Assembly (NCBI GenBank): GCA_020060545.1
Contig: JAGUZX010000131.1
Location: forward strand, 856-64,855
Source of the DNA: Desulfovibrio sp.
Lineage (GTDB): Bacteria; Bacillota; Dethiobacteria; DTU022
DNA: 64,000 nt
Direction of reading: 5' to 3'
Below are positions 1 to 64,000 of the stretch, one piece after another. Both the position numbers and the translations under genes were made by a program. Under the pieces are notes generated by a model. The model saw only the letters and a list, made by a program, of their open reading frames with translations, had not been told where the DNA came from and made no database searches. The stretch's first letter is position 1. Each line of letters opens with the position of its first letter.

Positions 1-117
1 CCTGCTTACGATGCTGTCTATTTGGTAACCAGTCGGCGGAAAAAAGCAACGCTTCTTTCCCTCGATCAACGCTTACTGGATGCCGCAAAAAAGTTAAAAA
101 TACCTGTCCATGGATGA
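1..117 (+). CDS. PIN-domain (VapC-like) toxin, C-terminal 38 aa; the 5' end lies outside the window
   Basis: Frame +1 reads PAYDAVYLVTSRRKKATLLSLDQRLLDAAKKLKIPVHG*. This resembles the usual C-terminal segment of VapC/PIN toxins. It is too short for certainty. Confidence 0.4.
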   Translation, partial: PAYDAVYLVTSRRKKATLLSLDQRLLDAAKKLKIPVHG

Positions 118-535
118 GGGGGGGACCGCGGTTGTTGACAACTTTAATTGGGTAACAAGGACAAGATTTATGTACGTTGGAAAGACAAAGCTCATCAAGC
201 AAATCGCCAGGACGGGAATCGGTAGAGAGGCTGCCGTTAAAGGGTTAAGTTGTCAACAACCTGTTAGAGCCAGCTTAAAATGACGGAGGAAATGTATATA
301 ATCCGGTAGGAAGTGTCGGGGTTGATCCCGGCTTTTTATTTTTTAGTATTGGTTTTAAAGTGGTGGAAGTGGTTGTTGTACTTGGGTCACTTTGAGCTGT
401 GCCGTAAAGGAATGTGGCTTGAGGGTAATCGAAACCGCAAGCCACGTACCTTAGGGGGCCTTTGTCGGGTAGAGCTTATCACGGCGTGCCGGTTTTGGCA
501 TGGCGAAGCCAGGCCAACCAGGGAGGTGAAGCAAT

Positions 536-790
536 GTGATGCTGAGCATCCTTGCCTACGGTGTATGGTCCGGTTTAAAGGTGAAAACAGCGCGCGATTT
601 CTTCGTCGCCGGGGGGTCGCAGGGGTTTGTCCCCATAATCGCCACCAAGGTGGCGACCGGGATTGGTTCAGGGATGATGATCGGCTGGGTCGGGTTTGGT
701 TATGTCAAGACAGATATACTCAGTTTCTTCCTGCTGCGGGTGGCCGTCATGATCGTGCTCCCCGTATCGACCGGCCTGGCCGGCAGGTAA
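536..790 (+). pseudogene. N-terminal fragment of a sodium:solute symporter (SSS family)
   Basis: The 84-aa ORF contains KTARDFFVAGGS followed by a TM segment. This matches the N-terminal signature of SSS transporters (compare KKVQTADDYFIAGRK in the intact paralog at 7160). The ORF stops after about 2 TM helices. Confidence 0.35.
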
Positions 791-1075
791 TCAGGGCAAG
801 CTTTTTTAGTGATAAGCAGAAAAGTGATGAAATAATAGCGAAAAATTATCTATTACGCCGCAGTAAAACGCTAACTATCTTGCCATATTGATCCTGCTGA
901 CAGTCATCGAGCATGCAGGCAGCGATCTGCTGATGCGCCCTCGCTCTGCGGCAGGTCCTGCGGACGGCGGAAGACCGGGGGCTGTTAAAGTGAAAAAAAG
1001 AGTTGCCAATGAAAGGATATTTTTGAACATTGTCGAAAATAAGCTTGTTACCATAAAAAAAGGAGAAGGATAAAA

Positions 1076-1549
1076 TTGGCCCTTACACTACTGTTATGGT
1101 TATTCCAAACCGTACCTGAAACCCTGGCCCTGGTTAGCCTGGCGGTAGTTCTGGCCGGCCGGAATTTGGAACTACAAAGCGTTTTATTAATTGGATTGCC
1201 GCATGCTGCAGCTGTTTACCTGGTCCGCCTGCTGCCCATTAAATTCGGTATTCATTTTATTGTTTTTATCGTAATCCTGGCGGTGTTGCTCAATGTGCGC
1301 TTGAAGATTAAATTCAGTCAATGCCTGTTGACGGCGCTGGCAGTACTGCTGTTTCTTGCCGTAGCCGAAACCCTTTGCATGTATGTCTTGTCCCTGGTAA
1401 CAGGCATTACGATAGAACAGGTAACCGCAGAAACTGCTTCGCACCTTATTTTCGCCTGGCCCCATATATTAATGCTGTTTCTCCTGGCCTTGGCGGTAAA
1501 CCGGTGGCGAAAAGGCCGCCTCAAGAATGAGGGAAACCATCGTGCTTAG
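1076..1549 (+). CDS. Small polytopic membrane protein (about 5 TM) co-oriented with agrB and overlapping it; family not recognised
   Basis: TTG start sits 6 nt after AAGGAGAAGG. The 157-aa product is strongly hydrophobic. Its 3' end overlaps the agrB start by 23 nt, which suggests co-translation. Confidence 0.6.
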   Translation: MALTLLLWLFQTVPETLALVSLAVVLAGRNLELQSVLLIGLPHAAAVYLVRLLPIKFGIHFIVFIVILAVLLNVRLKIKFSQCLLTALAVLLFLAVAETLCMYVLSLVTGITIEQVTAETASHLIFAWPHILMLFLLALAVNRWRKGRLKNEGNHRA

Positions 1550-2189
1550 GTACCTGGGACAGAGTACTGTTGAAAAAATAGGCGAGTGGGCCGGCCTGAC
1601 TCCGGAAGATCGGGAAGTGGCAGCCTACGGGCTGGAGTATTTGATCTCCAGTATTGCCGGCCTGGCGCTGATGCTGTTGATCGGGTTTGCCCTGAGCCTT
1701 TTGCTGGAAACCCTGGCGGTTCTGTCCTGCTGGGTGCTGCTGCGCGTGTTTGCCGGGGGCGCCCACTGCACAGCGCTGTGGCGCTGCACAGTAGTAAACT
1801 GTGCGGGTATACTGGCGGCTCTTTTTATAACCAGGGGAGTTGTTTTTCTTCTTCCGCCGGTCTTCTGGGTCGCCGCCGCCTCGGCCTGGGCCCTGCTGGC
1901 TGCGGGGCTCTGGGCGCCCAATAACAGCGAAAGGCCGGTTTACGATCCCCGGAGGCGCAAGGTCCTGCGCCGGAGGGCCCTGGTCTTGATCGTGGTGACC
2001 GGTTCTCTCCTTCTTTACTCGGTTATCCGGGGCGCGGAACAGGGGCAGCTCCTGGCGGCAGCCGGCGCAACGGGGCTGGCCTCGGGCGGTTTTATGATCT
2101 CTCCGGCCGGTTTCCGGCTGATCAACCGGCTTAATCACAGCCTGGAGTTTCTCGGCAACTCAATCAGGAAAGGAGGTGAAACACCGTGA
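1527..2189 (+). CDS. agrB: Accessory gene regulator B (AgrB) family peptidase/cyclase
   Basis: 220-aa polytopic protein. It carries the AgrB catalytic His/Cys region LRVFAGGAHCTALWRCTVV (compare S. aureus RRHAHGAHAPSSFWCY). An AgrD-like ORF follows directly. Confidence 0.85.
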   Translation: MRETIVLRYLGQSTVEKIGEWAGLTPEDREVAAYGLEYLISSIAGLALMLLIGFALSLLLETLAVLSCWVLLRVFAGGAHCTALWRCTVVNCAGILAALFITRGVVFLLPPVFWVAAASAWALLAAGLWAPNNSERPVYDPRRRKVLRRRALVLIVVTGSLLLYSVIRGAEQGQLLAAAGATGLASGGFMISPAGFRLINRLNHSLEFLGNSIRKGGETP

Positions 2190-2317
2190 AAAAACTGCTG
2201 ATCCGGTTGGCGGCGGCGATCGCCTTCCTGCTGACCATGGCAGCCACCGCCGGCGCAGCCTCCGCATCTAATTGGTTCACCTATGAACCAAAAGTTCCGG
2301 CGAAGCTGCGCAAGTAA
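2186..2317 (+). CDS. agrD: AgrD-like cyclic autoinducer prepeptide (43 aa), absent from the ORF track
   Basis: The GTG start overlaps the agrB stop (GTGA). AGGAGGTGA lies 7 nt upstream. Translation: MKKLLIRLAAAIAFLLTMAATAGAASASNWFTYEPKVPAKLRK*. It has an amphipathic N-leader and a charged tail (YEPKVPAKL). The conserved Pro lies exactly 10 residues after Ser28, the same spacing as Cys-to-Pro in S. aureus AgrD (CDFIMDEVEVP). Confidence 0.75.
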   Translation: MKKLLIRLAAAIAFLLTMAATAGAASASNWFTYEPKVPAKLRK

Positions 2318-2345
2318 GGGGGGAAAGTAAAGGGTTCGTGCAAAG

Positions 2346-4439
2346 ATGAATGATTGGCGTAAAGAAAGAGAAGACAACCTGGCAGAGCTTAATCTGGGCG
2401 CACACATCCTGGCTTACCTGGTAGTAATCATCATTTTAATAACCGGCACTTCCATTGATGGGTACGATTTTAGTACTTCGGCCATTTTGCTTATTGGCAC
2501 TGTTCTGCCTGCAGCCGGTTTTATTCTCCTCGATTATCGTTTTTCGCACGGAGAATACGGCTCCCGTTTTCTGTTGGGTTGGAACATTGCCAAACACACT
2601 TTACTGTTCGCGGTAATTACAATCGTTCTTGCAGGCTTCCGGGGGGAGCAGTTATGGCTTTTTGCCTCCATGTACCTGCTGCCGGTTGTACTTTCCTGCA
2701 TCACCCTGGGACAAAAGTGGGGAACTGTTTTCGCCGGAGCAGCAGTGGGAGCCATTTTCTTATTGACCAGGGGTATGGATGTGGCCGGGAACCGGGCCGT
2801 GAGCGAGTTCGAAACGGCTCTGGTTCTCGGCGGTATTTTTTTTCTCCTGGCCTGGTTTCTGGGCGGTAACGTCAAAGTGGAAAAAGAGACCACGGAATAT
2901 CTTTATGCCATGGCTGAAGAAGAGCAGCGCCGCCACGACCTGATCGCACGGATGATGGACACCAGCCCGGCGGGGATCCTGGTTTTGGATCGGCACCGGG
3001 CTGTTGTCTATGCCAACGCCCGGCTTGAGCAAATTCTAGGCTTGAGGTGGCGTGAGCTTCAGGTAATGTTCAAACGGGAAATACCCGCTGATAGCGATAG
3101 TGCTGCCGGCTGCCTGGAAGAGGTGTTCCGGAAGGTTTTCGCGGCGGGCGAACCTGTTTACAATTACCCGGGGACAGTAGGATCCGGCACCGGGGGAAAT
3201 AGCGCTTACCTCTCCGTCAGCGGCGCCCCCATCTTTAATTCAGCCGGCCGCGTTGAACAGGTTGTGCTGACCGTGGACGATATTACAAACCAGAAAAAAA
3301 TGGACGAAGAGATGCTTAAAACAGACAAACTGGAATCCATCGGACTCCTGGCCGGCGGCATCGCTCACGATTTCAACAATTTTATGGCGGTGATGCTGGC
3401 CAATATGTCCCTGATGAAAATAAAGAACAACGATCAAAAGATCGCCGAGAACCTGGAACAGATGGAGAAGGCGGTTTTGCGAGCCCGCGAGCTAACCCGG
3501 AAACTTTTCCTGTTTACCAAGGCCAGCGCTCCGGTCAGAGAGACGGTTTTCCTGCAGAATTTACTGCTCGAAACGGCCGGTTTCGCCTTAAGCGGGTCGG
3601 CTGCAGTTTGTGAAACCAGGATTGCGGACAACCTTTGGCCGGTCGAGGCCGATGAAGTGCAAATCGGCCAGGTGCTCAATAATATCCTGCTTAATGCCGT
3701 CCAGGCCATGCCCCGGGGGGGCAAAATTGAACTGACCGCGGCGAACATAACGGTTGGCGGAGCCGATCAAGAAAGCTCGTTTCCCCTGCCGGAAGGGGAG
3801 TATATCCGCATCACAATTGCCGATGAAGGAACCGGCATTCCACCTGATCAACTTGGCAAAATATTCGACCCCTTTTATTCCACCAAACCGGAGGGAAGCG
3901 GCCTCGGCCTGGCGGTAGCCTATACCATCATCCAAAATCACGGCGGCTTGATCCGGGTGGAGTCGGAGCCCGGCGCCGGAGCAACGTTCCACATTTACCT
4001 GCCCGCTTCATCAAAGCCTCGTTCGGAGTCCCCGGAAGAGAGTGATGCGCTTTATTTCGGGGAAGGCCGGATCCTCATTATGGACGACGAGGAGCTTATC
4101 CGCAACGCCTGCGGAAATATGTTGAAACACCTGGGTTACCGGGTATCGTATGCCCGCGATGGCTTGGAAGCGGTGCGCCTCTACCAGGAGGCCGCGGCAG
4201 CCGGTTCGCCTTTTGATCTGGTGATCATGGATTTAACCATTCCGGGCGGAATGGGCGGAAAAGAGGCGGTGGAACTGCTGCGCAAGCTGGATCCCGCGGT
4301 GAAAACGCTTGTATCCAGCGGCTACTCCAATTTGCCGGTTATCAACCGCTACACAGAATACGGTTTTTCCGGGTTTATCAATAAACCTTACCGGATCAAA
4401 GAGTTGAGCGCGGCCCTGAAAAAGATTTTCGCTAATTAG
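2346..4439 (+). CDS. Hybrid sensor histidine kinase: about 6 TM, PAS, HisKA, HATPase_c and a C-terminal receiver
   Basis: H-box LAGGIAHDFNNFM. G-boxes DEGTGIP and GSGLGLAV. Receiver segment ILIMDDEE...DLVIMDLTIPGGMGG...K. The N-terminus is hydrophobic. Confidence 0.85.
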   Translation: MNDWRKEREDNLAELNLGAHILAYLVVIIILITGTSIDGYDFSTSAILLIGTVLPAAGFILLDYRFSHGEYGSRFLLGWNIAKHTLLFAVITIVLAGFRGEQLWLFASMYLLPVVLSCITLGQKWGTVFAGAAVGAIFLLTRGMDVAGNRAVSEFETALVLGGIFFLLAWFLGGNVKVEKETTEYLYAMAEEEQRRHDLIARMMDTSPAGILVLDRHRAVVYANARLEQILGLRWRELQVMFKREIPADSDSAAGCLEEVFRKVFAAGEPVYNYPGTVGSGTGGNSAYLSVSGAPIFNSAGRVEQVVLTVDDITNQKKMDEEMLKTDKLESIGLLAGGIAHDFNNFMAVMLANMSLMKIKNNDQKIAENLEQMEKAVLRARELTRKLFLFTKASAPVRETVFLQNLLLETAGFALSGSAAVCETRIADNLWPVEADEVQIGQVLNNILLNAVQAMPRGGKIELTAANITVGGADQESSFPLPEGEYIRITIADEGTGIPPDQLGKIFDPFYSTKPEGSGLGLAVAYTIIQNHGGLIRVESEPGAGATFHIYLPASSKPRSESPEESDALYFGEGRILIMDDEELIRNACGNMLKHLGYRVSYARDGLEAVRLYQEAAAAGSPFDLVIMDLTIPGGMGGKEAVELLRKLDPAVKTLVSSGYSNLPVINRYTEYGFSGFINKPYRIKELSAALKKIFAN

Positions 4440-4641
4440 TGTCTCCAGAAAAACACTTTCTTTGAAAACTGCATATGGGTAAGCTTAAAGTTATGGCCAA
4501 ACCTCCGTCCGGCACTTCCCTTTTTTAGGAATACCTGGCTGTGCAGGCGGGCGCTTGTGACCGGGTCCTGCCGGCTTTTTGTGTTAGTTCTTCTCATGTT
4601 TCTATTCGTTTTTCTAATCTGATTATAACGGGTGAAAATAG

Positions 4642-4803
4642 AAACTTGAATTGGACACCCGGGGTTTGCCCAAGAAATCTTGGGTAAAAATCAGTCAAAT
4701 AAGGACTTTGTCCATTGAACGTATTGAAAATCTCATCGGGAAAGTAACTCCTGAAGAATTAGAAAGAGTGATTGAGGGATTAAATGAAATTATTGGAACA
4801 TAG
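4642..4803 (+). pseudogene. C-terminal remnant of a MazF/PemK-family toxin
   Basis: An open frame directly after an in-frame TAG reads KLELDTRGLPKKSWVKISQIRTLSIERIENLIGKVTPEELERVIEGLNEIIGT*. This matches the conserved ...QIRT(I/L)(D/S)xxR(L/I)...L..e....v..al tail of MazF/EndoA. No N-terminal half, start codon or antitoxin is present. Confidence 0.5.
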
Positions 4804-4974
4804 TTGATCTTGCGAGCAGCACCAGGGAGGCCGGCCAGCCACATCAGCCTTGCTTCTGTCCGTTTAATTTGCCGCCGCGTTTCCTCAAGCTTGTCCAGAT
4901 GGGAGATACTAATTAAGGCCGGAACTGTTTTTACAACCGGATTTTAAAATTAAATTTCGAAGAGTGTCGCGACG

Positions 4975-6024
4975 ATGATCACAAATCAACTAAAACACTT
5001 GCAGTTCAAGGGCCGGGGAGCGATTGCGGATGGAGGGCGCAAGTTCAGGAACACCTTGTTGATCCTGGCTGCGGTCGTCGCGGGCGGGACTGCCGGCTTT
5101 ATGGCTATTGAAAAGATGCCTCCTCTCGATGCTTTTTACATGACCATGATCACCATCTCCACGGTAGGTTTCCGGGAAGTGAGGGAGCTTTCCGATGCAG
5201 GCAAGCTGTTCACCGTTTTTCTGATCATTTCGGGCTTGGTTGTGGCGGCCTATGCTCTGGGGACGATTACTTCATTCGTGCTGGAGGGAGAATTTAAACA
5301 GCTACTGCGGAGGCGAACCATGGAGAACAGGATTGAAAAGCTGAAAAACCATTACCTGATCTGCGGCGCCGGCCAGACCGGCCGCTACGTCATCAACCAG
5401 TTTAACCTTAAAAAAGTCCCTTTTGTGGTCATCGAGCACAATGCTGAAAGAGCGGAACGGCTGGCGGAGCAGGGCAACCTGGTCTTGCTGGGCGACGCGA
5501 CGACAGAAGAAGCCTTGCTGAAGGGCGGGATTACCCGGGCCAAGGGTTTGATCTGCTGCCTTGCCTCCGACGCCGACAATGTTTTCACGGTCCTTACCGG
5601 CCGGGAGCTGAACCCTAATCTATATATTGTTTCCCGGGCAATCAACGATAAGGCGGACATCAAGTTGCGCAAGGCCGGCGCCGATAAAACGGTTTCTCCC
5701 AACGAAATCGGCGGCGCCCGCATGGCCTCCCTGGTGCTGCACCCGGCGGTCGTGAGCTTCCTGGATGTGCTTACCCATGCCGGTGATCTCGTCCTGGACC
5801 TGGAAGAGATCGAGATCACGGAGCGCTCCCCTTTAAAAGGGCTGACTCTCGCCGAAGCCCGTATCCCGGAATTGACGGGTCTCATTGTGATCGCCCTGAG
5901 CCGGAAGGGCGAGAAGCTTTTATTCAACCCCAAGTCGGACCTGGTATTGTTATCCGGGGATAGCATGGTAGTGCTTGGTTCCGAAAAACAGGTCGAGAGT
6001 TTGCGGCGCATCGCATATTCCTAA
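4975..6024 (+). CDS. Potassium channel protein with TrkA-N/TrkA-C (RCK) domains
   Basis: Two TM helices flank the selectivity filter TISTVGFRE. A Rossmann motif follows (ICGAGQTGRY), then a C-terminal RCK-C segment. Confidence 0.8.
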   Translation: MITNQLKHLQFKGRGAIADGGRKFRNTLLILAAVVAGGTAGFMAIEKMPPLDAFYMTMITISTVGFREVRELSDAGKLFTVFLIISGLVVAAYALGTITSFVLEGEFKQLLRRRTMENRIEKLKNHYLICGAGQTGRYVINQFNLKKVPFVVIEHNAERAERLAEQGNLVLLGDATTEEALLKGGITRAKGLICCLASDADNVFTVLTGRELNPNLYIVSRAINDKADIKLRKAGADKTVSPNEIGGARMASLVLHPAVVSFLDVLTHAGDLVLDLEEIEITERSPLKGLTLAEARIPELTGLIVIALSRKGEKLLFNPKSDLVLLSGDSMVVLGSEKQVESLRRIAYS

Positions 6025-6037
6025 ACCGGCTGGCGCC

Positions 6038-6190
6038 GGAGGTGAAGTCACAGTGGAGAATGTTCTGCCGCAACACTTAAGGCCGCTTTTGGCAAAGTTA
6101 AAAGAGGCGGGAGCGCTGGTGGAAGAGGCAGGGCCGCCATTTAAATCCCTAAAGGGGACGCTTGCGGTTGATATCCCAAACGATTACTAA
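6038..6190 (+). pseudogene. Internal fragment of UDP-N-acetylglucosamine 1-carboxyvinyltransferase (MurA)
   Basis: GGEVTVENVLPQHLRPLLAKLKEAGALVEEAGPPFKSLKGTLAVDI matches the MurA segment GG.V...n....hl.a...KL.eaGa.ve around residue 250. There is no start and no remainder of the about 420-aa enzyme. The fragment overlaps the 3' end of the convergent iclR gene. Confidence 0.5.
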
Positions 6191-6953
6191 TCTCCCTTGC
6201 AGCACGAAGAACAGCGTTTCCTAATACCGGCACCTTTTCACTTTTAATTTTTAGAGTGAGTCCAACTACAGCGACAGCCCCAATGACATTGTTTGAAAAA
6301 TCGAATACAGGGGCGGCAATAGAAATTACCCCGAGATAACACTCTTCGTTATCAATCGAATATCCTCTGGTTTTGATTAAATCGATTTCTTTTTTTAATT
6401 GGTTTATGCCGGTGATTGTGTGTTCGGTATGAGCTTTAAGTTCTTCAGCCTGCAATAGCTGTAATTGTACTTCTTCCGGTAGATACGCAAGAATTGCTTT
6501 CCCGACAGAAGTGCAGTGAATCGGGGCGCGGCTGCCAACGTTGGAGGCGAACTGCACTTCCTGGGGGAAGGACCGTTTGTCAACGTAAATAGCTTCCCCA
6601 TTGTCCAGCATTGCCAGCACTACTGATTCCTTTACTTCCACCATTAAGTTTTCCAAAATAGGGTTGGCGATAAATTTTAAATCATACTGCCGGACCGCTT
6701 TACTCCCAATTTTAAAGAGTTTAAAGGATAGATGATATTTCTGCGTTGCCTGATTTTGAACCAAAAGATCCAGCTCCTCTAAAGAGGAAATCAGGCGATG
6801 AACGGTGCTTCGGCTTAAACCTGTTTTACGGCTTAACTCCCTGATCCCAATTTCTCTTTCCTCACTGATGATCTCCAATAGTTGAAATGATCTTTGGAGA
6901 GACTGGACCACTACACGCTCATCTCCTATTATATGGCAATCGCTTGCGTGCAT
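6141..6953 (-). CDS. IclR-family transcriptional regulator
   Basis: N-terminal wHTH: QSLQRSFQLLEIISEE..IGIRELSRKTGLSRSTVHRLISSLE. The C-terminal IclR effector domain shows through GKAILAY. It is divergent from the SSS transporter operon. Confidence 0.85.
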   Translation of the reverse strand: MHASDCHIIGDERVVVQSLQRSFQLLEIISEEREIGIRELSRKTGLSRSTVHRLISSLEELDLLVQNQATQKYHLSFKLFKIGSKAVRQYDLKFIANPILENLMVEVKESVVLAMLDNGEAIYVDKRSFPQEVQFASNVGSRAPIHCTSVGKAILAYLPEEVQLQLLQAEELKAHTEHTITGINQLKKEIDLIKTRGYSIDNEECYLGVISIAAPVFDFSNNVIGAVAVVGLTLKIKSEKVPVLGNAVLRAAREISNRLGYQPQASPLGI

Positions 6954-7064
6954 TATTATAATCTATTCGATTTATAGCTTACCAGTAAAGGCAAAATTAA
7001 GTCAATAGCATTGCCGCTGAAAACATTTATTTTTTATTAAATTTCGCTAATTAAAAGTTTTCGA

Positions 7065-7093
7065 TTGACAAGAGTTAGCACATTATTTATACT
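7065..7093 (+). promoter_or_regulatory. Sigma-A-type promoter of the SSS/DUF362 operon
   Basis: TTGACA-17 nt-TATACT, 67 nt upstream of the ATG at 7160, inside the AT-rich iclR-divergent region. Confidence 0.55.
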
Positions 7094-7159
7094 ATACTTA
7101 TAATGGAGCGGCGTTCCATATAGCAGGACGCTTCAAAAAAAATGAAAGGAGCAGTTCTT

Positions 7160-8635
7160 ATGGCAACAACAGTGATTACGGTGTTGGTTCTTTACTTTCT
7201 GTTGGTTCTAGGAATCGGTTATTATTCAACAAAGAAAGTGCAGACAGCAGATGATTATTTTATTGCCGGGCGAAAACTAAACTATTACGTTACCGCACTT
7301 TCGCATCAAGCTTCCGCCTTAAGTGGATGGCTGTTTTTAGCCTGGTCAGGTTTTGTATCACGAATGGGAATCGGAGCAGTATGGACGGCCATTGCCTCAG
7401 GCGGTGCTCCCATCACTAATTTTCTAATCCTGGCCAGAAGGATGAGAAAATACACCGAAATGGTGAAAGCCCGTAGTATCGTCGACCTGCTCGAATCCAG
7501 GTATTACGATGAAAAAACAAAAATTATCCGCACTGTATCAGTAATCATAATATTTGTGTGTATGTGTGTTTATGTTGCCGCCCAGGTAATGGCTGCCGGC
7601 AAAGCATTTCAGGTAGTCCTTGGGTGGGACTATCAGCAAGCGGCGATCTTAGGCGCCGTTATAGTGATTGCTTACACTTCGGCAGGGGGATTACTTGCAG
7701 TTGCCTGGTCAGATACTTTTCAAGGGATATTAATGATTATTGCAGTTGCTTTTGGCCTGGTTTTAAGTTTATATCACAATGCTGGATGGGGCAATATTGT
7801 TAATGCGTTGGGTTCAATCAAGCCGCAATTAATCACGCCCTGGATAAATCCGATCACGATCATTGGTTTACTTTCAGCCGGATACCTTGGCTACTTGGGC
7901 CAACCGCAACTTCTGCAAATGTTTATGAGCATGAAAAATGCAAAAGATGCGAAGCGTGGCGCTGCTATTGCGGGGGGAGTGGGGATCTTCCTGCTCTTTG
8001 GCAGTTTCGTTGCTCTTCTGGGAACTACAGCGTTATTCCCGGAAGCCGCCGACCCGGATACCAACTTTTTGCAGCTGTTTCTAAAGTACAGCCCGGGCCT
8101 TTTAACCGGTTTAATTTTGGCTGCTGTCATGTCAGCCATTATGTCTTCCGCTGATTCTCTTTTACATGTCGCCAATGTTTCAGTTGTCGAAGATTTTTAT
8201 AACAGAATTATTAAGAAGGGCCAGGCCGGCGATCGCCAAATGCTTTTGGTCGGCAGGATTTCTGCTGTTCTCCTTGGCGCCGTCGCTGTTTATATTGCCC
8301 TCAATCCTTTTGAGAGTATTTTTTGGGTTTTGTTCTGGGCCTGGGGTGGCCTTACCGCTTTTGGCCCGGTCATTCTTTTAGGTCTCTATTGGAAACGCGC
8401 CAACAGAATCGGAGCAATCGCTGGATTAATCTGCGGTTTCTCAGCTTCGGTAATTTGGTTTCAAACGGGGTTGTATACTAAATTGCATATGAGCTTCCCC
8501 GCTTTCTTCGTAGCGCTAATTGTTACTGTTGCCGTCAGCTTGTTGACTGCTGCGCCTCCGAAAGAAATTCAAGACCAGGTCGAGGCTTTGGCCGATTACA
8601 ACATGCCGGAAACAATAAACGTTAAAACAGCCTGA
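7160..8635 (+). CDS. Sodium:solute symporter (SSS family), substrate unknown
   Basis: AAAGGAG lies 8 nt before the ATG at 7160; the track start at 7142 lies inside the RBS. N-terminus MATTVITV...KKVQTADDYFIAGRKL. About 13 TM helices. Confidence 0.85.
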   Translation: MATTVITVLVLYFLLVLGIGYYSTKKVQTADDYFIAGRKLNYYVTALSHQASALSGWLFLAWSGFVSRMGIGAVWTAIASGGAPITNFLILARRMRKYTEMVKARSIVDLLESRYYDEKTKIIRTVSVIIIFVCMCVYVAAQVMAAGKAFQVVLGWDYQQAAILGAVIVIAYTSAGGLLAVAWSDTFQGILMIIAVAFGLVLSLYHNAGWGNIVNALGSIKPQLITPWINPITIIGLLSAGYLGYLGQPQLLQMFMSMKNAKDAKRGAAIAGGVGIFLLFGSFVALLGTTALFPEAADPDTNFLQLFLKYSPGLLTGLILAAVMSAIMSSADSLLHVANVSVVEDFYNRIIKKGQAGDRQMLLVGRISAVLLGAVAVYIALNPFESIFWVLFWAWGGLTAFGPVILLGLYWKRANRIGAIAGLICGFSASVIWFQTGLYTKLHMSFPAFFVALIVTVAVSLLTAAPPKEIQDQVEALADYNMPETINVKTA

Positions 8636-8649
8636 GCCACGCTTGTTTT

Positions 8650-8697
8650 TCTCTCCTTTCTGTGTTCCTTCACAGAAAGGAGAGAAATTTTTATTTG
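8650..8697 (+). terminator. Intrinsic terminator after the SSS gene
   Basis: 15-bp stem TCTCTCCTTTCTGTG/CACAGAAAGGAGAGA with a 6-nt loop, followed by AATTTTTATTT. Confidence 0.75.
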
Positions 8698-8811
8698 GCA
8701 TTATTAAAGGAGTTTAGGGTGTGTTTTTGAGCGCACCAATGCTAAAATATAGGAAATCCTCTTAATGGCAACACTGAAAGAGACCCGGTGTTACAAGGAG
8801 GGCCATTTTTT

Positions 8812-9966
8812 ATGGGAACAAAAGTAGTGATTAAACATGGCACCGACCCGGCACAATTGGCTTATGAAGCAATTAAAAGTGTTTTTCTGGATGAAGCAAG
8901 GGGGAGGAAAGTTTTATTAAAGCCCAATACCGGGTTTAAAGGTCCTCCCGAAACCGGTCTTTGCACGCACCCCGAAGTAATCAGGGGACTGATCGCATTT
9001 TTTCTGGAGCAAGAAGCTTCAGAAATATATGTCGGTGACAGTTCCATTTTTGGGGTTGATGGATGGGAAGCCCTGAAGGAGTCCGGCATTAAAAAAGTGT
9101 GTGCAGAAACTGGCGCTATTTGCGTCAATCTTGATGATTTTCAAGGTGTGGAAAAGAAAATTCCGGAAGGGGTTATTGTCGATAAACTGAAGTTTTCCGC
9201 TTTAGTTTTTGAAGTTGATTTCATTGTGTCAGTCCCGGTAATAAAAACACATATGTATACCGGGGCAACTCTGAGCATTAAAAATATGAAAGGATGCCTT
9301 TACAAGAGGGAAAAATCGAAGCTGCATCGCATTTTTAAGGAATCTCCCGATCGGTCGAAAGGTTTAACTTTAGACTATGGTATAGCCGATATGGCCTCGG
9401 CTTTGATGCCCCATTACGCTGTCATTGACGGCATTGTCTGTATGGAAGGTTTTGGTCCCAGCGGGGGCGCGCCAAGGAATTTGGATTTAGTTATAGCCGG
9501 CAAAGACCCTGTGGCGGCAGACTTGGTTGCCGTAAAGCTGATGGGGATGGATTGGGATGCTATCCCGCATCTTAATCTTGTGCAAGAAAGATTCGGAAAA
9601 AGGCCGGAAACAGAGCTGGCAATTGAACCGTTGGATTTTATGAAATACAGCCGGAAGTTTAAGCTGGTAACCATGCAGGATTTAAACGTTTTCTATCCAA
9701 ACATAACTATTATCGAAGAGGGAGCCTGCAGCGCCTGCAGCAGCACCATCATATCTTTCCTAAAAGTACATGGAGACAAATTTAAGCACGACTATAGATT
9801 TGCTTTGGCCTCGGGTAAGGATTTAAAGGAAAGTCATTTAACTTCAGAACACACTTTTCTAATCGGTAATTGCGCTTCATCTTATAGGGATAAATTGCCT
9901 TTTTGTAAGGGCTGTCCACCGGTACCTTCTGACATTCTGGCTTTGGTTCACGGTGAGAAATATTAA
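8812..9966 (+). CDS. DUF362 domain protein with a Cys-rich C-terminus
   Basis: MGTKVVIKHG...LLKPNTGF...THPEVIRGLIAFF...VGDSS is the DUF362 core. C-terminal Cys motifs: CSACSS and CKGCPP. The ATG at 8812 follows AAGGAGG. Confidence 0.65.
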   Translation: MGTKVVIKHGTDPAQLAYEAIKSVFLDEARGRKVLLKPNTGFKGPPETGLCTHPEVIRGLIAFFLEQEASEIYVGDSSIFGVDGWEALKESGIKKVCAETGAICVNLDDFQGVEKKIPEGVIVDKLKFSALVFEVDFIVSVPVIKTHMYTGATLSIKNMKGCLYKREKSKLHRIFKESPDRSKGLTLDYGIADMASALMPHYAVIDGIVCMEGFGPSGGAPRNLDLVIAGKDPVAADLVAVKLMGMDWDAIPHLNLVQERFGKRPETELAIEPLDFMKYSRKFKLVTMQDLNVFYPNITIIEEGACSACSSTIISFLKVHGDKFKHDYRFALASGKDLKESHLTSEHTFLIGNCASSYRDKLPFCKGCPPVPSDILALVHGEKY

Positions 9967-9986
9967 CAAATACGGAGGGCTGATCA

Positions 9987-10649
9987 ATGGAAATAGAATT
10001 CTTAGGACATGCTGGGTTTTTGGTTAGTGAAAAGGAACATTCACTGGTCTTCGATCCCTTTTTAAGTGGCAACCCGCTGGCGATGAGAAAACCGGAAGAA
10101 ATTAAACCAAGATATATTTTTGTTTCTCATGCCCACCCCGACCATTTGGGGGACACTGTTTTAATTGGGAAAAAAGCTAATTCAGTAGTGTATACAACCT
10201 TTGAGCTGGCAGAGCAACTGGGTAAGGAAGGTTTGGATGTCAGGCCGGGGCATCTTGGGGGTAAACAGTTAACCGATTTTGGCAGCGTGAAATTATTCCT
10301 TGCCTTCCATGGAAGCGGCATCCCTGGAGGCCATGCCTGCGGCTTTGTTGTGGATGTGTGTGGGAAAAAGATTTATTTTGCTGGAGATACGGCTCTCTTC
10401 CAGGATATGAACCAATTATCTAAAGAACAAATTGACGTGGCGCTGTTGCCGATCGGTGATCTTTTTACAATGGGGCCGGAGGATGCCCTGGAGGCTGTTA
10501 AGCTGATTAAACCCAAATATGTAATCCCGATGCACTTTAATACGCTTCCTTTAATTAAACAGGATCCATTTCAATTTCAAAGAATGGTGGAAAGTGAAAC
10601 TGAAACGAAAGTAATTGTGTTGGACCCGGGCAAAACTTTTACTCTGTAA
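9987..10649 (+). CDS. UPF0173-type metal-dependent hydrolase (MBL fold)
   Basis: MEIEFLGHAGFLV...VSHAHPDHLGD...IPMHFNT is typical of the UPF0173/YtkL family. Confidence 0.8.
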   Translation: MEIEFLGHAGFLVSEKEHSLVFDPFLSGNPLAMRKPEEIKPRYIFVSHAHPDHLGDTVLIGKKANSVVYTTFELAEQLGKEGLDVRPGHLGGKQLTDFGSVKLFLAFHGSGIPGGHACGFVVDVCGKKIYFAGDTALFQDMNQLSKEQIDVALLPIGDLFTMGPEDALEAVKLIKPKYVIPMHFNTLPLIKQDPFQFQRMVESETETKVIVLDPGKTFTL

Positions 10650-10674
10650 ATAAATAAAGAAGGTGTTTCACCTG

Positions 10675-11130
10675 TTGATACGTAAAGCCGGCGCCAGGGA
10701 TAGCAATATTGTCGCTGAGATGGCCGCTCAACTTCTTTCCGAGTTAAGTGGAAATCCCGTCGGAATAAAGCCGTTACTCGGCATTGCCAAAGTGTTGCTT
10801 GCTTCTGAGTCAAGTCATTTTACCGTACTTTTAGCTTATCCCGGCGACGATCCCTCCCGGTATGTCGGGCTGCTCACAATTGCCGAAGTATCGGCGTTAT
10901 ACGCCTGTGGGAGTTTTGGAGTAATCCAGGAATTTTACGTTGCTCCGGCGGAGCGTTCAAAAGGAATCGGGCATCTTCTCCTAAAGGAAGCAATCAATCA
11001 CGGGCGCCAATGCGGTTGGAGCCGTATAGAGGTTGGCGCCCCTGATTTGCCAAAATGGGTGCGGACAGTTGACTTTTACCGGCGTGAAGGATTCCAAGAG
11101 ATAGGCCCCCGTTTAAAGTTAGCTTTATAG
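10675..11130 (+). CDS. GNAT-family N-acetyltransferase
   Basis: Acetyl-CoA motif A is present: QEFYVAPAERSKGIGHLLL. A TTG at 10675 lies 10 nt after AGAAGGTG. The track's GTG at 10663 is an alternative start. Confidence 0.75.
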   Translation: MIRKAGARDSNIVAEMAAQLLSELSGNPVGIKPLLGIAKVLLASESSHFTVLLAYPGDDPSRYVGLLTIAEVSALYACGSFGVIQEFYVAPAERSKGIGHLLLKEAINHGRQCGWSRIEVGAPDLPKWVRTVDFYRREGFQEIGPRLKLAL

Positions 11131-11161
11131 CCTCCTTTCTTACCGCGATATAACCGGGTAG

Positions 11162-11186
11162 GGGGGAGAAAACCTGTTTCTCCCCC
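11162..11186. terminator. Bidirectional hairpin between the convergent GNAT and htrA genes
   Basis: 10-bp stem GGGGGAGAAA/TTTCTCCCCC with a 5-nt loop. Confidence 0.55.
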
Positions 11187-11217
11187 TTGAATGTTATCTA
11201 AATTGCGGTTCCTTGCT

Positions 11218-12350
11218 TTACTGCATTTCTTCGAGGGTGATGCTTACTTTAATGGCCGCGCCGTCCCGGAGGACGGTAAGCTCGACGGTGTCCCCTGGGT
11301 AGTAGAGCAGCAGGGTATCATAGAGCTGGGCCACGAAAGCGATCTGTTTTTCATTGATCGCGGTAATCACATCGCCCTCGCGGAGCCCCGCTTTCGCCGC
11401 CGGGCCGCCCGCCACCAGCCTTGTAATATAAACTCCGCGGTCGGTGCTGATCCCGGTATGCCGGGATAAACTCTGCAAATAGATCCCCAGCTTCGGCCTC
11501 CGGACATAACCGTAGGCCATCAGGTCCTCGACAACCCGGCGCACAATCGTGCTCGGGATGGCAAAACCGATCCCTTCCACGCCGGGGCTGCTTACCTTGG
11601 CGGAGTTGATCCCGATGATCTCGCCGCTTAAGTTTACCAGGGGCCCGCCGCTGTTCCCGGCGTTAATCGCGGCGTCGGTCTGGATGTAGGTGTAGCTGTA
11701 GTCGCTGCCCTGGATACTGATTTCGCGCTCCAGGGCGCTGATTACCCCCGCCGTAACCGATTGCTGGAAAAACCCGAGGGGGTTGCCGACGGCGAATACG
11801 GCCTCGCCCACGCGCAGCCGGGACGAATCGCCCAGGCTTAAATAAGTAAGGCCGCTCCGCTCAATCTTCAACAGGGCCAGGTCCGTCAGCGGGTCCGCCC
11901 CCACCAGCTCGGCCTGCAGCCTTTCCGAGCCGGGGAAAACCACGGCGATTTCGTCGGCCTGTTCGACGACATGATAGTTGGTCACAATGTACCCGTCCGC
12001 GGTGATGACCACCCCCGAGCCGTTCCCTCTTTCCAGGAGCCCTTGCCGGCCGCGCTGGTTAAAGTAAGCATAATTGCTTACGCTGACCACGGCCGGCGCG
12101 ACCTGTTCCATGACATCCGCCACGGCAAACCCGTCCGCGGTGGTTAAAGACACCTGCACCGGCTGGCCCGGCGGAAGCGCGGCGGTTTTAGGCTCTTCCG
12201 GCAGGGCGAAACGGAAGAAGAGAGCCGAAACAAACGCGCCGCCCAGGATAAATCCAAGCATGGCCGTGAGTAAGACAGACCGCCGATATTTACGTTCTTC
12301 GGAAAACATTTGATTGACTGCCTCCTCCGTTGTTTTTTCGAACTTTTGCT

Positions 12351-12354
<4 letters not shown>
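11218..12354 (-). CDS. htrA: HtrA/DegP-family serine protease (trypsin-like domain plus PDZ), membrane anchored
   Basis: Catalytic motifs TNYHVV, D..LLK and GNSGGPLVN. C-terminal PDZ segment: GGPAAKAGLREGDVI. There is an N-terminal TM helix. The start overlaps the upstream ABC ATPase stop. Confidence 0.9.
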
Positions 12355-13043
<689 letters not shown>

Positions 13044-13338
13044 GCCGCAACACCTCCGCCGGTTTAAAATGAGAAGCAGGTTGCGGGACCGGTTCCGGCC
13101 CAGGTTGCGCAGCCCCCGTTTAAAACTGGACACGTGGTAAATCCCTCCTTAAGGCCTATTATTGCCATTTGTATACAGAATGCCTGTCTGTAAAATAGCA
13201 AAAAAATTTGTCCGATTTGTGAACGAACAGGGTCTTTTTCGAGAACTCGTTTGTCCGTTTTTTGTTGATCATTTGCCATAATTTTGCCACACGCGGCGGT
13301 TATACTACGGGAAGAGATCAGGCAAAGGAGGTGACAAG

Positions 13339-13719
13339 ATGAAACGCAAAGCAGTGATACTGGTTGTAGCACTTTTGCTCGTCGCCGGGTTGGCCCAGGT
13401 AGGCTTCGCTGCGCTCGATAACAACAGCGGTACATTCAGAGAGAAGTGTGCAGAAATTTGGGCCAACCTCTCCCCGGAACAGCAGGAGCAGGTGGAAGCG
13501 GCCCGCGAGGAGCACAGGGAACAGATGCAAGCGCTCCGCGAAGAATTCCAGGCCAGGCGGGCCGCGCTGCGGGAAGAATTCCTCCAGAAGCTGCCCGAGG
13601 AAGTGAGGGCGCAGGTGGAGGAAAGGATGGCCGCCCGTGAAGAAAGGATGGCCGAACGGCGCGGGATGCGCGGACCGGGCAATGGCTGGCACGGCGACTG
13701 CCCGCAGGGCGAGAACTAA
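13339..13719 (+). CDS. Secreted Spy/CpxP-like (LTxxQ-type) helical protein
   Basis: Signal peptide MKRKAVILVVALLLVAGLAQVGFA. The rest is highly charged helical repeats, with LSPEQQEQV resembling the LTxxQ motif. It is divergent from the ABC-htrA operon. Confidence 0.45.
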   Translation: MKRKAVILVVALLLVAGLAQVGFAALDNNSGTFREKCAEIWANLSPEQQEQVEAAREEHREQMQALREEFQARRAALREEFLQKLPEEVRAQVEERMAAREERMAERRGMRGPGNGWHGDCPQGEN

Positions 13720-13753
13720 GGGTGAAGCAAAACTAAACTTACCGGATTTACGC

Positions 13754-13787
13754 AGGAGAGCCCCCAAAAGGGGCTCTCCTTATTTGG
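13754..13787 (+). terminator. Intrinsic terminator
   Basis: AGGAGAGCCCC-aaaa-GGGGCTCTCCT followed by TATTTGGTTTT. Confidence 0.75.
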
Positions 13788-13885
13788 TTTTCCCGGAGTG
13801 GGCGGTTATGCTCGCGCTATGGCCCCGGGCGGTTTAGCGGTGCCGATAGAAAAAAAGGATCGTCACTGATTGGCCCGGTAACAGA

Positions 13886-14530
13886 TTATCCAGTAAACCG
13901 TTGCAGCAATTTTTTTTGCTCCGTCAAGAAGTAATCCTTTACTTCCGTCCAAGCCAGGGGCATATGCATTTTAGGGAGCGGTTCTCTTTCAGCATCATCA
14001 AAGTAGGAAAGGCTCTTGATCAGATGATAATAGTTTATTTCTGCTTCAGGGTACTTTTTGGGTAATAGTTCGATCATTGATTCGAGGCGGTTTTCCTTTT
14101 GGCAAATGATATAAAGATCGATGAAATCTTTACGGGCCCCCCTGTGGCTGACAGCAGCCCATTTCATCAAGCCAATATCCAATACGGATGCCAATTTTAA
14201 TCCCGGTATCTCCGTTGTTTGGATCAGCGACCCTAGAAGTGGGTTAGGATAATAAAGCCAGGTAAGGCGTATCCCATCCAAAAGGCCGTGAAAAGTGCCT
14301 TTTTGGGTATCCGCAATCTTGACTCGTCCGATCTGGGCCAGGCTTCGATATAAAACTTCAGGGTCAAAGGCAACAGGGGAAAACCAGTCAAAATCGACTG
14401 ATTCGCGATGGCCGAGGATGAGTGCGAGTGCCGTGCCGCCGGCCAGGTAGCTGCCGGGAAGAGGCAGGTTATCAACCAGGTTGGTCAAAAAAGCCTTTCC
14501 TTCTCTGCCGACCGTATTCCAGTAGAGCAC
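13886..14530 (-). CDS. Nucleotidyltransferase AbiEii/AbiGii-family toxin (type IV TA)
   Basis: LAGGTALALILGHRESVDFDWF is the GG(T/S)AL...R.S.D.D nucleotidyltransferase motif of AbiEii toxins. 214 aa. Confidence 0.7.
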   Translation of the reverse strand: MLYWNTVGREGKAFLTNLVDNLPLPGSYLAGGTALALILGHRESVDFDWFSPVAFDPEVLYRSLAQIGRVKIADTQKGTFHGLLDGIRLTWLYYPNPLLGSLIQTTEIPGLKLASVLDIGLMKWAAVSHRGARKDFIDLYIICQKENRLESMIELLPKKYPEAEINYYHLIKSLSYFDDAEREPLPKMHMPLAWTEVKDYFLTEQKKLLQRFTG

Positions 14531-14787
14531 ATCTCTTCCTCCTTTAGGTCAAAATAATTTTGCCAGCAGCGGGCTGTTTTCAGGGTAAGGCCCCGGCTCG
14601 TTTGCACAGCTTCCTTAATTATACTTTTAGGGTAACTGCGGTACAACCATTCCAGGGAGCAGTGGTCTCCTTCGTTCAAGAGCCTCTCGATAATGAATAT
14701 GCGATGCCGCTGCAGGTCAAGTTCCTCCGGGGATATGTCCCAGAAATATGCTCGCAACCAGGATGGCACTTTATCGTGATTTTGCAT
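14485..14787 (-). CDS. Putative cognate antitoxin/partner of the AbiEii toxin (family not recognised)
   Basis: The ATG at 14787 gives a 100-aa product, MQNHDKVPSWLRAYFWDISPEELDLQRHRIFIIERLLNEGD... Its 3' end overlaps the toxin start by 46 nt. I reject the track's upstream 64 aa. Confidence 0.45.
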   Translation of the reverse strand: MQNHDKVPSWLRAYFWDISPEELDLQRHRIFIIERLLNEGDHCSLEWLYRSYPKSIIKEAVQTSRGLTLKTARCWQNYFDLKEEEMCSTGIRSAEKERLF

Positions 14788-14863
14788 GTCCGAACCTGCT
14801 CTCGCTACATATTTACAATATTTTACACCATAGAGGTTATTTATGCAAGCCTTAAATCCCGAA

Positions 14864-14893
14864 AAGCAGGAATGTAGAAAGCAGGAATGTAGA
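14864..14893. repeat. Perfect 15-bp tandem direct repeat (AAGCAGGAATGTAGA x2) upstream of the TA pair
   Basis: Read directly from the sequence. It lies about 80 nt upstream of the antitoxin start on the minus strand, so it is a candidate operator. Confidence 0.7.
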
Positions 14894-15007
14894 TGGCAAA
14901 TATTGAATCCAAAAATAGAAAAGGTTTTGCATAGGAAAAGCGCACGGACAGCTAAACGGTCGCGATTCATTTTAATCATGCATCATTCAATGCTGTTGGA
15001 GGTAATG

Positions 15008-15193
15008 ATGTATTTAAACCTCTATGCGTTACCGCTTTTTGCAGTCACAGTCATCATGCTGCTGATGGCATACCGGGCCTGGCGCTTTCGCTTTGCACCG
15101 GCCGCAAAGGCATTTATTCTGCTGGTCGTGTGCAATGTTGTTTATGCCCTCTTTTATGCTTTGGAGATCTCGTCGCTTTCCCTGGATTGGTAA
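15008..15193 (+). pseudogene. N-terminal fragment of a 7TM-type sensor protein
   Basis: MYLNLYALPLFAVTVIMLLMAYRAWRFRFAPAAKAFILLVVCNVVYALFYALEISS resembles the first two helices of the histidine-kinase N-terminal 7TM domain. A stop follows after about 61 aa. Confidence 0.3.
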
Positions 15194-15264
15194 ATTGTGT
15201 TTGCAGGGCGGTCATGAAAAAAGCGGGTCAACCCCGCGCCAAGTTTTGAGGGGAGGGTGGGACT

Positions 15265-16128
15265 ATGACGGAACCGGCGATCAAGGTTAAGGGCCTGAGT
15301 TATTGGTACGGCAATCTGCAGGCGGTCAAAAATATTGATTTCGAGGTTTTTCCGGGGGAGATCCTCGGCTTTCTCGGGCCGAACGGTGCCGGCAAGTCGA
15401 CCACGATCAAGGTACTCACCGGCCAGCTGAGGCCCATGGGCGGCGCGGCGCAAATCCTCGGGTTTAAAATCGGCGCGGAAGACCCTGAACTGCAGGCGCA
15501 AATCGGGGTGTGCTTTGAGGAGAAGAACCTCTACCTGGAGATGAGCGCGCTCGAAAATTTAGATTTTTTCGCTTCTCTCTTCGGGATTAAAAATGCCAAC
15601 TCCCTGGAGGCCTTGCGGCGGGTGGGGCTTGCCGACCGGGCGAAAGACCGCGTGAGCAGCTTCTCCAAGGGGATGCGCCAGCGCTTGATGATTTCGCGCG
15701 CGTTTATCAACAAGCCGAAGGTGCTCTTTCTTGACGAGCCGACCGACGGCCTGGACCCGGTGACCGCGAAGGAGATCCGCAAGACGATCAAGGAGGAGGC
15801 CGCCCGCGGCGCGGCGATCCTGCTTACCACGCACAATATGTTTGAAGCGGATGAGCTCTCCGACCGGGTTGCTTTCATCAACGAGGGCGAGATCGTCGCC
15901 CTCAACACCGCCGAGAACCTCAAGCTCAAGTACGGCAAGCGGTCGGTGCGCGTCCGGCTGCGCGACGGTGACGATGTCCGCGAGGAGCACATCCCGCTGG
16001 ACGGCGGCGGATCCTCGGCGCGCCTGGCCGCGCTCGCCGCTTCGCCCGACCTCCTGACGATTCATACCGAGGAGGCCACACTCGAGTCGATTTTTATCCG
16101 GTTGACCGGCAGGGGGCTGGCAGGATGA
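15265..16128 (+). CDS. ABC-2-type transporter ATP-binding protein
   Basis: Walker A GPNGAGKST, signature FSKGMRQRL, Walker B LFLDEPTDGLD. GGGAGGGTGGG acts as RBS. Confidence 0.9.
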   Translation: MTEPAIKVKGLSYWYGNLQAVKNIDFEVFPGEILGFLGPNGAGKSTTIKVLTGQLRPMGGAAQILGFKIGAEDPELQAQIGVCFEEKNLYLEMSALENLDFFASLFGIKNANSLEALRRVGLADRAKDRVSSFSKGMRQRLMISRAFINKPKVLFLDEPTDGLDPVTAKEIRKTIKEEAARGAAILLTTHNMFEADELSDRVAFINEGEIVALNTAENLKLKYGKRSVRVRLRDGDDVREEHIPLDGGGSSARLAALAASPDLLTIHTEEATLESIFIRLTGRGLAG

Positions 16129-17369
16129 AGCGACCGGTATCCAGCGGCGCGGTTTTAGGCGCGATTTTGAAAAAAGATTTGCGGCTCTACAGCCGGAACA
16201 AGATCTACCTGTTCCTGACTGTGCTGAGCCTTGTATTTTTTGTGCTGATCTTCTGGATCATGCCCGATACGGTCGACGAGACGATCGTGCTTGCAGTTTC
16301 GCCGCCCATCCGGACGATGATCGGCGAAGCCAGGGAGGCGCTGCGCAAGCTCGGCGTCCCCGAGGCGCAGCTTGAACAGCTGGATCAGTTGGACTTTTCA
16401 CGAGAGGCGGAGGGGCTGCAGCTGGTGGAGCTGGAGAGCGAGGCGGAGCTCAGGCGCGTTATTGAAGGCGGGCTCGAGGTTTACCGCACCGCGGACGGCG
16501 GCCTGGTCCTGCGCGACCCGGATACCGGCGAAAAGAAGCCCGGGGAAGCCCGGCGGGTGAAGCCCGGCATCGGCATCGCCTTCCCCAAGCTTTTCATTGC
16601 GGACGCCGCCAGGGGGGCCAGGACCACGGTCACGGTCTATGCGGACGCGGCGGTGCCGGAAGAGATCCGGGGCGCGATGCAGAGCTTTGTGCGCGAGATC
16701 GCCTACCAGCTCGCCGGGCGCGGGCTGCCGGTCGAGCTGCCGGCCGAGGAGGCGATTATCCTGGGACGGGATCGCGCGGGCGATCAGGCATCTCTGCGGG
16801 ACAAACTGCGGCCGATGCTGGCGTTTTTCGTCCTGCTCATTGAGACGTTCGCCATGGCCTCGCTTATCTCGACCGAAATACTGCAGCGCACCGTGACCGC
16901 GCTCATGGTTACGCCGATGCGGATCTGGCATTTCCTTGCCGCCAAGACGGTTTTCGGCACCGGCCTGGCGCTGGGCCAGGGGTTGCTGGTCCTGGCGCTG
17001 GTCGGGGCGTTTACCCCCGCCAACTGGCCGCTCCTTCTCGTAACGATGCTGATCGGGTCGATCATGTTCACCGGTGTGGCTATGCTTATCGGCGCCGCCG
17101 GGAAAGACTTCGTCAGCCAGCTCATGTACGCCCTTTTATTTACCGTGCCACTGATGATTCCCACGTTCGCGGTGCTTTTCCCCGGCACCGCCGCCGCGTG
17201 GATCCGGGCCATCCCCAGCTACCCTGTGATCGACCTGCTCGTGGGCGTCACGATCTACGATGCCGGGTGGGCGGAGTCCCTGGGCGCCCTCGCCTGCGCG
17301 CTGCTGTGGGTGGCTATTCTCTCCGCGGCGGGCCTGTTTATTCTGAAGCGGAAGGTGGAGTCGCTATGA
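16125..17369 (+). CDS. ABC-2 family permease with a large extracytoplasmic loop
   Basis: Start overlaps the ATPase stop. One TM helix, an about 200-aa loop, then 5 C-terminal TM helices. Confidence 0.7.
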   Translation: MKRPVSSGAVLGAILKKDLRLYSRNKIYLFLTVLSLVFFVLIFWIMPDTVDETIVLAVSPPIRTMIGEAREALRKLGVPEAQLEQLDQLDFSREAEGLQLVELESEAELRRVIEGGLEVYRTADGGLVLRDPDTGEKKPGEARRVKPGIGIAFPKLFIADAARGARTTVTVYADAAVPEEIRGAMQSFVREIAYQLAGRGLPVELPAEEAIILGRDRAGDQASLRDKLRPMLAFFVLLIETFAMASLISTEILQRTVTALMVTPMRIWHFLAAKTVFGTGLALGQGLLVLALVGAFTPANWPLLLVTMLIGSIMFTGVAMLIGAAGKDFVSQLMYALLFTVPLMIPTFAVLFPGTAAAWIRAIPSYPVIDLLVGVTIYDAGWAESLGALACALLWVAILSAAGLFILKRKVESL

Positions 17370-18415
17370 GCCTGCAGCGTGTCTGGAGCCTGTTCCGCAA
17401 GGATTTTGCGCTGGGGCCGCGCAAGCCCTTTTTCCTCTTCGCGGTGGTTATGCCCGTGGCGCTGACGCTGATCTTCCAGGTGGCTTTCGGCTCGCTCTTC
17501 GAGCCCAAGCCCCGCCTGGGGATTGTCGACGAGGGCGGCTCCGAGATTACCGCGGCCGTCCGGCGGATGGAAGGGGTTACACTCGCGCTGCTTGACGATA
17601 CCGGGGAGCTGAAGCGGCGGGTTCAAAATAACGACCTCGATGCCGGCCTGGTCCTGCCGCCCGGCTTCGATGCGGCGGTGCGCGCGGGACAGCGGCCGAA
17701 GCTCGAATTTTATATCGGCGGCGAGAGCCTGGCCTCAAACCGCATCATTTTAAGCGTTACGGCCATCGACCTGATCCGCGGTGTCGCGGGGCTCGAGGCC
17801 CCCGTCACCGTCGAAACGGTGCGCTTCGGGGAGGCGGGGCTGCCCGTTGCCATCCGCCTGGTTCCTTTAATCGTTTTCTATGCCCTTGTCCTGGCCGGAG
17901 TCTGGATTACCGGTTCGAGCCTCGTCGAGGAGAAGGAGAAAAGCACCCTCGCGGCGCTGCTGGTCACCCCCGCCAGGCTGAACGAGGTCTACGCCTCCAA
18001 GTGGCTGCTCGGGTTCGTTTTTGCTTCATTCATGGCGGCGGCCACGCTTTTCTTAAACCGCGCCTTCGGCCCGCGCCCGCTCGATGTCCTCGCGGTGATC
18101 CTGGTGGCGGCCGCTCTCAACGCCATGCTCGGCCTGCTCGTGGGCGTGCTCTCGAAGAGCTCGACGACCCTGTTTACGCTGATCAAGGGGGCCGGCATTT
18201 TCCTGTTTGCGCCGGTGATCTTTTACCTCTTTCCGGACTGGCCGCAGTGGATCGCGCGCATCTTCCCGCTCTACTGGATTATCGAGCCGATCTGGCAGGT
18301 GTCGGTAATGGGCGAGCCTCTCGCCAGGGTCTGGTTTGAGCTCGCTGTCGCCGTCGCGATTACGGCGGCCCTGGTCCCGGCGATCATGCTTGTGGAGCGC
18401 CGCATGAAGGCGTAG
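17366..18415 (+). CDS. ABC-2 family permease (second subunit)
   Basis: ATGA overlap with the previous stop. MSLQRVWSLFRKDFALGPRKPFFLF..., same topology as the preceding permease. The track's upstream extension is rejected. Confidence 0.7.
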   Translation: MSLQRVWSLFRKDFALGPRKPFFLFAVVMPVALTLIFQVAFGSLFEPKPRLGIVDEGGSEITAAVRRMEGVTLALLDDTGELKRRVQNNDLDAGLVLPPGFDAAVRAGQRPKLEFYIGGESLASNRIILSVTAIDLIRGVAGLEAPVTVETVRFGEAGLPVAIRLVPLIVFYALVLAGVWITGSSLVEEKEKSTLAALLVTPARLNEVYASKWLLGFVFASFMAAATLFLNRAFGPRPLDVLAVILVAAALNAMLGLLVGVLSKSSTTLFTLIKGAGIFLFAPVIFYLFPDWPQWIARIFPLYWIIEPIWQVSVMGEPLARVWFELAVAVAITAALVPAIMLVERRMKA

Positions 18416-18470
18416 CGAATAAGGATCCCGCGCCGCCGCCCCAATGCATTTCGACACGAGGTAGCAGCTG

Positions 18471-19712
18471 TTGAAAGAGCTGATTAAAAACCGTTCCTTT
18501 ATTTTTCTCTGGGCGGCGCAGGGCGCATCCTCGCTGGGTCATACCTTCTCCGCTTTTGTCATCGCCTGCCTGGTTTACGAACTGACCGGCTCCAAGCTGG
18601 CCATGAGCGGCATGCATATCGCCTTCATGGTCCCCAACCTGTCCATGCAGCTGCTCGCCGGCCCCTACCTGGACCGCTGGAACCGCCGGGCGGTGATGAT
18701 TTTTTCGCAATGGACCAGGGCGGCGGTTTACCTGGCGGCGGTGGTCCTCTATCCTCTGGGCCTGCTCGAGGTCTGGCATCTCTACCTGATCACCATCGTC
18801 TCCGGCGCGGTGGAACCGCTGTTCCGCGCATCGAGCATGGCCTATGTGGCGGAGATCTTGCCGAAAAGCCACCTGATGCAGGGCAATTCTTTGCTCCAGG
18901 GAACGGTGCAGGTCTTAATGCTGGCCGGGCCCGCGCTGGGCGGGCTGCTCGTAACCACGGCCGGGGCCGGGGTGGTGCTGATCTGCCTGGTCGGCGCGCT
19001 GGGGCTGGCGGGCCTGCTGCTTTGCCGGGTCCCCCAGGCGACGCAACCGAAGCGCGAGCAGAGTGAAAGCTGGTTTGCCCAGTTCCGGGAGGGGGTCAAG
19101 TTTTTTCAGGTTTATACCGTGCTGTTCTGGGTCGGCATGCTCCTGACTGTGATCAATGCTTGCAACGGCGCCTCGCAGCCGATGTTCCTGCCGTTTGTCA
19201 AGGAAGAGCTGGGCGGGACCGAACAGCATTACGGCATCTTCACCTCCGCCTCTTCGGCCGGGATGCTGCTCGGCTCACTCTGGACGGGGCTCCGGAAAGA
19301 CCCGCAAAACAGGCGGCTCGCGATGTTGGGGTCGCTGCTGCTCGGCGGCCTGATGCTGGGCGGGCTGGGCTGGGTGCGCAGTTTTCCCGCGGCGGTGGCG
19401 CTGACAGCCGGCTCGGGTTTCTTCTCCCTGATGTTTACGATTAACAATACGACGCTCTACCAGAAGAGAGTGCCGGAGGAGCTGCGCGGCCGGGTTTTCG
19501 CGGTGCGGATGCTGATGGCCCAGGCCGGCATCCCGATTGGCTCCATGATCGGCGGGCTCTACGCCGAAGCGTGGGGGATCAGAAGCCTGTTTACGGCCCT
19601 GGGCGCCGTAATGGTTTTGGTCACGGCCGCCGCCCTGCTGGCTCCGGTTTACCACAAATTAAACGACCCCGCCCCCGGCGAAGCAAGTGTGCCAAGGGGA
19701 CGGAGTGCGTGA
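18471..19712 (+). CDS. MFS transporter (EntS/YbdA-like exporter type)
   Basis: 12 predicted TM helices. N-terminus FIFLWAAQGASSLG..., with a DRWNRR loop between TM2 and TM3. Confidence 0.75.
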   Translation: MKELIKNRSFIFLWAAQGASSLGHTFSAFVIACLVYELTGSKLAMSGMHIAFMVPNLSMQLLAGPYLDRWNRRAVMIFSQWTRAAVYLAAVVLYPLGLLEVWHLYLITIVSGAVEPLFRASSMAYVAEILPKSHLMQGNSLLQGTVQVLMLAGPALGGLLVTTAGAGVVLICLVGALGLAGLLLCRVPQATQPKREQSESWFAQFREGVKFFQVYTVLFWVGMLLTVINACNGASQPMFLPFVKEELGGTEQHYGIFTSASSAGMLLGSLWTGLRKDPQNRRLAMLGSLLLGGLMLGGLGWVRSFPAAVALTAGSGFFSLMFTINNTTLYQKRVPEELRGRVFAVRMLMAQAGIPIGSMIGGLYAEAWGIRSLFTALGAVMVLVTAAALLAPVYHKLNDPAPGEASVPRGRSA

Positions 19713-20065
19713 CACATTTATTCGAACTCATTCAAGAGAATAGAGTTGCCGGCCTGGTCCTGCGCGGGGAGCACTGGGACGGGCTGTATGAGATAACCTG
19801 GTCCGGGTTGCCTGTGACCGGCAAAAAGGGGGCACCGGCCCCGCTGCACACGGAGGCGCTCTGGCTGCACTACCTTGCCCGGGCGGACGGGTATCCCCTT
19901 GCCGGGCGGTGGGTTAACTTAAGCGAAATCGGGGAGCTATACTACCAGCAGGCTTTTCAGGGTTATACGGGCGATGCGCTCGCCCGGACCTGGGGTGGAG
20001 CCCTGGAGGGGCTGGAAGGCAAATGCCGCGCGGAGGGCGGGCGGGTCTTCCGCTGCCGGTTATAA
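19709..20065 (+). CDS. DUF3786-like protein, possibly C-terminally truncated
   Basis: The GTG overlaps the MFS stop. ALWLHYLARADGYPLAGRWVNLSEIGELYYQQAF matches my recollection of the DUF3786 core pattern. At 118 aa it is short for that family. Confidence 0.35.
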   Translation: MTHLFELIQENRVAGLVLRGEHWDGLYEITWSGLPVTGKKGAPAPLHTEALWLHYLARADGYPLAGRWVNLSEIGELYYQQAFQGYTGDALARTWGGALEGLEGKCRAEGGRVFRCRL

Positions 20066-20100
20066 GACTGCGGAGGCAACCTTAACAGTCCCCCTGCTTC

Positions 20101-20538
20101 CTATTTGAAAAACCTGATGCTCAAGGGGTAGCGGTAGGCGGTTCCTTCGCCGGCCTTAATCGCGGCGGCAATGGTCAGCACCAGGTGGGAGACGATGAAA
20201 AAGGCGAAGAGGAACGGGATGATTATCAGCAGCGCCCGCGGGGTGGGGCCGCCCGCGACGAGAAAGGCGGTCATCAGCAGGATGAAGTAGGCGAAAACGG
20301 CCAGGATAACGTAGATGGTGAAGGAGAGCTGAAAATTGAGGGACTGCTTGCCGTGTTCATTCACCAGGGGCAGTTCGTCCTTTTTGAGCAGCCAGATTAC
20401 CAGGGGGACCAGGATGTTCCCGAAAGGCACGCCGATGTAGAGGCTGAGAGCGCCCAGGTGGCAGAAAGTTCCCCAGGTGCGTCCGGTTTTGTCCCCTTCC
20501 CGGGGTTGATTTTGCGCTTGTTCGGCTTCCTGTTCCAT
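20101..20538 (-). CDS. DUF4870-family membrane protein
   Basis: HLGALSLYIGVPFGNILVPLVIWLLKKDELPLVNEHGKQSLNFQLSF is the characteristic DUF4870 motif. Confidence 0.7.
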   Translation of the reverse strand: MEQEAEQAQNQPREGDKTGRTWGTFCHLGALSLYIGVPFGNILVPLVIWLLKKDELPLVNEHGKQSLNFQLSFTIYVILAVFAYFILLMTAFLVAGGPTPRALLIIIPFLFAFFIVSHLVLTIAAAIKAGEGTAYRYPLSIRFFK

Positions 20539-20706
20539 TTGATCTTTTCACCCGCTGCATATGGCATTCGTCACTATCCTTGCGCATAGTTTATCCGTAA
20601 AAGCATTCTCTCAAACATGCGCTCAGCCACGTCGCCGCGGGCCGTTTTCTTCCCCGCCGGCAGGAAAATGCGGCGTGGAGGTTGAATATGGTACCAAAAA
20701 GAGAAG

Positions 20707-21801
20707 GTGTGCCCGCCAGGGATGGAACGCAGGGATTTGCTCAGGAAATTGATTTATTCCGGCGGGGCCGGGTTGCTCTATCTTGCCGGGGGAGCCTGGC
20801 TTTTAAAAGCCTGCGCGCGGGCGGAGGAACCCCGAAACGATTTAAAGCCGTGGCAGCCCGCCTATGCCGGGCTGGAGGCGGAGGGCAGGCTGGAAGACCG
20901 AATCGAGCGGGCATACCGGATCTTCGAAAAATGCGAACTCTGCCCGCGCCGCTGCGGCGTCAATCGCCGCAAGGGCGAGGCCGGCTTTTGCCGCGCCCCG
21001 GAGAAGGTGATGGTCTACAGCCACCACCCGCATTTCGGCGAAGAGCTGCCGCTCGTGGGGGGCGGCGGTTCCGGCACCATCTTTTTTTCCAACTGCAACC
21101 TGCGTTGCGTTTTCTGCCAGAACTGGCCCATCGCGCACGAAGGGCGGGGCCAGGCGATCAGCGATGCAGCGCTGGCGGAGATGATGCTGGACCTGCAGCG
21201 GATGGGGTGCCACAATATCAACCTCGTAACGCCCACCCACGTAATGCCGCATATCATCAACGCCACGCGCATCGCCCTGCAGGGGGGGCTGCAGCTGCCC
21301 CTCTGCTATAACACCAGCGGCTATGAGCGCGCTGAGATCGTCGAACTTCTCGACGGCATCGTCGACATCTACCTGCCGGACCTGAAATTCATGGATGGCG
21401 CCGAAGCGGAACGCTACAACCTGGCCGCCGCCGCGGACTACCCGGCGATGGCGCAGGAGGCAATTATCGAAATGCACCGCCAGGTCGGCGATCTCGTCAT
21501 CGACAAGAACGGCATCGCCCTGCGGGGGTTGATGGTGCGCCACCTGGTCATGCCCAACCGGGTTGCCGGAACGCGGGAATTCGTGCACTGGGTGGCCAAT
21601 AACCTATCGGCCAATACGTATGTAAACATCATGCCCCAGTACCGGGTTGAGTACAGGGCCTTTGAATACGAGCGCATCGCCCGCGCCATCACGGCCGAAG
21701 AATTTGTGGAGGCGATGGAATGGGCCGTGGAGGCCGGGCTGACCAACCTGGACCAGAAGTCCCTGATCCAGCTCGAAATATACCGCCACAGGACCACCTG
21801 A
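20707..21801 (+). CDS. PflX-type (COG1313) radical SAM protein with an N-terminal twin-arginine-like/TM extension
   Basis: CELCPRRCGVNR...FC plus the radical-SAM box CNLRCVFCQNW. The N-terminus MERRDLLRKLIYSGGAGLLYLAGGAWLLKACA is absent from the paralog at 37746. The start is uncertain: GTG 20707 or ATG 20722. Confidence 0.8.
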   Translation: MCPPGMERRDLLRKLIYSGGAGLLYLAGGAWLLKACARAEEPRNDLKPWQPAYAGLEAEGRLEDRIERAYRIFEKCELCPRRCGVNRRKGEAGFCRAPEKVMVYSHHPHFGEELPLVGGGGSGTIFFSNCNLRCVFCQNWPIAHEGRGQAISDAALAEMMLDLQRMGCHNINLVTPTHVMPHIINATRIALQGGLQLPLCYNTSGYERAEIVELLDGIVDIYLPDLKFMDGAEAERYNLAAAADYPAMAQEAIIEMHRQVGDLVIDKNGIALRGLMVRHLVMPNRVAGTREFVHWVANNLSANTYVNIMPQYRVEYRAFEYERIARAITAEEFVEAMEWAVEAGLTNLDQKSLIQLEIYRHRTT

Positions 21802-22977
21802 TTACGACCAGCGGCCGGGTATCGCCGTGCCGCAAGCGGGGCAGGAGCCGTTTTCCAGGTTTATCTCGTCGACAACGAAACCCACCCTTTTGATCACAGT
21901 TCCGCCGCAGCCCGGGCAGAAGGTGTTTTCCGCGGCGTGGCCGGTGACCTTCGCGATATAGACAAACTTGAGGCCCGCCTCCATGGCCGTTTCCCGGGCC
22001 TGTTCAAGCGTGGAAACGGGGGTGCGCGGCAGGGCGGAAAGCTTGTAAAGCGGGTAGAAGCGGGCGAGGTGAAGGGGCACCTCCGGACCCAGCTCAGCGG
22101 CGATCCAGCGGCACATAGCAAATATCTTGTTTAAATCGTCGTTCAAGGTGGGGATGACGATATTGGTGATTTCGATATGGACGCCCGCGTTCCGGAGCAG
22201 TTTCAGGCTTTCCAGCACCGGTTCCAGCTCCCCGCCGGCGACTTCCCGGTAAAACACCGGGTCGAAGCTTTTCAGGTCGACATTGGCCGCGTCCAGCTTC
22301 CCGCAGAGTTCCCGCAGCGGCGCGGGCCGGATATAACCGGCGGTATGGATCAGGTTCATCAGCCCCGCTTCCCTGGCCAGGGCGGCGATCGCCGCCATAT
22401 ACTCGTAGAAGGCCACCGGTTCACCGAAAGCATAGCTAACCGCGCGGACATTGGCGGCTTTGGCGTGCGCCACCACCGTTTCCGGCGGCATGGCGTAGGC
22501 ATGCACTTCTTCCGGGGCCGCCAGGGCCATATCCCAGACCGCGCAAAACTGGCACGCCAGGTTGCACCCGGCCGTGGCGATCGAGAGCGCCCGGCTGCCC
22601 GGCGCGACGTGGAAAAAGGGTTTGCGCTCGACGGGATCTTCCTGCACCAGGGCGGGATTGCCGTAGGCCAGGGTATAGCCCACCCCTTCCCGGTTTTCCC
22701 GCACCCGGCAGGGGCCCCTTTCACCCTCCGCCAGGGTGCAGCGTTTGGGGCAGAGCTCGCACTGCACCCGGTCGTTTTCGAGCCTGCTGAACCAGGGGGA
22801 GGGTACGGGGCTGGTATAGCCTTTCGGCGTTGCCGGCGGCGGGCCCGTTTTTGGGGTGCTGCGTTTTGGGGCGCACCCCATATACCCGGCCAGGCACAGG
22901 GCGCAAATAACGGCTGCGCCGCCCTTCAAAAATTCCCGCCTGCTCAGGCCGCCGGCGGGTGCGCTTTTTTCAGGCAT
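21802..22977 (-). CDS. AmmeMemoRadiSam-type / PflA-like radical SAM enzyme with a Tat-like lipoprotein signal
   Basis: GAGGAGG lies 8 nt before the ATG. N-terminus SRREFLKGGAAVICALCLAGYMGC (RR motif plus lipobox). Core CELCPKRC..GPC.., radical-SAM box CNLACQFC, and a C-terminal CPGCG...CPACG zinc-ribbon-like motif. Confidence 0.8.
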   Translation of the reverse strand: MPEKSAPAGGLSRREFLKGGAAVICALCLAGYMGCAPKRSTPKTGPPPATPKGYTSPVPSPWFSRLENDRVQCELCPKRCTLAEGERGPCRVRENREGVGYTLAYGNPALVQEDPVERKPFFHVAPGSRALSIATAGCNLACQFCAVWDMALAAPEEVHAYAMPPETVVAHAKAANVRAVSYAFGEPVAFYEYMAAIAALAREAGLMNLIHTAGYIRPAPLRELCGKLDAANVDLKSFDPVFYREVAGGELEPVLESLKLLRNAGVHIEITNIVIPTLNDDLNKIFAMCRWIAAELGPEVPLHLARFYPLYKLSALPRTPVSTLEQARETAMEAGLKFVYIAKVTGHAAENTFCPGCGGTVIKRVGFVVDEINLENGSCPACGTAIPGRWS

Positions 22978-25472
22978 GGATCAAACCTCCTCGCGATTAA
23001 AAGGACAATACAGGCGGTGCCGTTGGCCATAGCGGCCATCAGGCAGCAGGCGGCAATGCCGAGCACGGGCGCCACCACCGTGCTGGCCAGCACCGCCCCG
23101 GCGCACGCCCCGAACAGTTCCACCCCGTAAACGGCCCCGGCGGATTTTTCGGCATGCCTGTTCAGGGCCATCGCGCATGCTGCCGTGAGCGGGAAATCGA
23201 AGCCGTTGATCAGCCCCCCCGCAAAGGTCAAGAACGAAAAGAGGATGAACACAACAGCCGGGGATCGCACCGCGGCCGCTCCGGGCAGTACCGCTGCAAT
23301 CAGGCCGGCCAGCAGCGCAATCAGCAGCTGGACGCCCGCCAGGATGTTGATGTCATCCTTGGCGGCCACATACCGGTTGGTGCAATAAGCGCCCAGGGCC
23401 AGCCCGCACATGAAGACGGCGACAATCAGCCCCACTGTTTCGTAGATGAAGCCGTAGATGCTTTGGAAAGAAAAAAGTAGGGCGACTTGCAGCGCCATTG
23501 TTGAAAACCCGGTCGTAAATGCGGCGCACAGGATCGCAAAATGGAGGTCAGTCTTTTTCCCGGGGCGCCGCGCGGCTATCCGTAACAGCAGCACCGCCGG
23601 CAGGGGCAAGGTACAGAGCGCCAGGATCCACCAGGCTTCAACGCGCAGCAGCCAGTGCAGCATTTTCCCGCGGCCGGCGCGCGTCAATTCCTCCCCGAAC
23701 ATCAGGGTGTAATAGTAGCCGATCGGCTTAAAGTCCGCATTGATGAAGTAACGCTGCTCCACCGGGGGGAGCAGGCTTGCCGCGCGCTCCTGCTCGGCGA
23801 TGGAACCGGGGTTAAGCGGTCCCGCTGCGGGGCTTGCCAGGTGCGCGCCGGGGCTGCGCCCGTGACTCCGGACGATCCAGTTTACCCGCCGGAGCTGCGC
23901 TTCCGGCAGCAGCGATTGGTAATGCTGCGGTGAAAATCCTTCAGCCTCGATGCCCCGGGCGCGATATCTTTCCTGAAGGGTGGGTATATCCAACGAGACC
24001 TGCCCGGGCGCATTGGAGGCAAAATAGAAGATGAACTGTTCTCCCGCCAAAAGCACGTTGGCAAACACGCTGCCCAGGGTGTGGAAGAGAGTTGCGTTGC
24101 GGTTGGCGATCGCGGCGCCCCGCAGGTCCGGGGTCGATACCGCCCCGATTACAAATACGCCGCCCGGGTTGAGCGAGGCTTCGGCTTCGCGGAAGAATTC
24201 CCTGGTATAGTAGCGGTTCAGGACCGCAGTGGCCGGGCCGGGGGCATCAACGATGATCAGGTCGTACTTTTCCCGCGCCGTTTTCAGGTAAAGCCGGCCG
24301 TCGGCATGAATCAGGCGGACCCGCGGGTCAGCGAGCGCCGCCAGCGTCGCCGGGGAGAGATACGGTTGGGCCGCCCCGGTGAGCGCCTCGTCCAGCTCGA
24401 TGTAATCAATCCGCTCCACCGGGTGCCTGGCGATCTCGCTGAGCAGGCCGCGCATCCCGCCGCCGATCAGCAGGATGCGTGCAGGCTGCGCGTGCTGCAC
24501 CATGGCGAGATGCGCAAATGTTGCCGCTTCCTGTTCTTCCAGCCCGGGCGCCGCCGCCGCAGGGCCGGCGGCGCTGAAAAGCAGGTGCCCGCTTTGGAAA
24601 AAGGTGTACTGGTCCGCACTTTGCACCACGGCGATGGCGCCGTGCTTGGACTGGTATGTTTCAACGAGCCGGTACTGCGGCGCAAAATAACGCCATTGGA
24701 TCCGGTAGGCCCATTGATCGACGCTTCCCAAAAAGGGAAAGGCGAGAACGGCAACCGCCGGCAGCGCCAGAAGCGGCGGGCGGAGCCGCGCCGGCGGGCT
24801 CCCGGTCGCCCCGTTTATAACCAGGACGGCGGCAAGCATCAGCATGCCGGCTAGTACCGCTGATTGAAACGAATTCAAATAGCGCACCAGCAGGAATGTA
24901 AAAATGAGGCCGCCGAGCATATGGCCCGCCGCTTCGCTCACGTAGGTTTTCGACGCGCCGGAGGTATCCGCCGCCCGGTCGCTTTCGCGCCATAGCCTTG
25001 AGATGAAGACAAACTGCGCCCCCAGCAGCAGGCAAGCCGGCGCCATCAGCAGGAAACAGGCCGCCGCCATATCGAGCAGGGAGAGATAGGTTCCGGGAAG
25101 GACATCGAAAAACCCGCGCAGGCCGCGCATGAGCAGGATCGTTGCGGGCAGCAGCGGCACCAATGCCGCCGCACTGATTTTGAGCAGGGTGCAAGGGCGA
25201 TCGGCGCGGCCGGCTACGGCGGCTCCCAGGCGGGCGCCCAGGCCAACCCAGGCCAGCCACGCGGCCAGGATCAGCCCAACCGAGAGTTCGTTCCCTTGAA
25301 ATGCCATCAGGAGCTCCCGTAAAAAGAGGACCTGGCCGATCTGCGAAACGGTGCCGAGCGTGAGCGCCACCGGAAAATGAGACGGCAAACGGCGCAGCAT
25401 CGTTTTGCGGCGGCCCGCCGCCGTTACAAGACCGGGCTTTTCCTGCTTTGTAATGGATTTGGATCCTGACAA
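22944..25472 (-). CDS. Fused polytopic membrane (MFS-like) / spermidine-synthase-like protein
   Basis: 842 aa. N- and C-terminal multi-TM regions flank a class-I methyltransferase/aminopropyltransferase fold: ILLIGGGMRG...IDYIELD...DLIIVDAPGP. The start is uncertain (TTG 25472 or ATG 25400). The 3' end overlaps the next gene by 34 nt. Confidence 0.75.
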   Translation of the reverse strand: MSGSKSITKQEKPGLVTAAGRRKTMLRRLPSHFPVALTLGTVSQIGQVLFLRELLMAFQGNELSVGLILAAWLAWVGLGARLGAAVAGRADRPCTLLKISAAALVPLLPATILLMRGLRGFFDVLPGTYLSLLDMAAACFLLMAPACLLLGAQFVFISRLWRESDRAADTSGASKTYVSEAAGHMLGGLIFTFLLVRYLNSFQSAVLAGMLMLAAVLVINGATGSPPARLRPPLLALPAVAVLAFPFLGSVDQWAYRIQWRYFAPQYRLVETYQSKHGAIAVVQSADQYTFFQSGHLLFSAAGPAAAAPGLEEQEAATFAHLAMVQHAQPARILLIGGGMRGLLSEIARHPVERIDYIELDEALTGAAQPYLSPATLAALADPRVRLIHADGRLYLKTAREKYDLIIVDAPGPATAVLNRYYTREFFREAEASLNPGGVFVIGAVSTPDLRGAAIANRNATLFHTLGSVFANVLLAGEQFIFYFASNAPGQVSLDIPTLQERYRARGIEAEGFSPQHYQSLLPEAQLRRVNWIVRSHGRSPGAHLASPAAGPLNPGSIAEQERAASLLPPVEQRYFINADFKPIGYYYTLMFGEELTRAGRGKMLHWLLRVEAWWILALCTLPLPAVLLLRIAARRPGKKTDLHFAILCAAFTTGFSTMALQVALLFSFQSIYGFIYETVGLIVAVFMCGLALGAYCTNRYVAAKDDINILAGVQLLIALLAGLIAAVLPGAAAVRSPAVVFILFSFLTFAGGLINGFDFPLTAACAMALNRHAEKSAGAVYGVELFGACAGAVLASTVVAPVLGIAACCLMAAMANGTACIVLLIARRFDPCLKKAHPPAA

Positions 25473-25752
25473 ACCATCCTACCCCAATACGGCCGGCATT
25501 TAAGTTTACGTTGTTTCCATGAGAGGATGAATGTCCTGAAGGCCGCCCTGATGATCATAACCTGACCTTTTAACGGCGAATTAGTTGTTTGACGCGAGGC
25601 GCCGGCCAGAATCCCAACCCGCAGCAGCCACGACTGCAATGGGCGGTTTGTAACCGTAACAAAATCGTGGGCGACATGTGCCGCCCCAAGATGCAAAAAT
25701 GGCGCTAGCTACTTAATAATGAACTCCTGGGCGGCCCTTTGTTTGCCGTCGA

Positions 25753-25863
25753 TCAGGCAGACGATTCGGTATTTGCCGGCGTGGTGCTGGTTGTGCAGGA
25801 AACGGTTAAAAGGGAGATTGCCAGCAGAAGGATCAGCGAACCGGCTCTAAAAGCTTTGAACAT
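25753..25863 (-). CDS. Possible 36-aa mini-lipoprotein
   Basis: MFKAFRAGSLILLLAISLLTVSCTTSTTPANTESSA*: signal peptide plus a lipobox-like TVSC. The RBS is weak, so this is very tentative. Confidence 0.2.
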   Translation of the reverse strand: MFKAFRAGSLILLLAISLLTVSCTTSTTPANTESSA

Positions 25864-26014
25864 TGTAGTTCGGCTACCTTTCGTACGTTTTTGATAGTAC
25901 ACGGAGTAAAGTGCCTTTTGATCATTTCCAGGTTCATATTGAAAATTCCTGCCTGTTACAGCTTTTTTTTGGACAGATCCCCGGGTAACTTTAACCCTCT
26001 TTCGTTCGAGGCGG

Positions 26015-26599
26015 TTACGGATCCAAAATTGCTTCCAGCTCCCCGGACGACAGCACTCTGAACAAAGGATCCAGGGGATTGCGCCGGTATAAAGCCAGCA
26101 CTGCTTCATGTATGCTTTCGGAAGAAGCCGCGGTGCAGTCTTCGAGCAATACTGCCTTGAAATCATGACACAGGGCATCCATCGCTGTGGCGAGAACACA
26201 AAAATTGGTGGAGATCCCCGCCACCGCGCAAAGGGTTACTCCCTGCTCATGCAGTGTTATTTCGAGCCCGGTTTGGAAAAAAGCAGAAAACCGGGGTTTG
26301 GGCAGCCACGCATCGGTTTCCGGCCGGTAGTCGAGGCCGCCTGCGATCTCGGCGCCGCCGCTGCCCGCCAGTGAATGTGGTTTCATGCGGCCGCTGAAAA
26401 TAAAATCCTGCGCCCGGAAAGCATCGGTGGAAAACACCACCGGCCAACCGCGTTTCCGGAACACGCCGCTCAAACGGTTAATGGGCGCAATGATCCGGGC
26501 GGCATGCGGCGTAATGGGAAGAGGATGGGCGGGCTCCAAATTGTCTTTCACCATGTCGATGATCAATAGCGCCGGTTTTTCTTTGGATGGATCGTTCAT
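26015..26599 (-). CDS. Isochorismatase-family cysteine hydrolase (nicotinamidase-like)
   Basis: From the internal ATG: MNDPSKEKPALLIIDMVKD... with the nucleophile segment VAGISTNFCVLATAMDA. The track's N-terminal 41 aa are rejected. Confidence 0.8.
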   Translation of the reverse strand: MNDPSKEKPALLIIDMVKDNLEPAHPLPITPHAARIIAPINRLSGVFRKRGWPVVFSTDAFRAQDFIFSGRMKPHSLAGSGGAEIAGGLDYRPETDAWLPKPRFSAFFQTGLEITLHEQGVTLCAVAGISTNFCVLATAMDALCHDFKAVLLEDCTAASSESIHEAVLALYRRNPLDPLFRVLSSGELEAILDP

Positions 26600-27224
26600 T
26601 TGCGCCGGGCGGGAGAAGCAACCGGCAGCGTTGCGGTCATGGCGGTCGCGACGCTCCAGCGCCGCGATTCCATCCGGCGGATAACCTTTTCGGCAGGAGA
26701 GATTTACTCGGGGCCGGCCCATCTAACGGCCTCCTTTGAACGCGAAATTATCCCAGGTTCCGTCTTTCCCCGGTTATTTCCAGGTTTAACATCACTATTC
26801 CTGCTTGCCCCTAGTCTTAAATTTTGGGTTGTCCCTCCGGCTGCTTGAGATGGCGGGAAAAGTGCTAGTTTATAACGAACGGTGCTTTTGGCGAAACATT
26901 TCCGGTCCCGGATTACAAGAGGAGAAGAGTTTTTGAAGCCTGGCCCGGGAAAACAAGAGAATGTTACCCCAACGCCCTCCCCCTGGCATTTAATCCGGCC
27001 TGCCGCCCCCCGGCGCACCCGTACCGTGAAAAAACGGGTTTTTGCTTCTTTTGAAGGAATATTCAAACCGGCGGCGAAAAGATAACCAATACCAGCCTGA
27101 TATATGGCACCGGAATGCGGGGGATTAACCCGGTTCCCAGACCTCTTCAAAACGCAACAGTAATGATTGGCAGTAGACTTTGAGCGGCGATTGGATTACT
27201 GTTAGTGGGGAAGGAGGGGGGATA

Positions 27225-28691
27225 TTGAACCTGAAGGCGCTGGTTAAAGAGAACGCCACCCTCAAGTCTGTATTAAACCATGCCGATGTGGCCGTGCATA
27301 TAGTGGACACGGACGGCATCACCCGGTTTTACAGCAAAGTAGCCGCGGAGATGGACGGCATGGAACCGGAAGAAGTGGTGGGCAAGCATATCCTGGAAGT
27401 TTATCCTTCGCTTACCATCGAATCCAGCTCGCTGCTGAAAGTCCTGGAAACGAAGAAAGCCGTTCTTAACCACCAGCAAACCGTGATCAACCATAAAGGC
27501 CGCGCTGTGACGATGTCGTATTCGACCTATCCCCTGTTTTACAATAACGAGATTGTCGGAGCCTGTGACATTTCACGCGATATCACCAGGATTAAAGAAC
27601 TTTCGGAGCGGCTGCTTGATTTGCAGGCGGAGCTGCTGGGGAAAAGAAACAGCGCCGCGCGCAAAGGCGCCGCCATCCAGGACAGCGTTCCTGTTGCCGG
27701 CGCCCGCTATACATTCAATGACCTGATCGGCCGTGATCAGAAGATGATTGATTTGAAAGTCCTCGGGCAGCGCGTGGCCCGGAGCGGTTCGCCGATTTTA
27801 GTTTACGGGGAAACCGGCACTGGCAAAGAGCTGCTGGTGCAGGCCATCCACAATGCCGGCCCGAACCGGCAAGGGCCGTTCATCGCCCAAAACTGCGCCG
27901 CCCTGCCGGCGACCCTTCTGGAAAGCATCCTTTTCGGCACGGTAAGAGGCAGTTTTACCGGTGCGGAGGACCGGCAGGGCCTCTTTGAAATGGCCGACGG
28001 GGGGATGCTTCTTTTTGACGAGATTAACTCCATGCCGGTCGAACTGCAGGGCAAACTGCTGCGCGTCTTGCAGGAAGGCGCTTTTCGCCGGGTTGGCGAT
28101 CACAGGCTCCGTAAAGTAAACGTCCGGGTGGTGGCCTCCACCAACGTCGACCCGCTGGCGGCGGTGAAGCAGCAGCTGCTGCGCCTGGACCTTTTCTACC
28201 GGCTGAATGTGATCTCGCTGCGGGTGCCGCCCCTGCGCGAACGCCCCGGCGATATCATGGTGCTGGCGGAACATTTTATTGACGAGTATAACCGGCTGTT
28301 CGGCATGCAAGTGCGCGGCTTCAGCGAAAAGGTGAAATATTTGTTTGAAAACCACTGCTGGCCGGGTAATGTGCGGGAGCTTAGAAACTGTATCGAGCAT
28401 GCCATGAATATTGTAGACGGGCCTGTGATTGAGGAAAGGTTCCTGCCGGCCCATGTCACCCAGGCCCAGGGGGGGGGATCCAGGCCCGCGGCAACCGCAG
28501 TGAGCCTGAGCAAGGGGCTCCCCGGGGCGATCAAGCAGCTGGAGAAAGAGGTGATTATGGAAACGCTGGAACAGTGTTCCTGGAACATTTCCCGGGCGGC
28601 CCGCCGCCTGAAGGTGCCGCGGCAAACCCTGCAATATAAACTGAGGATTTTAGGGGTTGCCGGCGGGGCGCTCAGGGAAGCGCCGCTGTAG
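27225..28691 (+). CDS. Sigma-54-dependent transcriptional activator (PAS sensor, AAA+ domain, Fis-type HTH)
   Basis: Walker A GETGTGKE, sigma-54 contact loop GSFTGA, Walker B LLFDEI, R-finger region, and C-terminal HTH NISRAARRLKVPRQTLQYKL. A TTG at 27225 follows GGAGGGGGG; the track start is 27180. Confidence 0.9.
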   Translation: MNLKALVKENATLKSVLNHADVAVHIVDTDGITRFYSKVAAEMDGMEPEEVVGKHILEVYPSLTIESSSLLKVLETKKAVLNHQQTVINHKGRAVTMSYSTYPLFYNNEIVGACDISRDITRIKELSERLLDLQAELLGKRNSAARKGAAIQDSVPVAGARYTFNDLIGRDQKMIDLKVLGQRVARSGSPILVYGETGTGKELLVQAIHNAGPNRQGPFIAQNCAALPATLLESILFGTVRGSFTGAEDRQGLFEMADGGMLLFDEINSMPVELQGKLLRVLQEGAFRRVGDHRLRKVNVRVVASTNVDPLAAVKQQLLRLDLFYRLNVISLRVPPLRERPGDIMVLAEHFIDEYNRLFGMQVRGFSEKVKYLFENHCWPGNVRELRNCIEHAMNIVDGPVIEERFLPAHVTQAQGGGSRPAATAVSLSKGLPGAIKQLEKEVIMETLEQCSWNISRAARRLKVPRQTLQYKLRILGVAGGALREAPL

Positions 28692-28810
28692 GTGCCGGAA
28701 TTCGGGCAGTAATGCCCAATTACCGGCATCGCGGTAGGTAAGTTTAGCTTTGGTTGCTGAAAATTTATTCGAACCGATTTAAATAAGGGCCGGAGACAAT
28801 TCAGGTTAAA

Positions 28811-28826
28811 TGGTATGAAAATTGCA
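28811..28826 (+). promoter_or_regulatory. Sigma-54 (-24/-12) promoter upstream of nhaC-family gene
   Basis: TGGTATGAAAATTGCA has GG-N10-GC spacing and fits TGGCAC-N5-TTGC. The 15-mer is identical to the one at 32666. It lies 140 nt upstream of the GTG at 28968 and directly downstream of the activator gene. Confidence 0.7.
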
Positions 28827-28967
28827 ATAATTTTTACTTCAAGTTGACTTTGCTAGCCGCTGCAAAATTTGATGCCCCATTGCTCTCGAGGGAGGTGAGG
28901 CGGCCGGTTATAGGTTAATGGTCTGACCCGGTTTTGCATTATTATATCTTAAAGGAGGTATGTCTAA

Positions 28968-30536
28968 GTGGAACCCGGTTTTCTTTCGATTTTACCGGCG
29001 CTGGTCGCGATCGTGCTGGCCATCGCCACCCGCCAGGTGATCCTTTCACTGTTCATCGCGGTCTGGCTCGGGGCGACATTTATCTACTCCTTCAACCCCG
29101 CGGTCGGGATTATGCGCACCCTGGATGAGTTTATCGTGGGCAGCGCGACGGACGGCTGGAACGCCGGTATTCTCATCTTTACCATGATCATCGCGGCCGC
29201 GATCGGGCTGGTCACCAGGTCCGGCGGGGCCCAGGCCATCGCCGAGGCGCTGAGCCGCAAGGCGAAGACCCCCCGGGCGGGGATGCTTTCCGCCTGGCTG
29301 ATGGGTTTAATCATCTTCTTCGACGATTACGGCAGCTGCCTGATCGCCGGCAACACTTCCCGGCCGATTACCGACAAGCTGAAGGTCTCCCGGGAGAAGC
29401 TCTCTTATATCGTCGACTCGACCGCAGCGCCGGTCGCGACCATCGCGGTTATTTCGACCTGGGTCGGGTACGAGATGGGCATGATCGCCGAAGGTTACGA
29501 CAAGATCGGTGTTGCCGTCAGCCCGTATATCGTCTTTCTGCAGACGATACCGTACCGCTTCTACAGCCTCTTCGCCCTGGCCATGGTCGTGATCCTTGCC
29601 ATTCTGATGCGTGATTTCGGGCCCATGTACCACGCCGAGGTCAGGGCGAGAACCACGGGCAAGCTGCTGCGGGACGGGGCGGTACCCCTTTCGGCCTCAG
29701 ACACAGCCGAACTGCAGGTCAAGGAAGGAACCCCTCTCCGCTGGATCAACTTTGTCCTGCCGCTCCTGGCGATCATCGTCAGCACCGTTATCGGCCTGTA
29801 TTATAACGGGGGAGGCGCGGAAGCCGGCGCCTTCCTGGATGCGATTGGAAATGCCGATGCCAGCGTGGTGCTGCTCTGGGCGTCCACGGCGGGCCTTGTG
29901 GTGGGGCTGATCCTGGTGCTGGCCCAGCGCATCCTGACCCTGAATGAGGCCATGGAGACGGTCATGAACGGGGCGAAGTCGGTGTTTACAGCGCTGGTGA
30001 TCCTGGTGCTGGCCTGGTCTCTCAGCGCCGTTTCCGGCGAGCTGGGAGCCGCCGAATACCTGGCTCCCATGGTCTCATCCGCCATCCCGATGTGGCTGGT
30101 GCCGTTTATGGTCTTTCTCGTGGCCTGCCTGGTTGCATTTGCCACCGGGACCTCCTGGGGCACGATGGGGATCCTGACCCCGATGGCGATTCCGATTGCT
30201 TACGCCTTCGGCGACGAGAGGATTCTGATCCCCACGGTGGCCGCGGTGCTGACCGGGGCGATCTTCGGGGACCACTGCTCGCCGATCTCCGACACGACGA
30301 TCCTCTCCTCCACCGGTGCCAGCTCCGACCATATCGACCACGTGCGCACCCAGCTACCCTATGCTATCGTTACCGCGGTGGTTGCGGGTATAATCGGTTT
30401 CATCCCGGCCGGTTTCGGGGTGCCCTGGTACGTTTCTTTTGTTATCGGTGTGGCGGCGCTGTATCTCATTGTCAAGTTCGTGGGCAAGAGCACGGAAGGC
30501 GTGTCGCTGCCGGTGGACAAAAAAGCAAAAGCATAA
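28968..30536 (+). CDS. NhaC-family Na+/H+ antiporter-type transporter (family also includes organic-ion and amino-acid antiporters)
   Basis: The GTG lies 9 nt after AAAGGAGG. MEPGFLSILPALVAIVLAIATRQV... 522 aa, about 12 TM helices. Confidence 0.8.
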   Translation: MEPGFLSILPALVAIVLAIATRQVILSLFIAVWLGATFIYSFNPAVGIMRTLDEFIVGSATDGWNAGILIFTMIIAAAIGLVTRSGGAQAIAEALSRKAKTPRAGMLSAWLMGLIIFFDDYGSCLIAGNTSRPITDKLKVSREKLSYIVDSTAAPVATIAVISTWVGYEMGMIAEGYDKIGVAVSPYIVFLQTIPYRFYSLFALAMVVILAILMRDFGPMYHAEVRARTTGKLLRDGAVPLSASDTAELQVKEGTPLRWINFVLPLLAIIVSTVIGLYYNGGGAEAGAFLDAIGNADASVVLLWASTAGLVVGLILVLAQRILTLNEAMETVMNGAKSVFTALVILVLAWSLSAVSGELGAAEYLAPMVSSAIPMWLVPFMVFLVACLVAFATGTSWGTMGILTPMAIPIAYAFGDERILIPTVAAVLTGAIFGDHCSPISDTTILSSTGASSDHIDHVRTQLPYAIVTAVVAGIIGFIPAGFGVPWYVSFVIGVAALYLIVKFVGKSTEGVSLPVDKKAKA

Positions 30537-30556
30537 CTTTTACGCCATGCAACGAC

Positions 30557-30587
30557 AGGCGCCGGCAGATGCCGGCGCCTTTTTTTC
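30557..30587 (+). terminator. Strong intrinsic terminator after the NhaC-family gene
   Basis: AGGCGCCGGC-agat-GCCGGCGCCT followed by TTTTTTT. Confidence 0.85.
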
Positions 30588-30603
30588 GCCTCGTGCCTGT
30601 AAC

Positions 30604-30620
30604 TTGGCATTATATTTGCG
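30604..30620 (+). promoter_or_regulatory. Sigma-54 (-24/-12) promoter upstream of GNAT-kamA
   Basis: TTGGCATTATATTTGCG = TGGCAT-N5-TTGC, with exact GG-N10-GC spacing. It lies 17 nt after the terminator U-tract and 178 nt before the GNAT start. Confidence 0.7.
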
Positions 30621-30797
30621 ATATAATTATTTAGATTTTAGTCCAGCCCGCAGGGGTCGCGTTGCGCTTTAAAACGCCGGGCCTGGCCTGCCGTGCTCCT
30701 GCTTCTTTCGCCGGAGCTCGCGGGCCGGCGGCAACCGGATACTTGCTTGATGGCAGCGCGCCGGGCTTATTGGCACCCGGCGCCGGGGAGGGATGAG

Positions 30798-31241
30798 ATG
30801 GAAATCCGGCAGGCCCATGCCGCTGATGAAAACGCTGTGTGCCGGTTGTGGGAAACGCTCCTCGCTTTTTACCGCAAGGAAACCGGCCGCCCGGTATTGC
30901 AGCGCAGCTTCCGGTATGCCGTCGGGCATCCCCGCCAGGTGCGCATTTACGTGGCGGTAATGGACGGCGCTATCGCGGGGACCGCCAGCCTGCACCTGGG
31001 CCATTACTCAACCTGGAACGACAACTGGTACGGGCACATCGAAGATGTTGTGGTGGCCCCGGAGTTCCGCCGCCGGGGGGTGGGGCTCCGCTTGATCCGG
31101 CACCTGATCGCTGTTGCAGAAGAGGAAGGACTGGCCAGGCTGGAGTTGAACACCCTGGCAACGAATCACGCCGCCCGCCGGCTGTACGAACAGCTCGGCT
31201 TTAAAACCGATTCCGTAGTTTACGAGCTGCCGCTCAAATGA
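30798..31241 (+). CDS. GNAT-family N-acetyltransferase (147 aa)
   Basis: The ATG follows GGGGAGGG. MEIRQAHAADENAVCRLWE..., motif A HIEDVVVAPEFRRRGVGLRLI, then ARRLYEQLGF. The TGA stop is embedded in the first TGAACTT palindrome. Confidence 0.8.
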   Translation: MEIRQAHAADENAVCRLWETLLAFYRKETGRPVLQRSFRYAVGHPRQVRIYVAVMDGAIAGTASLHLGHYSTWNDNWYGHIEDVVVAPEFRRRGVGLRLIRHLIAVAEEEGLARLELNTLATNHAARRLYEQLGFKTDSVVYELPLK

Positions 31242-31304
31242 ACTTAGGCGCCGGGCGCTTAAGTTCATTAACTTAAAAACTTGGGTGCCAGGCACCTAAG
31301 TTCA
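31237..31304. repeat. Palindromic element family P (TGAACT-N2-4-GGYGCC half-sites), locus A with two adjacent palindromes
   Basis: AATGAACTTAGGCGCC-G-GGCGCTTAAGTTCATT, then AACTTGGGTGCC-A-GGCACCTAAGTTCA. Confidence 0.85.
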
Positions 31305-31327
31305 CCAAGATGAAAGGGGTGTTCAAG

Positions 31328-32566
31328 ATGCGTGATTACCGGGAAATACCGCTCTGGAAAGATGTCTCGCCGGAAGAATGGAACGACTGGCACTGGCAGG
31401 TGGCGCACCGGATTACTTCCCTCGAGGAGTTGAAGCAGGTGATCCGGCTGACCGCCGGGGAAGAGGAAGGGGTCAGGCAGTGCCTGCGGACGCTGCGTAT
31501 GGCCATCACTCCCTACTACGCCACCCTGATCGATCCCGCCGATACGGGCTGCCCCGTCCGGCGGCAGGCGGTGCCCACCGCTCACGAGCTGAACATGGCT
31601 GCGTCAGACATGGCCGATCCCCTGCATGAGGATGTTGATTCGCCGGTGCCCGGGTTGACCCACCGTTACCCCGACCGGGTGCTGCTGCTCCTGACCGACC
31701 AGTGCTCCATGTACTGCCGCCACTGCACCCGGCGCCGTCTGGCGGGTGTGACCGACCGGCCCAGGAGCAGGGAGCAGATCGACCGGGCCGTCGAATACGT
31801 GCGCCGGACACCGGCGGTGCGCGACGTGGTTCTGTCGGGAGGCGACGGGCTGCTGCTGGCCGACGAGATCCTGGAGCATGTCCTGCAGCAGCTGCGGGCC
31901 GTCCCGCACGTGGAGATTATCCGCTTCGGCAGCCGCACTCCCGTGGTCTTGCCCCAGCGGATCACCCCGGAACTGTGCCGGATGCTGTCCCGTTATCACC
32001 CGGTCTATGTGAACGTCCATTTCAACCATCCCAAGGAGATCACCGCCGCCTCGGCGGAGGCATGCGCCCGCCTGGCGGACGCCGGTGTCCCCCTGGGGAA
32101 CCAGACCGTGCTCCTGGCCGGGATCAACGACTGCCCCCGGGTGCTGAAAGAGCTGTGCCAGGGCCTGCTGAAGATCAGGGTACGCCCTTATTACCTCTTC
32201 CAGTGCGACCTTTCCCAGGGGATCGAGCATTTCCGGACCCCGGTGGCGGCGGGGATCCAGGCGATCGAATTCCTGCGCGGGCACACCTCCGGGCTGGCCG
32301 TGCCCACTTATGCCATCGACGCTCCCGGCGGGGGAGGGAAGATCCCGGTCATGCCGCAGTATCTCATCTCCCAGTCCGGTTCGCGGGTGGTGCTGCGGAA
32401 CTTTGAAGGCGGGCTCTATACTTACACCGAACCGGGCCATTACGTCGATCCCGACCAGCCGTGCGCGCTTTGCGGCGGCAGGCACCAGGAAAACGGGATC
32501 GGGGTTGCCGGGATGTTAAACGGCCAGGTGGTGGCGATGGAGCCAGTGCTGAAAAAAGAGAAATAA
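31328..32566 (+). CDS. kamA: Lysine 2,3-aminomutase (radical SAM/PLP)
   Basis: Near-colinear with my recollection of Clostridium subterminale LAM: WNDWHWQV, LRMAITPYY, SPVPGLTHRYPDRVLLL, CSMYCRHCTRR, RIGSRTPVVLPQRIT, NHPKEIT, GNQTVLL. The lysine-binding Asp positions are kept (QCDLS and IDAPGGGGK). The ATG at 31328 follows AAAGGGGTG. Confidence 0.9.
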   Translation: MRDYREIPLWKDVSPEEWNDWHWQVAHRITSLEELKQVIRLTAGEEEGVRQCLRTLRMAITPYYATLIDPADTGCPVRRQAVPTAHELNMAASDMADPLHEDVDSPVPGLTHRYPDRVLLLLTDQCSMYCRHCTRRRLAGVTDRPRSREQIDRAVEYVRRTPAVRDVVLSGGDGLLLADEILEHVLQQLRAVPHVEIIRFGSRTPVVLPQRITPELCRMLSRYHPVYVNVHFNHPKEITAASAEACARLADAGVPLGNQTVLLAGINDCPRVLKELCQGLLKIRVRPYYLFQCDLSQGIEHFRTPVAAGIQAIEFLRGHTSGLAVPTYAIDAPGGGGKIPVMPQYLISQSGSRVVLRNFEGGLYTYTEPGHYVDPDQPCALCGGRHQENGIGVAGMLNGQVVAMEPVLKKEK

Positions 32567-32569
32567 TGA

Positions 32570-32598
32570 TGAACCCGGGCGCCCGGCGCCCAAGTTCA
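32570..32598. repeat. Palindromic element family P, locus B
   Basis: TGAACCCGGGCGCC-C-GGCGCCCAAGTTCA, starting 4 nt after the kamA stop. Confidence 0.8.
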
Positions 32599-32665
32599 GA
32601 TCCGGTTGCGCCCAAAATTGGGCATACCGGAAGCGGAAACGGTGCCCTCAGCGCCCCTTTTTATG

Positions 32666-32681
32666 TGGTATGAAAATTGCT
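32666..32681 (+). promoter_or_regulatory. Sigma-54 (-24/-12) promoter upstream of the first MttB-family gene
   Basis: TGGTATGAAAATTGCT, whose first 15 nt (TGGTATGAAAATTGC) are identical to the core at 28811. GG-N10-GC spacing. It lies 76 nt upstream of the start at 32757. Confidence 0.7.
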
Positions 32682-32756
32682 CTTACAGCACTGCAGTACT
32701 GTAATCTATTGACGGAAGGCTGCCGCCGGGCAGCCCTCATCAAAGGAGCGTGATCA

Positions 32757-34226
32757 TTGATGTTTAAACGCAAGTTGAAGCCGGTGCGCTCGGTCCTGGA
32801 ATGCAAGGTTTTAAGCGAGCGGGACATCGTGAAGATCCACCAGGCCGCCCTGGAGGTGATGGAGGAAGCGGGCGTAAGGTTCCCGTCGGAGCGGGCACTG
32901 AACGTGCTGGAAGAGGCGGGATGCCCGGTGGATCGCCAAACCATGGTCGCCAAGCTGCCTTCCGGCCTGGTGATGGATTGCCTGCGCCGGGCCCCCTCCC
33001 AGTACCTGCTGGCCGGGCGGGATCCCAAAGATGATCTCTGGATCGACGATAAAACTTCCTATCTCTCCACCGACGGCTGCGCGGTTGATTTTTACGATAT
33101 CCGCACCGGCGAACTGCGCCGCTCCACCAAGCAGGATATCACCGACGCCTGCCGGGTGGCCGACTACCTGCCGGAGATTTCGTATATCTGGGGTCCTCCC
33201 GTCAGCGCGCAGGACGTCCCGGCGGCGGTGCGACCGCTGCACGAGATCGAGGCGAGCATGGATGGGACCACGATGCATATCCAGCCGGAGACGGTTATTT
33301 CCAGGACAATCGCCCGTTTTGCCCTGGAGATGGCCGCCGCGGTGGCCGGCGGCAAAGAGGCGCTGCGCAAGCGGCCGCTCTTTTCGTACATGCAGTGCGC
33401 CACCGATCCGCTCGGGCAGGACGGGGGGAGCCTGGAGGCGTCAATGGTGGCGGCGGAGTGGGGGATCCCCACCGGTTTCATGCCGATGCCGATGTCCTGC
33501 GCCACCGCTCCGGCCACTTTGGCCGGCAACCTGGTGGTGACGACGGTCGACGCGGTCAGCCCCCTGGTACTGATGCAGCTGGTTAACCCGGGCGCGCCGG
33601 TCTATTTCGCCGCGGCGCCCACGGCAATCGACCTGCAGACCGGCGGCTATACCGGCGGCGGGCCGGAAGACTTCCTCCTGGCGGCCGCCTTTAGCCAGAT
33701 CTGCCGCTTCTACCAGATCCCCCTGGCCATGGGCGCTTTCGCCACCGGGTCCAAGGAACCGGACTGGCAGGCGGCGGTGGATAACTGTTTTTCCGGCCTG
33801 TTGCCGGTCCTCACCCGGACCGCCATCCTCAACGGGGCGGGGACCTTGAACGGCTCCAAGATCTTCTCCCTGCAGGCTTTGATCATGGACGCCGAGATTT
33901 ACAGCATCATCGCGCGGGTTGCCGAAGGGATCGAGGTCAGCGACGAGACGCTGGCCGTGGAGCTGATCAAAAAAATCGGCCCTGGCGGCAACTTCCTCGC
34001 CGAGAAGCACACCCGGCAGCACATGAAAGAGATCTGGCGCCCCGTTGTTTACGACCGCAAGCCCTACGGGGCCTGGCTGGAGAGCGGCAAGCGAGGCGCT
34101 TTCGAAGAAGCCACTGAAAAAGCGCGCTGGATCCTGGAGAACCACGCGGTGCAGCCGCTCGAACCCGGGATCAAGCAAGAATTTTCCAGGATAATCAAGG
34201 CCGCTGAAAAAGAGCTGGCCGGTTAA
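32757..34226 (+). CDS. MttB-superfamily (trimethylamine methyltransferase family, COG5598) methyltransferase, non-pyrrolysine type; substrate unknown
   Basis: An uninterrupted 489-aa ORF of MttB length and architecture (..VLSERDIVKIHQAALEVMEEAGVRF.., C-terminal ..GPGGNFLAEKHTRQHM..). There is no in-frame TAG. A corrinoid protein gene follows 15 nt downstream. Confidence 0.8.
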   Translation: MMFKRKLKPVRSVLECKVLSERDIVKIHQAALEVMEEAGVRFPSERALNVLEEAGCPVDRQTMVAKLPSGLVMDCLRRAPSQYLLAGRDPKDDLWIDDKTSYLSTDGCAVDFYDIRTGELRRSTKQDITDACRVADYLPEISYIWGPPVSAQDVPAAVRPLHEIEASMDGTTMHIQPETVISRTIARFALEMAAAVAGGKEALRKRPLFSYMQCATDPLGQDGGSLEASMVAAEWGIPTGFMPMPMSCATAPATLAGNLVVTTVDAVSPLVLMQLVNPGAPVYFAAAPTAIDLQTGGYTGGGPEDFLLAAAFSQICRFYQIPLAMGAFATGSKEPDWQAAVDNCFSGLLPVLTRTAILNGAGTLNGSKIFSLQALIMDAEIYSIIARVAEGIEVSDETLAVELIKKIGPGGNFLAEKHTRQHMKEIWRPVVYDRKPYGAWLESGKRGAFEEATEKARWILENHAVQPLEPGIKQEFSRIIKAAEKELAG

Positions 34227-34241
34227 AGGGGGATCAAACAA

Positions 34242-34892
34242 ATGGAACAGGCGCAACTTTTTGCCAGGATGAAGTCAGCCGTACTGGAGGGGGAGATCGG
34301 CCTGGCCGCGGATCTGGCCCTTAACGCGCTGGAAATGGGCTTAAGCCCGCTCACCTGCATCGAGGAAGGCTACGTCCCCGGGATCAACGAGGTCGGCCGC
34401 CTCTTCGAAGCGGGCGAAATGTTTCTTCCCGAGCTGGTGGCGGCGGCCGAAGTGATGAAGGCGGCCCTCGCCGTCCTGGAGCCGGAGCTGCTGCGCCGGC
34501 AGGTATCGCGCGCGACCATGGGCAAGGTGGTGATCGGGACCATGTTCAACGATATCCACGATATCGGCAAGGATATGGTCGCCTCCATGCTTACCGCTTC
34601 GGGGTTCGACGTGGTCAACCTGGGGGTGAACGTACCCTGCGCCGCCTTCATCGACAAGGTCAGGGAGCTGCAGCCGGAGATCCTGGGGCTCTCGGCCTTG
34701 CTGACCACAACCATGCCCGAGCAAAAGACGGTCATCGAGGCGCTGCAGCGGGAAGGGCTGCGCGGGACGGTCAAAGTAATCGTCGGCGGGGCCCCGGTCA
34801 ACCGGCAGTGGGCCGACTCGATCGGCGCCGACGGCTTCGCCGAAAACGCCATCGAAGCGGTAAAGGTGGCCAAACGGCTGGTCGGCAAGTAA
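34242..34892 (+). CDS. Corrinoid (B12-binding) protein, MtbC/MttC/MtgC-like
   Basis: N-terminal helical cap (EEGYVPGINEVGRLFEAGEMFLPELV). B12-binding DxHxxG motif in GTMFNDIHDIGKDMV, then LSALLTTTM. Confidence 0.9.
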   Translation: MEQAQLFARMKSAVLEGEIGLAADLALNALEMGLSPLTCIEEGYVPGINEVGRLFEAGEMFLPELVAAAEVMKAALAVLEPELLRRQVSRATMGKVVIGTMFNDIHDIGKDMVASMLTASGFDVVNLGVNVPCAAFIDKVRELQPEILGLSALLTTTMPEQKTVIEALQREGLRGTVKVIVGGAPVNRQWADSIGADGFAENAIEAVKVAKRLVGK

Positions 34893-34964
34893 CATGCCGG
34901 GAGAGGCCGTAACCAATGCGCCGGGATTGCCAACATTTGCTTTGTGCTGGCTTGGGCCAAGTTT

Positions 34965-35033
34965 GGCACCTAGTGAACTGAAAAGTTCATTTGGTGCCTG
35001 GCACCAAATGAACTTTGGTTCCTTTGTTACTGG
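34965..35033. repeat. Palindromic element family P, locus C (contains a perfect 33-bp palindrome at 34983-35015)
   Basis: GGCACCTAGTGAACT-gaaa-AGTTCATTTGGTGCC-T-GGCACCAAATGAACTT, followed by a degenerate fourth arm. Confidence 0.85.
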
Positions 35034-35122
35034 CAAGGTAAGCCTCGCCCGCGGGCGGCGCATGCGCCGGCCCTACGGTTTAAGTGTAAAATACCCTGCA
35101 GCAAAAGGGAGGGTTTTAAGCG

Positions 35123-36604
35123 ATGGAGAAGTTCAGCTTCAAGGGCCAGCCGCGCCTGCGGCTCTTGTCCGACGAGCAGATCGAGCTGATGCACGAAAAA
35201 GCGCTCTATATCCTCGAGAACACCGGGGTCAAGTTCGAATCCGAGGAAGCGCTGAAAATTTTGAAAGATCACGGCGCGCAGGTTGACTTTACGCAAAAGA
35301 TCGCCCGGATCAAGCCGGAAATGGTGATCGACGCCGTGCAAAAGGCGCCCTCCGCCTTACGGCTGTACAACCGGGACGGGGAGCCCGCCGCTGATTTAAG
35401 CGGCAACAACGTCCACTTTGATCCCGGTTCGGCCGCGATCAAGTTCATGGAATCGGACGGCGTGACCGTCCGCCAGTCCAGGGCGGAAGACCTGGCCCGG
35501 ATCTCCAAAGTAAACGACGCCCTGGACAATATCGCCCTCCAGTCCACGGCTGTCGTGGCCTACGACGTGCCCAAGCTAATCGGCGACAGCTACCGGCTTT
35601 ACATTTTACTGAAGCACTCTCCCAAGGCGATCATCACTGGCGCCTTCAGCGTGCACGGCGTCGCCCACATGAGGGAGATGCTGGCCGCCGTGGCGGGGGG
35701 GTACGAGCGGCTGAGGGAGAAACCGGTGGCCGTTTTTGACATCTGCCCCTCCCCGCCGCTAAAATGGACGCACATCAGCGCGCAGAATATTATCGACTGC
35801 GCCCGTTTCGGCCTGCCCCTGGAGACGGTCTCCATGCCGATGCCCGGCGCCGCATCGCCGGTGACCCTTTCCGGGTCGATCCTGATCCATACCGCGGAGA
35901 CGCTGAGCGGCATCGTTCTGGCCCAATGTGTCAGCCCGGGCGCCCCGGTGGTGTACGGCGGGGCGCCGGTTCATTTTGACATGCGCTTCGGCACCACCCC
36001 TTTAAGCGCGATCGAGGCGACGATGATCGCTGCGGCCTACGCCCAGATGGGTAAATTTTACGGGATGCCCACCCACACCTACGCGGGCTTGAGCGACGCC
36101 AAGGTGGTCGACGCCCAGGCCGGCCTGGAAACGGGGATGAGCGGCGTCGTGGCCCAGCTGGCCGGGATTAACGTGATCTCTGGCGCCGGGGCCCTGGATT
36201 TCGTGAGCTGCATCAGCTTGGAGAAGCTGGTTATCGACAACGAGATCTGCGGGATGGCGCTGCGTCTGCACCGGGAAATCGACTGCTCGGCGGAAGCGAT
36301 GGCGGTTGAACTGGTGCGCGACCTCGGGCCGGGCGGGGACTACCTCGGCACGGAGCACACTTTCCGGTGGTTCAAGAAGGAGCCGTATATCACCTCCCCG
36401 GTAATCGACCGCCGCGATCGCGGCGGCTGGGTGGAGCAGGGCAGCAAGGATGCCTTTGCCCGCGCCAGGGAGAGAGTCTGTGAAATTGAGGGCGGCCACA
36501 GCCCCGTCCCTCTGGACGGGGAGCGGGCCGCCGCGCTGGACCGGGCCGCCTCACGTGTCATGGACGAACTGGGCATCGCCGCCCTCCCCCTCGGCCCCCG
36601 CTAG
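35123..36604 (+). CDS. MttB-superfamily methyltransferase, second diverged paralog, non-pyrrolysine; substrate unknown
   Basis: Uninterrupted 493-aa ORF (..LLSDEQIELMHEKALYILENTGVKF.., ..GPGGDYLGTEHTFRWF..). GGGAGGG acts as RBS. Confidence 0.8.
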   Translation: MEKFSFKGQPRLRLLSDEQIELMHEKALYILENTGVKFESEEALKILKDHGAQVDFTQKIARIKPEMVIDAVQKAPSALRLYNRDGEPAADLSGNNVHFDPGSAAIKFMESDGVTVRQSRAEDLARISKVNDALDNIALQSTAVVAYDVPKLIGDSYRLYILLKHSPKAIITGAFSVHGVAHMREMLAAVAGGYERLREKPVAVFDICPSPPLKWTHISAQNIIDCARFGLPLETVSMPMPGAASPVTLSGSILIHTAETLSGIVLAQCVSPGAPVVYGGAPVHFDMRFGTTPLSAIEATMIAAAYAQMGKFYGMPTHTYAGLSDAKVVDAQAGLETGMSGVVAQLAGINVISGAGALDFVSCISLEKLVIDNEICGMALRLHREIDCSAEAMAVELVRDLGPGGDYLGTEHTFRWFKKEPYITSPVIDRRDRGGWVEQGSKDAFARARERVCEIEGGHSPVPLDGERAAALDRAASRVMDELGIAALPLGPR

Positions 36605-36936
36605 ACTGGAAATTGGATGCAGGATGTTGGAAGTTGGCAAAGAGGTCGCATTTAAGCTGTAGAAGGGACGAGGTCTGCCACGCAAACCGGAGGCCAAAGG
36701 CCAGAGGCCGGAATCCGGAGGGCAAAGGCTTAGCGCAGGCGGAAAAGAAGGCTACGACCGCACAGATTAACGGAGCCGCACCACCGGCCGCCTCGTCTTT
36801 GAGGGGGAAGCGGGGCAGAGCTGAGTCACGGAGATGCGGCGGGAGTGGATTATATCGAATGATGCCGCACTCTTCCCGATTAAATAAGAGATCTCTTTTT
36901 CATCGATTATCGACCAAAGGAGGTTTTATCCGGAAG

Positions 36937-37569
36937 ATGGCCAATTTGGAAACCCTTAAAAAAGGGGTTATCGAGGGAGACGTGCAGCTGGTAATGGAAG
37001 AGACCAGGTCCTGCCTGGACAGCGGGATGGACGGCCTGGCAATTATCAACGAAGGCCTGGTGGCGGGGATGAACGTGGTCGGGCCGCGTTTTAAGGCCGG
37101 GGAGATGTTTGTCCCGGAGGTGCTGATGTCGGCGAAAGCGATGGCCGCGGGGGTAGAGCTGGTCAAATCCGTCCTCGTGGACACCGAGATACCGACCGCC
37201 GGAAAGGTGCTGATCGGCACGGTCAAAGGAGACCTGCACGATATCGGCAAGAACCTGGTCTCGATCATGCTGGAGAGCAGCGGGTTTGAGGTGGTGAACA
37301 TGGGCGTGGACATCCCCCCGGAGCAGTTTGCCGCGGCGATTCGGGAGCACAAGCCCCAGATCGTCGGCCTGTCGGCCCTCCTCACGACGACCATGCTGGC
37401 GATGAAGGATACGATCGACTACCTCCGGGCGGAAGGCCTGCGCGACTCGATCAAGGTGGTCATCGGCGGCGCGCCGGTGACGGCCGACTTCGCCAAAGAG
37501 ATCGGCGCCGACGGCTACGCCCCCGACGCCGGCGCCGCCGTCGAGCTGGCCCAAGGCCTCCTCGGTTAG
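36937..37569 (+). CDS. Corrinoid (B12-binding) protein, second copy
   Basis: The ATG at 36937 follows AAAGGAGG. MANLETLKKGVIEGD..., cap GMNVVGPRFKAGEMFVPEVL, DxHxxG in GTVKGDLHDIGKNLV, then LSALLTTTM. The track's 108-aa N-terminal extension is Arg/Gly-rich and is rejected. Confidence 0.9.
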   Translation: MANLETLKKGVIEGDVQLVMEETRSCLDSGMDGLAIINEGLVAGMNVVGPRFKAGEMFVPEVLMSAKAMAAGVELVKSVLVDTEIPTAGKVLIGTVKGDLHDIGKNLVSIMLESSGFEVVNMGVDIPPEQFAAAIREHKPQIVGLSALLTTTMLAMKDTIDYLRAEGLRDSIKVVIGGAPVTADFAKEIGADGYAPDAGAAVELAQGLLG

Positions 37570-37599
37570 GGGGTCAGGCCTTAAATTGCGTCATATGCA

Positions 37600-37626
37600 G
37601 CCCCGGATATAACCCGGGGCTTTTTT
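37600..37626 (+). terminator. Intrinsic terminator after the second corrinoid gene
   Basis: GCCCCGG-atataa-CCGGGGC followed by TTTTTT. Confidence 0.8.
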
Positions 37627-37649
37627 GATTATAATGAATTTAGGTGTTT

Positions 37650-37720
37650 GGTACCGGAATGAACTAATAAGTTCATTTGGTGCCTGGCACCGGAGTGAAC
37701 TTTTTAGTTCGCTTGGGGCC
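37650..37720. repeat. Palindromic element family P, locus D (71-bp composite of four half-sites)
   Basis: GGTACCGGAATGAACTaataAGTTCATTTGGTGCC-T-GGCACCGGAGTGAACTttttAGTTCGCTTGGGGCC. Same 35+1+35 architecture as locus G. Confidence 0.85.
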
Positions 37721-37745
37721 AGACTACGGTGAAGAGGTGGCTTAC

Positions 37746-38660
37746 TTGCCGGGTGATCAGGAAAAGCCGTTCTATCTGGCGATGAGCGAAGCGCAGCGGG
37801 CGGAACGGGTCCGGCGGCTGAAGGCGAGGCTGCGGCGGTGCACTATTTGCCCCAGGCGCTGCCGGGTCGACCGCCTGGCGGGCGAAGCGGGTAAGTGCGG
37901 CGCCGCCGATACGGTCATTGTCAGCAGCGCCGGCCCGCACTTTGGCGAAGAAAGCGTCCTGGTGGGAAGCGGCGGTTCGGGGACCATCTTTTTCGTCTAC
38001 TGCAACCTGGCCTGTGTGTTTTGCCAGAACTGGCCGATCAGCCGCGGGGTGGAGCGGGGCGAGACCGTTACAATTGAAGACCTGGCGGCGATGATGCTCC
38101 GGCTGCAGCGCCAGGGCTGCGAAAATATCAACCTGGTTACGCCCACGCCCTACCTTTACCAGATTGCCGCGGCGATCGACCGGGCCGCCGCGGGCGGCCT
38201 GCGCCTGCCCGTTGTTTACAACAGCAGCGGCTACGAGGCCGTGACGTCGCTCAGGCTGCTGGACGGATTTATCGATATCTACATGCCCGATGCCAAGTAC
38301 AGCAGTGATCTGGCTGGCGAGCTCTACTCGGGAGTGAGGGGCTACTATACCCACCTCCAGAAGGCGCTCAAGGAGATGCAGCGCCAGGTGGGAGACCTGG
38401 CGCTCGGCCGCCGCGGCACGGTTTACCGGGGCTTGCTGGTGCGCCACCTGGTCATGCCCGGCGGCGCCGCCGGCACCGCTGCGCTGGCCCGCTTTCTGAA
38501 AAAGGAAATCTCTCCCGCCTGCGCGGTTAACGTGATGGCCCAATACTACCCCGCGTACCGGGCCGGCGAGTTTCCCGCCCTGAACCGGCGTATTACCGCC
38601 GCGGAGTACCGCTCGGCCAGGGATGCCGTCCAAAAGGCCGGCTTGCGTTTGATCGATTAA
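37746..38660 (+). CDS. PflX-type (COG1313) radical SAM protein, cytoplasmic paralog
   Basis: CTICPRRCRVDR..GKCG plus the radical-SAM box CNLACVFCQNW. Colinear with the gene at 20707 but without the N-terminal extension. The start is uncertain: TTG 37746, ATG 37782 or the track's 37677. Confidence 0.8.
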   Translation: MPGDQEKPFYLAMSEAQRAERVRRLKARLRRCTICPRRCRVDRLAGEAGKCGAADTVIVSSAGPHFGEESVLVGSGGSGTIFFVYCNLACVFCQNWPISRGVERGETVTIEDLAAMMLRLQRQGCENINLVTPTPYLYQIAAAIDRAAAGGLRLPVVYNSSGYEAVTSLRLLDGFIDIYMPDAKYSSDLAGELYSGVRGYYTHLQKALKEMQRQVGDLALGRRGTVYRGLLVRHLVMPGGAAGTAALARFLKKEISPACAVNVMAQYYPAYRAGEFPALNRRITAAEYRSARDAVQKAGLRLID

Positions 38661-38662
38661 CT

Positions 38663-38693
38663 GTGACAATTGGGGACGGGGCAGTTTTGTCAC
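38663..38693. repeat. 31-bp element family T (GTGACARTTGGGGACGGGGCARTTTTGTCAC), copy 1
   Basis: It starts 3 nt after the radical-SAM gene stop. 29/31 identical to the copy at 50582. Terminal inverted repeat GTGACAA/TTGTCAC. Confidence 0.85.
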
Positions 38694-38919
38694 ACCCCGA
38701 ATCTGTTCCGCCTTGATTCCCTCAAAGCGTAAAAACTTGTCCGGCGCCCCCCGCCCGATTGCGGAGTATGAAAATAACTTTCAAGGGAAAAACAATACCG
38801 GAAGATTTGATTTTCCATCGTTCAATATGGCCAAGCAGCCAGTGATGGATACAGATGAGATTGATTCAGGAACCTGTTGTTCCGGCTTCCGGCCCAGACT
38901 TCTCACAATGAGGTGGATC

Positions 38920-39936
38920 GTGTCCGTAACGGAGAGCCCGTTTCAAGCTGATACATGCCCCGAGTTGAAGGAGGTCGAAGCGACAATCAGGATGTCGCTG
39001 CAGACCCAGTCATCCGGCCTGCAGGAGATGATTGTGCATCTCCTGCAGGCCGGCGGCAAGAAGCTGCGCCCGCTGTTGGTCCTGCTTTGCGCCGGCCTGA
39101 GCGGCGGGGAAATGTACAGTATCAAACGGGTGGAGCTGCTGCGGGTTGCCGCGGCTGTAGAGATGATTCATACTGCTTCCCTGGTGCACGATGATATTAT
39201 CGACGGCGCTGCCTCGCGCCGCGGCAGGGAAACTCTCCACTTCCGCTGGGACACAAAAAAAGCTGTTTTGGCCGGCGATTTTCTGCTGGCCAGGGCTTTT
39301 GATCTTTTGTGCGGCCTGGAGCAAAAAGGATCGCTGCTGCCCCTGTTCGCCCGGTCGGTGGCCCTGATGTGCCAGGGAGAGATCAGGCAGCTGGCCGGCA
39401 ACTACTGCTGGGAAACCAGCGAAAAGAACTATTTCCATTTCAACTATCTCAAAACAGCGCAGTTCCTCGCCTCCTGCTGTGAGGCGGGGGCGACAGTGAT
39501 GAAGGCCGGGGAAGGGGAAATCAAGAACTTAAGGCGCTACGGCTTTTACCTGGGGCAGGCTTTCCAGATTGTCGACGACATCCTCGATTACACCGCGGAT
39601 CCCGTAAAACTTGGCAAGCCTGTAGGAAAAGATCTGAGGCAGGGGACGGTCACGCTGCCCTTAATCTACCTGCTTCGGGTGGATCACCGTTACCGCCACC
39701 TGCTGCGAGCCGCTTCGACCCGGCGCCCCGCCCTGGCCGCACACCTGCAAGAACAGGTGGATCGGGCGGTGCGTGCGAGCGGTGCGCTTCAGTATGCTTC
39801 CCGCAGGGCCGCCCGGGCCGGGGAAGCCGCCATTAATGCGCTGCAGCGTTTTCCGCCCACCCGCTCCCGGCAGCTGCTCAAGCAGATCGCCGAAGCGATT
39901 GCGGGCAGGGTTGCCTTCGTCAAAGGGCAACAATAA
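38920..39936 (+). CDS. Polyprenyl diphosphate synthase (HepT/heptaprenyl- or octaprenyl-type trans-IPPS)
   Basis: LLQAGGKKLRP, first DDxxD in ASLVHDDIIDG, and second DDxxD in AFQIVDDILDY..GKPVGKDL. The start is uncertain (GTG 38920 after AGGTGG). The track's N-terminal 69 aa are unsupported. Confidence 0.8.
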   Translation: MSVTESPFQADTCPELKEVEATIRMSLQTQSSGLQEMIVHLLQAGGKKLRPLLVLLCAGLSGGEMYSIKRVELLRVAAAVEMIHTASLVHDDIIDGAASRRGRETLHFRWDTKKAVLAGDFLLARAFDLLCGLEQKGSLLPLFARSVALMCQGEIRQLAGNYCWETSEKNYFHFNYLKTAQFLASCCEAGATVMKAGEGEIKNLRRYGFYLGQAFQIVDDILDYTADPVKLGKPVGKDLRQGTVTLPLIYLLRVDHRYRHLLRAASTRRPALAAHLQEQVDRAVRASGALQYASRRAARAGEAAINALQRFPPTRSRQLLKQIAEAIAGRVAFVKGQQ

Positions 39937-39974
39937 CTTAATAAATGGTGCCTGGCACCATTTATTAAGTTATT
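39932..39974. repeat. Palindromic element family P, locus E (43-bp perfect palindrome, AT-rich arm variant)
   Basis: AATAACTTAATAAATGGTGCC-T-GGCACCATTTATTAAGTTATT. The TAA stop of the preceding gene lies inside the left arm. It is the exact reverse complement of locus H. Confidence 0.9.
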
Positions 39975-40104
39975 CAGCCGGCGCAAAGATCGAGCGGTTA
40001 TGTAAGAAGGATTTTCCACAGTCGATCGGGAATGTATCAGTGCAGCAATAAAAAAAAGAAAGTGAATGGACAGTGAATTTAAGAGCGGGATAGGAGTGAT
40101 GATG

Positions 40105-40431
40105 ATGGCGGATGTGTTACAAATCAGTGCGGTCCAGTTCGAAGAAGAGGTAATTAAAGAAACGTTGCCGGTGCTGGTCGACTTCTGGGCTCCATGGTGC
40201 AATCCCTGCAAGATGCTCGCCCCGGTCCTGGACGAAATTGCCGCCGCCAACAAGGACCGCCTTAAGGTGGTTAAAGTAAACGTTGATGAAAATCCGGACC
40301 TGGCCTCGCGTTTTGATATTATGGGGATCCCGACGATGATTCTGTTCAAGGATGGCCGGGTTGTGGACAGTTTTACCGGGGCTTTGCCCAAAAAGGCCCT
40401 GGCCGAAAAAATAGATCAATATATCGCCTAG
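40105..40431 (+). CDS. trxA: Thioredoxin with a WCNPC active site
   Basis: VLVDFWAPWCNPCKMLAPVLDE...VKVNVDENP...GIPTMILFKDG. Three consecutive in-frame ATGs (40099/40102/40105) follow AGGAGTG. Confidence 0.85.
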   Translation: MADVLQISAVQFEEEVIKETLPVLVDFWAPWCNPCKMLAPVLDEIAAANKDRLKVVKVNVDENPDLASRFDIMGIPTMILFKDGRVVDSFTGALPKKALAEKIDQYIA

Positions 40432-40495
40432 CACGGTGTCCGGATAACCTTCAGGATGCTTGAGGCGGCCCCTGTTTTTCTTGCTGAAAAGTAAG

Positions 40496-40525
40496 CGGGT
40501 TGCAGCCCCCGAGGGCTGCAACCCG
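40496..40525 (+). terminator. Terminator-like hairpin after trxA (no clear U-tract)
   Basis: 13-bp stem CGGGTTGCAGCCC-ccga-GGGCTGCAACCCG. Confidence 0.45.
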
Positions 40526-40580
40526 TTATGCCATGGCTTCAACCGGTCCGGGGAAGCTCCGGCAAATTCCGTTTATACTC

Positions 40581-40751
40581 TTACGGGATCAGATAATACC
40601 GTTGACGGTGCCGGTCGGATTCTAGTTCAATTTCTCTGGCCAGCTCTTCCCGCCTCACCGCTGCGGCAAGGTCAATCTTTGGCTGAACCGGTGCGGCGTT
40701 ATGAATGCCGACCTGCAAGGTGATGTAAGCCAATTTAATGGTTAATTCCAC
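40581..40751 (-). CDS. Possible 56-aa small protein (not in ORF track)
   Basis: A GTG lies 8 nt after GGAAGGGGG. VELTIKLAYITLQVGIHNAAPVQPKIDLAAAVRREELAREIELESDRHRQRYYLIP*. No family recognised. Confidence 0.3.
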   Translation of the reverse strand: MELTIKLAYITLQVGIHNAAPVQPKIDLAAAVRREELAREIELESDRHRQRYYLIP

Positions 40752-40828
40752 TTTATTTCGCCCCCTTCCGCTTGCTTGATAATCATCTATACCGTTTCTG
40801 CCGCGTGAGCACGCGGCCCTTTACCCGG

Positions 40829-41782
40829 TTACTCCTTCGTTTTTAGCGCGGGATCTTTAAGAAAGTCCTTCAGGTTTTCGTCCACCAGATCCAGAGCGCT
40901 CCGGCGCAAGCTGAAGTTTGCCGGCTTTTTATCATTAAATCTGAGGTGGACCCGGATTAACCCCGCCGCCCGGAGAGCGATTAAGTGGTAATGAACGGTG
41001 CTTTTCGCCAGCCCGGTGTAATTCAATATCTCGGTGAAACTTTTCTCTTCCCCGGCCAGGAAATTAAGTATCTTCAGCCGGTTTTGATCGGAAAGGGTCG
41101 CGAGGAGCCGGATTAACTGGGGAGAAGGCTCCCCCGGCTGCGGCATGGCCGGGTCGACCGGGTAGTGGGAAACAAACAGGCCCCGGCAGATGGTATAAAT
41201 GTTAAACGGGCGGCCGTGGTACTGGGGCGAGAGAATAATCACCCTGTTTTCTTCTTCCTCAAGGCCTTCCACCAGGATGCCGCCGGTCACCTGTTCGATA
41301 AAATCGACGGCGGGAAGCGTGCCGGCCAGCTGCTGCTTCTCCCGGACATCCCGCTCCAGCGCCTCGATCAAGCCCGGATCGATCCGGGCTAAAAAGAAGC
41401 GCTCCCATTCCTCAAGCGATTTGCAGCTGTCGCGGAGCTGCTCGATGCGCGGCAGAAAGGTCTCACGCATCCGGGGTGAAACGCAGGCGTAAGCGGACAG
41501 CTCTTCCAGGCTCAACTCGTTGAACCATGCCGTAAACCCGCCCGCGGAACTAAACGATTTGTCGTGGGCCAGCATAATCAACTCCGCCAGGGTTTTGACA
41601 TCTTCTTGAAATGATTTCTGCTGGATTTTATTTAGAAAACCGGGCGCGAGCTGGCTCTTGATGGCCCGGCTCCAGCTTAATCCGAGGTCGCTGTTTTTTG
41701 CGAGAGTGCTGTCGGTAAAAACGAGCAGGCCGATAAAAGATTCGTAAAGCGGCTGGAAGATTACTTTTATCGAACTGCCCAA
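40829..41782 (-). CDS. ArsR-family wHTH regulator with a large N-terminal domain of unknown function
   Basis: C-terminal LATLSDQNRLKILNFLAGEEKSFTEILNYTGLAKSTVHYHLIALRAAGLI is a canonical ArsR HTH. The preceding about 220 aa are not recognised. Confidence 0.7.
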   Translation of the reverse strand: MGSSIKVIFQPLYESFIGLLVFTDSTLAKNSDLGLSWSRAIKSQLAPGFLNKIQQKSFQEDVKTLAELIMLAHDKSFSSAGGFTAWFNELSLEELSAYACVSPRMRETFLPRIEQLRDSCKSLEEWERFFLARIDPGLIEALERDVREKQQLAGTLPAVDFIEQVTGGILVEGLEEEENRVIILSPQYHGRPFNIYTICRGLFVSHYPVDPAMPQPGEPSPQLIRLLATLSDQNRLKILNFLAGEEKSFTEILNYTGLAKSTVHYHLIALRAAGLIRVHLRFNDKKPANFSLRRSALDLVDENLKDFLKDPALKTKE

Positions 41783-42018
41783 TTAATCATCTCCTATCGA
41801 ACATATCTCTTAGTTCTATTGTAATCGAACCATATTTTTTGTCAAGCGGTTTTTGGAGAAAATAAAGAAATTTTCTAACCAACTAACACCCGCCTGGCCG
41901 CTGTTCGGCAGCGATTTTATCCTTCCATGCAGGAGAAATGCTCGAAAATATTGAAAATGACGGTGGCCGGTGGCGGTTATTACACTTGGCTGCCTTGATT
42001 CGAAAGGAGGAGCCCCGC

Positions 42019-42903
42019 ATGCGCTATAAATTCATTGTCAACCCTGTCTCGGGCGGAGGCAGGACGAAGACGCTGGTGCCGCGTATTGTTGAAAACTTTA
42101 ACGCCGCCGGCGCCGCCTTTGAGCTTTATACGACCACCGGCCGGGGTGACGCGGTTACCGCCGCACACAGCGCCGCCGCAGTTGGGTTTGACGCCGTGGT
42201 CGCCGTGGGGGGGGACGGCACCGTCAACGAAGTGGTAAACGGCATCGCCGGCAGCGGCGCCGCCCTGGGGGTGGTTCACGGCGGAAAAGGCAATGACTTC
42301 GCCACCGCCGTCAATATGCCCCGCGACATTGACGCGGCCTGCGCCGCGCTTCTGCAGGGTAAGACGAAGGAGATCGACCTGGGCCGGGTGCTGGATCGTT
42401 ATTTCATCAACTCCGCGGGAGTGGGTTTCGACGCCACCGTCGCTCACCGGGTCAACCAGGGGGTCAAATTTTTTAAAGGTGTTTCGGCCTACATTGTCAC
42501 GGTGCTGACGACGCTGATTTCCTACGAACCGGTGGAGATGGAGATTACCCTTGACGACACCGCATTTACGGTAAACCCGATGCTGGTGGCCGTGGGCATC
42601 GGCCAGTGCTACGGCGGCGGCATGCGCATCGTCCCGGAGGCGATCCAGGATGACGGCTATTTCGACATATGCGTTTTCGATCGGATGGGCCGCCTGGCGC
42701 TGGCCTACCATTTCCCCAAGGTGTTCAAGGGGAGGCATACCGTTTTAAAGCAAGCCCGGTTCTACCGTTCCAGGGAGGTCAGGCTGCGCCTCAGCCGGGA
42801 GCAGCCGCTCCACATGGAAGGGGAGATTCTTTTCGGGGACAAAATGCACTTTACCCTGGAACCGCTGGGAATGAAAGTAATTACCGGCCCCGATCCCGAC
42901 TGA
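42019..42903 (+). CDS. Diacylglycerol/lipid kinase family protein (YegS/DagK-like)
   Basis: The ATG follows AAAGGAGG. MRYKFIVNPVSGGG..., VVAVGGDGTVNEVVNG, GVVHGGKGNDFA. Confidence 0.85.
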   Translation: MRYKFIVNPVSGGGRTKTLVPRIVENFNAAGAAFELYTTTGRGDAVTAAHSAAAVGFDAVVAVGGDGTVNEVVNGIAGSGAALGVVHGGKGNDFATAVNMPRDIDAACAALLQGKTKEIDLGRVLDRYFINSAGVGFDATVAHRVNQGVKFFKGVSAYIVTVLTTLISYEPVEMEITLDDTAFTVNPMLVAVGIGQCYGGGMRIVPEAIQDDGYFDICVFDRMGRLALAYHFPKVFKGRHTVLKQARFYRSREVRLRLSREQPLHMEGEILFGDKMHFTLEPLGMKVITGPDPD

Positions 42904-42959
42904 CGGCATTTGGTACGGCGCCAGCGGGGGCCGGCGCGGCGGCGCAGGTGCTGACGCGG

Positions 42960-44072
42960 CTAAAGGAGGCCGAGGCGGCGCAGCATGAGGCAGGAGCGGT
43001 AGTAGGATCCGGTTTCCGCTCCGCCGGCCGCGAGCAGCGAACGGGCGGCCTGCCGGAAACCCTGGCGTTCCACCTTGGGATCGGAAAGGTAAACGGCCAG
43101 GAGACCCCTGACGATGGTCCGGTGAAAACCGGGATGGGGGAGGCGGGATACGCCGGCCAGGGCCCGCTGCAGAAAAAGGTGCAGGCGCTGCGCGGCCTCC
43201 GCGGGGGAAGCGTAGCAGGCGGCGAAATTAAGATCCCCGCCGTGCCGATCCTCTTCCTGGTCGATCCAGTAATCCAGCAGGATATGCAGCCCGCAAACCC
43301 ACGGAAAGTATGCTTTCATCACCTCCTTCACCTCTTCCCGGCCGGTGTGCGGCGCGGTCGCTGCAGCGAGCAGGGCGAAAATGGCCAGGGTTGAACCGCA
43401 GGCCGCGGCAAATTCCCACCAGTAGACCGGCGGGGCGGTCACAATTCCTTTTTCCCGGAACCAGCGCTTCAAGCGGCTGCAGCGGACCGGCGGCGCCAGG
43501 TGCTTGAAGACTTGCAGATCGTTATACAGCGCAACCAGGCGCAGCACTTCCGCATGCACCGCGGCGTAAGAAGGCAGGGCGGAGACATGGCTGCGGCATT
43601 CGTCTACCAGCGCCTTCAGGTAACCGCCGTCGTTGCGGGCGGGGTAGAAGCGGTAATAGTCCCTGGTTATGCCCAACCCGGGCGAAACCGCGTCCAGCAT
43701 GGCTTGGTGCAGGCGCCGGAAAGCCGCCTCGTCGTAAATACCGCCGCGGTCGCAGAGGTTGTCCAGGTAATCGCCGATGGTTTGCAGGGCCACGATCAGC
43801 GCAGCCAGCTGCCTGGTCCAGGGCGGGTTGTAGAGGGCAAAAAAACTCCCCCCCTGGGAGTGGAAACGTTTCCGGTTCAGGCTGGCGGAAGCCTGTTTTC
43901 GGAGCGACAAGTCGTAACACCGGTCCAGCTGTTTATGCCACTTGCGCAGCTCGCGTGAAACCTGCGGCAGCACCCCGGTAAGAAATCGCCGGAGGGAAGC
44001 ATCGGGAGGGAGACAGGCCCCTTCAATCAGGGTGCCTGGATTGGATAAGTCGCGCCGGGAATGATGGTCCAT
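42960..44072 (-). CDS. DUF2600-family protein (YtpB-like tetraprenyl-beta-curcumene synthase family)
   Basis: 370 aa. ALQTIGDYLDNLCDR and LLDYWIDQEEDR motifs are characteristic of DUF2600/YtpB as I recall them. Confidence 0.65.
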   Translation of the reverse strand: MDHHSRRDLSNPGTLIEGACLPPDASLRRFLTGVLPQVSRELRKWHKQLDRCYDLSLRKQASASLNRKRFHSQGGSFFALYNPPWTRQLAALIVALQTIGDYLDNLCDRGGIYDEAAFRRLHQAMLDAVSPGLGITRDYYRFYPARNDGGYLKALVDECRSHVSALPSYAAVHAEVLRLVALYNDLQVFKHLAPPVRCSRLKRWFREKGIVTAPPVYWWEFAAACGSTLAIFALLAAATAPHTGREEVKEVMKAYFPWVCGLHILLDYWIDQEEDRHGGDLNFAACYASPAEAAQRLHLFLQRALAGVSRLPHPGFHRTIVRGLLAVYLSDPKVERQGFRQAARSLLAAGGAETGSYYRSCLMLRRLGLL

Positions 44073-44179
44073 GCTTCACACTCCGCTGTCGATGATTGGA
44101 AGAAAATAGCCGCACCGGCAGCGATGCGGCTGCGTTCTTACCTGAACTCTGGCGCCCGGCGCCCGGGCTCATGGTGACG

Positions 44180-44671
44180 CTACTGCTGGGGGTTCTCTCC
44201 ACCCTCATGCCCCTGGTTCTCTCCACCTTCTTGCCCCTCTTGCCCCTGTTGGCCCCGGTTGTCCTGCTGCGTTTCGTGGTCCCCCAGGAATTCGGGGAAA
44301 GAGGCGATCTCCCCGCCTTCGGCCGCGGGGCTGACTTCGGTGCGGGCGTAGCGGAAAAAGAACCATTCCGCCACACCGATCACGGCTGCGGTGGCCAGGA
44401 TTACCCCCGTCCCGAGGGGCTCGCGGACAAACGCGTTGGCCAGGGAAAGCACTACCGCGGCAATCACAAAATTGGCGATCGCCGCGGCCAGTGTTCCGAA
44501 GCGCGGCAGCAAAAATCTGTCACCGGCGAAATACAGCACCAGGGTAATAAACAAAGCGATGATCATGGAAGAACCGAGGCTGACCGAAGGGACGAGGAGG
44601 TAGGTCAGAAAGATGATCGTAATGGCGGCGGTATAGATATACTTAATTATGAGCGGCCTGATATGCTCCAT
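44180..44671 (-). CDS. DUF2512-family membrane protein with a Gln/Gly/Glu-rich tail
   Basis: The ATG at 44671 follows GAGGAAGGGGGTG. MEHIRPLIIKYIYTAAITIIFL...GDRFLLPRFG... The C-terminus is QQDNRGQQGQEGQEGGENQGHEGGENPQQ. Confidence 0.6.
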   Translation of the reverse strand: MEHIRPLIIKYIYTAAITIIFLTYLLVPSVSLGSSMIIALFITLVLYFAGDRFLLPRFGTLAAAIANFVIAAVVLSLANAFVREPLGTGVILATAAVIGVAEWFFFRYARTEVSPAAEGGEIASFPEFLGDHETQQDNRGQQGQEGQEGGENQGHEGGENPQQ

Positions 44672-44828
44672 GTTGTTCACCCCCTTCCTCAACTTATACT
44701 TTTCCCCGTACCTCTTTTAATCATTCCCACCGGAGGCAAATAATTTTACCCGCCCGAAGCAGGATATTTCTGTCACATGTCGAATAATTTTGATTAATTT
44801 CCAGCCTAGGTTAAAGGGGTGTAATCAG

Positions 44829-45086
44829 ATGGAACGGGAAGAAATCGGCCGGGTAGAACATTTTTACAGCAAAATTTCCGTGGCCATAATTGGACTGGAG
44901 GGCGAGTTAAAAGTGGGAGACAGGATTGCCGTAGTCGGCCCGAAAACCGACCTGGTGCAGGTGGTCAAGTCTCTCCAGGTGGAGCATCAGAACATCGAAG
45001 CGGCCAAACCGGGTGACCTGGTCGGCTTAAAGGTGAAAGAAAAAGTCAGGGAAGGGGATCGTGTTTTTAAGCTGAACGAAAAGTAA
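44829..45086 (+). CDS. Small EF-Tu-domain-2-like beta-barrel protein (translation elongation factor-like protein)
   Basis: The ATG follows AAAGGGGTG. 85 aa. VGDRIAVVGPKTDLVQVVKSLQVEHQNIEAAKPGDLVGLKV resembles EF-Tu domain II. Confidence 0.5.
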   Translation: MEREEIGRVEHFYSKISVAIIGLEGELKVGDRIAVVGPKTDLVQVVKSLQVEHQNIEAAKPGDLVGLKVKEKVREGDRVFKLNEK

Positions 45087-45176
45087 AGAGAGTGCCTCGC
45101 GCTGCAGGCCGGGAGCCGTTTCGAGGCGGCCGGCAGCGGGTGCATTATTGAACCGGTGATTCAACCTCTTGTCGGC

Positions 45177-46091
45177 TCATTCCAGGCAATTGCTCATCTC
45201 TTCAGCAAGGTTTGCGCTTAGTTGCAAAAGGCGGGATGCGGCTTCCGCAAGCCGGGATTCATACAGGTAAACGGCGTGGATCTCCCGGTTAAAAACTGCA
45301 CCGCTTATTTCCAGCGGGACCAGTGTTTTTAGCCTGAGCTCCTTGCCGATGGCCCAGCCTGAAATAATCGCCGCGCCGAGGCCGGCTTCCACCGCGTTTT
45401 TAATCGCTTCAAGGCTGTAAAATTCGGCGATGATTGTCAGCCGCTCCAGGGCCAGGCCCATTTCGGAGAGAGCTTCTTCCATTTCCTGGCGGCTGCCGGA
45501 ACCGCGCTCACGGACGATTAAAGGCAGCTCCGGCAGTTCTTCTTTTTGAATCCGCTTCCGCCCGCTCCAGGGATGGCCGGCCGGGACAACCAGCACGAGT
45601 TTATCTTCAAGGAGCTTTTGGGCGTGCAGGTTCCGCCCGAACGGTTTCCCGGCCATGAAACCCAACTCCACCTCTCCTTCTTTCAGGAGGGCGTAAATCT
45701 GGCGGTTATTGCCGATTTCCAGGCTGTAGCTGATTTGAGGGTAGCGGCGGCTGAACTTTCCCAGCAACCCGGGCAGGATATACTCCCCAAAAGTCGGACT
45801 GGCCCCCAGGCGGAGATGCCCCCGGAGCGTGCCCCGCAAATCGGTCAGCTCGTTTTCTACCTGGATGGAGCGGTTTTTTAACTCCCGGAGCTGTTTGTAA
45901 AGAGCGGCGCCGGCTGGAGTCAGCTCGAGGCCGCGGGCATGGCGGAAAAACAGCTTCACCCCGAATTGATCTTCCAGTTTCTGAATGGCGGTGCTTACGG
46001 CGGGCTGTGAGATGTTTAAATCCCGTGCGGTCCGGGTAATATTCCCCGCCTGGGCCACCCTGATAAATATCTCAATTTTGTAATCAAGCAT
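45177..46091 (-). CDS. LysR-family transcriptional regulator
   Basis: N-terminal HTH FIRVAQAGNITRTARDLNISQPAVSTAIQKLE. 304 aa. Divergent from the DASS transporter gene. Confidence 0.9.
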   Translation of the reverse strand: MLDYKIEIFIRVAQAGNITRTARDLNISQPAVSTAIQKLEDQFGVKLFFRHARGLELTPAGAALYKQLRELKNRSIQVENELTDLRGTLRGHLRLGASPTFGEYILPGLLGKFSRRYPQISYSLEIGNNRQIYALLKEGEVELGFMAGKPFGRNLHAQKLLEDKLVLVVPAGHPWSGRKRIQKEELPELPLIVRERGSGSRQEMEEALSEMGLALERLTIIAEFYSLEAIKNAVEAGLGAAIISGWAIGKELRLKTLVPLEISGAVFNREIHAVYLYESRLAEAASRLLQLSANLAEEMSNCLE

Positions 46092-46244
46092 CGCTTCGCC
46101 TCACCCGGTTCTATTCTATCATACGGCCGTCCCGCTGCCAAAGGAACGATAAGCAAAAGTAATCCCCGGATAAACAATTCAAATTTTACAGCCGCAGCCG
46201 GGCTTTCTATAATAAAAACAAGAGCACTGATCTCCGGGAATGGA

Positions 46245-47720
46245 GTGTTTATCGCCTTGACGCAGTTGGAAGCCGGAAAGAAGCTGATTGTTTTAGACGG
46301 CAAGGCCCCGGGTTTGCTCGCGGCGCTGGCGGTCCTGGTTGGGGTTAACCTGATTCCCCTGGCGCTATTTCCGATCGGTGCCGCCGGGGAAGCCGTCCTG
46401 ACGTCCCAGGGGCGGGGCGCGCTGGCCGTTCTCGGCTTTGTAATCGTGCTGTGGATGACCGAAGCGCTGCCTTTTGCCGTTTCCGCGCTGACCGGGCTCC
46501 TGCTGGTACCGGCTTTCGGCCTCGCTTCCTTCAGCGATACCGTGGCTTACGGTTTCGGGAACCCGGTAATCGTATTTTTTATCGGCGTGCTCATTATCTC
46601 GGCGGGGCTCACCCGCTCGGGCCTGGCCGGCCGGCTGACGCAGTTGATCCTGGACCGGATTGGGCTGAGGCCACGCCGCCTGGTCCTTACTTTTCTGGTT
46701 GTCGGGGCGGCCCTTTCGATGTGGATCGTCAATATGTCCGCGGCGGCGATTTTGCTCCCGGTCGCTTTGAATATTTTGCGCCGGGCCGGCGCCGCTCCCC
46801 GCGGGAGCAACCTGGGGCGAGCCCTGATGATCGCCGTGGCCTGGGGGCCGGCGATCGGGGGTATCGCCACACCCGTAGGCAACGGGGCCAATATCGTGGC
46901 CCTGGGCTTCCTGCGCGAGATGGCCGGGATGCGGATCGATTTTTTGCGCTGGATGGCGGTGGGGGTGCCGGCGGCTGTCTTAATCCTGCCTCTGGCCTAC
47001 CTGGTCTTGATCCGGGTGTTCCCTCCCGAACCGCTGGAGCTGCAGCAGGCGAATTGCGCGGCGGCGGGTCCTGCCGCGCCGGGGTTGCAGCCCGCGGAGC
47101 TAAAAGCACTGCTTATTTTCAGCGCGGCGGTGTTTTTCTGGGTGGGGGATCCGGTCTTGCAAATGCTGACCGGCAGATCCATTCCGATTGAAGCGGTGGC
47201 GCTCGGCGCGGCGGTTGCCTATTTCCTGCCCGGGATCAATATCCTGACCTGGAAGGAGGCCCAGGAAGACATCGATTGGGGCGGTATCGTGCTCATCGCG
47301 GCGGGGTTGTCCCTGGGGATGGTAGTTTACCAGACGGGGGCGGCGCGCTGGCTTGCGGTGGCGGCGTTGTCGCCTTTGGGCGGCTTGGGCCTGTTCTGGC
47401 GCATCATCCTGGCGGTGCTGGCCGTGGAGCTGCTCAAGGTGTTTTTCTCCAGCAACACCGTCACCGGGGTGATCCTGGTGCCCTTGGCCATCGCCCTGGC
47501 CGCGGACTTTGCGGTAGACCCGTGGCTCCTGGCCGGCCCGGTAGCGATAGCCACCTCCCTGGCCTTCCTGATGGTCACCTCCAGCCCGACCAATGTGATC
47601 CCTTACGCCTCGGGGTATTTTTCGATCAAGGATTTCGCCAAGGCCGGCATCCCGTTGACCCTGCTGATCCCATTTTGCGTCGCCCTGGCCTTCATTCTTT
47701 TTGCGCCGCTAGTCCGCTGA
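46245..47720 (+). CDS. DASS/SLC13 (ArsB/NhaD superfamily) anion transporter
   Basis: 491 aa, polytopic, with duplicated SNT/SPTN hairpin motifs (FSSNTVTG and TSSPTNVIP). The start is uncertain. Confidence 0.7.
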   Translation: MFIALTQLEAGKKLIVLDGKAPGLLAALAVLVGVNLIPLALFPIGAAGEAVLTSQGRGALAVLGFVIVLWMTEALPFAVSALTGLLLVPAFGLASFSDTVAYGFGNPVIVFFIGVLIISAGLTRSGLAGRLTQLILDRIGLRPRRLVLTFLVVGAALSMWIVNMSAAAILLPVALNILRRAGAAPRGSNLGRALMIAVAWGPAIGGIATPVGNGANIVALGFLREMAGMRIDFLRWMAVGVPAAVLILPLAYLVLIRVFPPEPLELQQANCAAAGPAAPGLQPAELKALLIFSAAVFFWVGDPVLQMLTGRSIPIEAVALGAAVAYFLPGINILTWKEAQEDIDWGGIVLIAAGLSLGMVVYQTGAARWLAVAALSPLGGLGLFWRIILAVLAVELLKVFFSSNTVTGVILVPLAIALAADFAVDPWLLAGPVAIATSLAFLMVTSSPTNVIPYASGYFSIKDFAKAGIPLTLLIPFCVALAFILFAPLVR

Positions 47721-47871
47721 TATTTCGCTCTTTTGCGGCGGCCCCGGGCAGGAAATGGAACGGCGCTGCAGAATAGTGACACAGCATCATTTTTTTTTAG
47801 TTTCAAGTTTTGCAAAATTTCGCCTTGCTTGAATTAATTCTATTTTAATCCAAAAAGGAGGCGTTTTAAAG

Positions 47872-49290
47872 ATGCTGGCCGGTGTCAATTGGGATTCCCT
47901 GCTTGTTTTTGCCTTCCTCAGCCTTTTCCTGGTCGTGGCCACGTTGCTGCGCAGCCGCATTTCGATTCTGCAAAGGTTTTTAATTCCGAACAGTATCCTG
48001 GCCGGGGTGCTGGGGATTATTTTCGGCCAGTACGTGTTCAAGGTGATCGATCCCAACCGGATGGGCGATTATGTCTACCACCTGTTAACCCTGGCTTTTA
48101 TCGCCATGGGGCTGCGCGGCTCCAGGGTCAAGCGCAGCTACGGGACCGTCACCACCATGGTTGTCCACTGCAAGGGCTACGCCATGCAGGGGCTGCTGGG
48201 GATGATCTTCACCCTGGTTGTTATCCTCACCTATATGCCGCGCCTTTTTCCCGCCTTCGGGCTGCACCTGGTGATGGGATACGGCAACAACCCGGGCGTG
48301 GCTTACAGCTTCGGGCAGGCCTGGGAGGCGATGGGCTTTACCGGGGGAGCCCAGGTCGGCCTGACTTTCGGCGCCCTCGGCTTTGTTTGGGCTTATATTG
48401 TCGGCATCATGATTATTAACTGGGGAGTGCGCCGCAACAAGACCGCCCTCTTTAAAGGTTACCACGAGCTGCCGGCCTCGGTTTTTAAAGGGGTCGTCGG
48501 CAGGGACGAGCCGAAAAAGGAGGCGGGGAAGCTGGTCACCTCCGCCGAGGCCGTGGAATCGCTGGCGCTGCAGCTGGCCATCGTCGGCACGGTCTTTCTG
48601 GCGGCATACTATTTTCTCCGGGCCGTAATCGGCGGCCTGGATAACCTCGGCGAAACCGGCCACGACCTGGCCAAGCTGATCGGGGGGTTCGGCTTTATCT
48701 TCGGGATCCTCTTTGCCCTGCTGCTCCGCTGGATTATGGAGCTGCTGCGGATCGACCACGTGATCGATCAGGGCCTGATGTCCCGCTTGGGCGGCACTTT
48801 TGTCGATTACATGATCGCCGCCTCCGTCGCCGCCATCTCCTTGAGCATGATCCGCGCTTACTGGCTGGAGATCGCCGTTCTTTCCACCCTGGGAGGGCTG
48901 GCCACCCTGGCCCTGGTTCTGTTCCTGGTGAAAAGGATGCACCGGGACTTCCACTTTGAGCGGGCGCTCTCCTCTTTCGGCCTGCTGACGGGGACGGTGG
49001 CTTCCGGGTTGGCCCTGCTGCGGGTGGTCGATCCCCACTTTGAAACCCCGGTGGCCGAAGACCTGGTTTACGCCGGCGGGCTGGCTTTGTTTACCGGCAT
49101 TCCCATATTACTGCTGGCCAATATGCCCGCCGCGGCTTACCTGGGCGGGGAGTCGCTCCCGGGGCTGATCAAAACCATTATCCTGGTGGCGGCTTATGTC
49201 GTGGTTCTCTTTATCGGCTGGAAGATCTACCAGGTCCTTTTCCTGCGCCGCCTGAAGCGCGCCGGCGAGGCCGGCGCCGTTTCCAAATAG
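47872..49290 (+). CDS. Sodium/glutamate symporter family (GltS/ESS-like) transporter
   Basis: AAAAGGAGG acts as RBS. The N-terminus LLRSRISILQRFLIPNSILAGVLG parallels E. coli GltS ..FLKKYTIPEPVAGGLL. 472 aa, polytopic. Confidence 0.55.
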   Translation: MLAGVNWDSLLVFAFLSLFLVVATLLRSRISILQRFLIPNSILAGVLGIIFGQYVFKVIDPNRMGDYVYHLLTLAFIAMGLRGSRVKRSYGTVTTMVVHCKGYAMQGLLGMIFTLVVILTYMPRLFPAFGLHLVMGYGNNPGVAYSFGQAWEAMGFTGGAQVGLTFGALGFVWAYIVGIMIINWGVRRNKTALFKGYHELPASVFKGVVGRDEPKKEAGKLVTSAEAVESLALQLAIVGTVFLAAYYFLRAVIGGLDNLGETGHDLAKLIGGFGFIFGILFALLLRWIMELLRIDHVIDQGLMSRLGGTFVDYMIAASVAAISLSMIRAYWLEIAVLSTLGGLATLALVLFLVKRMHRDFHFERALSSFGLLTGTVASGLALLRVVDPHFETPVAEDLVYAGGLALFTGIPILLLANMPAAAYLGGESLPGLIKTIILVAAYVVVLFIGWKIYQVLFLRRLKRAGEAGAVSK

Positions 49291-49347
49291 ACGCCCATGT
49301 CCCCGGCTGTATGGAAACACCGAATGTTAGGCCGGCTTGAACGCCGG

Positions 49348-49402
49348 TGAAACTAAAGTGCCAGGCGCCGGCGTGAACTTGGGCGCCTGGCACCTCAGTT
49401 CA
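49348..49402. repeat. Palindromic element family P, locus F
   Basis: ...AAAGTGCC-A-GGCGCCGGCGTGAACTTGGGCGCC-T-GGCACCTCAGTTCA. Confidence 0.75.
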
Positions 49403-49515
49403 TGCTCCTTTTATGGCCCCGGGTTCAGGCAGCACTTATTTGGCGGCCCCGGGAAAAGGGTTTTTAGCCTCCATCGCGAATTAAAAGATTTATCTGTTTT
49501 GCGGAGGGCGGAGGA

Positions 49516-50259
49516 TTGAATATTTCCGAACTGCAGCCGCGGGACTGCGCCGTAAAAAGCGGGCCAACCTGGCGGGGGCTGGCCAGGGGTGCGCCGATCA
49601 TGATCGGTTACGCGCCGATCGGGTTTGCCTTCGGGGTCCTCGCTTCGACCGCCGGGTTGAGCGTCGGCGGCGCCGCGGCCCTGTCCGTCTTCGTCTACGC
49701 CGGCTCGTCCCAGTTTATTGCGGTGGGGTTAATCGAAGGAGGAGCCGGACCGTGGGCCCTGGCGTTGACCGTTTTCATGGTCAACCTGCGCCACCTGCTG
49801 ATGAGCGCCTCCCTGGCCCCCTACCTGGGGCGGTTGAGACGCCTGGAGCAAGCTTATTTTAGTTTCGAGCTTACCGATGAGTCGTTCGCCGTGCACAGCG
49901 CCTATTTTCAAAACGGCGGTGAGCCTGAGGCGGCCTCGCTTTTTGCCGTGAACACCTCGGCCCACCTGGCCTGGGTGGCCAGCTCCCTGGCGGGGGCTTG
50001 GCTCGGCAGCAGGCTGGCCTTCGACACCCGTATCTTCGGCCTTGACTACGCCCTGGCGGCCATGTTCATCGCTTTGCTGGTCTGCCAGCTGGGCAGCCGG
50101 CGCCGTGTTTTAATCGCCCTGCTGGCGGCGGGCCTCTCGACGGCGCTATATTTGGGCGGATCAGGGCACTGGTATATTATCCTGGCCACCCTGGTTGCCG
50201 CCACGGCAGGGGCTTTGACCGAAAAAGCGCAGGCGCCGGAAGAAGGTGAGCGAAGGTGA
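49516..50259 (+). CDS. azlC: AzlC-family branched-chain amino acid transport protein
   Basis: GYAPIGFAFGVLA...YAGSSQF...NLRHLLMS motifs. TTG start after GGAGGGCGGAGGA. Confidence 0.8.
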   Translation: MNISELQPRDCAVKSGPTWRGLARGAPIMIGYAPIGFAFGVLASTAGLSVGGAAALSVFVYAGSSQFIAVGLIEGGAGPWALALTVFMVNLRHLLMSASLAPYLGRLRRLEQAYFSFELTDESFAVHSAYFQNGGEPEAASLFAVNTSAHLAWVASSLAGAWLGSRLAFDTRIFGLDYALAAMFIALLVCQLGSRRRVLIALLAAGLSTALYLGGSGHWYIILATLVAATAGALTEKAQAPEEGERR

Positions 50260-50585
50260 CGGCGCAGCAGTATTTTCTGGCTGTCGTCCTGATGGCCCTG
50301 GTGACTTACCTGCCGCGGCTCCTGCCGGTGCTGCTGCTCTCGAAGCGCGGCCTGCCCGCCCCCCTGGTGCGCTGGCTGTCTTATATCCCGGTGGCGGTCC
50401 TGGCGGCCATGCTGGGCCCGCTCCTGCTGGCCCCCGCGGGAACCTTCGACCTTCTCCCTGCCCGGAACCCCGGGTTTTGGGTTTCTCTCCCCGTCTTTCT
50501 GGTAGCCTATTTTACCCGCAACCTTTTCGCCACCGTCCTGCTGGGCATGGCCGCGATCGCCCTCTGGCGCCTGCTGCTGTGGTGA
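50256..50585 (+). CDS. azlD: AzlD-family protein
   Basis: Start overlaps the azlC stop. 109 aa, 4 TM helices, TYLPRLLPVLLL motif. Confidence 0.8.
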   Translation: MTAQQYFLAVVLMALVTYLPRLLPVLLLSKRGLPAPLVRWLSYIPVAVLAAMLGPLLLAPAGTFDLLPARNPGFWVSLPVFLVAYFTRNLFATVLLGMAAIALWRLLLW

Positions 50586-50612
50586 CAGTTGGGGACGGGG
50601 CAATTTTGTCAC
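50582..50612. repeat. 31-bp element family T, copy 2
   Basis: GTGACAGTTGGGGACGGGGCAATTTTGTCAC. The azlD TGA stop lies inside it. Confidence 0.85.
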
Positions 50613-50683
50613 GTTTGTGACGGTCGCGACGGAACAGTATTCGGGCCACCTTTGATGAACGGCTTGCCTCGCGTGCTATTGTA

Positions 50684-50712
50684 TTGACAGACCCGTAAAG
50701 CTGAGCTAAGAT
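50684..50712 (+). promoter_or_regulatory. Sigma-A-type promoter of the hut operon
   Basis: TTGACA-17 nt-TAAGAT, 112 nt upstream of the hutH start. Confidence 0.6.
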
Positions 50713-50748
50713 GAAAAAAGAAAAAACAAACCGGTTGCCTGTTGCTCA

Positions 50749-50765
50749 GAGACGGCAGACACCAG
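50749..50765 (+). promoter_or_regulatory. Candidate HutP-binding site (NAG-N4-NAG-N4-NAG) in the hut leader
   Basis: GAGacggCAGacacCAG ends 2 nt before the terminator stem. B. subtilis HutP binds three (U/N)AG triplets spaced by 4 nt. Confidence 0.5.
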
Positions 50766-50767
50766 GG

Positions 50768-50801
50768 AGCACATGGGGATCCCCCGCGTGCTTTTTATTT
50801 T
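50768..50801 (+). terminator. Leader terminator (attenuator) upstream of hutH
   Basis: AGCAC-at-GGGGA/TCCCC-gc-GTGCT hairpin followed by TTTTTATTTT. It lies between the promoter and the hutH RBS (GGGAGGG). Confidence 0.65.
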
Positions 50802-50824
50802 AATTACGGGAGGGTGATTTACCG

Positions 50825-52378
50825 ATGGGTGGATCCATTCACTTGAGCCCCGTTTCCGGCCCGGTGGAAATTGACGGCGGCGGCATGACCATTGAAGAGG
50901 TGGTGCAGGTCGCCCGCCGCGCCAGGGAGGTAACGCTGTCGCCCTCTTCGATCGAGCGGATCGCCGCCTCCCGGGCCATGCTGGAAAAGCTGGTCCGGGA
51001 AGAAAGGGTTGTCTACGGCATCACCACCGGTTTCGGCCGGTTCAGCGACGTGGTCATCTCCAAAGAAGACGCCGCCCGGCTGCAGAAGAATCTGATCGCC
51101 AGCCACGCCGCGGCGGTCGGGGAGCCGCTGCCCGCAGAGGTTGTACGCGGGGCGCTTCTGCTGCGGGCGGTCGCCCTCGCCGGGGGGTATTCGGGTGTCC
51201 GGCCGCTGGTCGTCGAGCAGCTGGTGGCCCTCTTAAATAAGGGGGTCGTGCCGCTCGTACCCTGCCAGGGCTCCCTGGGGGCCAGCGGAGACCTGGCCCC
51301 GCTGGCCCACCTGGCGCTCGTGCTCACCGGCCAGGGGGAGGCGTTTTTCCGGGGGCGCCGGATAAGCGGGGCGGCCGTCCTGGCCGAGGCGGGGATGGAA
51401 CCGGTCACGCTGATGGAAAAAGAGGGGCTGGCGCTGATTAACGGCACCCAGATCATGACCTCGCTCGCCGCCCTGGCGGTCTTTGATGCGGGGAACATCG
51501 TCAAAGCGGCGCAGATTACCGCCGCGTTAACCCTGGAGGCACTCATGGCTGTGCCTGACGCATTCGATCCGCTGCTTGCACGGGTCCGCCCGCACCGGGG
51601 CCAGGCGCGCACGGCGCGGAACATCGTCCGCCTGGTCGAAGGAAGCGCCCTGATCGGCGCGGACCGCCGCAAAGTGCAGGATGCCTACAGTTTGCGCTGC
51701 ATCCCTCAGGTCCACGGGGCTACCGCCGACGCACTTGATTATGTGCGCGGCGTAATCGAGGTAGAGATTAACTCCGTCACCGACAACCCGCTCCTGTTTG
51801 TCGAAGAAGGGCGCGTCTTATCCGGAGGCAATTTCCACGGCCAGCCGGTAGCCCAGGCCATGGATTTCCTGGCTATCGCCGTCGCCGAGCTCGGCAGTAT
51901 CGCCGAGCGGCGCGTGGAAAGAGCGGTTAACCCGTCCCTCAGCGGATTGCCCCCTTTTTTGATCCATGAGGGAGGGCTCAATTCGGGTTTCATGATCGCC
52001 CAGTACACCGCCGCTTCCCTAGCCTCCGAAAACAAGGTCCTTTGCCACCCGGCCGGCGTCGACTCGATCCCCTCCTCGGCCAACCAGGAAGACCATGTCA
52101 GCATGGGCGCCACCGCCGCGCGCAAAGCGCGCCAGGTTGTGGAAAATGTAAGCCGGATTTTGGGGATCGAGTTGTTAACTGCGGCCCAGGCGGTCGATTT
52201 TCGGAACCCGCAAAAAATGGGCCGGGGCACGGCTCTGGCGCACAGGCTGCTGCGGGAAGAGGTCCCGTTCATCGCCCGGGATCAACCGCTCTATCCGCTG
52301 ATCAACCGGGCGGTGGAACTGGTCTCCGGCGGGCGGCTGGTAGAAGCGGTAGAAAAGGAAATTCCCCTTGAGCTGTAG
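50825..52378 (+). CDS. hutH: Histidine ammonia-lyase
   Basis: MIO-forming segment GSLGASGDLAPLAH. Family blocks include YGITTGFG, NGTQ and QEDHVSMG. Confidence 0.95.
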   Translation: MGGSIHLSPVSGPVEIDGGGMTIEEVVQVARRAREVTLSPSSIERIAASRAMLEKLVREERVVYGITTGFGRFSDVVISKEDAARLQKNLIASHAAAVGEPLPAEVVRGALLLRAVALAGGYSGVRPLVVEQLVALLNKGVVPLVPCQGSLGASGDLAPLAHLALVLTGQGEAFFRGRRISGAAVLAEAGMEPVTLMEKEGLALINGTQIMTSLAALAVFDAGNIVKAAQITAALTLEALMAVPDAFDPLLARVRPHRGQARTARNIVRLVEGSALIGADRRKVQDAYSLRCIPQVHGATADALDYVRGVIEVEINSVTDNPLLFVEEGRVLSGGNFHGQPVAQAMDFLAIAVAELGSIAERRVERAVNPSLSGLPPFLIHEGGLNSGFMIAQYTAASLASENKVLCHPAGVDSIPSSANQEDHVSMGATAARKARQVVENVSRILGIELLTAAQAVDFRNPQKMGRGTALAHRLLREEVPFIARDQPLYPLINRAVELVSGGRLVEAVEKEIPLEL

Positions 52379-52456
52379 AACTGTTCTTAGAGATTCGCCT
52401 TTTGCCGTCTAATGAAAGGGCAAGGGCAATGAAAAACCAAACCGGGGGGAAAAAAG

Positions 52457-52894
52457 GTGGAGCAGATCGGCAGAACGGCGATTATGTTCGCCCTCTCCCA
52501 GGGGACGATGGAAGAGCAGATCAGGCTGGAAGCGGCGGAAAACGGGTTTACCTTGCTTAAGGGGCGGGTCGGGTCGATGAGCAGTGAAAAAATATTTGCC
52601 GCCGTGGAAACGGCCGCGGCGCGGGAAAACCTGATCCGCAAAGAGCTCTACCGGGAAACCCACGCCCTCTATCACGCCGCCCTGGACGCATTTGCCGGTA
52701 TCTGCCGCGGCCAGGTGGGGCTGGGGAGCATGCTGCGCACCGTGGGTTTGATTTTCACCGTAGCCCGGGGGCCGCGCAGCGTTGAACAGCGCGAAGACGG
52801 CGACTGGATCGCCGTGGTCCTCTACGGGACGATCGGCGCCCCGGTGAAGGGGTTCGAGCATGAAACGATCGGCCTGGGGGTCAACCACCTCTAA
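52457..52894 (+). CDS. hutP: HutP, the histidine-responsive RNA-binding antiterminator
   Basis: Aligns along its whole length with B. subtilis HutP as I recall it: GRVGSMSSEKIFAAVETA, YRETHALYHAALDA, LGSMLRTVGL, GDWIAVVLYGTIGAPVKGFEHETIGLGVNHL. Confidence 0.9.
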   Translation: MEQIGRTAIMFALSQGTMEEQIRLEAAENGFTLLKGRVGSMSSEKIFAAVETAAARENLIRKELYRETHALYHAALDAFAGICRGQVGLGSMLRTVGLIFTVARGPRSVEQREDGDWIAVVLYGTIGAPVKGFEHETIGLGVNHL

Positions 52895-52982
52895 CTTGAA
52901 GCTCGAACCTTGGAAGCAGGAGGTAGAAAGCAGAAGGTTGGAGACAAACCGCCCGTCTTCCGGCCCCCAAGCGGCGAGATTT

Positions 52983-53053
52983 ATCGATCGGGAGAACGGT
53001 CCTCTTGATCGATAGCCAGGAAAACGTCCCCCTGTTCTAGCCTCTTGATCGAT
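52983..53053. repeat. Hairpin repeat family H (stem + GAGAACGGTCC/CCGTCCCC core), hutP-hutU spacer
   Basis: ATCGATCGGGAGAACGGTCCTCTTGATCGAT, then ...AACGTCCCCC...CCTCTTGATCGAT (partial second copy). Confidence 0.7.
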
Positions 53054-53067
53054 GGGAGGTGTTTCGC

Positions 53068-54720
53068 ATGGAAAGAGAGATCCGCGCGCCCCGCGGCACC
53101 GCCCTCAGCTGCAAGGGTTGGCCGCAGGAGGCGGCCCTGCGCATGCTGATGAACAACCTTGATCCCGACGTGGCTGAAAACCCGCAGGAGCTGATCGTCT
53201 ACGGCGGAAACGGCAAGGCGGCGCGCAACTGGGACTGTTTTGACGCCCTGGTGAAGACCTTGCGCCGCCTGGAGGGCGACGAAACCCTGCTGGTCCAGTC
53301 GGGAAAGCCGGTGGCCGTATTCAAGTCCCATCCCGACGCGCCCCGGGTGCTGATCGCCAACTCGCTCCTGGTGCCCCGCTGGGCGGACTGGGAGCGCTTC
53401 CGCGCGCTAGAAAGGCTGGGGCTGACCATGTACGGCCAGATGACCGCCGGCAGCTGGATCTACATCGGCACCCAGGGCATCCTGCAGGGCACCTATGAAA
53501 CCTTCGGCGCAGTAGCCCGCCACCATTTCGGGGGCAGCCTGAAAGGGAAACTTGTGCTTACCGCCGGACTCGGCGGCATGGGCGGCGCCCAGCCGCTGGC
53601 GGTGACGATGAACGAGGGCGTGGTGATCGCGGTCGAAGTCGACCCGGCGCGCATCGAGCGGAGGCTCAAGACCGGCTACTGCGACCGCACGGCGCAAAAC
53701 TTGGACGGCGCCCTCGCCATGGCCCGTGAAGCCGCCTGCCGGGGCATACCCCTCTCCATCGCCTTGCCCGGGAACGCCGCCGCGGTGTTCCCGGAAATCG
53801 CCAGCCGGGGGGTAATCCCCGACGTGGTGACCGACCAGACATCGGCCCATGATACATTAAACGGCTATATCCCCGACGGGATCGAGTACGAGGCGGCGCT
53901 GCGCTTGAGAAAGGACGACCCCGCGGAGTACCAGCGCCGCGCGGCGGCATCGATCGCCAGGCATGTCCGGGCCATGGCCGAGATGCAAAAGCAGGGCGCC
54001 GTCGTCTTCGACTACGGCAACAATATCCGCCAAGCCGCCCTGGATGAAGGGTATGCCGACGCTTTCGCTTTTCCCGGGTTTGTGCCCGCCTATATCCGGC
54101 CCCTCTTTTGCGAGGGGAAAGGGCCCTTCCGCTGGGTGGCGCTTTCCGGCGACCCCGCCGATATCGCCCGCACAGATCGGGTAATTCTGGAGCAGTTTTC
54201 GCACGACCCGCACCTGGTCCGCTGGATCAAGACGGTCGGGGAGAAGGTCCGCTTCCAGGGCCTGCCGGCCCGGATTTGCTGGCTCGGTTACGGCGAGCGG
54301 GCCCGTTTCGGGGCGATTATCAACGACCTGGTGGCCGCGGGTGAAATCAAGGCCCCGATCGTGATCGGGCGGGATCATCTGGACTGCGGCTCGGTGGCAT
54401 CGCCCAACCGCGAAACCGAGGCCATGGCCGACGGCAGCGACGCGATCGCCGACTGGCCGATCTTGAACGCCCTGGTCAACACCGCCGGCGGGGCCACCTG
54501 GGTCTCCGTGCACCACGGGGGAGGGGTGGGGATCGGTTATTCCCTGCACGCCGGGATGGTGGTCGTGGCCGACGGAACCCCTGAGGCGGCCCGGAGGCTG
54601 CAGCGGGTCCTGACCACGGATCCGGGTCTCGGGATCGCCCGCCACGCCGACGCCGGTTACGAGGCGGCCCGTCAAAGCGCCCGTGAAAACCGGCTCGATA
54701 TCCCGATGCTGGACAGGTAA
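53068..54720 (+). CDS. hutU: Urocanate hydratase
   Basis: The ATG lies 6 nt after GGGAGGTG. Conserved blocks: [75 protein letters not shown]. Confidence 0.95.
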
Positions 54721-54738
54721 AAGGTTAGGGTCTGGATG

Positions 54739-54841
54739 TCAAGGGAACCGTCCTTTGATATAGATAGAAAATATATATCAAGAGAACCGTCCCCTTGATA
54801 TACGTCCCCTTGATATATATCAAGAGAACCGTCCCCATGAT
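54739..54841. repeat. Hairpin repeat family H, array of 3.5 units in the hutU-methyltransferase spacer
   Basis: TCAAGGGAACCGTCCTTTGA; TATCAAGAGAACCGTCCCCTTGATA; CGTCCCCTTGATAT (half unit); TATCAAGAGAACCGTCCCCATGAT. Confidence 0.8.
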
Positions 54842-54864
54842 CTATTTTGGACAGGAGTGATCAA

Positions 54865-55668
54865 ATGCTGATTGTCGGAGAAAAAATCAACACCAGTCGT
54901 AAAACGGTCAAGGAAGCGGTGGAAAAAAGGGACGCCGCCTTTATCCGGGCTCTGGCCCGCCGCCAGCTGGAAGCGGGCGCGGACTACATCGATGTGAACT
55001 GTGGGACCTTTCTTCAAAATGAACCGGAGCTGCTGAGCTGGCTGGTACGGGAAGTGCAGGATGAACTGGACGGGCGCCCCCTGTGCATCGACAGCCCCAA
55101 CCCCGCCGCCGTGGAGGCCGCCCTGGAGGCGCACCGGGGCACGGCGATGCTGAACTCGATCAGCGGGGAAAAAGAGCGCTACGCGGCGCTGGAACCGCTG
55201 ATCGTGCGCCACGGCTGCAAGGTGGTCGTGCTCTGCATGGACGACGCCTCCGGGATCCCCCCCGATGCGGCCACCCGCTTCCAGATCGCCTCCCGGATCA
55301 TTGAAAGCCTGGTCCAAAAAGGGGTTAAACCCGATGATATCTACGTGGATCCCCTGATCCAGCCGATCAGCGTGGACACGAAAAACGGGCTTTCCGCCGC
55401 CGAGACGATCCGCCTGGTGCGGGAGCGCTACCCCGGTGTCCATGCCATCTGCGGCCTGAGCAACATCTCTTTCGGGCTGCCGGAGCGCAAGCTGTTGAAC
55501 CAGGCTTTTATGGTCGTCTGCGCCGCCTACGGGCTCGATGCCGTAATCCTCGACCCCGAGGACCAAAAGATGATGGCCTTGGTTCATGCCGTCGGAGCGC
55601 TCCTGAACCGTGACCCCTACTGCGGCGCCTACCTCAAGGCTTACCGCAGGGGTAGCCTTACTCCTTAG
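54865..55668 (+). CDS. Pterin-binding (DHPS-like TIM barrel) methyltetrahydrofolate:corrinoid methyltransferase family protein (MtgA/MtvA/AcsE-like)
   Basis: The ATG lies 4 nt after AGGAGTGA. MLIVGEKINTSRK...GADYIDVN...LCIDS...LNSIS...VDPLI...GLSNISFGLPER.LLN are the pterin-binding family blocks. Confidence 0.8.
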   Translation: MLIVGEKINTSRKTVKEAVEKRDAAFIRALARRQLEAGADYIDVNCGTFLQNEPELLSWLVREVQDELDGRPLCIDSPNPAAVEAALEAHRGTAMLNSISGEKERYAALEPLIVRHGCKVVVLCMDDASGIPPDAATRFQIASRIIESLVQKGVKPDDIYVDPLIQPISVDTKNGLSAAETIRLVRERYPGVHAICGLSNISFGLPERKLLNQAFMVVCAAYGLDAVILDPEDQKMMALVHAVGALLNRDPYCGAYLKAYRRGSLTP

Positions 55669-55816
55669 CCGGAAGGCATGTTCCCAGGTTCTTTTAGATT
55701 TAACCGGCGCTGGCAGAGGTTGAGTGAAATGGAGGGGAAATATCCACCCGCAATCCGACTTTTGACCTTTGACCTCTGAACCTAGACCTCTGACTGCCAG
55801 TATGAGAGGTGCTTTC

Positions 55817-56446
55817 ATGCTGAAAGAACAAACGCTCGAACAGTTTGCCGCCGCGGTGAGCTCCGGCAGCCCCACCCCCGGCGGTGGGAGCGTTGCCGCC
55901 CTGGCGGGGGCGCTGGGAGCGTCGCTGCTCGCCATGTACTGCTTCTTAAGCGCCGGCCTGGAAAAATACGGGGCGGCGGCGCTGCTGCTGGAACAGGCCG
56001 GGCTGGAAGCGCGGGCGCTCGCCGCAAGCCTGCTGCTGTCCGTCGACCGGGACGCCGGCGCGTTCGACCGGGTCATGGAAGCCTACCGCTTGCCGAAAGA
56101 GGCCCAAGCGGAAAAAGAGCGGCGCCGGCAAGCGATCCAGGCGGCGCTCGTGGAGGCCGCCCGGGTCCCGCTGCATACCGCCCGGGAGTGCCTGCGCGTG
56201 CTCGAACTGGCCGGTGCCGTTGCCGGGCGGGGGAACCCTTCCGCGGTGACCGACCTGGGTGTGAGCATTCTCCAGGGATGGTGCGGCCTGCAGGGCGCCT
56301 GTTACAACGTTCTGATCAACCTGGCTTCAATTGCGGATGAAAAAATAAGGGCGGAGCTTTCCCGGGAGGCGGCCGAGCTTACCGGCCGGGGCGAGCGGGT
56401 TTTTGCCGAAAACCGGCAGAAGCTTGAGCAAGAGATCAAAAAGTAA
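55817..56446 (+). CDS. Formiminotetrahydrofolate cyclodeaminase / cyclohydrolase family protein
   Basis: FAAAVSSGSPTPGGGSVAALAGALGASL is the signature N-terminus of the FTCD_C cyclodeaminase family. The protein is all-helical, 209 aa. Confidence 0.85.
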   Translation: MLKEQTLEQFAAAVSSGSPTPGGGSVAALAGALGASLLAMYCFLSAGLEKYGAAALLLEQAGLEARALAASLLLSVDRDAGAFDRVMEAYRLPKEAQAEKERRRQAIQAALVEAARVPLHTARECLRVLELAGAVAGRGNPSAVTDLGVSILQGWCGLQGACYNVLINLASIADEKIRAELSREAAELTGRGERVFAENRQKLEQEIKK

Positions 56447-56659
56447 GCGCGCAGCGTGCGGGCGCGCCGCCGGCGGCGACCGCGCGCTTATCCTGCCGCT
56501 GCACCGCCTGCATCGGCGAAAAGGTTATTCACCTGCCGGCGGGCGTTTGTGGAAACGCAAGGCAAACCGGGCCTTTGCCGCTGCCGGTATCTTTTGGCAG
56601 CACTCAGGCCCGGGGGCGAGCGGAATTATTTTCCCCTGGCGGGATCGGAGGGGTGCAGG

Positions 56660-57562
56660 ATGGCTGAAATGATTCAGTGTGTCCCCAATTTTAGCGAAGG
56701 GCGCCGCGGCGAAGTGGTCGAAGCCCTGGCGGACCAGATCAGGGCGGCCGGGGGGGTAAAGCTCCTGGATTATTCTCTCGACTGCGATCACAACCGCTCC
56801 GTTTTTACTTTCGCCGGCGGGCGAGGGGAGGTATTGGAAGCCGCTTTCCGCGCCGCCCGGAAAGCGGCCGAGCTGATCGATCTGCGCCGGCATCGCGGCG
56901 GGCACCCCCGCATGGGGGCGGTGGATGTCATCCCCCTTGTCCCGGTTTCAGGCGTGACCATGGCCGAATGCGCCGCCGCGGCGCGGGAACTGGGCCGGAG
57001 AATCGGTGACGAGCTGGCTATACCGGTTTTTCTCTACGAGGAAGCCGCCTCCGCGCCGGAAAGGCGGAGCTTGGCTGCCCTCCGGGCGGGCGAATTCGAG
57101 GGGCTGCAGGCGGCGATCGACGGGGGCAGGAAACCCGATTTCGGTCCCGCCAGGGTTCACCCCACGGCGGGAGCGGTGGCGGTGGGCGCCAGGAGGCCGC
57201 TGGTGGCGTTTAACGTCAACCTGAACACCGCGGATGTCGCCGTGGCCAAAAAGATCGCCGCGGCGGTGCGGGAAAGCAGCGGCGGGCTGGCCAATGTCAG
57301 GGCCCTGGGCGTCTACCTCGCGGAACAGCAGAAAGCCCAGGTCAGTATGAACCTGGTCAACTGCGACGCCACCCCGCTCCACCGTGTCGCCGAGTTGGTC
57401 CGGGTGGAAGCGGCCCGCTACGGGGTCGCCGTGGCGGAAACCGAAGTGGTGGGGCTGATCCCCCAGCAGTATCTCCTTGACGCCGCCGCCTATTACCTGC
57501 AGTTGAACCGCTTCACCCCTGACCAGGTCCTTGAAAAGCGGATTGCCGGGCAAACATTATAG
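56660..57562 (+). CDS. ftcD: Glutamate formimidoyltransferase
   Basis: The ATG follows GGAGGGG. MAEMIQCVPNFSEGRR..V...... D.DHNRSV.T..G, HPRMGA.DV.P. 300 aa. The track's 68-aa N-terminal extension is rejected. Confidence 0.9.
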   Translation: MAEMIQCVPNFSEGRRGEVVEALADQIRAAGGVKLLDYSLDCDHNRSVFTFAGGRGEVLEAAFRAARKAAELIDLRRHRGGHPRMGAVDVIPLVPVSGVTMAECAAAARELGRRIGDELAIPVFLYEEAASAPERRSLAALRAGEFEGLQAAIDGGRKPDFGPARVHPTAGAVAVGARRPLVAFNVNLNTADVAVAKKIAAAVRESSGGLANVRALGVYLAEQQKAQVSMNLVNCDATPLHRVAELVRVEAARYGVAVAETEVVGLIPQQYLLDAAAYYLQLNRFTPDQVLEKRIAGQTL

Positions 57563-57809
57563 TATGCAGGAATGCAGGAATTACAGGGACAGGGACAAGT
57601 TATACCCGGGCCGCATAACCGGTGCGACTTACTTTTGAACTGTCAGAGGGTTATAGCCACGCTGCGCCCGTGCATGCAGGTGAGACTTGTCCCGGTTGAT
57701 AGGTGTGAGCTTTACAGCTTTCAAGTCCCCTAGCCGTAGACGGCCTGCCGCCCGGCCTAAACAGAGGGGTTAAGCGAAGGTAAACAATTTTACCGGAGGA
57801 GGGCCTGCC

Positions 57810-59066
57810 GTGATCGAAGCGGATCTTTTCGTGAAAAACGCGTCCCAGCTCTTAACCCTGGCCGGGTCCAGCGAGACGCCCAAAAGGGGCGCCGCCCTGG
57901 CGGAACTGGGTGTCATCCGGGGGGGTGCTGTCGCCGCCCGGGCCGGGGAGATAAAGGCGGTGGGGAGAACGGCTGATTTGGAAAGTGAAATCAGCCTGCT
58001 GACCGGCGGGTGCGCCTACGATGCTTCCGGGAAGGTGGTCATGCCCTGTTTTGTCGAGCCGCACACCCACCTTGTTTTTGCCGGCAGCCGCCAGGACGAA
58101 TTTGTACAGCGCCTGCAGGGTAAAAGCTACCTGAAGATCCTCCAGGCCGGGGGCGGCATTTTGAACACCGTCAGGGCCACCGCCTCCGCCGGCCAGGACG
58201 AGCTGCTTTCCGCCGCGCGCCGCCGCCTGGATCTGTTCGCCCGTCACGGGGTTGGGACAGTGGAAATAAAAAGCGGTTACAGCCTGACGGTAGAAGGCGA
58301 ACTGCGCCTGCTGCGGGTGGTGCAGGAGCTGAGCCGGACTCACCCCCTGGACCTGGTCCCGACTTTCATGGGGGCGCACGCCTTTCCGCCGGTGTACCGT
58401 TCCCGCGAGGACGATTACGTCGATCTGGTAGCGGGGGTGATGATCCCCCGGGTGGCGGAAGAGAAGCTGGCCCGTTTCTGCGATGTTTTCTGCGATGTCG
58501 GGGTATTTACCCGTGAACAGGCCTGGCGCATCCTCACAGCGGGCAAAAACCACGGCCTGCAGCCGAAAATTCACGCCGATGAGCTGGCCTCATTCGGCGG
58601 GGCGGAGCTGGCGGCGGAAGTGAGAGCGGTTTCAGCGGATCATCTCCTGAAAGTATCGGGGGAGGGGATCGGGCGGCTGGCCCGGGCCGGGGTTGTGGCG
58701 GTCCTCCTGCCTGGCACCGCTTTTTTCCTTAACGAAGGTTTCGCCCCGGCCAGGCAAATGATCCGTGAAGGGGTGGCGGTGGCCCTTTCCACCGACTGCA
58801 ACCCGGGCTCCTCTCCGACCGAGGCGATCCACCTGATGCTGACCCTGGCCTGCCTGAAGATGAAGATGCTCCCAGCGGAAACCGTCAGCGCCGCCACGAT
58901 CAACGCCGCGCACGCCGTCGGGATGGCCCACCTGGTTGGGAGCCTGGAAAAAGGCAAACAGGCCGATATCCTTGTTCTGGACGCTCCCGACTATAACTAT
59001 ATCCCCTACCACTACGGCACCAGCCTGGTGGAGGCGGTTTTCAAAAAAGGCCGGCGCATAATTTAG
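57810..59066 (+). CDS. hutI: Imidazolonepropionase
   Basis: GTG after GGAGGAGGG. FVEPHTHLVFAG, KSGYSL, IHADE, SADHL and TDCNPGSSP blocks. Confidence 0.9.
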   Translation: MIEADLFVKNASQLLTLAGSSETPKRGAALAELGVIRGGAVAARAGEIKAVGRTADLESEISLLTGGCAYDASGKVVMPCFVEPHTHLVFAGSRQDEFVQRLQGKSYLKILQAGGGILNTVRATASAGQDELLSAARRRLDLFARHGVGTVEIKSGYSLTVEGELRLLRVVQELSRTHPLDLVPTFMGAHAFPPVYRSREDDYVDLVAGVMIPRVAEEKLARFCDVFCDVGVFTREQAWRILTAGKNHGLQPKIHADELASFGGAELAAEVRAVSADHLLKVSGEGIGRLARAGVVAVLLPGTAFFLNEGFAPARQMIREGVAVALSTDCNPGSSPTEAIHLMLTLACLKMKMLPAETVSAATINAAHAVGMAHLVGSLEKGKQADILVLDAPDYNYIPYHYGTSLVEAVFKKGRRII

Positions 59067-59124
59067 AAGTGAGAAGTGAGATGTTGGAAGTGAGAATCCC
59101 ACCCTCGGGGAGAAGCAACGCATT

Positions 59125-59152
59125 GTAGGGGCGCAGCACGCTGCGCCCCTAC
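59125..59152 (+). terminator. GC-rich hairpin after hutI (terminator-like)
   Basis: GTAGGGGCGCAGC-ac-GCTGCGCCCCTAC, a 13-bp stem. A TTTTT run occurs 13 nt further on. Confidence 0.5.
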
Positions 59153-59250
59153 GGGTGGGGGCGACTTTTTACCGGGTTGAGTATTCACGCTGGCGAAGAG
59201 CCTTTCCCTTTTTCCCTTTGTGTCTACAAAAGGAACGTTAAGGACCGTCC

Positions 59251-59826
59251 CTAGGTGTCCCTCCCCAGGTGCGCAAGCAGCTGCCGCTTTAAATCTGCCA
59301 GCGCGGCAGCGCAGGTGTCAAAAGCCCGGGCGGTTTCTGCTTGCCACCAGGCGGATCGTTCCGGGTTGGCGCCGTCGACGGCGCTGCCGCCGATGCCCGC
59401 CGCGCTCAACTGCTTCAGCAGCGCTTCCCGGCCTTCCTGCTCCGCCCGGTAACGGATTGCGGCAAGGCTGTCGCGGTGGCGCTGCCGGATCGACTCGGCG
59501 GCGGCGGCAAGGCTGCCGCTTTCTGCGCCGCCGTCCCGGCAGCGGTTCAGGGCCGCTGCGGCCCGTTCGATGTTGCCCGGATCCGCTCCCGCCACGATTG
59601 CCCTCAAGAAAGACTGCCTTGCTTTTGCGGCCGCTTCCTGCGGGTAGCGGTTGATGCTTTCCAGCACCTGCTCCAGCGTTGCTTTTTCCGACAGAAAGGA
59701 ACCGGCCAGGGCTTCCGCCGCCCGGATATATTTCTGCTGTTCATATGCCAGCGCCTCCCTGCCTCCGGCGGCCAGGTGGGCCGTCCGTTCCATGGCCAGT
59801 TCGCGGGACGATTTAATTTTAACCAT
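59251..59826 (-). CDS. Hypothetical helical protein (191 aa)
   Basis: The ATG at 59826 follows GGAGGTGAGG. MVKIKSSRELAMERTAHLAAGGREALAYEQQKYIRAAE... It is Ala/Arg-rich, and I recognise no family. Confidence 0.5.
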   Translation of the reverse strand: MVKIKSSRELAMERTAHLAAGGREALAYEQQKYIRAAEALAGSFLSEKATLEQVLESINRYPQEAAAKARQSFLRAIVAGADPGNIERAAAALNRCRDGGAESGSLAAAAESIRQRHRDSLAAIRYRAEQEGREALLKQLSAAGIGGSAVDGANPERSAWWQAETARAFDTCAAALADLKRQLLAHLGRDT

Positions 59827-59905
59827 CCTTTTCCTCACCTCCGGAAATATGATATCATAACGTTGATGTTTTGGGCTATGGCTGATCATAGAAGGAGGTC
59901 GCAGT

Positions 59906-60601
59906 ATGCGCATCAATGACCGGGTTTACGCTTATCCCTGGCGGGGCCGGGGCAACAACTGTAACAGCTATCTCTACAAGGGGAAGAAAACGGTGCTGTT
60001 CGATCCCGGCCACATTTACAACGAATTCCGTGAAAGCTGCCTCGAAGCCCTGGCGCGGCAGATGGCCGGCGACGGGTTCAGCCTTGAGGATATCGAACTG
60101 ATTTTATGCACGCACGCCCACCCCGATCATGTCGAGGCCGCCGGGATTGTGCGCGAGCGAAGCGGCGCCATGGTGGCGCTTCACCGGCAGGACGAATTTA
60201 TCCTCGAGGCGATCGAGCGGCGCTACGCCTCCGCCGCCGGCAAGGAGATCCCCGCCCTGCGGCCTGATTTCTATTTGCGCGAAGGGGACCTTGACCTGGG
60301 CCTGGAACAACCGGAGCAGATCCGCGTGATCCATACCCCCGGTCATTCGCCCGGCTCATCCTGCTTTTACCTGCCGCAGCAAAAAGCGCTCATCACCGGC
60401 GACACCGTTTTCGTCAACAGTATCGGCAGGTTCGACCTGCCCGGCGGAGACGAAGCCGTGCTCGGCGAAAGTGTCGCCAAGCTGGCCGGGCTCGGCGAAG
60501 TGGAGCTTCTCCTGCCGGGCCACATGGGCCATCTCGCCGGGGCGGAAGAGGTCCGGCAAAACTTTGCCCGGATCCGGCGCTTCTTCTTCGGCGAAAAGTA
60601 A
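59906..60601 (+). CDS. MBL-fold metallo-hydrolase
   Basis: CTHAHPDHVEAAG, TPGHSPGS and GDTVF motifs. Confidence 0.85.
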   Translation: MRINDRVYAYPWRGRGNNCNSYLYKGKKTVLFDPGHIYNEFRESCLEALARQMAGDGFSLEDIELILCTHAHPDHVEAAGIVRERSGAMVALHRQDEFILEAIERRYASAAGKEIPALRPDFYLREGDLDLGLEQPEQIRVIHTPGHSPGSSCFYLPQQKALITGDTVFVNSIGRFDLPGGDEAVLGESVAKLAGLGEVELLLPGHMGHLAGAEEVRQNFARIRRFFFGEK

Positions 60602-60607
60602 ACCCCA

Positions 60608-60678
60608 GGCACCAAGATGAGCTAAAAAGTTCATTCGGTGCCAGGCACCAAGATGAACTTTTTAGCTCATTCGGTACC
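60608..60678. repeat. Palindromic element family P, locus G (71-bp composite of four half-sites)
   Basis: GGCACCAAGATGAGCTaaaaAGTTCATTCGGTGCC-A-GGCACCAAGATGAACTttttAGCTCATTCGGTACC. It starts 7 nt after the MBL gene stop. Confidence 0.9.
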
Positions 60679-60717
60679 GGGACCGCGGCAAAAGGTGAAT
60701 AAACAGGAGGTTGTCAT

Positions 60718-61539
60718 GTGGACGCGTATCGCAAAATAATACTTTACGGGATCCTGTGCCTTGTTTGGGCGGCCGTTGTTCCCGGTTGCACGTGGTTTAA
60801 GGGAGGCGGGGCAACGAAGGATCTGCAGGAGTTCGCCAACGAGAGCGGGCCGGGGGTGTTTTACCGCCAGGCTGAACTGCCGCCGGCGGTGCAAGAGTGG
60901 GTGGAGAACGCCGCCCGCAACCTTTACCTCGGGCAGAGCCGGGTGTTCGGGGATTACCGTTATATCCTGGTCACCTACGGCCCGAAACCGACCGGCGGCT
61001 ACGCTGTCCAAGTTACCGGTGTCATCGCCGGGCCGCACGCAATAACGGTAGCCGTCAAGTTTAAAGACCCTCTCCCCGGGGAGATCGTGACTGAAGCTTT
61101 TACCTACCCTTACGACCTGGTCCTGATCCCCGCCGTCAACCTGCCGGTTGAGTTTGCCGGACACGGCGCTCAAGAGCATGTGATGGCTCTGTACGGGATC
61201 GATTCCCTGGCCCCGATCGTTGCCGCGTCAGCCTGGATCAAGGTTTTCGAGCCGGCTCCCGGCGCCGCCGTTACCGGCATCGTTCGGGTAAGCGGGGTGG
61301 CCTCGGTTTTCGAAGGGTTGATTAGCTACCGCATCGTCAGAAACGGTGCGGTGCTGGCGGCGGATCAGATCATGGCCGGGATGGGGGACTGGTACTATTT
61401 CGAGGAAGAGATCCCCCTGGCGGCGATTGTCCCCGGTATAACATCACCCCTGGCGTGCGTGCTGGAGCTGTTCACGATCAGCCCCAGAGACGGAACCGAG
61501 GCGGAAAAAGTTTCGATCCCCGTTACGCTCAAACCTTAA
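60718..61539 (+). CDS. Lipoprotein with a PrcB-C-like domain and a Gmad2 Ig-like domain
   Basis: GTG lies 7 nt after AGGAGG. Lipobox VVPGC. GPKPTGGYAVQVTGV...PYDLVLIP is PrcB_C-like. The C-terminal segment IRVSGVASVFEGLISYRI is Gmad2-like. Confidence 0.6.
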   Translation: MDAYRKIILYGILCLVWAAVVPGCTWFKGGGATKDLQEFANESGPGVFYRQAELPPAVQEWVENAARNLYLGQSRVFGDYRYILVTYGPKPTGGYAVQVTGVIAGPHAITVAVKFKDPLPGEIVTEAFTYPYDLVLIPAVNLPVEFAGHGAQEHVMALYGIDSLAPIVAASAWIKVFEPAPGAAVTGIVRVSGVASVFEGLISYRIVRNGAVLAADQIMAGMGDWYYFEEEIPLAAIVPGITSPLACVLELFTISPRDGTEAEKVSIPVTLKP

Positions 61540-61763
61540 GCGCTTTTCCAATGATCGCATTTTCCAGGCTGGCCGTTACCTCGAAGAAGCGGGTGACCGC
61601 TTTTTTTTTACTTGCCAAGCGATGTTTTGTTTAAAAGACAGGTGCTTGATTGACGGTGACTGATCAAACTCCGCCAAAGTCCTGCCGGCCGTCACAGCCC
61701 GGATAAGTTTTTTCCTGCGGCGAAAAATAAAAGCAAATCTTATGCAAAGCGGGGTATGGCATT

Positions 61764-63560
61764 ATGCGTTACGGTTACCTGTTGTGGGGTGTTCTGGCCG
61801 GCGTTGTCGGCGCCGTGGCGGGGGCGCTAATTTTGTGGGGTTCATGGCTTTTGCCGGTGCTGGGGCTGCTGCTGACCAGGGTCAGCTTGCTGCACGGTTT
61901 CTTCAGCCTGGCGGTCTTTGGCGCGCTGGGAGGGCTGCTCTACGCGGCGGTACTCCGGCGCCGCCGGCTCAGGCGGGCGGCGACGATCCTGGCCGGAGCC
62001 GCCCTCGGGGCTGTGCTCTGGCTGGGCGGGGCGCTGATCGTGATCCCGATGCTCCTCGGATTTACGCCCCAGGTGCAGAGCCCCCTCGATCATTGGGTGC
62101 CGCTCGTGGCGTTTGTCTTTTACGGCATCATTGTCGCCCTCCTCTACAGCCGGTGGAGCCTGAAGCAGTCCCGCGCCCGGATTTATTACGCGATCGGGCT
62201 GCTCGCGGCGGCGGCGATTCTGACGCCTTTCATGCTCCGGGCCGCCGTGAGCACGGAACCGGAAGCGCTGCAGCTGCCCGAAGGCTACCGGGCCGAAGTG
62301 GTGGCCAAGGGCTTTACCTTCCCTACTTCCATCGCGGTGGGGCCAAACGGGTTAATCTACGTGGCCGAATCCGGTTTTTCCTACGGGCCGAAAACCACCA
62401 CCGCCCGCATCCTGCTTGTTGCACCGGACGGCGCCGTCCGGGAGGTGGCCCGGGATTTTGAGGGGCCGCTGAACGGGCTGGCGCTGCGGGACAACCGCCT
62501 CTACGTTTCCCACCGCGGTAAGATCACGGAACTCAACCTGGATAGTGGCAAGCGCAGGGACCTGGTGACCGGCCTCCCCTCCCTGGGGGACCACCAAAAC
62601 AACGACCTGGTTTTCGGCGCCGACGGGGCGCTCTACTTCGGGCAGGGCAGCGCCACCAACGCCGGGGTGGTCGGCTCGGACAATTTCGTCTATGCCTGGA
62701 CGGACCGCTACCCCGACTTTCACGACCGGCCTTCACGCAGCTTTACCCTCACCGGCGAGAACTATGAGTCACTGGATCTGGGTACGCCTGATCCCGCCGA
62801 TACAAAAACCACCGGTGCCTTCGCTCCCTTCGGGACGAAAAGGGGACGCGGCGAAAAGGTTTCAGGGGCGGTCCCGGGCAGCGGGGCCGTCCACCGGTTG
62901 GATCTGGCTACGGGAGAGCTGTCTGTATACGCCGACGGCTTGCGTAACCCTTACGGCCTGGCCGTGGACGGCGGGGGCGCCATCTACGCCTCCAACCTGG
63001 GTTACGACGACCGGGGGGTCAGGGCGGTTAAAAGCTCGCCGGACTGGCTGGTCAGGCTGCGCGAAGGGGCCTGGTACGGCTGGCCCGACTATGCCGGCAC
63101 GATCCCCTTGACTGAACCGCTTTTCGCCTCCGGCAGGGGAGTCAACCGCCGGCCGCTACTTTTCGACCCCCCGCCGGTGGAGCCGCCGCTGGCCACCTTC
63201 CCGCCGCACTATTCGCCGATGAAGCTGGCCGCCGTTCCCGGCGCATTCCCGGCCCGGGGTTTGCTAGTCGCCATATTCGGCGACGGACAGCCCCTGACCG
63301 AAGACCTGGACCGGCTTGTGCCCACCGGCGTGCTCAAAGTCGACCCCGCCAGCGGCCGGTTTGATTGGTTTCTCCGGAACAAGGGCGGGGCGCGGGCCGG
63401 GCGCACGGGCAACGGCCTGAAAAGAGCGATCGATGTCAAGTTCAGCCCCGACGGTACCGCGCTCTACCTGCTGGACTTCGGGGTGATGGAGTTTACCGAT
63501 ATGGCCCCCAACGCCATCCCCCGCACCGGCGTGCTCTGGAAAATCATCCCATCAGAATGA
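61764..63560 (+). CDS. Membrane-anchored PQQ-dependent sugar dehydrogenase (SGDH)/sorbosone dehydrogenase-like beta-propeller protein
   Basis: About 5 N-terminal TM helices, then LPEGYRAEVVAKGFTFPTSIAVGPNGLIYVAE...GDHQNNDLVFGADGALYFGQGS...LRNPYGLAV, which are typical SGDH blades. Confidence 0.65.
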   Translation: MRYGYLLWGVLAGVVGAVAGALILWGSWLLPVLGLLLTRVSLLHGFFSLAVFGALGGLLYAAVLRRRRLRRAATILAGAALGAVLWLGGALIVIPMLLGFTPQVQSPLDHWVPLVAFVFYGIIVALLYSRWSLKQSRARIYYAIGLLAAAAILTPFMLRAAVSTEPEALQLPEGYRAEVVAKGFTFPTSIAVGPNGLIYVAESGFSYGPKTTTARILLVAPDGAVREVARDFEGPLNGLALRDNRLYVSHRGKITELNLDSGKRRDLVTGLPSLGDHQNNDLVFGADGALYFGQGSATNAGVVGSDNFVYAWTDRYPDFHDRPSRSFTLTGENYESLDLGTPDPADTKTTGAFAPFGTKRGRGEKVSGAVPGSGAVHRLDLATGELSVYADGLRNPYGLAVDGGGAIYASNLGYDDRGVRAVKSSPDWLVRLREGAWYGWPDYAGTIPLTEPLFASGRGVNRRPLLFDPPPVEPPLATFPPHYSPMKLAAVPGAFPARGLLVAIFGDGQPLTEDLDRLVPTGVLKVDPASGRFDWFLRNKGGARAGRTGNGLKRAIDVKFSPDGTALYLLDFGVMEFTDMAPNAIPRTGVLWKIIPSE

Positions 63561-63617
63561 AGGGATCCCGCCGCGGCCGCCAGCAATAGTTAATGCCTTG
63601 GACATTTCAAAGGGCTC

Positions 63618-63660
63618 AATAACTTAATAAATGGTGCCAGGCACCATTTATTAAGTTATT
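63618..63660. repeat. Palindromic element family P, locus H (43-bp perfect palindrome)
   Basis: AATAACTTAATAAATGGTGCC-A-GGCACCATTTATTAAGTTATT, the exact reverse complement of locus E (39932-39974). Confidence 0.9.
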
Positions 63661-63818
63661 ATGGGCCGGAGCCAAGCTGCCCAACACAAGGCATGATAAA
63701 AAAGGATATCCGGGGCGTCTTGTAGAAAGTTCATCCAGGTTAGCGCGGTGCAGCCGGCGCCGCTGTGTTCGGCGGAATTAAAGGGGCGGCGCATAAAATC
63801 GGATCCGGGAGTGATTCT

Positions 63819-64000
63819 ATGTACGCGGTGATTCTGGCGGGAGGCAGCGGCACCCGCCTCTGGCCGCTCAGCCGGGAGCATTTTGCCAAGCAGTACCTGG
63901 CCCTGGGCGACTCCGCTTTGAGCCTTTTTCAGGAAACGGTGGCCAGGGTGCTGCCCGCCGTTCCCGAGGAGCGGGTGCTGGTGGTAACCCACCGTGACCA
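63819..64000 (+). CDS. manC: Mannose-1-phosphate guanylyltransferase, N-terminal part (3' end outside the window)
   Basis: MYAVILAGGSGTRLWPLSREHFAKQYL is the canonical nucleotidyltransferase N-terminus of ManC/CpsB. Confidence 0.8.
   Translation, partial: MYAVILAGGSGTRLWPLSREHFAKQYLALGDSALSLFQETVARVLPAVPEERVLVVTHRD

What the first reader, a model, noticed from the sequence alone, without database searches (positions are those of the whole stretch)
2186..2317. Unannotated 43-aa AgrD-type prepeptide; predicted serine-lactone ring S-N-W-F-T
A GTG overlapping the agrB stop (GTGA) has AGGAGGTGA 7 nt upstream. It opens MKKLLIRLAAAIAFLLTMAATAGAASASNWFTYEPKVPAKLRK*. The layout is AgrD-like: a hydrophobic/amphipathic leader, a short core and a charged tail. 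When the conserved tail proline is aligned to S. aureus AgrD (CDFIM-DEVEVP), Ser28 falls exactly where the ring-forming Cys sits (+10 to Pro). This predicts a 5-residue lactone ring SNWFT rather than a thiolactone. There is no Cys anywhere in the peptide. Ser-lactone AIPs are rare; the Staphylococcus intermedius group is the known example. None is described, to my knowledge, for this kind of high-GC anaerobic Firmicute.
Basis: partly seen in the sequence, partly recalled or inferred. Interest (0 to 1): 0.75.

Follow-up and report, generated by a model that had tools for sequence, protein, structure and literature searches.

The report
Serine-type AgrD quorum-sensing peptide gene
The 43-codon ORF is a real, conserved AgrD-type signalling-peptide gene whose ring-forming cysteine is replaced by serine; it is a new member of a known, already auto-annotated family, in an operon that lacks the usual AgrC/AgrA receptor pair.

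Summary
The ORF at 2186-2317 exists as described. It passes the AgrD model TIGR04223 (44.4 bits against a cutoff of 19) and directly follows an AgrB gene with an intact His/Cys pair. It recurs in the same place in every complete related cassette I read, and it evolves like a coding sequence (dN 0.17, dS 0.57).

In an alignment of 11 orthologues, Ser28 falls in the column where the more distant relatives have Cys (AASA-C-xxxx-YEPxVP against AASA-S-xxxx-[YH]EPxVP). The four residues after it are hypervariable, and the flanks are conserved. This supports a five-residue ring, c(SNWFT), closed through Ser28. A-S-A just before Ser28 looks like a signal-peptidase site, so the product is probably tail-less.

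The novelty claim is overstated. NCBI already names close relatives "cyclic lactone autoinducer peptide", including the Ser-type peptide of Ca. Contubernalis alkaliaceticus. Ser-lactone AIPs are also documented in E. faecalis and, as a tail-less pentapeptide, in C. thermocellum.

The context is the less ordinary part. The conserved cassette is a sigma-H-like promoter, an unknown ~155-aa membrane protein, agrB, agrD and a PilS-like 6TM sensor. That sensor is fused to a hybrid kinase here and to GGDEF/HD-GYP domains in relatives. No AgrC or AgrA is present. AgrB Glu135 tracks the Ser type in 13 loci.

The parts
1012..1040 (+). Sigma-H-like promoter of the cassette: -35 AAAGGATAT (1012-1020), an 11-nt spacer, -10 GTCGAAAAT (1032-1040), 36 nt before the first gene.
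   Evidence: It fits RNAGGAWWW / RNNGAATWW (consensus quoted in PMC8510167). A two-block motif in the same register lies upstream of the first cassette gene in 13 of 14 loci; L015 has a close variant by eye and an exact copy before its second TM~155 gene. The pattern AAGGA-N14-15-GTMGAA occurs 3 times in the window against 0.05 expected. Promoter function is inferred.
1076..1549 (+). Conserved 157-aa polytopic membrane protein of unknown function ('TM~155'), the first gene of the cassette. Its end overlaps the agrB start.
   Evidence: It is present directly upstream of agrB in every locus read, and duplicated in L012, L015 and L016. P14, E15, R51, G58 and E98 are invariant. It reaches no Pfam or NCBIfam threshold. 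Five of 15 members hit the N-terminal membrane region of AgrC weakly, best E 0.028. The single-sequence AF2 model was too poor to use.
1527..2189 (+). agrB, the membrane cysteine endopeptidase/cyclase that processes AgrD. The start may instead be GTG 1542, because the collection's version is 215 aa.
   Evidence: Pfam AgrB, E 5.8e-27. H80 and C87 are invariant in 49 homologues. The AF2 model has pLDDT 93.2 and 8 helices.
2171..2179 (+). Shine-Dalgarno sequence AGGAGGTGA for agrD. It also encodes the conserved AgrB C-terminus K-G-G-E.
   Evidence: Read directly. The same AAAGGAGGTGAAA lies upstream of agrD in the other loci.
2186..2266 (+). agrD leader, residues 1-27: MKK, a hydrophobic stretch, then A-S-A. 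It has the n-h-c layout of a signal peptide, with an AxA site ending at Ala27.
   Evidence: Sequence. A27 is invariant, and A24, A25 and S26 are nearly invariant, in 11 orthologues. Cleavage after Ala27 is inferred by analogy with C. thermocellum, where SignalP cut at A24|S25 and the tail-less product was found.
2267..2281 (+). agrD core S28-N-W-F-T32, the predicted five-residue ring. The Thr32 carboxyl would be esterified to the Ser28 side chain.
   Evidence: Column 28 is Ser in 6 orthologues and Cys in 5, plus a further Cys in L018. The next four columns are the most variable in the alignment: NWFT, IWIT, SYIF, WWIY, WWFS, NFIF, NFIL, TVMY, HVML, SWMY, SWLF. The register matches C. perfringens [CLWFT] and C. 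thermocellum S25-F29.
2282..2317 (+). agrD C-terminal recognition tail YEPKVPAKLRK plus the stop codon. AgrB would remove it.
   Evidence: E34, P35, P38 and L41 are invariant in 11 orthologues. This stretch is the part matched best by TIGR04223 (residues 8-43 on model positions 3-38).
2346..4439 (+). Candidate receptor: a 697-aa hybrid histidine kinase. Its N-terminal PilS-like 6TM domain (about residues 1-175, 2346-2870) is followed by PAS, HisKA, HATPase_c and REC.
   Evidence: Domains. A gene with this 6TM domain starts 23-40 nt after agrD in 11 loci. In L016 the junction is masked by an assembly gap. The output domain is swapped between HK-REC and GGDEF/HD-GYP. Nine of 11 members hit Pfam 6TM_PilS, best E 1.7e-7. 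The predicted outer loops are the most variable segments. The receptor role is inferred.

Best explanation
The ORF at 2186-2317 is a functional agrD gene, translationally coupled to agrB through the GTGA overlap. It sits in a four-gene operon: an unknown membrane protein, agrB, agrD and a sensor kinase. The operon is probably driven by a sigma-H-type (transition-phase) promoter.

Proposed mechanism:
1. The 43-aa precursor inserts in the membrane through its signal-peptide-like leader.
2. AgrB recognises the conserved tail YEPKVPAKLRK and cuts between Thr32 and Tyr33. This leaves Thr32 as a thioester on AgrB Cys87, with His80 as the catalytic partner.
3. The Ser28 hydroxyl attacks that thioester. 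The result is a 5-residue lactone ring, S-N-W-F-T.
4. After export, a type I signal peptidase probably cuts after Ala-Ser-Ala27 and releases a tail-less cyclic pentapeptide (linear mass minus 18 Da).
5. That product has a free amine next to the ester. It may rearrange by O-to-N acyl shift to the isobaric all-amide cyclopeptide, as tail-less thiolactone AIPs do.
6. The signal is most likely read by the PilS-like 6TM domain of the hybrid kinase encoded 28 nt downstream, not by an AgrC/AgrA pair.

What is shown here: family membership, conservation, coding signature, the equivalence of Ser28 to the ring Cys of orthologues, and the AgrB catalytic pair. What is inferred: every chemical step, the leader cleavage site, the receptor and the promoter.
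For: - TIGR04223 scores 44.4 bits against a cutoff of 19, and all 11 orthologues pass it.
- AgrB: Pfam E 5.8e-27. H80 and C87 are invariant in 49 homologues and align to S. aureus H77/C84.
- A small ORF with the same layout follows agrB in L001, L002, L004, L010-L015, L017 and L018.
- dN 0.17 against dS 0.57 in frame; dN exceeds dS in both shifted frames.
- The alignment shows a conserved A-x-[SG]-A, then a [S/C] column, then four hypervariable residues, then an invariant E-P-x-x-P. This is the classic AgrD pattern, and Ser28 is in the Cys column.
- Ser26 is not the nucleophile. It is conserved in Cys-type peptides too, and it is Gly in L017.
- Published AIPs have the same register: C. perfringens [CLWFT] (PMC12312760). 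In C. thermocellum the Ser25-Phe29 lactone, with Tyr30 and Pro35, was confirmed by LC-MS/MS as a tail-less pentapeptide (PMC5322536).
- Tail-less thiolactone AIPs rearrange to lactams (PMC8251862).
- NCBI names the relatives 'cyclic lactone autoinducer peptide'.
- Receptor: the 6TM domain is conserved next to agrD while its output domain is swapped.
Against: - Nothing here is experimental. No peptide product has been seen for any member of this clade.
- TIGR04223 covers both Cys and Ser types, so a hit does not show that cyclisation occurs.
- A Ser hydroxyl is a weaker nucleophile than a thiol, so the acyl-enzyme could simply be hydrolysed to a linear peptide.
- The ring size of 5 is taken from register with homologues, and a 6-residue ring exists in C. 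acetobutylicum.
- The leader cleavage site rests on an AxA motif only.
- No AgrC-type kinase or LytTR regulator is in the cassette. The assignment of the sensor therefore rests on gene adjacency and domain swapping.
- The unknown TM~155 protein, which has weak AgrC-like hits, could be the true binding partner.
- Two loci from one assembly (L009, L019) have broken versions of the cassette.
Confidence: 0.75

Rival explanations
1. It is a genuine AgrD and Ser28 forms the ring, but the molecule that accumulates and signals is not a lactone. After the leader is removed at Ala27|Ser28, the free Ser amine attacks the adjacent ester (O-to-N acyl shift). The product is the isobaric homodetic cyclopentapeptide cyclo(SNWFT).
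For: Tail-less thiolactone AIPs of Clostridia were shown to convert to lactams. The authors state that the fate of tail-less Ser-lactones such as that of H. thermocellum is open (PMC8251862). An A-S-A motif directly precedes Ser28 in all Ser-type orthologues, so a tail-less product is likely. O-to-N acyl migration at neutral or alkaline pH is standard peptide chemistry (my own knowledge). At least two Ser-type relatives come from alkaline soda-lake habitats.
Against: The C. thermocellum product was reported as a lactone, matched to a synthetic standard. The leader cleavage site is not established, and one extra N-terminal residue would block the shift. No data exist for this peptide.
Confidence: 0.3
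2. The peptide is processed by AgrB and/or signal peptidase but never cyclised. With Ser in place of Cys, the acyl-enzyme is hydrolysed and a linear peptide is the signal or a by-product. One variant: Sec export and signal-peptidase cleavage alone release linear SNWFTYEPKVPAKLRK.
For: The leader has a full signal-peptide layout: MKK, a hydrophobic core, then A-S-A. A Ser hydroxyl is a poor nucleophile compared with a thiol (general chemistry).
Against: Ser28 is strictly conserved in all six Ser-type lineages while the four residues after it vary freely. A dispensable residue would not behave this way. The AgrB-recognition tail is invariant. Ser-type AgrDs are cyclised in S. pseudintermedius, E. 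faecalis and C. thermocellum. AgrB keeps its catalytic pair. A residue change in AgrB (Glu135) accompanies every Ser-type peptide, which suggests adaptation of the enzyme rather than loss of function.
Confidence: 0.1
3. The ring is closed by a different residue or has a different size. Examples: Ser26 (a 7-residue ring SASNWFT), or cleavage after Tyr33 (a 6-residue ring SNWFTY).
For: Ser26 is also conserved. A 6-residue ring is reported for C. acetobutylicum and a 9-residue ring for GBAP.
Against: Ser26 is equally conserved in the Cys-type orthologues, where Cys is the nucleophile, and it is Gly in L017. It therefore belongs to the AxA site. The residue after the core is Tyr, His or Cys and starts the conserved block, as in C. 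thermocellum (cleavage before Y30) and C. perfringens.
Confidence: 0.05
4. The ORF is a chance open frame in the agrB-to-kinase spacer and is not expressed.
For: It is short and starts with GTG. Two large protein searches with the peptide returned nothing useful.
Against: The HMM hit is 25 bits above the cutoff. The ORF is conserved with a purifying-selection signature. The SD sequence and start position are conserved, and orthologues use ATG at the same place. The negative searches were false negatives, because exact look-ups show the orthologues are in the collection.
Confidence: 0.02

Closest known systems
Clostridium (Hungateiclostridium/Acetivibrio) thermocellum AgrD Clo1313_2818 and its tail-less Ser-lactone pentapeptide (Verbeke et al. 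2017, PMC5322536)
   Same: Ser is the ring nucleophile. The ring has five residues and is followed by Tyr, with Pro 10 residues after the Ser. A signal-peptidase-type cut directly before the Ser predicts a tail-less cyclic pentapeptide. The producer is an anaerobic member of the Bacillota.
   Different: The C. thermocellum gene is an orphan with no adjacent agrB, agrC or agrA. Here agrD is translationally coupled to agrB inside a conserved four-gene cassette. The C. thermocellum product was verified by LC-MS/MS, whereas this one is only predicted. I did not have the C. thermocellum sequence to align.
Clostridium perfringens AgrD / AIP [CLWFT]
   Same: The core is almost the same: C-L-W-F-T against S-N-W-F-T. 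The AIP is a tail-less five-residue ring, and agrBD has no adjacent agrCA.
   Different: It is a thiolactone (Cys), not Ser. It is thought to be sensed by VirS/VirR encoded elsewhere. The pairing with a 6TM-sensor gene is not described there.
Staphylococcus pseudintermedius/intermedius AIP RIPT[STGFF] and Enterococcus faecalis GBAP QN[SPNIFGQWM]
   Same: An AgrD-family precursor is cyclised by an AgrB-type enzyme through a Ser hydroxyl to give a lactone.
   Different: Both belong to canonical agrBDCA / fsrBDCA loci with an AgrC-type kinase and a LytTR regulator. Both keep an exocyclic N-terminal tail, and GBAP has a 9-residue ring.
Auto-annotated orthologues: WP_241421153.1 (Ca. Contubernalis alkaliaceticus, Dethiobacteria), MEW5785489.1 and MEW5922305.1 (Bacillota MAGs), NLX90441.1
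   Same: These have the same gene in the same cassette. AgrD identity is 44-74% and AgrB identity 45-66%. NCBI names them 'cyclic lactone autoinducer peptide'.
   Different: They are uncharacterised. The genome paper on Ca. C. alkaliaceticus does not mention quorum sensing. Some carry Cys and some Ser, and the core sequences differ in every lineage.
Canonical S. aureus agrBDCA system
   Same: AgrB has the His/Cys pair at the same 7-residue spacing. AgrD has leader, core and charged tail, with Pro at +10 from the ring residue.
   Different: There is no AgrC (HPK10-type kinase) and no AgrA (LytTR) here. Instead there is a PilS-like 6TM domain fused to PAS-HisKA-HATPase-REC, or to GGDEF/HD-GYP in relatives. 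An extra conserved membrane protein lies upstream of agrB.

Membership tests
AgrD family cyclic (thio)lactone autoinducer precursor (TIGR04223) | Scores above the curated cutoff of the family HMM | tested here: met
   44.4 bits against a cutoff of 19, E 1.2e-11, residues 8-43 on model positions 3-38 of 38. All 11 orthologues pass.
AgrD family cyclic (thio)lactone autoinducer precursor (TIGR04223) | Encoded next to agrB on the same strand | tested here: met
   The GTG start overlaps the agrB stop. The arrangement is the same in 11 other loci.
AgrD family cyclic (thio)lactone autoinducer precursor (TIGR04223) | Cys or Ser nucleophile at a fixed distance before the AgrB cleavage site and the conserved Pro, followed by a hypervariable core | tested here: met
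   Ser28 is in the column that holds Cys in L011, L012, L013, L015 and L017 and in L018. Pro38 is at +10. The four core columns are the most variable in the alignment.
AgrD family cyclic (thio)lactone autoinducer precursor (TIGR04223) | Hydrophobic or amphipathic N-terminal leader and charged C-terminal tail | tested here: met
   Read directly from the sequence. The tail residues E34, P35, P38 and L41 are invariant.
AgrD family cyclic (thio)lactone autoinducer precursor (TIGR04223) | The precursor is actually converted to a cyclic (thio)lactone peptide | not testable with these tools
   This needs agrBD expression and LC-MS/MS.
AgrB (PF04647) peptidase/cyclase | Pfam model hit and catalytic His/Cys pair | tested here: met
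   PF04647, E 5.8e-27. H80 and C87 are invariant in 49 homologues. No solved structure is available for comparison.
Canonical agrBDCA quorum-sensing locus | Adjacent AgrC-type (HPK10, HATPase_c_5) sensor kinase | tested here: not met
   The downstream kinase has PAS, HisKA, HATPase_c and REC domains. Its best NCBIfam matches are CckA-like hybrid kinases, not AgrC. No AgrC-type gene lies within about 4 kb in the 10 loci that carry precomputed Pfam labels.
Canonical agrBDCA quorum-sensing locus | Adjacent AgrA-type (REC plus LytTR) response regulator | tested here: not met
   None is in the cassette. The next genes are a TrkA-type K+ channel, an IclR regulator and an SSF transporter. None is in the flanks of the related loci. 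The rest of the window was only partly scanned.
PilS-like 6TM sensor domain (PF25323) | Pfam model hit at or above the gathering score | tested here: inconclusive
   The window protein scores 20.4 bits against a cutoff of 27 (E 4.6e-4). Nine of 11 orthologous domains hit the model, best E 1.7e-7. Six hydrophobic segments are present.

The most novel reading that the evidence does not exclude
This would be an undescribed branch of agr-type signalling in Dethiobacteria-related Bacillota, built as follows. A sigma-H-driven cassette encodes an unknown ~155-aa membrane protein, AgrB and AgrD. The cyclic peptide is read not by AgrC/AgrA but by a PilS-like 6TM receptor module. That module is fused to a hybrid kinase (as here) or directly to GGDEF/HD-GYP enzymes, so the peptide signal is wired straight into c-di-GMP turnover. 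Within this branch the ring nucleophile switched from Cys to Ser together with a Glu at AgrB position 135, a candidate general base for the weaker nucleophile. The switch possibly adapts the signal to alkaline habitats, where thioesters are short-lived.
Probability: 0.3. Interest if true: 0.6.

Novelty: new member of a known kind. Interest (0 to 1): 0.4.

Why it matters
As a gene call it is routine, because NCBI's pipeline would label it automatically. Its value lies elsewhere. It belongs to a compact clade in which orthologous AgrB/AgrD pairs differ in using Cys or Ser for ring closure. That is a natural experiment on how AgrB handles an oxygen nucleophile; Glu135 is a concrete candidate residue. 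It also bears on whether tail-less Ser-lactones persist or rearrange to lactams, a question the literature explicitly leaves open. The cassette also offers a candidate non-AgrC receptor for cyclic autoinducing peptides. In relatives, it offers a direct link from peptide quorum sensing to c-di-GMP. The hosts are poorly studied anaerobes, including syntrophic soda-lake bacteria, for which no cell-cell signal is known.

Tried and rejected
- Word-indexed search of 5.8 billion proteins with the peptide found only itself. Exhaustive phmmer against 1.84 billion representatives found only low-complexity matches in long proteins. Both were false negatives, because exact look-up later showed the orthologues are in the collection. 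Short, Ala-rich peptides evidently fall through these searches.
- The AgrB scan of genome contigs gave only 2 loci and the scan of metagenome contigs only 1. The AgrB profile search plus contig look-ups was what opened the clade.
- PDB sequence searches with AgrB, the TM~155 profile and the sensor 6TM profile gave nothing meaningful.
- hhalign of TM~155 against the sensor 6TM domain showed no relationship.
- The single-sequence AF2 model of TM~155 had pLDDT 63.8 and pTM 0.40, so I did not fold-search it.
- The AgrB model was good (pLDDT 93.2), but Foldseek against the PDB found no similar fold, best E 1.3. Coordinates are not returned, so I could not measure the distance from Glu135 to the catalytic pair.
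- Rfam found no known RNA element, including no c-di-GMP riboswitch, in the window or in 12 related loci.
- The generic sigma-70 promoter and terminator scan around the cassette was uninformative.
- I considered that TM~155 might be an intramembrane protease for leader removal, analogous in role to MroQ. His60 and His130 are not invariant across 15 members, so I do not put this forward.
- The Wuster and Babu 2008 survey of agr across Firmicutes is not held in the library. Literature searches for agrBD coupled to GGDEF returned only generic reviews.
- The taxonomy of the window's organism could not be pinned down. The nearest named relative of its AgrB is Ca. Contubernalis, class Dethiobacteria.
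Full report

Yes. The + strand carries GTG at 2186-2188 inside GTGA, so it overlaps the stop of the upstream gene. The ORF runs to TAA at 2315-2317 and reads MKKLLIRLAAAIAFLLTMAATAGAASASNWFTYEPKVPAKLRK. There is no Cys. Ser28 is TCT at 2267-2269, and Pro38 lies ten residues after it.

The upstream gene (1527-2189) is AgrB (Pfam PF04647, E 5.8e-27).

**2. Is it a gene?**

The NCBIfam AgrD model TIGR04223 scores 44.4 bits against a curated cutoff of 19 (E 1.2e-11).
- The ORF is conserved. In every related complete cassette I could read, a 43-44-codon ORF starts at or just after the agrB stop, behind the same AAAGGAGGTGAAA. In most of them the start codon is ATG at the position of the window's GTG.
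- Against the closest relative (L001, AgrB 66% identical), the ORF has dN 0.17 and dS 0.57. The two shifted frames give dN greater than dS.
- All 11 orthologues pass TIGR04223.

**3. Which residue closes the ring?**

The alignment of 11 orthologues is the key result.

| Type | Locus | Core and tail, from the shared A-x-[SG]-A |
|---|---|---|
| Ser | window | AASA-S-NWFT-YEPKVPAKLRK |
| Ser | L001 | AASA-S-IWIT-YEPTVPAKLRK |
| Ser | L002 | AASA-S-SYIF-HEPQVPAKLRK |
| Ser | L004 | AASA-S-WWIY-YEPTIPAKLRR |
| Ser | L010 | AASA-S-WWFS-YEPEMPTKLKR |
| Ser | L014 | AASA-S-NFIF-CEPQVPFKLRK |
| Cys | L012 | AASA-C-NFIL-YEPQVPAQLRK |
| Cys | L011 | AASA-C-TVMY-YEPEVPAKLRGE |
| Cys | L013 | AVSA-C-HVML-YEPEVPDKLRVK |
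| Cys | L015 | AASA-C-SWMY-YEPEVPAKLRGE |
| Cys | L017 | VAGA-C-SWLF-YEPEVPAKLRQ |

L018 adds another Cys type, AASA-C-TYLL-YEPPVPAKLRK.

- Ser28 therefore occupies exactly the column of the ring cysteine of its own orthologues.
- The four residues after it are the most variable in the peptide. Both flanks are conserved: A27, E34, P35, P38 and L41 are invariant. This is the signature of an AIP core between two processing sites.
- Ser26 is not the nucleophile. It is just as conserved in the Cys-type peptides, and it is Gly in L017.
- The register agrees with published AIPs. C. perfringens has [CLWFT] (PMC12312760). C. thermocellum has a Ser25-Phe29 lactone followed by Tyr30, with the conserved Pro at +10; LC-MS/MS found it as a tail-less pentapeptide (PMC5322536).
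- The prediction c(SNWFT) closed through Ser28 is thus well supported by homology, though not by chemistry.

**4. The enzyme**

AgrB keeps His80 and Cys87. Both are invariant in 49 homologues. An AlphaFold model built on the 49-sequence alignment is confident (pLDDT 93.2, eight helices). It has no counterpart in the PDB.

**5. Likely maturation**

The leader has the n-h-c layout of a signal peptide and ends in A-S-A directly before Ser28. In C. thermocellum the same arrangement (cut at A24|S25) gives a tail-less product. So a tail-less cyclic pentapeptide is the most likely product here; this is inferred.

Tail-less thiolactone AIPs of Clostridia rearrange spontaneously to all-amide cyclopeptides. 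The authors note that the fate of tail-less Ser-lactones is unresolved (PMC8251862). The same uncertainty applies to this peptide, and I list it as the main rival for the identity of the final molecule.

**6. Context: not a canonical agr locus**

The cassette is conserved in complete form in 13 loci: the window, L001, L002 with L003 (one lineage), L004 and L010-L018. Two broken loci, L009 and L019, are described in section 9. Its parts are these.

- **(a) Promoter.** A two-block motif lies upstream of the first gene. In the window it is AAAGGATAT (1012-1020), an 11-nt spacer, then GTCGAAAAT (1032-1040). It fits the sigma-H consensus RNAGGAWWW / RNNGAATWW (PMC8510167). It is found in the same place in 13 of 14 loci; L015 has a close variant by eye and an exact copy before its second TM~155 gene. 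The pattern AAGGA-N14-15-GTMGAA occurs 3 times in the window against 0.05 expected.
- **(b) Unknown membrane protein.** This ~155-aa polytopic protein (1076-1549) reaches no family threshold. Its invariant residues are P14, E15, R51, G58 and E98. Five of 15 members show weak similarity to the membrane part of AgrC, best E 0.028.
- **(c) agrB.**
- **(d) agrD.**
- **(e) Sensor.** A gene starts 23-40 nt after agrD in the 11 loci where the junction can be read (in L016 it is masked by an assembly gap). Its first ~175 residues form a conserved six-helix membrane domain, 34-66% identical across loci. Nine of 11 members match Pfam 6TM_PilS, best E 1.7e-7.

The output attached to that sensor domain differs between loci. 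It is PAS-HisKA-HATPase-REC in the window, L001, L004 and L010. It is GGDEF plus HD-GYP in L002, L011-L013 and L015-L018, where the HD-GYP motif is intact in all and the GG[DE]EF motif in all but L012 and L018. In L014 the contig ends before the output domain.

A sensor module that stays beside agrD while its output domain is exchanged is the best candidate for the peptide receptor. Its predicted outer loops are also its most variable parts. This assignment is an inference. No AgrC-type kinase or LytTR regulator is in the cassette or its flanks.

**7. Direction of the Cys/Ser change**

In a rough neighbour-joining tree of AgrB, the outgroups are all Cys-type with GGDEF outputs. The Ser types fall in one sub-clade, in which one Cys-type locus (L012) is nested. 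The kinase-output loci form a single group inside that sub-clade. The window's state, Ser plus hybrid kinase, therefore looks derived.

AgrB position 135 (motif APNNS-E-RP) is Glu in all 6 Ser-type loci. It is Ala, Lys or Arg in all 7 Cys-type loci. A seventh case, P0031 with the Ser-type peptide P0059, is linked only by a shared contig length. L018 was a prospective test: I chose it for Ala135 and it proved to be Cys-type. The sample is small and phylogenetically structured, so this is a lead rather than a result.

**8. How novel is it?**

The family assignment is already routine. NCBI names the orthologues 'cyclic lactone autoinducer peptide' or 'AgrD family cyclic lactone autoinducer peptide'. 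This includes the Ser-type peptide of the complete genome of Ca. Contubernalis alkaliaceticus (WP_241421153.1) and that of L001 (MEW5785489.1). The window's own peptide is in the public protein collection.

Ser-lactone AIPs are also not confined to the S. intermedius group. GBAP, the C. thermocellum peptide and the predicted C. difficile agr2 peptide are documented.

What is not described, as far as the searchable literature shows, is any AIP from this lineage. The genome paper on Ca. C. alkaliaceticus does not mention quorum sensing. The cassette architecture with a PilS-like 6TM sensor and c-di-GMP outputs is likewise not described.

I therefore rate the finding itself as a new member of a known kind, and the cassette as a possible new variant.

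**9. Caveats**

- Everything about the chemistry, the cleavage sites, the receptor and the promoter is inferred.
- The two large peptide searches were false negatives. 'No hits' for such peptides should not be read as absence.
- The idea that the Ser type is an adaptation to alkaline habitats rests on two lineages of known origin: Ca. C. alkaliaceticus and a T1Sed10 soda-lake MAG. One Cys-type locus comes from a biogas fermenter. I could not test the idea further.
- Two loci from one assembly are broken versions of the cassette.
- The organism of the window is not identified. The closest named AgrB belongs to the Dethiobacteria.

Noticed in passing
window 1076-1549; L001 3544-4023; L003 736-1209; L004 134-607; L010-L019 directly upstream of agrB: A ~155-aa polytopic membrane protein with no family assignment is always the first gene of the cassette and overlaps the agrB start. 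It is duplicated in L012, L015 and L016. P14, E15, R51, G58 and E98 are invariant. Five of 15 members hit the membrane part of AgrC weakly (best E 0.028). Its function is unknown.
   Followed up: partly
window 2346-2870 (6TM domain of the 697-aa kinase); sensors in L001, L002, L004, L010-L018: The same PilS-like 6TM domain follows agrD in all loci, but its output is either PAS-HisKA-HATPase-REC or GGDEF plus HD-GYP. The HHExxDGxGYP motif is intact in all the GGDEF/HD-GYP sensors and GG[DE]EF in all but L012 and L018. This suggests a peptide receptor module wired to c-di-GMP in some lineages.
   Followed up: partly
window 1929-1931 (AgrB Glu135, motif APNNSERP): Glu135 of AgrB co-occurs with Ser-type AgrD in 6 of 6 loci. 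Ala, Lys or Arg co-occurs with Cys-type AgrD in 7 of 7 loci, including one locus (L018) chosen in advance as a test. R29, A181 and T182 also segregate. Glu135 may be an adaptation of the enzyme to an oxygen nucleophile.
   Followed up: partly
window 1012-1040, 52355-52380, 63702-63727: A sigma-H-like promoter motif (AAGGA-N14-15-GTMGAA) occurs three times in the window against 0.05 expected. The sites are before the agr cassette, between the hutH stop and hutP (52457-52894), and about 95 nt before an NTP_transferase gene starting at 63819. The cassette copy is conserved in 13 of 14 loci, with a close variant in L015.
   Followed up: partly
L014 4654-4785 and protein P0059: Two Ser-type AgrDs have a Cys immediately after the predicted ring (ASAS-NFIF-C-EPQVP and ASAS-SFIF-C-EPQVP), at the position that is Tyr or His elsewhere. 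Whether this Cys matters is unknown; it could offer an alternative 6-residue register or an intermediate state of the Cys/Ser switch.
   Followed up: no
L004 1401-1931 and 1974-3530: In this Logan assembly the sensor is split into a 176-aa 6TM protein and a 518-aa PAS-kinase-REC protein. The same 176-aa product occurs in five samples, so this is a real split or frameshift rather than a single-read error. The gene caller also missed agrD (1244-1375) here.
   Followed up: no
L009 (905 bases) and L019 3032-4400, both from assembly GCA_036681025.1: These are degenerate cassettes. L009 joins the end of a TM~155 gene directly to a frameshifted 6TM sensor, without agrBD. L019 has TM~155 and agrB (Glu135 type) but no agrD or sensor; a xanthine/uracil permease gene follows instead.
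   Followed up: no
window 1-22000: Base composition is uneven. The cassette is about 53-54% G+C, 6-11 kb is 43-46%, and beyond 16 kb it is about 60-64%. This could mean a mosaic or acquired region, or a chimeric contig. The 'high-GC' label applies only to the latter part of the window.
   Followed up: no
L002 (record title 'Candidatus Dojkabacteria bacterium isolate T1Sed10_24'): A complete Bacillota-type agr cassette sits on a 7.4-kb contig binned into a candidate-phyla-radiation MAG. L003 carries the same sequence. This is most likely a binning error rather than agr in Dojkabacteria.
   Followed up: no
Both large protein searches with the 43-aa peptide missed orthologues that are present in the collection, including one 74% identical. 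Negative results for short, Ala-rich peptides in these tools are unreliable.
   Followed up: yes
window 50825-54720: A histidine-utilisation cluster is present: hutH (aromatic amino acid lyase family), hutP (PF09021) and hutU (urocanase). Elsewhere in the window are a sigma-54 activator (27180-28691), a Na+/H+ antiporter (28968-30536) and an MTTB-family methyltransferase (35123-36604).
   Followed up: partly

Follow-up and report, generated by a model that had tools for sequence, protein, structure and literature searches.

In the Clostridiales, regulons for amino acid catabolism that are controlled by σ54 activators are common, and one of these regulons contains an nhaC transporter gene (PMC6615313). 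A survey based only on matrix searches listed MttB (COG5598) among the σ54 targets in Clostridia (PMC12316311), and Syntrophomonas wolfei expresses PAS/σ54/DNA-binding regulators (PMC4324140). In the case of MtgB, an MttB-type enzyme, the residues that bind glycine betaine are Y97, R312, H348, and F356 (PMC13080624).

Here, we analyzed a 64-kb window, which is the whole stretch of DNA under study. Domain and curated-model searches bore out the gene identities in a preliminary description of this DNA: an activator, an NhaC-type transporter, a GNAT N-acetyltransferase, a lysine 2,3-aminomutase (KamA), and two pairs of MTTB and corrinoid protein genes. The author of that description did not know the combination as a described pathway; the combination was conserved in relatives, and our literature search turned up no description of it. 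In our reading, the locus is probably a σ54-dependent, activator-gated island of three insulated transcription units that is devoted to the use of a methylated lysine-related amine. Its regulation would be of the textbook kind, and its pathway appears to be undescribed.

Three putative σ54 promoters downstream of an activator gene

The activator gene is located at 27225..28691 on the + strand, and its likely start codon is a TTG at 27225 behind GGAAGGAGG. Domain searches placed a PAS_4 domain at residues 32 to 137, a Sigma54_activat domain at residues 182 to 347 (2.8e-59), an AAA_lid_14 domain, and an HTH_8 domain of the Fis type at residues 451 to 489. The Walker A motif was GETGTGKE, and the GSFTGA loop was GAFTGA with one conservative change. 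Thus, the protein had the N-terminal sensor, the AAA+ domain with Walker A motif and loop, and the C-terminal HTH of an enhancer-binding protein of the NtrC/NifA class. Orthologues with 55 to 76% identity adjoined the cluster in six relatives (L001, L004, L009, L013, L017, and L019). The closest curated model was that of PrdR (NF041552); the match began at model position 131 and scored 359.7 bits versus a cutoff of 795, and assignment as PrdR was rejected.

A pattern search for TGGYAY-N5-TTGC returned exactly three matches in the window, which started at 28811, 30605, and 32666. All three were on the + strand, in noncoding DNA, and within 4 kb 3' of the activator gene. The preliminary description had placed −24/−12 sites at 28811, 30604, and 32666; these positions were right, and the GG-N10-GC spacing was exact at each site. 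Putative promoter P1, which precedes the transporter gene (28810..28826, + strand; aTGGTATgaaaaTTGCa), reads TGGTATGAAAATTGC(A) at 28811 and has its GC at 28824-5 and a predicted transcript start at about 28837. Putative promoter P2, which precedes the GNAT-KamA genes (30604..30620, + strand; TTGGCATtatatTTGCg), reads TTGGCATTATATTTGCG at 30604 and has its GC at 30618-9. Putative promoter P3, which precedes the MttB1-Cor1-MttB2-Cor2 genes (32665..32681, + strand; gTGGTATgaaaaTTGCT), reads TGGTATGAAAATTGC(T) at 32666 and has its GC at 32679-80 and a predicted transcript start at about 32692. The 15-mer that P1 and P3 had been said to share was indeed identical. Relative to TTGGCATN5TTGCT, P2 was the best match with one mismatch, followed by P3 with two and P1 with three, and the GG and GC were intact in all cases. 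The interval between TTGC and the likely start codon was 142 nt for P1 (GTG 28968), 178 nt for P2 (ATG 30798), and 76 nt for P3 (TTG 32757), in agreement with the 76 to 178 nt given previously. P1 follows the stop codon of the activator gene, and P2 and P3 each follow a terminator.

The three strict matches in the window compared to 0.52 expected, and three or more were reached in 3 of 100 shuffles. Looser σ54 patterns were not enriched (52 matches in the window versus 54 expected). Because of these two results, the motif count by itself was weak evidence. The case for the promoters rested on their position and strand, their conservation in relatives, and the palindrome that co-occurs upstream; the comparative evidence was decisive. 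The site that fit the consensus best in the whole window, at 7998, fell inside a coding sequence. No σ70-like sites were found on the + strand of the three promoter-bearing spacers, and no rpoN gene or Sigma54 factor domain was found among the window ORFs that were scanned.

Conservation of the promoter elements in related loci

About 19 related Bacillota/Syntrophomonadaceae MAG loci showed synteny for GNAT-KamA-MttB1-corrinoid-MttB2-corrinoid. Of 16 distinct orthologous regions upstream of MttB1, 11 had the P3 −24/−12 element, at 57 to 96 nt from MttB1 (binomial 3e-21 against a local background of 6e-5 per nt per strand, a statistic that ignores shared ancestry). The −24/−12 boxes were constant, while the spacers varied (GAAAA, AATAA, GATTA, GACTT, AGTTT, and GGATT) and the flanks diverged as well. 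Sites orthologous to P1 were located 5' of the NhaC-type gene in three relatives (TGGTATAATATTTGC in L004, TGGTATGCGAATTGC in L019, and cGGTATAAAATTTGC in L001). A counterpart of P2 was located directly after the NhaC terminator in L001 (6484), L004 (3569), and L019 (4823) and upstream of the GNAT gene in L006, L009, L013, and L017, for a total of seven relatives with a GNAT or post-NhaC promoter. In the close loci, 26 of the 28 strict matches were on the cluster strand, and none was inside cluster coding sequence. The soda-lake relatives L010 to L012 kept the genes and lacked the σ54 sites; there, the GNAT gene was preceded by the σ70-like TTGTTACAAT. Because these relatives retained the genes without the sites, σ54 control appeared to be clade specific. 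The results supported the idea that P1, P2, and P3 behave as real σ54 promoters, with σ54 usage being what we infer from sequence patterns.

A palindrome upstream of P1 and P3

A conserved 16-bp palindrome, TGCCSN-AAWW-NSGGCA, was found upstream of P1 and P3. At P1, the putative upstream activation sequence (UAS) is a tandem pair (28693..28728) composed of TGCCGGAATTCGGGCA (28693-28708) and TGCCCAATTACCGGCA (28713-28728); the copies are spaced at 20 bp, with distances of 118 and 98 nt to the −24 TGG downstream. At P3, a single copy (CGCCCAAAATTGGGCA; 32609..32624) lies 57 nt 5' of the −24 TGG. When a matrix generated from relatives' sites only was applied to the whole window, these copies ranked first to third, with scores of 21.2 for the 32609 site and 20.6 and 19.8 for the P1 pair, and the next match scored 15.0. 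No convincing UAS was found near P2, where the best matrix score was 9.3 at 30594, a match that overlaps the −24 box.

Paired palindromes of the P1 type were present in L004 (−106/−86), L019 (−111/−91), and L017 (−110/−90), as well as in L001. Palindromes of the P3 type were present in L001 to L004, L006, L009, and L019 at −57 to −61, frequently together with another copy at −76 to −78. Of 59 relaxed matches in relatives, 26 were within 260 nt 5' of a σ54 site, a space that makes up 3% of the sequence. In L017, it was the GNAT promoter that carried two palindromes (−110/−90).

The palindrome at P1 and P3 is likely to be the binding site of the activator. The adjacent PAS-AAA+-HTH protein is the natural candidate for this role, a pairing of protein and promoters that we infer. 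The preliminary description had assigned all three promoters to one activator. This proposal gained support for the P1 and P3 units, which have the conserved palindrome in common; since P2 lacks the palindrome, the P2 unit may or may not be under the same activator.

Predicted products of the three transcription units

The gene downstream of P1 (28968..30536, + strand) has a GTG start behind AAAGGAGG and encodes a membrane transporter of the NhaC superfamily (Na_H_antiporter, 3.7e-64). Its matches to curated models (Tet(35)-like, the ArcD arginine/ornithine antiporter, and NhaC) were weak and all far below the cutoffs. Orthologues with 62 to 85% identity occupied the same position in L001, L004, L009, L010, L012, and L019, and the transporter is probably the substrate importer. 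The strong terminator that had been described at the end of this unit was found at 30557..30587 on the + strand: a hairpin (30557-30580) with a 10-bp stem, nine GC pairs, and a T7 tail. The stem, GCGCCGGC..GCCGGCGC, was identical in L001, L004, and L019.

The P2 unit starts with a small GNAT N-acetyltransferase gene (30798..31241, + strand; start corrected to ATG 30798). The best 25 of its 30 NCBIfam matches were generic or other GNATs, all far below the cutoffs, and no β-lysine acetyltransferase model was among these 25. AblB- and YodP-type proteins are roughly double the length of this 147-amino-acid protein. Given its length and the absence of a matching model among the best 25 of 30, assignment as an AblB-type β-lysine N-acetyltransferase was rejected. 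The second gene (31310..32566, + strand) encodes an L-lysine 2,3-aminomutase of the KamA/AblA type, a radical SAM and PLP enzyme. KamA passed the TIGR03820 equivalog cutoff (583.8 versus 525.4 bits) and matched the Clostridium subterminale enzyme 2A5H with 627 bits. The CxxxCxxC motif, Asp293, Asp330, and Lys337 were conserved (QCDLS and IDAPGGGGK); thus, KamA retained both Asp residues that bind the ε-ammonium group of lysine, as well as the PLP lysine. The same active-site residues were present in MttB1-linked homologues from other phyla. Judging from these residues and scores, KamA is a genuine lysine 2,3-aminomutase. Between KamA and P3, a weak hairpin and T-run (GGTGCCCTCAGCGCC then CCTTTTTATG; 32641..32664, + strand) probably ends GNAT-KamA transcription, and a hairpin or T-run was found at this spot in relatives, most clearly in L008.

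The P3 unit contains two MTTB-fold genes, each followed by a gene for a B12-binding corrinoid protein, which is the arrangement of MttB-superfamily methyl transfer. MttB1 (32757..34226, + strand; MTTB, 3e-87) has a TTG start, with a database call at ATG 32760. Its partner, Cor1 (34242..34892, + strand), contains B12-binding_2 and B12-binding domains and scored 213.4 bits versus 215.3 for TIGR02370. MttB2 (35123..36604, + strand) is a divergent member of the superfamily that is about 30% identical to MttB1. The second corrinoid protein, Cor2 (36937..37569, + strand; B12-binding), starts at ATG 36937 (MANLETLK). A start at the beginning of the ORF (36613) was rejected because the upstream extension was noncoding and relatives aligned from residue 109 on; an independent gene call in an identical public contig also begins Cor2 333 nt after the MttB2 stop codon. 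A terminator with an 8-bp stem, seven GC pairs, and a T6 tail closes the unit (37599..37627, + strand).

Both MttB ORFs were uninterrupted and of the non-pyrrolysine type, with Ala (MttB1) or Leu (MttB2) at the pyrrolysine position. Neither was a trimethylamine MttB (450.5 and 428.7 bits, respectively, versus a TIGR02369 cutoff of 525) or an MtgB, as Y97/R312/H348/F356 were replaced by C/A/N/S in MttB1 and by S/H/S/V in MttB2. The best 120 relatives of MttB1 were all from MAGs or metagenomes; about one-third carried a source name, and these names were generic only. The relatives of MttB2 were likewise confined to MAGs and metagenomes with generic names, and MttB2 also paired with an MttB1-type gene in Anaerolineae loci. 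By these comparisons, MttB1 and MttB2 represent uncharacterized subfamilies known from metagenomes. Any MttB system needs a second methyltransferase and a corrinoid reductive activase. No methylcorrinoid:THF/CoM methyltransferase or RamA/RACo activase was found among the window ORFs that were scanned, and the corresponding genes may be elsewhere in the genome. A RACo gene was present in the Thermoleophilia loci.

Linkage of MttB1 and KamA across phyla

In about 14 related loci, GNAT-KamA was directly upstream of MttB1. No more than 10 kb separated KamA from MttB1 orthologues in Bacillota, and this was also the case in one Desulfobacteraceae locus and about 35 Thermoleophilia/Actinomycetes loci. 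In Thermoleophilia and Desulfobacteraceae, KamA without a detected GNAT was still linked to MttB1 orthologues. Other neighbors of MttB1 orthologues were genes for an M20 deacylase, a GNAT, a polar-amino-acid ABC system, an APC permease, and a saccharopine-dehydrogenase-family protein, all of which are lysine- or acyl-amino-acid-type genes. The idea of a lysine-type substrate gained support from these neighbors and from the linkage in three phyla (Bacillota, Actinomycetota, and Desulfobacterota). The cross-phylum linkage could also reflect transfer of a whole island and not independent selection. On the contig of L006/L007, similar promoters preceded several unrelated amino acid genes and additional copies of MttB.

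A model for the locus and its alternatives

In the model that we favor, the three units are bounded by the terminators at 30557, 32641, and 37599. The PAS domain of the activator most likely senses a small-molecule signal. The activator would then bind the two palindromes 5' of P1 and the one 5' of P3, and ATP hydrolysis would open the σ54 holoenzyme complexes, with P1 driving the NhaC-type importer and P3 driving MttB1-Cor1-MttB2-Cor2. P2 would drive GNAT-KamA via the same activator acting from the flanking sites, each about 2 kb distant, or via another activator. The transporter would import a cationic, lysine-related methylated amine, and MttB1 and MttB2 would each methylate their own corrinoid protein. 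From there, the methyl group would pass to one-carbon metabolism via a methyltransferase and reductive activase encoded elsewhere, and the lysine skeleton would be converted to β-lysine by the aminomutase and N-acetylated by the GNAT. Both the direction of flux and the substrate in this scheme are proposals. A methylated amine related to lysine or β-lysine, as proposed in the preliminary description, is plausible, and the substrate is probably a methylated lysine derivative. More tentatively, and with the odds somewhat against it, the locus might encode a new cobalamin-dependent anaerobic demethylation of a methylated lysine derivative by MttB1, MttB2, and their corrinoid proteins, for which the candidate substrates are N-ε-tri- or dimethyl-lysine and a lysine- or pipecolate-derived betaine, with the released lysine passing to the aminomutase and acetyltransferase under a clade-specific σ54 switch with a new motif.

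It is very unlikely that the three motifs are chance look-alikes and that transcription comes from unrecognized σ70-type promoters or read-through. The modest enrichment in the window (3 versus 0.52; 3 of 100 shuffles), the lack of an excess of looser matches, the location of the best match (7998) in coding sequence, and the ability of L010 to L012 to manage without the motif would fit this explanation. However, the GG and GC boxes kept their position across species while the spacers varied, a specific palindrome co-occurred at fixed offsets, a dedicated activator gene was adjacent, and the + strands of the spacers had no σ70-like matches. An explanation that we consider unlikely is that two systems adjoin, with the activator running only the transporter and MttB/corrinoid genes. 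GNAT-KamA would then be an AblA/AblB-like module in its own right for the synthesis of the compatible solute N-ε-acetyl-β-lysine, with a σ54 promoter of its own and a different, unlinked activator responsive, for example, to osmotic or ammonia stress. In favor of this explanation, the palindrome found at P1 and P3 is missing from P2, the GNAT-KamA unit is insulated by terminators on both sides, KamA passes the AblA equivalog cutoff, and soda-lake sediments and biogas reactors are the sources of the closest relatives. These points are opposed by the position of GNAT-KamA immediately 5' of MttB1 in about 14 related loci, the linkage of KamA to MttB1 orthologues without a detected GNAT in Thermoleophilia and Desulfobacteraceae, the 147-amino-acid GNAT with no β-lysine acetyltransferase model among its best 25 of 30 matches, and the two palindromes (−110/−90) at the L017 GNAT promoter.

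We also regard it as improbable that the MttB pairs demethylate a common quaternary amine, such as glycine betaine, proline betaine, choline, or carnitine, and that the lysine link is only a by-product of the clustering of amino acid and betaine catabolic islands. Every characterized non-pyrrolysine MttB uses a common betaine or choline (PMC13080624, PMC8604678, and PMC12155760), and the L006/L007 contig packs unrelated amino acid genes and more MttB copies behind similar promoters. Yet all four MtgB residues that bind glycine betaine are replaced in both MttB1 and MttB2, both proteins score below the equivalog cutoff for trimethylamine MttB, and the relatives of both subfamilies are metagenomic with generic names (for MttB1, the best 120). 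In addition, MttB1 and KamA are linked in three phyla amid different sets of neighboring genes.

Comparison with known systems

The island favored here resembles the PrdR-prd and OrdR-ord...nhaC regulons of Clostridiales (Nie et al. 2019, PMC6615313) in that the gene for an activator with a Fis-type HTH adjoins its putative targets. As in those regulons, the promoters resemble TTGGCATN5TTGCT, at least one palindromic site is located upstream, the regulon is local (one to three operons), and an NhaC-type amino acid transporter is among the targets (PMC6615313). In contrast, none of the 39 activator groups in PMC6615313 targets MttB, corrinoid, KamA, or GNAT genes. The palindrome is TGCCC-N6-GGGCA here versus the common TGT-N10-12-ACA type, and the P3 palindrome is about 50 to 95 nt from the promoter versus the usual 100 to 250 nt (PMC6615313). 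Unlike the activator of the prd system, the activator here is not a PrdR equivalog (359.7 versus 795 bits).

Like MtgB (glycine betaine), MtpB (proline betaine), MtcB (carnitine), MtyB (γ-butyrobetaine), and the choline pathway of Eubacterium limosum, the locus encodes the MTTB fold without an in-frame UAG. As in other non-pyrrolysine MttB systems, each methyltransferase gene precedes one for a B12-binding corrinoid protein of its own, a transporter is nearby, and the organism is an anaerobic member of the Bacillota. It differs from MtgB in the replacement of all substrate-binding residues in MttB1 and MttB2. It differs from the known non-pyrrolysine systems in having two divergent MttB/corrinoid pairs in one operon, in the tight linkage to a lysine 2,3-aminomutase and a GNAT, and in a cluster without a second methyltransferase or activase.

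The locus has in common with the AblA/AblB system the pairing of an AblA-equivalog lysine 2,3-aminomutase with an N-acetyltransferase. Unlike in that system, the GNAT gene comes first, and its product is short, generic, and not AblB- or YodP-like. The pair is also under a putative σ54 promoter and lies between a transporter and corrinoid methyltransferases. More distant MttB1 loci also contain an M20 deacylase, just as the B. subtilis operon contains YodQ.

Genes and transcription units of the cluster

Pfam and NCBIfam searches bore out the gene identities that the preliminary description had assigned in the cluster. The first gene (27225-28691) encodes a σ54 enhancer-binding protein, which we refer to as the activator, with a Walker A motif (GETGTGKE) and a GSFTGA loop. 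Downstream lie genes for an NhaC-superfamily transporter (28968-30536), a small generic acetyltransferase of the GNAT type (30798-31241), and the lysine 2,3-aminomutase KamA (31310-32566), followed by two gene pairs, each encoding an MttB-family methyltransferase and a corrinoid protein: MttB1 and Cor1 (32757-34226 and 34242-34892) and MttB2 and Cor2 (35123-36604 and 36937-37569). Two start codons were corrected, that of GNAT to the ATG at 30798 and that of Cor2 to the ATG at 36937 instead of the ORF start at 36613. The Cor2 start was moved because the extension from 36613 translates to arginine-rich nonsense, because relatives align from residue 109 onward only, and because a separate gene prediction, made on an identical public contig (a 2.3-kb Logan contig with an identical MttB2), begins 333 nt past MttB2.

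The spacer between MttB2 and Cor2 (36605-36936) is 332 nt long, purine-rich, and non-coding, and it measures only 45 to 76 nt in relatives. It folded no better than shuffled sequence (z = -1.1) and had no Rfam match. The predicted 5' untranslated regions of the transporter and GNAT genes also folded no better than shuffled sequence, and Rfam found no riboswitch or leader RNA in the window. A sub-threshold Rfam match to PYLIS_3 in MttB2 (36089-36188; 36.5 bits versus a gathering score of 38) was attributed to coding homology and not to recoding because MttB2 contains no UAG and has Leu where pyrrolysine would stand.

Terminator-like hairpins close all three units: a strong one after the transporter gene (30557-30580), a weak one after GNAT-KamA (32641-32655), and a strong one after MttB1-Cor1-MttB2-Cor2 (37599-37621). 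The flanking genes, which encode an isochorismatase, a spermine-synthase-like protein, a radical SAM protein, and a polyprenyl synthase, look unrelated to the cluster. Elsewhere, the window carries a histidine utilization set comprising histidine ammonia-lyase (50825-52378), urocanase (53059-54720), formiminotransferase (56456-57562), and an amidohydrolase that is likely imidazolonepropionase (57810-59066). It also carries an ORF (13886-14530) whose only resemblance to the AbiEii nucleotidyltransferase toxin family is a short N-terminal match; the ORF is possibly the remnant of a type IV toxin-antitoxin gene.

Predicted σ54 promoters and their conservation

Three -24/-12 elements had been proposed in the cluster, and we found all three as stated, on the plus strand: P1 at 28811 (TGGTATGAAAATTGC), P2 at 30604 (TTGGCATTATATTTGCG), and P3 at 32666 (TGGTATGAAAATTGC, the same letters as P1). 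These are the predicted promoters of the transporter, GNAT-KamA, and MttB1-Cor1-MttB2-Cor2 units, respectively, and they were the only matches to the strict pattern TGGYAY-N5-TTGC on both strands of the 64 kb. Shuffling of the window gave an expectation of 0.52 matches, and three were reached in 3 of 100 shuffles; the motif count by itself has slight weight and is only suggestive. Looser consensus searches of the window returned matches at chance level, and a hand-weighted consensus score did not distinguish the three sites from similar GC-rich stretches in coding DNA. The informative evidence is the strict pattern together with context, not the score or the loose searches. P1 to P3 gain weight because of where they lie: all are on the plus strand in non-coding DNA, 76 to 178 nt 5' of start codons and less than 4 kb downstream of the activator gene, whose product combines PAS, AAA+ σ54-interaction, and Fis-HTH domains. 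Elsewhere in the window, the closest match to the clostridial σ54 consensus was TTGGCAGTTTCGTTGCT at 7998-8014, with one mismatch; it lies within a sodium:solute symporter coding sequence (7142-8635) and is probably a chance occurrence.

A scan with MttB1, using one genome per species, yielded 80 related loci. In the nearest 19 or so (MttB1 identities of 78 to 88%), which come from Bacillota/Syntrophomonadaceae MAGs sampled from biogas reactors, sediments, and soda lakes, the order GNAT-KamA-MttB1-Cor1-MttB2-Cor2 was retained; an orthologous activator was present in six of them and an NhaC-type transporter in six. As for P3, the sequence TGG[ACT]A[CT]-N5-TTGC occurred 57 to 96 nt from the start codon in 11 of 16 distinct MttB1 upstream regions, with fixed GG and GC boxes and variable spacers. 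The binomial probability of this conservation was 3e-21 given a local background of 6e-5 per nt per strand, a figure that overstates independence since the species are related. Counterparts of P1 were found in related loci L004 and L019 and, as cGG, in L001 (the closest relative), and counterparts of P2 followed the transporter terminator in L001, L004, and L019. GNAT was also preceded by a σ54-type promoter in L006, L009, L013, and L017. Strict matches in the close loci fell on the cluster strand in 26 of 28 cases and never inside cluster coding sequence. In a soda-lake subgroup (L010 to L012), the motif was absent and a σ70-like TTGTTACAAT stood before GNAT; therefore, σ54 control would be a trait of one clade and not of the gene set. 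On the strength of pattern, context, and conservation, P1 to P3 are very probably real σ54 promoters.

A candidate binding site for the activator

Alignment of the upstream regions on the -24 box revealed a new 16-bp palindrome, TGCCSN-AAWW-NSGGCA (also written TGCCSNAAWWNSGGCA), which we refer to as the UAS palindrome. A tandem pair (28693-28708 and 28713-28728), with copies 20 bp apart, begins two bases past the activator stop codon, which places the copies 118 and 98 nt before the P1 TGG; a single copy (32609-32624) lies 57 nt upstream of P3. The placement in relatives was similar: the first promoter to follow the activator gene had pairs at about -110/-90, and the MttB1 promoter had a copy at -57 to -61, in many cases joined by another at -76 to -78. 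When a weight matrix was built from the relatives' sites only, with the window left out, the three window copies ranked 1 to 3 in the whole 64 kb (21.2, 20.6, and 19.8), and the next match, which was in coding sequence, scored 15.0. Among relatives, the stretches that extend 260 nt upstream of σ54 sites make up 3% of the sequence, and 26 of 59 relaxed matches were located there. Such a pattern is expected if the palindrome is the binding site of the adjacent activator. Control of P1 and P3 by that protein is likely.

A second group of palindromes, GC-rich GGTGCCNGGCACC with GTTCA/TGAAC flanks, was rejected as a set of regulator sites. These appear to be genome-specific REP-like elements because nine copies occur in the window versus two matches across the 80 related loci. 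The family has the core GG[TC]GCCNGGC[AG]CC, arms of GTTCA/TGAAC or AATAACTTAATAAAT, and perfect stems of up to 21 bp. Its copies (31239-31304, 32569-32598, 34960-35016, 37644-37725, 39932-39974, 44151-44163, 49357-49394, 60629-60678, and 63618-63660) are almost all intergenic, and three are in the cluster's intergenic spacers.

P2 and the extent of the proposed regulon

P2 is the best consensus match of the three promoters and is well conserved, and near it the best UAS matrix score was 9.3, for a sequence overlapping the -24 box. Two other candidate sites for P2 were dismissed. At the GNAT start codon (30796), L017 and L009 share with the window a palindrome-like sequence, which was rejected because the residues EIRQ that it encodes account for it and because other loci do not conserve it. 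The second candidate, an everted GGCA..TGCC in the loop of the transporter terminator, was specific to this window. The stem of that terminator (GCGCCGGC..GCCGGCGC, 30557-30580) lies 10 to 25 nt upstream of the P2 -24 box and is identical in four species (the window, L001, L004, and L019). Terminator stems usually co-vary and are not fixed in sequence; this one may additionally be a protein-binding site.

Activation of P2 could come from the UAS sites that flank it at distances of about 2 kb, or a different activator could serve it. In L017, the activator gene is immediately followed by GNAT, and the promoter before GNAT has paired UAS palindromes; where the genes are so arranged, at least, a shared regulator is favored. 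The preliminary description had placed all three units in one σ54 regulon. That proposal is well supported for the transporter and MttB units by conserved promoters and UAS palindromes; for GNAT-KamA, where P2 lacks a convincing UAS, it is plausible.

The regulon appears to be far larger in the organism of L006 and L007, a single MAG whose contig CAYXKD010000010.1 carries two tandem KamA-MttB1-Cor-MttB2 copies. Three or four further σ54 promoters are predicted there, with a UAS-like palindrome 76 to 89 nt upstream of each. They stand before a binding protein with a proline-racemase-family gene and another MttB, an amino-acid dehydrogenase with an MFS transporter, and an ornithine-cyclodeaminase-family gene with an Opp-type ABC transporter.

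Enzymes and candidate substrates

Alignment of KamA to the lysine 2,3-aminomutase of Clostridium subterminale, whose structure is solved (2A5H), scored 627 bits, and KamA also exceeded the AblA equivalog cut-off. The CxxxCxxC cluster motif is present, as are the PLP lysine and the two aspartates that bind the epsilon-ammonium group of lysine; by sequence, KamA is a genuine lysine 2,3-aminomutase. The GNAT protein is of a short, generic type, and its NCBIfam matches included no beta-lysine acetyltransferase model. MttB1 and MttB2 share about 30% identity, fall below the trimethylamine-MttB cut-off, lack an in-frame stop codon, and have Ala and Leu, respectively, at the pyrrolysine position.

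To our knowledge, the MttB superfamily is large and has few known substrates, namely, trimethylamine, glycine betaine, proline betaine, carnitine, gamma-butyrobetaine, and choline. In the case of glycine betaine, the binding residues of MtgB are Y97, R312, H348, and F356 (PMC13080624); these are replaced by C/A/N/S in MttB1 and S/H/S/V in MttB2. The best 120 relatives of each protein were all from MAGs or metagenomes, with generic names where any were given. Because of these replacements and the nature of the relatives, glycine betaine is an unlikely substrate for either enzyme.

Other phyla also carry MttB1 orthologues (51 to 66% identity), in several gene contexts. In about 35 Thermoleophilia/Actinomycetes loci, a KamA homologue (52 to 60% identity) lies 3 to 5 kb downstream on the same strand. 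These conserved MAG islands (L021 to L062, e.g., L023 8245-18520), many from peat and wetland samples, place KamA among three or four tandem MttB paralogues, a Fer2-RACo corrinoid activase, and EamA transporters. Thermoleophilia gene content was taken from Pfam scans of chosen ORFs because greedy ORF clustering was noisy in high-GC loci, with antisense ORFs often winning. MttB1-Cor-M20 deacylase adjoins KamA in one Desulfobacteraceae locus, MttB1-Cor-M20-GNAT is present on a Clostridia contig, and a Desulfobacterales genome has MttB1-Cor with a polar-amino-acid ABC system and an M20 deacylase. Anaerolineae loci have an MttB1/MttB2 pair, a corrinoid protein, and an MFS transporter without KamA. 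In L001, an APC amino-acid permease lies between the NhaC-type transporter and GNAT, behind the post-NhaC promoter (6484-7953), and a saccharopine-dehydrogenase-family gene and an extra MttB are directly upstream of the activator (105-2827). The KamA homologues of other phyla keep both lysine-binding aspartates. Together, the recurrent partners (aminomutase, acetyltransferase/deacylase, basic/polar amino-acid transporters, and saccharopine-type dehydrogenase) point to a lysine-derived substrate and do not specify which one. A methylated lysine derivative is a possible but rather doubtful choice.

Starting from the observed sequence features, their conservation, and the enzyme families, we propose the following scheme. 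The PAS domain of the activator would sense the substrate or a related signal, and the activator would bind the UAS palindromes and remodel σ54 holoenzyme at P1, at P3, and perhaps also at P2. The NhaC-type carrier would import a cationic methylated lysine-like compound, and MttB1 and MttB2 would each methylate their own corrinoid protein, perhaps serving successive methylation states or two related substrates. Methyl groups would pass to tetrahydrofolate via enzymes encoded elsewhere; a downstream methylcorrinoid:THF methyltransferase and a RamA/RACo activase are absent from the cluster. The lysine skeleton would be converted to beta-lysine and then to an N-acetylated product, which could be either a catabolic intermediate or the compatible solute N-epsilon-acetyl-beta-lysine. 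N-acetylated beta-lysine has been proposed as a catabolic intermediate for the kamA-yodP-yodQ operon of Bacillus subtilis.

Significance and comparison with known systems

Every new MttB substrate so far has altered the reading of methylated-amine turnover in guts, sediments, and wetlands. The conserved KamA link gives two uncharacterized MttB subfamilies a concrete, testable substrate clue, and for MttB1 it recurs across three phyla, with Thermoleophilia that are abundant in peat and wetlands among its carriers. Should the substrate prove to be a methylated lysine, the cluster would encode the first anaerobic, oxygen-independent demethylation route for free methyl-lysines. The activator, its predicted binding site, and the promoters provide a genetic handle and could act as a reporter for inducer screens.

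A literature search found no functional link of MttB with lysine aminomutase, trimethyllysine, methyl-lysines, or beta-lysine. A matrix-only survey of σ54-controlled families, which gave no operon or pathway context, includes MttB (COG5598) for Clostridia and lysine 2,3-aminomutase (COG1509) for Bacilli (PMC12316311). PAS/σ54/DNA-binding regulators are expressed by a related organism, Syntrophomonas wolfei (PMC4324140). Amino-acid catabolism is common among clostridial σ54 regulons, one of which includes an nhaC transporter (PMC6615313). Compared with these activator regulons, the cluster is of standard design, and its regulatory architecture is ordinary for Clostridia-like bacteria. The UAS palindrome is unlike the TGT-N10-12-ACA sites that clostridial activators commonly use, and none of the 39 activator groups described in that study has the targets of this cluster (PMC6615313).

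Follow-up and report, generated by a model that had tools for sequence, protein, structure and literature searches.

The short palindromes found behind genes of the 64,000-nt window (i.e., the whole stretch of DNA analysed) are very probably non-autonomous, REP/REPIN-like palindromic repeats, whose dispersal in trans is most likely the work of a RAYT-type transposase with a single gene copy on contig C23 of the same genome. About 91 such loci in total are present in the host, a Syntrophomonadaceae-like bacterium with a 2.5-Mb draft genome, and the system is a REP/REPIN-RAYT variant that is devoid of the GTAG tag and has a transposase with a C-terminal HTH tail. The sequence-only reading, which had listed eight of the loci and offered REP-like elements, RNA-stabilising 3' hairpins, protein-binding sites or recombination scars as explanations, is partly supported as a whole.

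The repeat family

All eight loci listed previously are present, and a ninth, degenerate candidate copy missing from that list is added (Table 1). The pattern by which they had been described, TGAACT-N2-4-GGYGCC, is matched six times in the window, where the expectation is 0.09; none of 100 shuffles reaches six. This half-site does exist, but it is a flipped, minority form (20 matches genome-wide; 9 of the 194 halves at exact cores), the common half-site being AGTTCA-N3-GGTGCC (99 halves). The base of the repeat copies is a 13-bp palindrome, GGTGCC-W-GGCACC, degenerate variants of which occur in the window: the cores said to be W-centred throughout are not so at 32578 and 44151, which have the variant GGCGCC-C-GGCGCC in common, nor in the first palindrome at 31237 (GGCGCC-G-GGCGCT). 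The exact core GGTGCCWGGCACC occurs 99 times and is the commonest 13-mer of the genome, for which base composition gives an estimated expectation of ~0.2 copies; the reversed-pattern control yields none in the same genome, and most relatives have 0–1 copies of the core.

Table 1. Repeat copies of the window and the neighbouring terminator, with their relation to genes and predicted RNA folding.
Position	Class	Structure	Relation to genes	Predicted RNA fold, kcal/mol (z)
31237-31304	composite	degenerate flipped-arm palindrome AATGAACTTAGGCGCC-G-GGCGCTTAAGTTCATT (31237-31269), then unit with exact core (31284-31296)	GNAT gene ends on TGA in first arm (31239-31241)	-37.8 (-7.6)
32570-32598	degenerate	TGAACC-CGG-GCGCC-C-GGCGC-CCAAGTTCA	starts 3 nt past stop codon of kamA-like gene	-16.8 (-3.4)
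34965-35016	type A	half-core hairpin unit GGCACC..TGAACTGAAAAGTTCA..GGTGCC, then full core and right arm	72 nt past stop of corrinoid-protein gene	-26 (-5.8)
37599-37626	canonical terminator		immediately upstream of the 37650 doublet	
37650-37720	type-A doublet	two 35-nt hairpin units, joined at core at 37679-37691	80 nt past stop of second corrinoid-protein gene	-42.7 (-7.6)
39932-39974	type-B 43-bp perfect palindrome	AATAACTTAATAAAT-GGTGCC-T-GGCACC-ATTTATTAAGTTATT, 100% complementary	polyprenyl synthase gene ends on TAA at 39934-39936	-24.7 (-8.6)
44143-44171	degenerate candidate	TGAACTCT-GGCGCC-C-GGCGCC-CGGGCTCA		
49348-49402	degenerate composite	AGTGCCAGGCGCC, then TGAACTTG-GGCGCC-T-GGCACC-TCAGTTCA	57 nt past a stop codon	-32 (-4.1)
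60608-60678	type-A doublet, 35+1+35 nt	core at 60637-60649	6 nt past stop of metallo-beta-lactamase-fold gene	-40.1 (-9.3)
63618-63660	type-B 43-bp perfect palindrome	central A; reverse complement of 39932 copy	57 nt past a stop codon	-24.9 (-9.0)

The core is flanked by two families of arms, namely type A (AAGTTCATTT / AAATGAACTT), frequently doubled with a period of 35–37 nt, and type B (AATAACTTAATAAAT), found in both orientations. The two doublets of the window differ in sequence yet do have the same architecture, with a single W linking two 35-nt hairpin units, and its two perfect palindromes are indeed exact reverse complements, each 21+1+21 and differing only in the central T/A. An identical 43-bp sequence is common to nine loci, with many other loci only 1–2 nt apart, and none of these nine perfect type-B copies shows a target-site duplication. 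Mixed type-B forms (X-core-X and X'-core-X'), whose arms cannot pair into a hairpin, are as frequent as random assortment predicts.

Location relative to genes

With gene positions taken from a simple in-house gene caller, whose stop codons are reliable and whose start codons are not, 94% of the loci are intergenic (genes contain 5 of the 91, although 80% of the sequence is coding; p = 2e-53), and the nearest gene 3' end is a median of 13.5 nt away, where intergenic positions drawn at random would give 377 nt (p = 3e-29). The stop codon is contained in the repeat or abuts it at 23 of the 91 loci; in the window, the distance past the preceding stop is -5 to 80 nt, and the two stop codons proposed to lie inside palindromes, those of the GNAT and polyprenyl synthase genes, are located there. 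The family, which occurs throughout the genome between genes and with a preference for their 3' ends, is neither random relative to genes nor confined to the window, and this supports the REP-like reading. The assertion that the copies always lie 3' of plus-strand genes does not extend to the genome, where closeness to 3' ends is seen on both strands; that impression stems from the gene orientation within the window.

This proximity to stop codons, together with enrichment between convergent genes (tandem, convergent and divergent spacers hold 54, 20 and 3 loci vs. 52, 10 and 15 expected; p = 6e-5), would also suit terminators or mRNA 3'-end stabilisers kept alike by selection for that role rather than by mobility, with the link to a transposase being incidental. 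The predicted RNA hairpins are very stable (-17 to -43 kcal/mol, z -3.4 to -9.3), and the A-run/T-run arms resemble bidirectional terminators: the lack of U-tracts noted previously holds in the window, but genome-wide a T-run follows 40 of the 111 type-A right arms. Function alone, however, requires neither an identical 43 bp at nine loci nor differences of just 1–2 nt elsewhere; most window copies have no U-tract, and the 37650 copy already has a canonical terminator upstream. As the repeats are also missing from orthologous spacers of relatives, and as within this order they bracket a RAYT gene in four lineages, and beyond it in at least 15 distant genomes, such an origin seems very unlikely, even if a terminator or stabiliser role may be a secondary consequence of the repeats, that of an RNA-stabilising 3' hairpin being plausible from the folding predictions.

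Slightly less probable still is a role of the 13-bp palindrome as operator for a dimeric DNA-binding regulator or a nucleoid protein, the loci forming a regulon or chromosome-structuring sites. Its perfect dyad symmetry is typical of dimer binding sites, it is invariant among variable flanks, and there is a precedent in E. coli, whose REPs bind gyrase and IHF. A transcription-factor operator is nevertheless contradicted by the five-fold depletion of repeats in divergent (promoter) spacers and their location at gene 3' ends, and neither the 15-nt arms, conserved to the base in about 100 copies, nor the patchy presence among close relatives, nor the tight linkage of the core to a transposase gene fits it. 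What remains of the protein-binding proposal is a set of putative transposase substrates, which host proteins could still bind secondarily.

The bracketed RAYT gene

The search for a RAYT/TnpA_REP-like gene suggested along with the loci led to one intact RAYT-type Y1/HUH transposase gene (C23:101252-102082), flanked by type-A core doublets, the only one of the five Y1_Tnp genes of the genome to be so bracketed; the flanks of the other four RAYT-like genes carry GGGGWSAS-type motifs. All four Y1_Tnp proteins scanned, the truncated C84 copy having been left out, match the NCBIfam model REP_Tyr_transpos. The catalytic motifs are intact, with H66-x-H68, Y125 and the class-2 signature Y---NP invariant in an alignment of 17 sequences, the profile of which, when compared with solved structures, has E. 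coli TnpA-REP (4ER8) as the best match (E = 7.6e-8), ISDra2 TnpA being far weaker (E = 0.01). No cognate RAYT copy with type-B arm flanks is present in the 95%-complete draft.

Among 60 relatives, just three have at least 20 cores (G029, 55; G015, 36; G038, 20), and all three have core doublets on either side of a RAYT homologue; close full-length homologues of the C23 protein are confined to G029 (50% identity) and G015 (47%), the next best showing 35%. The RAYT module sits in the purM-purN spacer in the genome studied here (G000), in G015 and in G029, and 13 other relatives have an empty spacer, with purM adjoining purN. The G015 and G029 orthologues are bracketed by the core, yet the arms are entirely different.

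It might be argued that the elements are MITEs, derived by deletion from a conventional insertion sequence of the DDE type and moved by its transposase, as they are short, dispersed, intergenic and palindromic, so that their ends are inverted repeats. This is highly improbable: the nine perfect copies have no target-site duplication, a full-length IS ending in these sequences was not encountered, and the sole gene consistently bracketed by the repeats encodes a Y1/HUH enzyme.

Equally hard to credit is the earlier idea that the repeats are recombination scars at cassette boundaries of the sigma-54/MttB region. Among the 30-kb bins of the large contigs, the repeats are nowhere denser than in the second half of the window (5 loci vs. 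a mean of 0.68), and a 296-aa GNAT-like gene beside the C23 RAYT, found in G000 alone, has a repeat locus on either side, both of which would be in line with cassette insertion; the idea fails at the GNAT-kamA-mttB junctions, since G022, G017, G015 and G005 keep the same gene order there. A comparison of orthologous loci, as had been proposed, found no core in these spacers: the GNAT orthologues have the same stop codon position and no repeat, and the 32570 copy has no counterpart in the orthologous kamA-mttB spacers, so this gene adjacency predates the repeats, which moreover occur at ~80 other, unrelated loci.

Occurrence in distant genomes

Tandem-core stretches number more than 118 in an arm-independent scan; they are spread over many phyla, and each lineage has arms of its own. 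At least 15 of the 24 distant genomes tested (~six phyla) have RAYT homologues with the identical core on both sides, and 11 control RAYT-like loci have no bracketing core; these genomes were chosen by searching for the core itself, so the association is demonstrated but not its generality. The core-bracketed RAYTs do not form one clade (10 changes against a shuffled mean of 13, with 27 of 500 shuffles as low), as judged from a small and poorly resolved tree.

Possible mode of mobilisation

We infer that the repeats are mobilised by the C23 RAYT and that this enzyme relies on the core for recognition or cleavage; for the type-B copies, the single feature pointing to the same enzyme is the shared core. 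If the protein works like TnpA-REP and the IS200/IS605 enzymes, its substrate would be single-stranded DNA with the palindrome folded as a hairpin, in which the core might form the apex (a 5-bp stem with a C-W-G loop) or, in doublets, the base of the inter-core hairpin. Cutting and rejoining via a 5'-phosphotyrosine link would leave no target duplication. Copies build up directly 3' of genes, often replacing the stop codon or last codons, and so would place a very stable hairpin in the mRNA 3' end, where it probably impedes 3'-exonucleases or causes partial termination. A simple model in which the hairpin equals the mobile unit is insufficient, because the mixed type-B forms cannot fold their arms and yet are common.

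Relation to known systems

The REP/BIME elements with TnpA-REP of E. coli and the REPIN-RAYT systems (REPtrons) of Pseudomonas (PMC3333891, PMC3479197, PMC3116915) are alike in consisting of short extragenic palindromes in tens to hundreds of copies, often doublets 3' of genes, and in having a single-copy Y1/HUH transposase with Y---NP whose gene is bracketed by repeats at a fixed, vertically inherited locus, without target duplication. Here, in contrast, no GTAG or CGTC tag is found at the hairpin foot, the conserved part being the central 13-bp perfect palindrome rather than a 5' tetranucleotide; the protein is longer (277 aa vs. 165 aa in 4ER8) and has the C-terminal HTH-like tail, and the host is not a proteobacterium but an anaerobe of the Bacillota. 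IS200/IS605 elements (IS608, ISDra2) have the same Y1/HUH chemistry, lack of target duplication and, as a likeness that is so far one of analogy, recognition of subterminal DNA hairpins on single strands, for which strand bias is expected (here the central base of the core is biased 55:27 with respect to the upstream gene); the C23 gene, however, has one syntenic copy instead of many, the repeats are scattered without the gene, and the alignment profile favours TnpA-REP.

The C23 transposase is itself TIRYT-like. TIRYTs, described with TIRtrons by Di Nocera et al. 2013 (PMC3733652), were equated with TnpA-Y1 subclass 2.1 by Quentin et al. 2018 (PMC6006769) and are probably the Group 1 RAYTs of Bertels et al. 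2017 (PMC5581495). They, too, are long RAYT-like proteins with a C-terminal HTH or DnaA-C-like tail and inverted-repeat flanks, occurring as several divergent paralogues per genome, and the flanking-repeat motif given in these papers, GGGG[AT][CG]A[CG], is of the type that flanks the other four RAYT-like genes here. The C23 flanks differ, being true palindromic doublets that belong to the ~91-locus family with the conserved motif GGTGCCWGGCACC, whereas REP-like sequences were not found near subclass 2.1 genes (PMC6006769), and the Group 1 flanking 16-mer had only ~12 copies (PMC5581495). The transposase thus resembles a class said by published surveys to have no such repeats.

The repeat family and its arms

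All eight palindromic loci that the sequence-only reading had placed in the window were found there, with the architecture it had described: 39932-39974 and 63618-63660 are each a perfect palindrome (21+1+21), the sole difference being the central T/A, and in both 37650-37720 and 60608-60678 a single base joins two hairpin units of 35 nt. The gene flanks assigned to them (GNAT, kamA-like, MttB plus corrinoid protein twice, and radical SAM plus polyprenyl synthase) were borne out as well, and 44143-44171 is a ninth, degenerate copy. The half-site pattern TGAACT-N2-4-GGYGCC matches six times in the window versus 0.09 expected, and the family extends beyond the window: in the draft genome (G000; 2.52 Mb, 135 contigs, 58% G+C), of which the window is C125:856-64855, the most abundant 13-mer is the palindromic core GGTGCC-W-GGCACC, present in 99 copies versus approximately 0.2 expected by our own estimate from base composition. 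A reversed-pattern control gave 0 copies, and most relatives hold 0-1 copies of the core. The second half of the window has more of these loci than any other 30-kb bin of the large contigs (5 vs. a mean of 0.68).

Two arm families, type A and type B, account for nearly every core in the genome (see the table). Type A often occurs as doublets (core-to-core period, 35-37 nt) with the inter-core sequence TGAACT-TTTC/GAAA-AGTTCA, the loop orientation of which (TTTC vs. GAAA) had no significant bias with respect to the upstream gene (16 vs. 9, p = 0.23). The half-site from which the family had been described is present, but only as a flipped variant of the type-A half and in the minority: it makes up 9 of the halves at exact cores, its pattern matches 20 times across the genome, and within the window it is found mostly in degenerate GGCGCC-type copies. 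Type-B arms occur in both orientations, and their pairing at cores agrees with random assortment: the two palindromic kinds number 13-14 and 7 and the mixed form 12-13, versus 12, 5.6 and 16.4 expected, respectively; the arms of the mixed forms are unable to pair. Such mixing might arise either by cutting and rejoining at the core centre or by a flip of the 14-nt arm segment. A and B halves shared an exact core in 0 pairs according to the first of two classifiers and in one flipped-A/B2 pair according to the second.

GTAG and CGTC, sought within 8 nt on either side, occur at chance level (2/91 and 3/91 loci, respectively), i.e., not as a conserved tag. The lack of target-site duplication speaks against the repeats being MITEs of a DDE transposon: 7 of the nine perfect type-B copies have no flanking direct repeat and the other 2 have one of 1-2 nt. 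The core also includes CCWGG (a Dcm/Vsr-type site) and GGYRCC, and the presence of these restriction-methylation sites is probably coincidental. Elsewhere in the genome, three tandem cores bear arms of neither type, and one type-B copy lies between 8-nt inverted repeats, as if inserted into the loop of a pre-existing hairpin (see the table).

This is not the only repeat family of the genome, which seems to hold at least three, with two of them, plus a look-alike of the third, flanking RAYT-like genes. The window itself has a doublet of a second, unrelated family, which also flanks a RAYT-like gene on contig C6, and a single copy of ACGGGGCAATTTTGTCAC, a third abundant repeat, which resembles the GACGGGGTTATTGACAAC repeats that flank two further RAYT-like genes.

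Coordinates and sequences of the features discussed (C, contigs of G000; L, extracted stretches)
Feature	Location	Sequence or size	Remarks
RAYT gene	C23:101252-102082	277 aa	Bracketed by type-A doublets
296-aa gene	L006:2397-3287 (G000 C23 ~102148-103038)	296 aa	GNAT-like C-terminal part, as judged by eye
PurM end	L006:3328-3380 (G000 C23 ~103079-103131)		Nine residues (KVHLVPGTK) and the TGA stop encoded by a type-A repeat
Type A half		aaaAAGTTCATTt followed by GGTGCC	99 halves
Type B half		AATAACTTAATAAAT followed by GGTGCC	39-41 halves (two classifiers)
Type B, reverse-complemented arm		TTATTAAGTTAT followed by GGTGCC	28 halves
Canonical intrinsic terminator	Window 37599-37626	AGCCCCGG-ATATAAC-CCGGGGCT, then TTTTTT	3' of the second corrinoid-protein gene
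Candidate -24/-12 element	Window 32666-32680 and 28811-28825	TGGTATGAAAATTGC	Two copies in the window
Second repeat family, doublet	Window 54770-54848	ATATATCAAGAGAACCGTCCCCTTGATATAT	16-mer ATCAAGAGAACCGTCC in 40 copies in the genome
RAYT-like gene flanked by second family	C6:116-892		
Third abundant repeat	Window 50595-50612	ACGGGGCAATTTTGTCAC	39 copies genome-wide
RAYT-like genes flanked by GACGGGGTTATTGACAAC	C84:19189-19602 and C23:53202-53963		
Three tandem cores	C28:33377-33462	Arms GTCAAGTTATGTCAAG	36-37-nt spacing
Type-B copy between inverted repeats	C18:6774-6832	ATCACCGT ... ACGGTGAT	
GGGGWSAS-like motif	C16:12690-12720, C121:3370-3400 and C121:10060-10090	GGGGTCAGACCTTGAA(A/T)TGTGAATTAA	Adjoins type-A repeats and the C16 RAYT-like gene
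Variant repeat of G014	L185:1300-1520	AAAGTTGAC followed by GTGCCAGGCACC	Two copies in the purM-purN spacer

Position relative to genes

Clustering of the elements gave 91 loci, which were compared with gene calls from a simple periodic Markov model (1965 genes, 80% coding), whose stops are reliable and whose starts are not. Both the intergenic and the 3'-end bias are present genome-wide: only 5/91 loci lie inside called genes versus 80% coding sequence (p = 2e-53), the median distance to the nearest 3' end is 13.5 nt versus 377 nt under the null (p = 3e-29), and 61% of the loci are within 20 nt of a 3' end, where 6% would be expected. Tandem, convergent and divergent spacers hold 54, 20 and 3 loci, respectively (52, 10 and 15 expected; p = 6e-5). 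As the 3'-end bias is found on both strands, the restriction to plus-strand genes claimed by the sequence-only reading was an artefact of the window. Taken on the coding strand of the gene upstream, the central core base is A in 55 and T in 27 cases (p = 0.003, with doublets not being independent), which hints at strand-specific insertion.

A stop codon is contained in, or abuts, 23 of the loci. At 31237, the TGAACT arm provides the stop codon of the GNAT gene exactly at the stop position of its relatives, the stop codon of the polyprenyl synthase gene is also supplied by a repeat, and the very end of PurM is encoded by one (see the table). The repeats are therefore relevant to annotation, rewriting gene ends as they do (stop codons and the 9-residue C-terminal tail of PurM), and assemblies are broken by them.

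Predicted RNA folds of the window copies range from -17 to -43 kcal/mol (z-scores of -3.4 to -9.3), and a search of the whole window against Rfam (gathering thresholds) gave no match. The described lack of U-tracts holds for most of the window copies but not genome-wide, where 36% of type-A arms, and none of type B, are followed by a T-run. In a loose terminator scan, 34982-35016 and the minus-strand 32598-32570 were the only window copies to pass, and the repeats do not, as a family, fit an intrinsic terminator in the usual sense (a GC-rich hairpin directly followed by a U-tract). The window does have a canonical terminator, located immediately upstream of the 37650 repeat doublet. E. coli REPs are known to shield the mRNA upstream of them from 3' exonucleases and, near a stop codon, may influence how translation terminates; an analogous side-effect is plausible for the window repeats.

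The proposal that the palindromes are recombination scars marking cassette boundaries was rejected after comparison of orthologous loci: the GNAT-kamA-mttB order is conserved in four relatives (G022, G017, G015 and G005) without any core in the two spacers, which makes the repeats later insertions, not scars of assembly. The kamA-mttB spacers of G022 and G017 have TTGGCA(T/C)AAT(T/A)ATTGCT at the position matching TGGTATGAAAATTGC, which looks like a conserved sigma-54-type -24/-12 promoter preceding mttB, independent of the palindromes.

The transposase gene

The genome holds five Y1_Tnp genes, and the best NCBIfam match was REP-associated tyrosine transposase for all four proteins scanned (the truncated C84 copy was left out). 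A RAYT/TnpA_REP-like gene bracketed by the repeats was found among them on contig C23, with the left doublet ending approximately 50 nt before the ATG and the right one starting no more than 8 nt from the stop codon. Its paralogues are at most 40% identical, i.e., the RAYT is single-copy for its repeat family. Residues H66-x-H68, Y125, N129 and P130 are invariant in an alignment of 17 sequences; the two histidines form the HuH motif, and Y125, the catalytic tyrosine, makes up the class-2 Y---NP signature together with N129 and P130. The C23 protein matches NCBIfam REP_Tyr_transpos with E = 7.5e-17 and a score under the model's 80-bit cut-off. The best solved structure for the alignment profile was E. 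coli TnpA-REP (4ER8, E = 7.6e-8; ISDra2 TnpA, E = 0.01), and the 17-sequence profile was required for this, a single-sequence search of solved structures having given no match.

The C-terminal tail of approximately 130 aa gave only a weak DnaA-C match (NCBIfam E = 0.0012, residues 187-266), and Pfam placed no HTH in it. A conserved HTH-like block is seen at the C-terminus of the 17-sequence alignment, and a gammaproteobacterial core-bracketed homologue matches HTH_23 (E = 8.5e-5). The flanks of the C23 gene have GGTGCCWGGCACC in place of GGGG[AT][CG]A[CG]. That motif, or a near-variant of it, is found in the different repeats flanking the four remaining RAYT-like genes of G000 and beside several in relatives. 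The motif GGGGTCAGACCTTGAA(A/T)TGTGAATTAA, found at three sites, fits the published GGGGWSAS.

Relatives and other phyla

Twenty or more cores are found in only 3/60 relatives, namely G029 (55) and G015 (36), which are of one genus within the same family as G000, and G038 (20), of another family, and each of these also has a core-bracketed RAYT homologue. Close homologues covering the full length of the C23 protein come only from G029 (50% identity) and G015 (47%, one internal stop), the next best being at 35%; both genes are bracketed by cores, and the more distant G038 homologue (32%) is bracketed by core doublets. In G000, G015 and G029, the module (transposase gene plus bracketing repeats) separates purM from purN in a purM-purN-purH operon, on the opposite strand, so the RAYT occupies the same spacer in all three, and adjacency of purM and purN in thirteen other relatives gives the empty site for the whole module. 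A 296-aa gene sits between the right doublet of the RAYT and the repeat at the purM end in G000 and is absent there in G029 and G015; it may have been gained (or lost) between the two repeats.

The core is identical in the four genomes, whereas the arms are wholly different by species (AAGTTCATTT in G000, TAGTAAAC in G029, TTACTCCCCCCC in G015 and TTCCCCCA in G038), meaning that the copies beside the transposase gene and those dispersed through the genome turned over in step, which is difficult to account for without activity of the system after the lineages split. The purM-purN spacer of G014, a relative with one exact core, holds a variant repeat that also flanks the RAYT-like gene of that genome (L012); exact 13-mer counts therefore underestimate related families.

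An arm-independent scan for two cores 18-40 nt apart (one genome per species, chance expectation approximately 0.01) gave at least 118 tandem-core stretches among the matches listed, which come from Bacillaceae, Clostridia, Actinomycetota, Gamma-, Beta- and Alphaproteobacteria, Acidobacteriota, Planctomycetota, Spirochaetota, Cyanobacteriota, Elusimicrobiota and others. These listed stretches range from 33% to 74% G+C, and their arms are particular to each lineage; some actinobacterial arms (GTTATTCAC) resemble a DnaA box, which those of G000 do not. RAYT homologues adjoin the cores in 3 of the random tandem-core stretches, and a homologue search in 24 tandem-core genomes found a core-bracketed one in at least 15, with the core recurring beside such genes in about six phyla. 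Eleven RAYT-like loci of genomes that lack the family served as controls, and none had an exact core. A small tree of 42 RAYT-like proteins, in which resolution was poor, did not group the core-bracketed enzymes into a single clade.

Discussion

REP-RAYT is the textbook example of a transposase that has been domesticated and has a genomic repeat population of its own. To our knowledge, nearly all of the characterised systems are from Proteobacteria and all have GTAG-tagged REPs, and we know of no REP partner or function reported for the HTH-bearing RAYTs (TIRYT/subclass 2.1/Group 1), which are the largest and most widespread group. The system described here works like a REPtron: its short palindromic repeat is extragenic and of high copy number (91 loci), its RAYT gene, bearing Y---NP, is directly flanked by repeat copies, is single-copy at a fixed inherited locus and does not multiply as an IS would, and the repeat family and the RAYT co-occur across genomes, with binding and cleavage of the repeat as ssDNA by the RAYT being putative. 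Unlike classical REPs, the repeats lack a conserved GTAG (or CGTC) tetranucleotide, and, unlike in the described TIRtrons, the C23 flanks are without the GGGGWSAS motif.

RAYT-like genes with non-REP inverted-repeat flanks were named TIRYT/TIRtrons by Di Nocera et al. 2013 (PMC3733652), who described the GGGGWSAS motif in them and found some of the repeat families moderately abundant. Quentin et al. 2018 (PMC6006769) equated TIRYTs with the HTH-bearing TnpA-Y1 subclass 2.1, the second largest, near whose genes no REP-like sequences were found by automatic and manual searches. In Group 1, the largest of Bertels et al. 2017 (PMC5581495), the flanking 16-mer had only approximately 12 copies genome-wide, compared with 30 for the best flanking 16-mer here and 99 for the core. 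None of the papers searched had the core 13-mer in a bacterial context.

Whether the core is the conserved recognition/cleavage site of a pan-bacterial lineage of HTH-bearing Y1 transposases (TIRYT/subclass 2.1/Group 1) is, in our judgement, evenly balanced. Under such an arrangement, the core sequence would be held fixed by the enzyme, and the arms would be free to evolve, turning over in concert with the copies flanking the transposase gene, which would account for arms that are wholly different in G000, G029, G015 and G038 despite orthologous or related transposases. Modules of an arm and a half-core might also be cut and rejoined at the core centre, and this would explain the random assortment of type-B orientations.

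G000 offers a clean example of a probable enzyme of this class accompanied by a large, evidently recent repeat family, and the combination of a syntenic locus in three species, an empty site in thirteen and a core recurring in about six phyla makes it a testable substrate for the biochemistry of the enzyme class.
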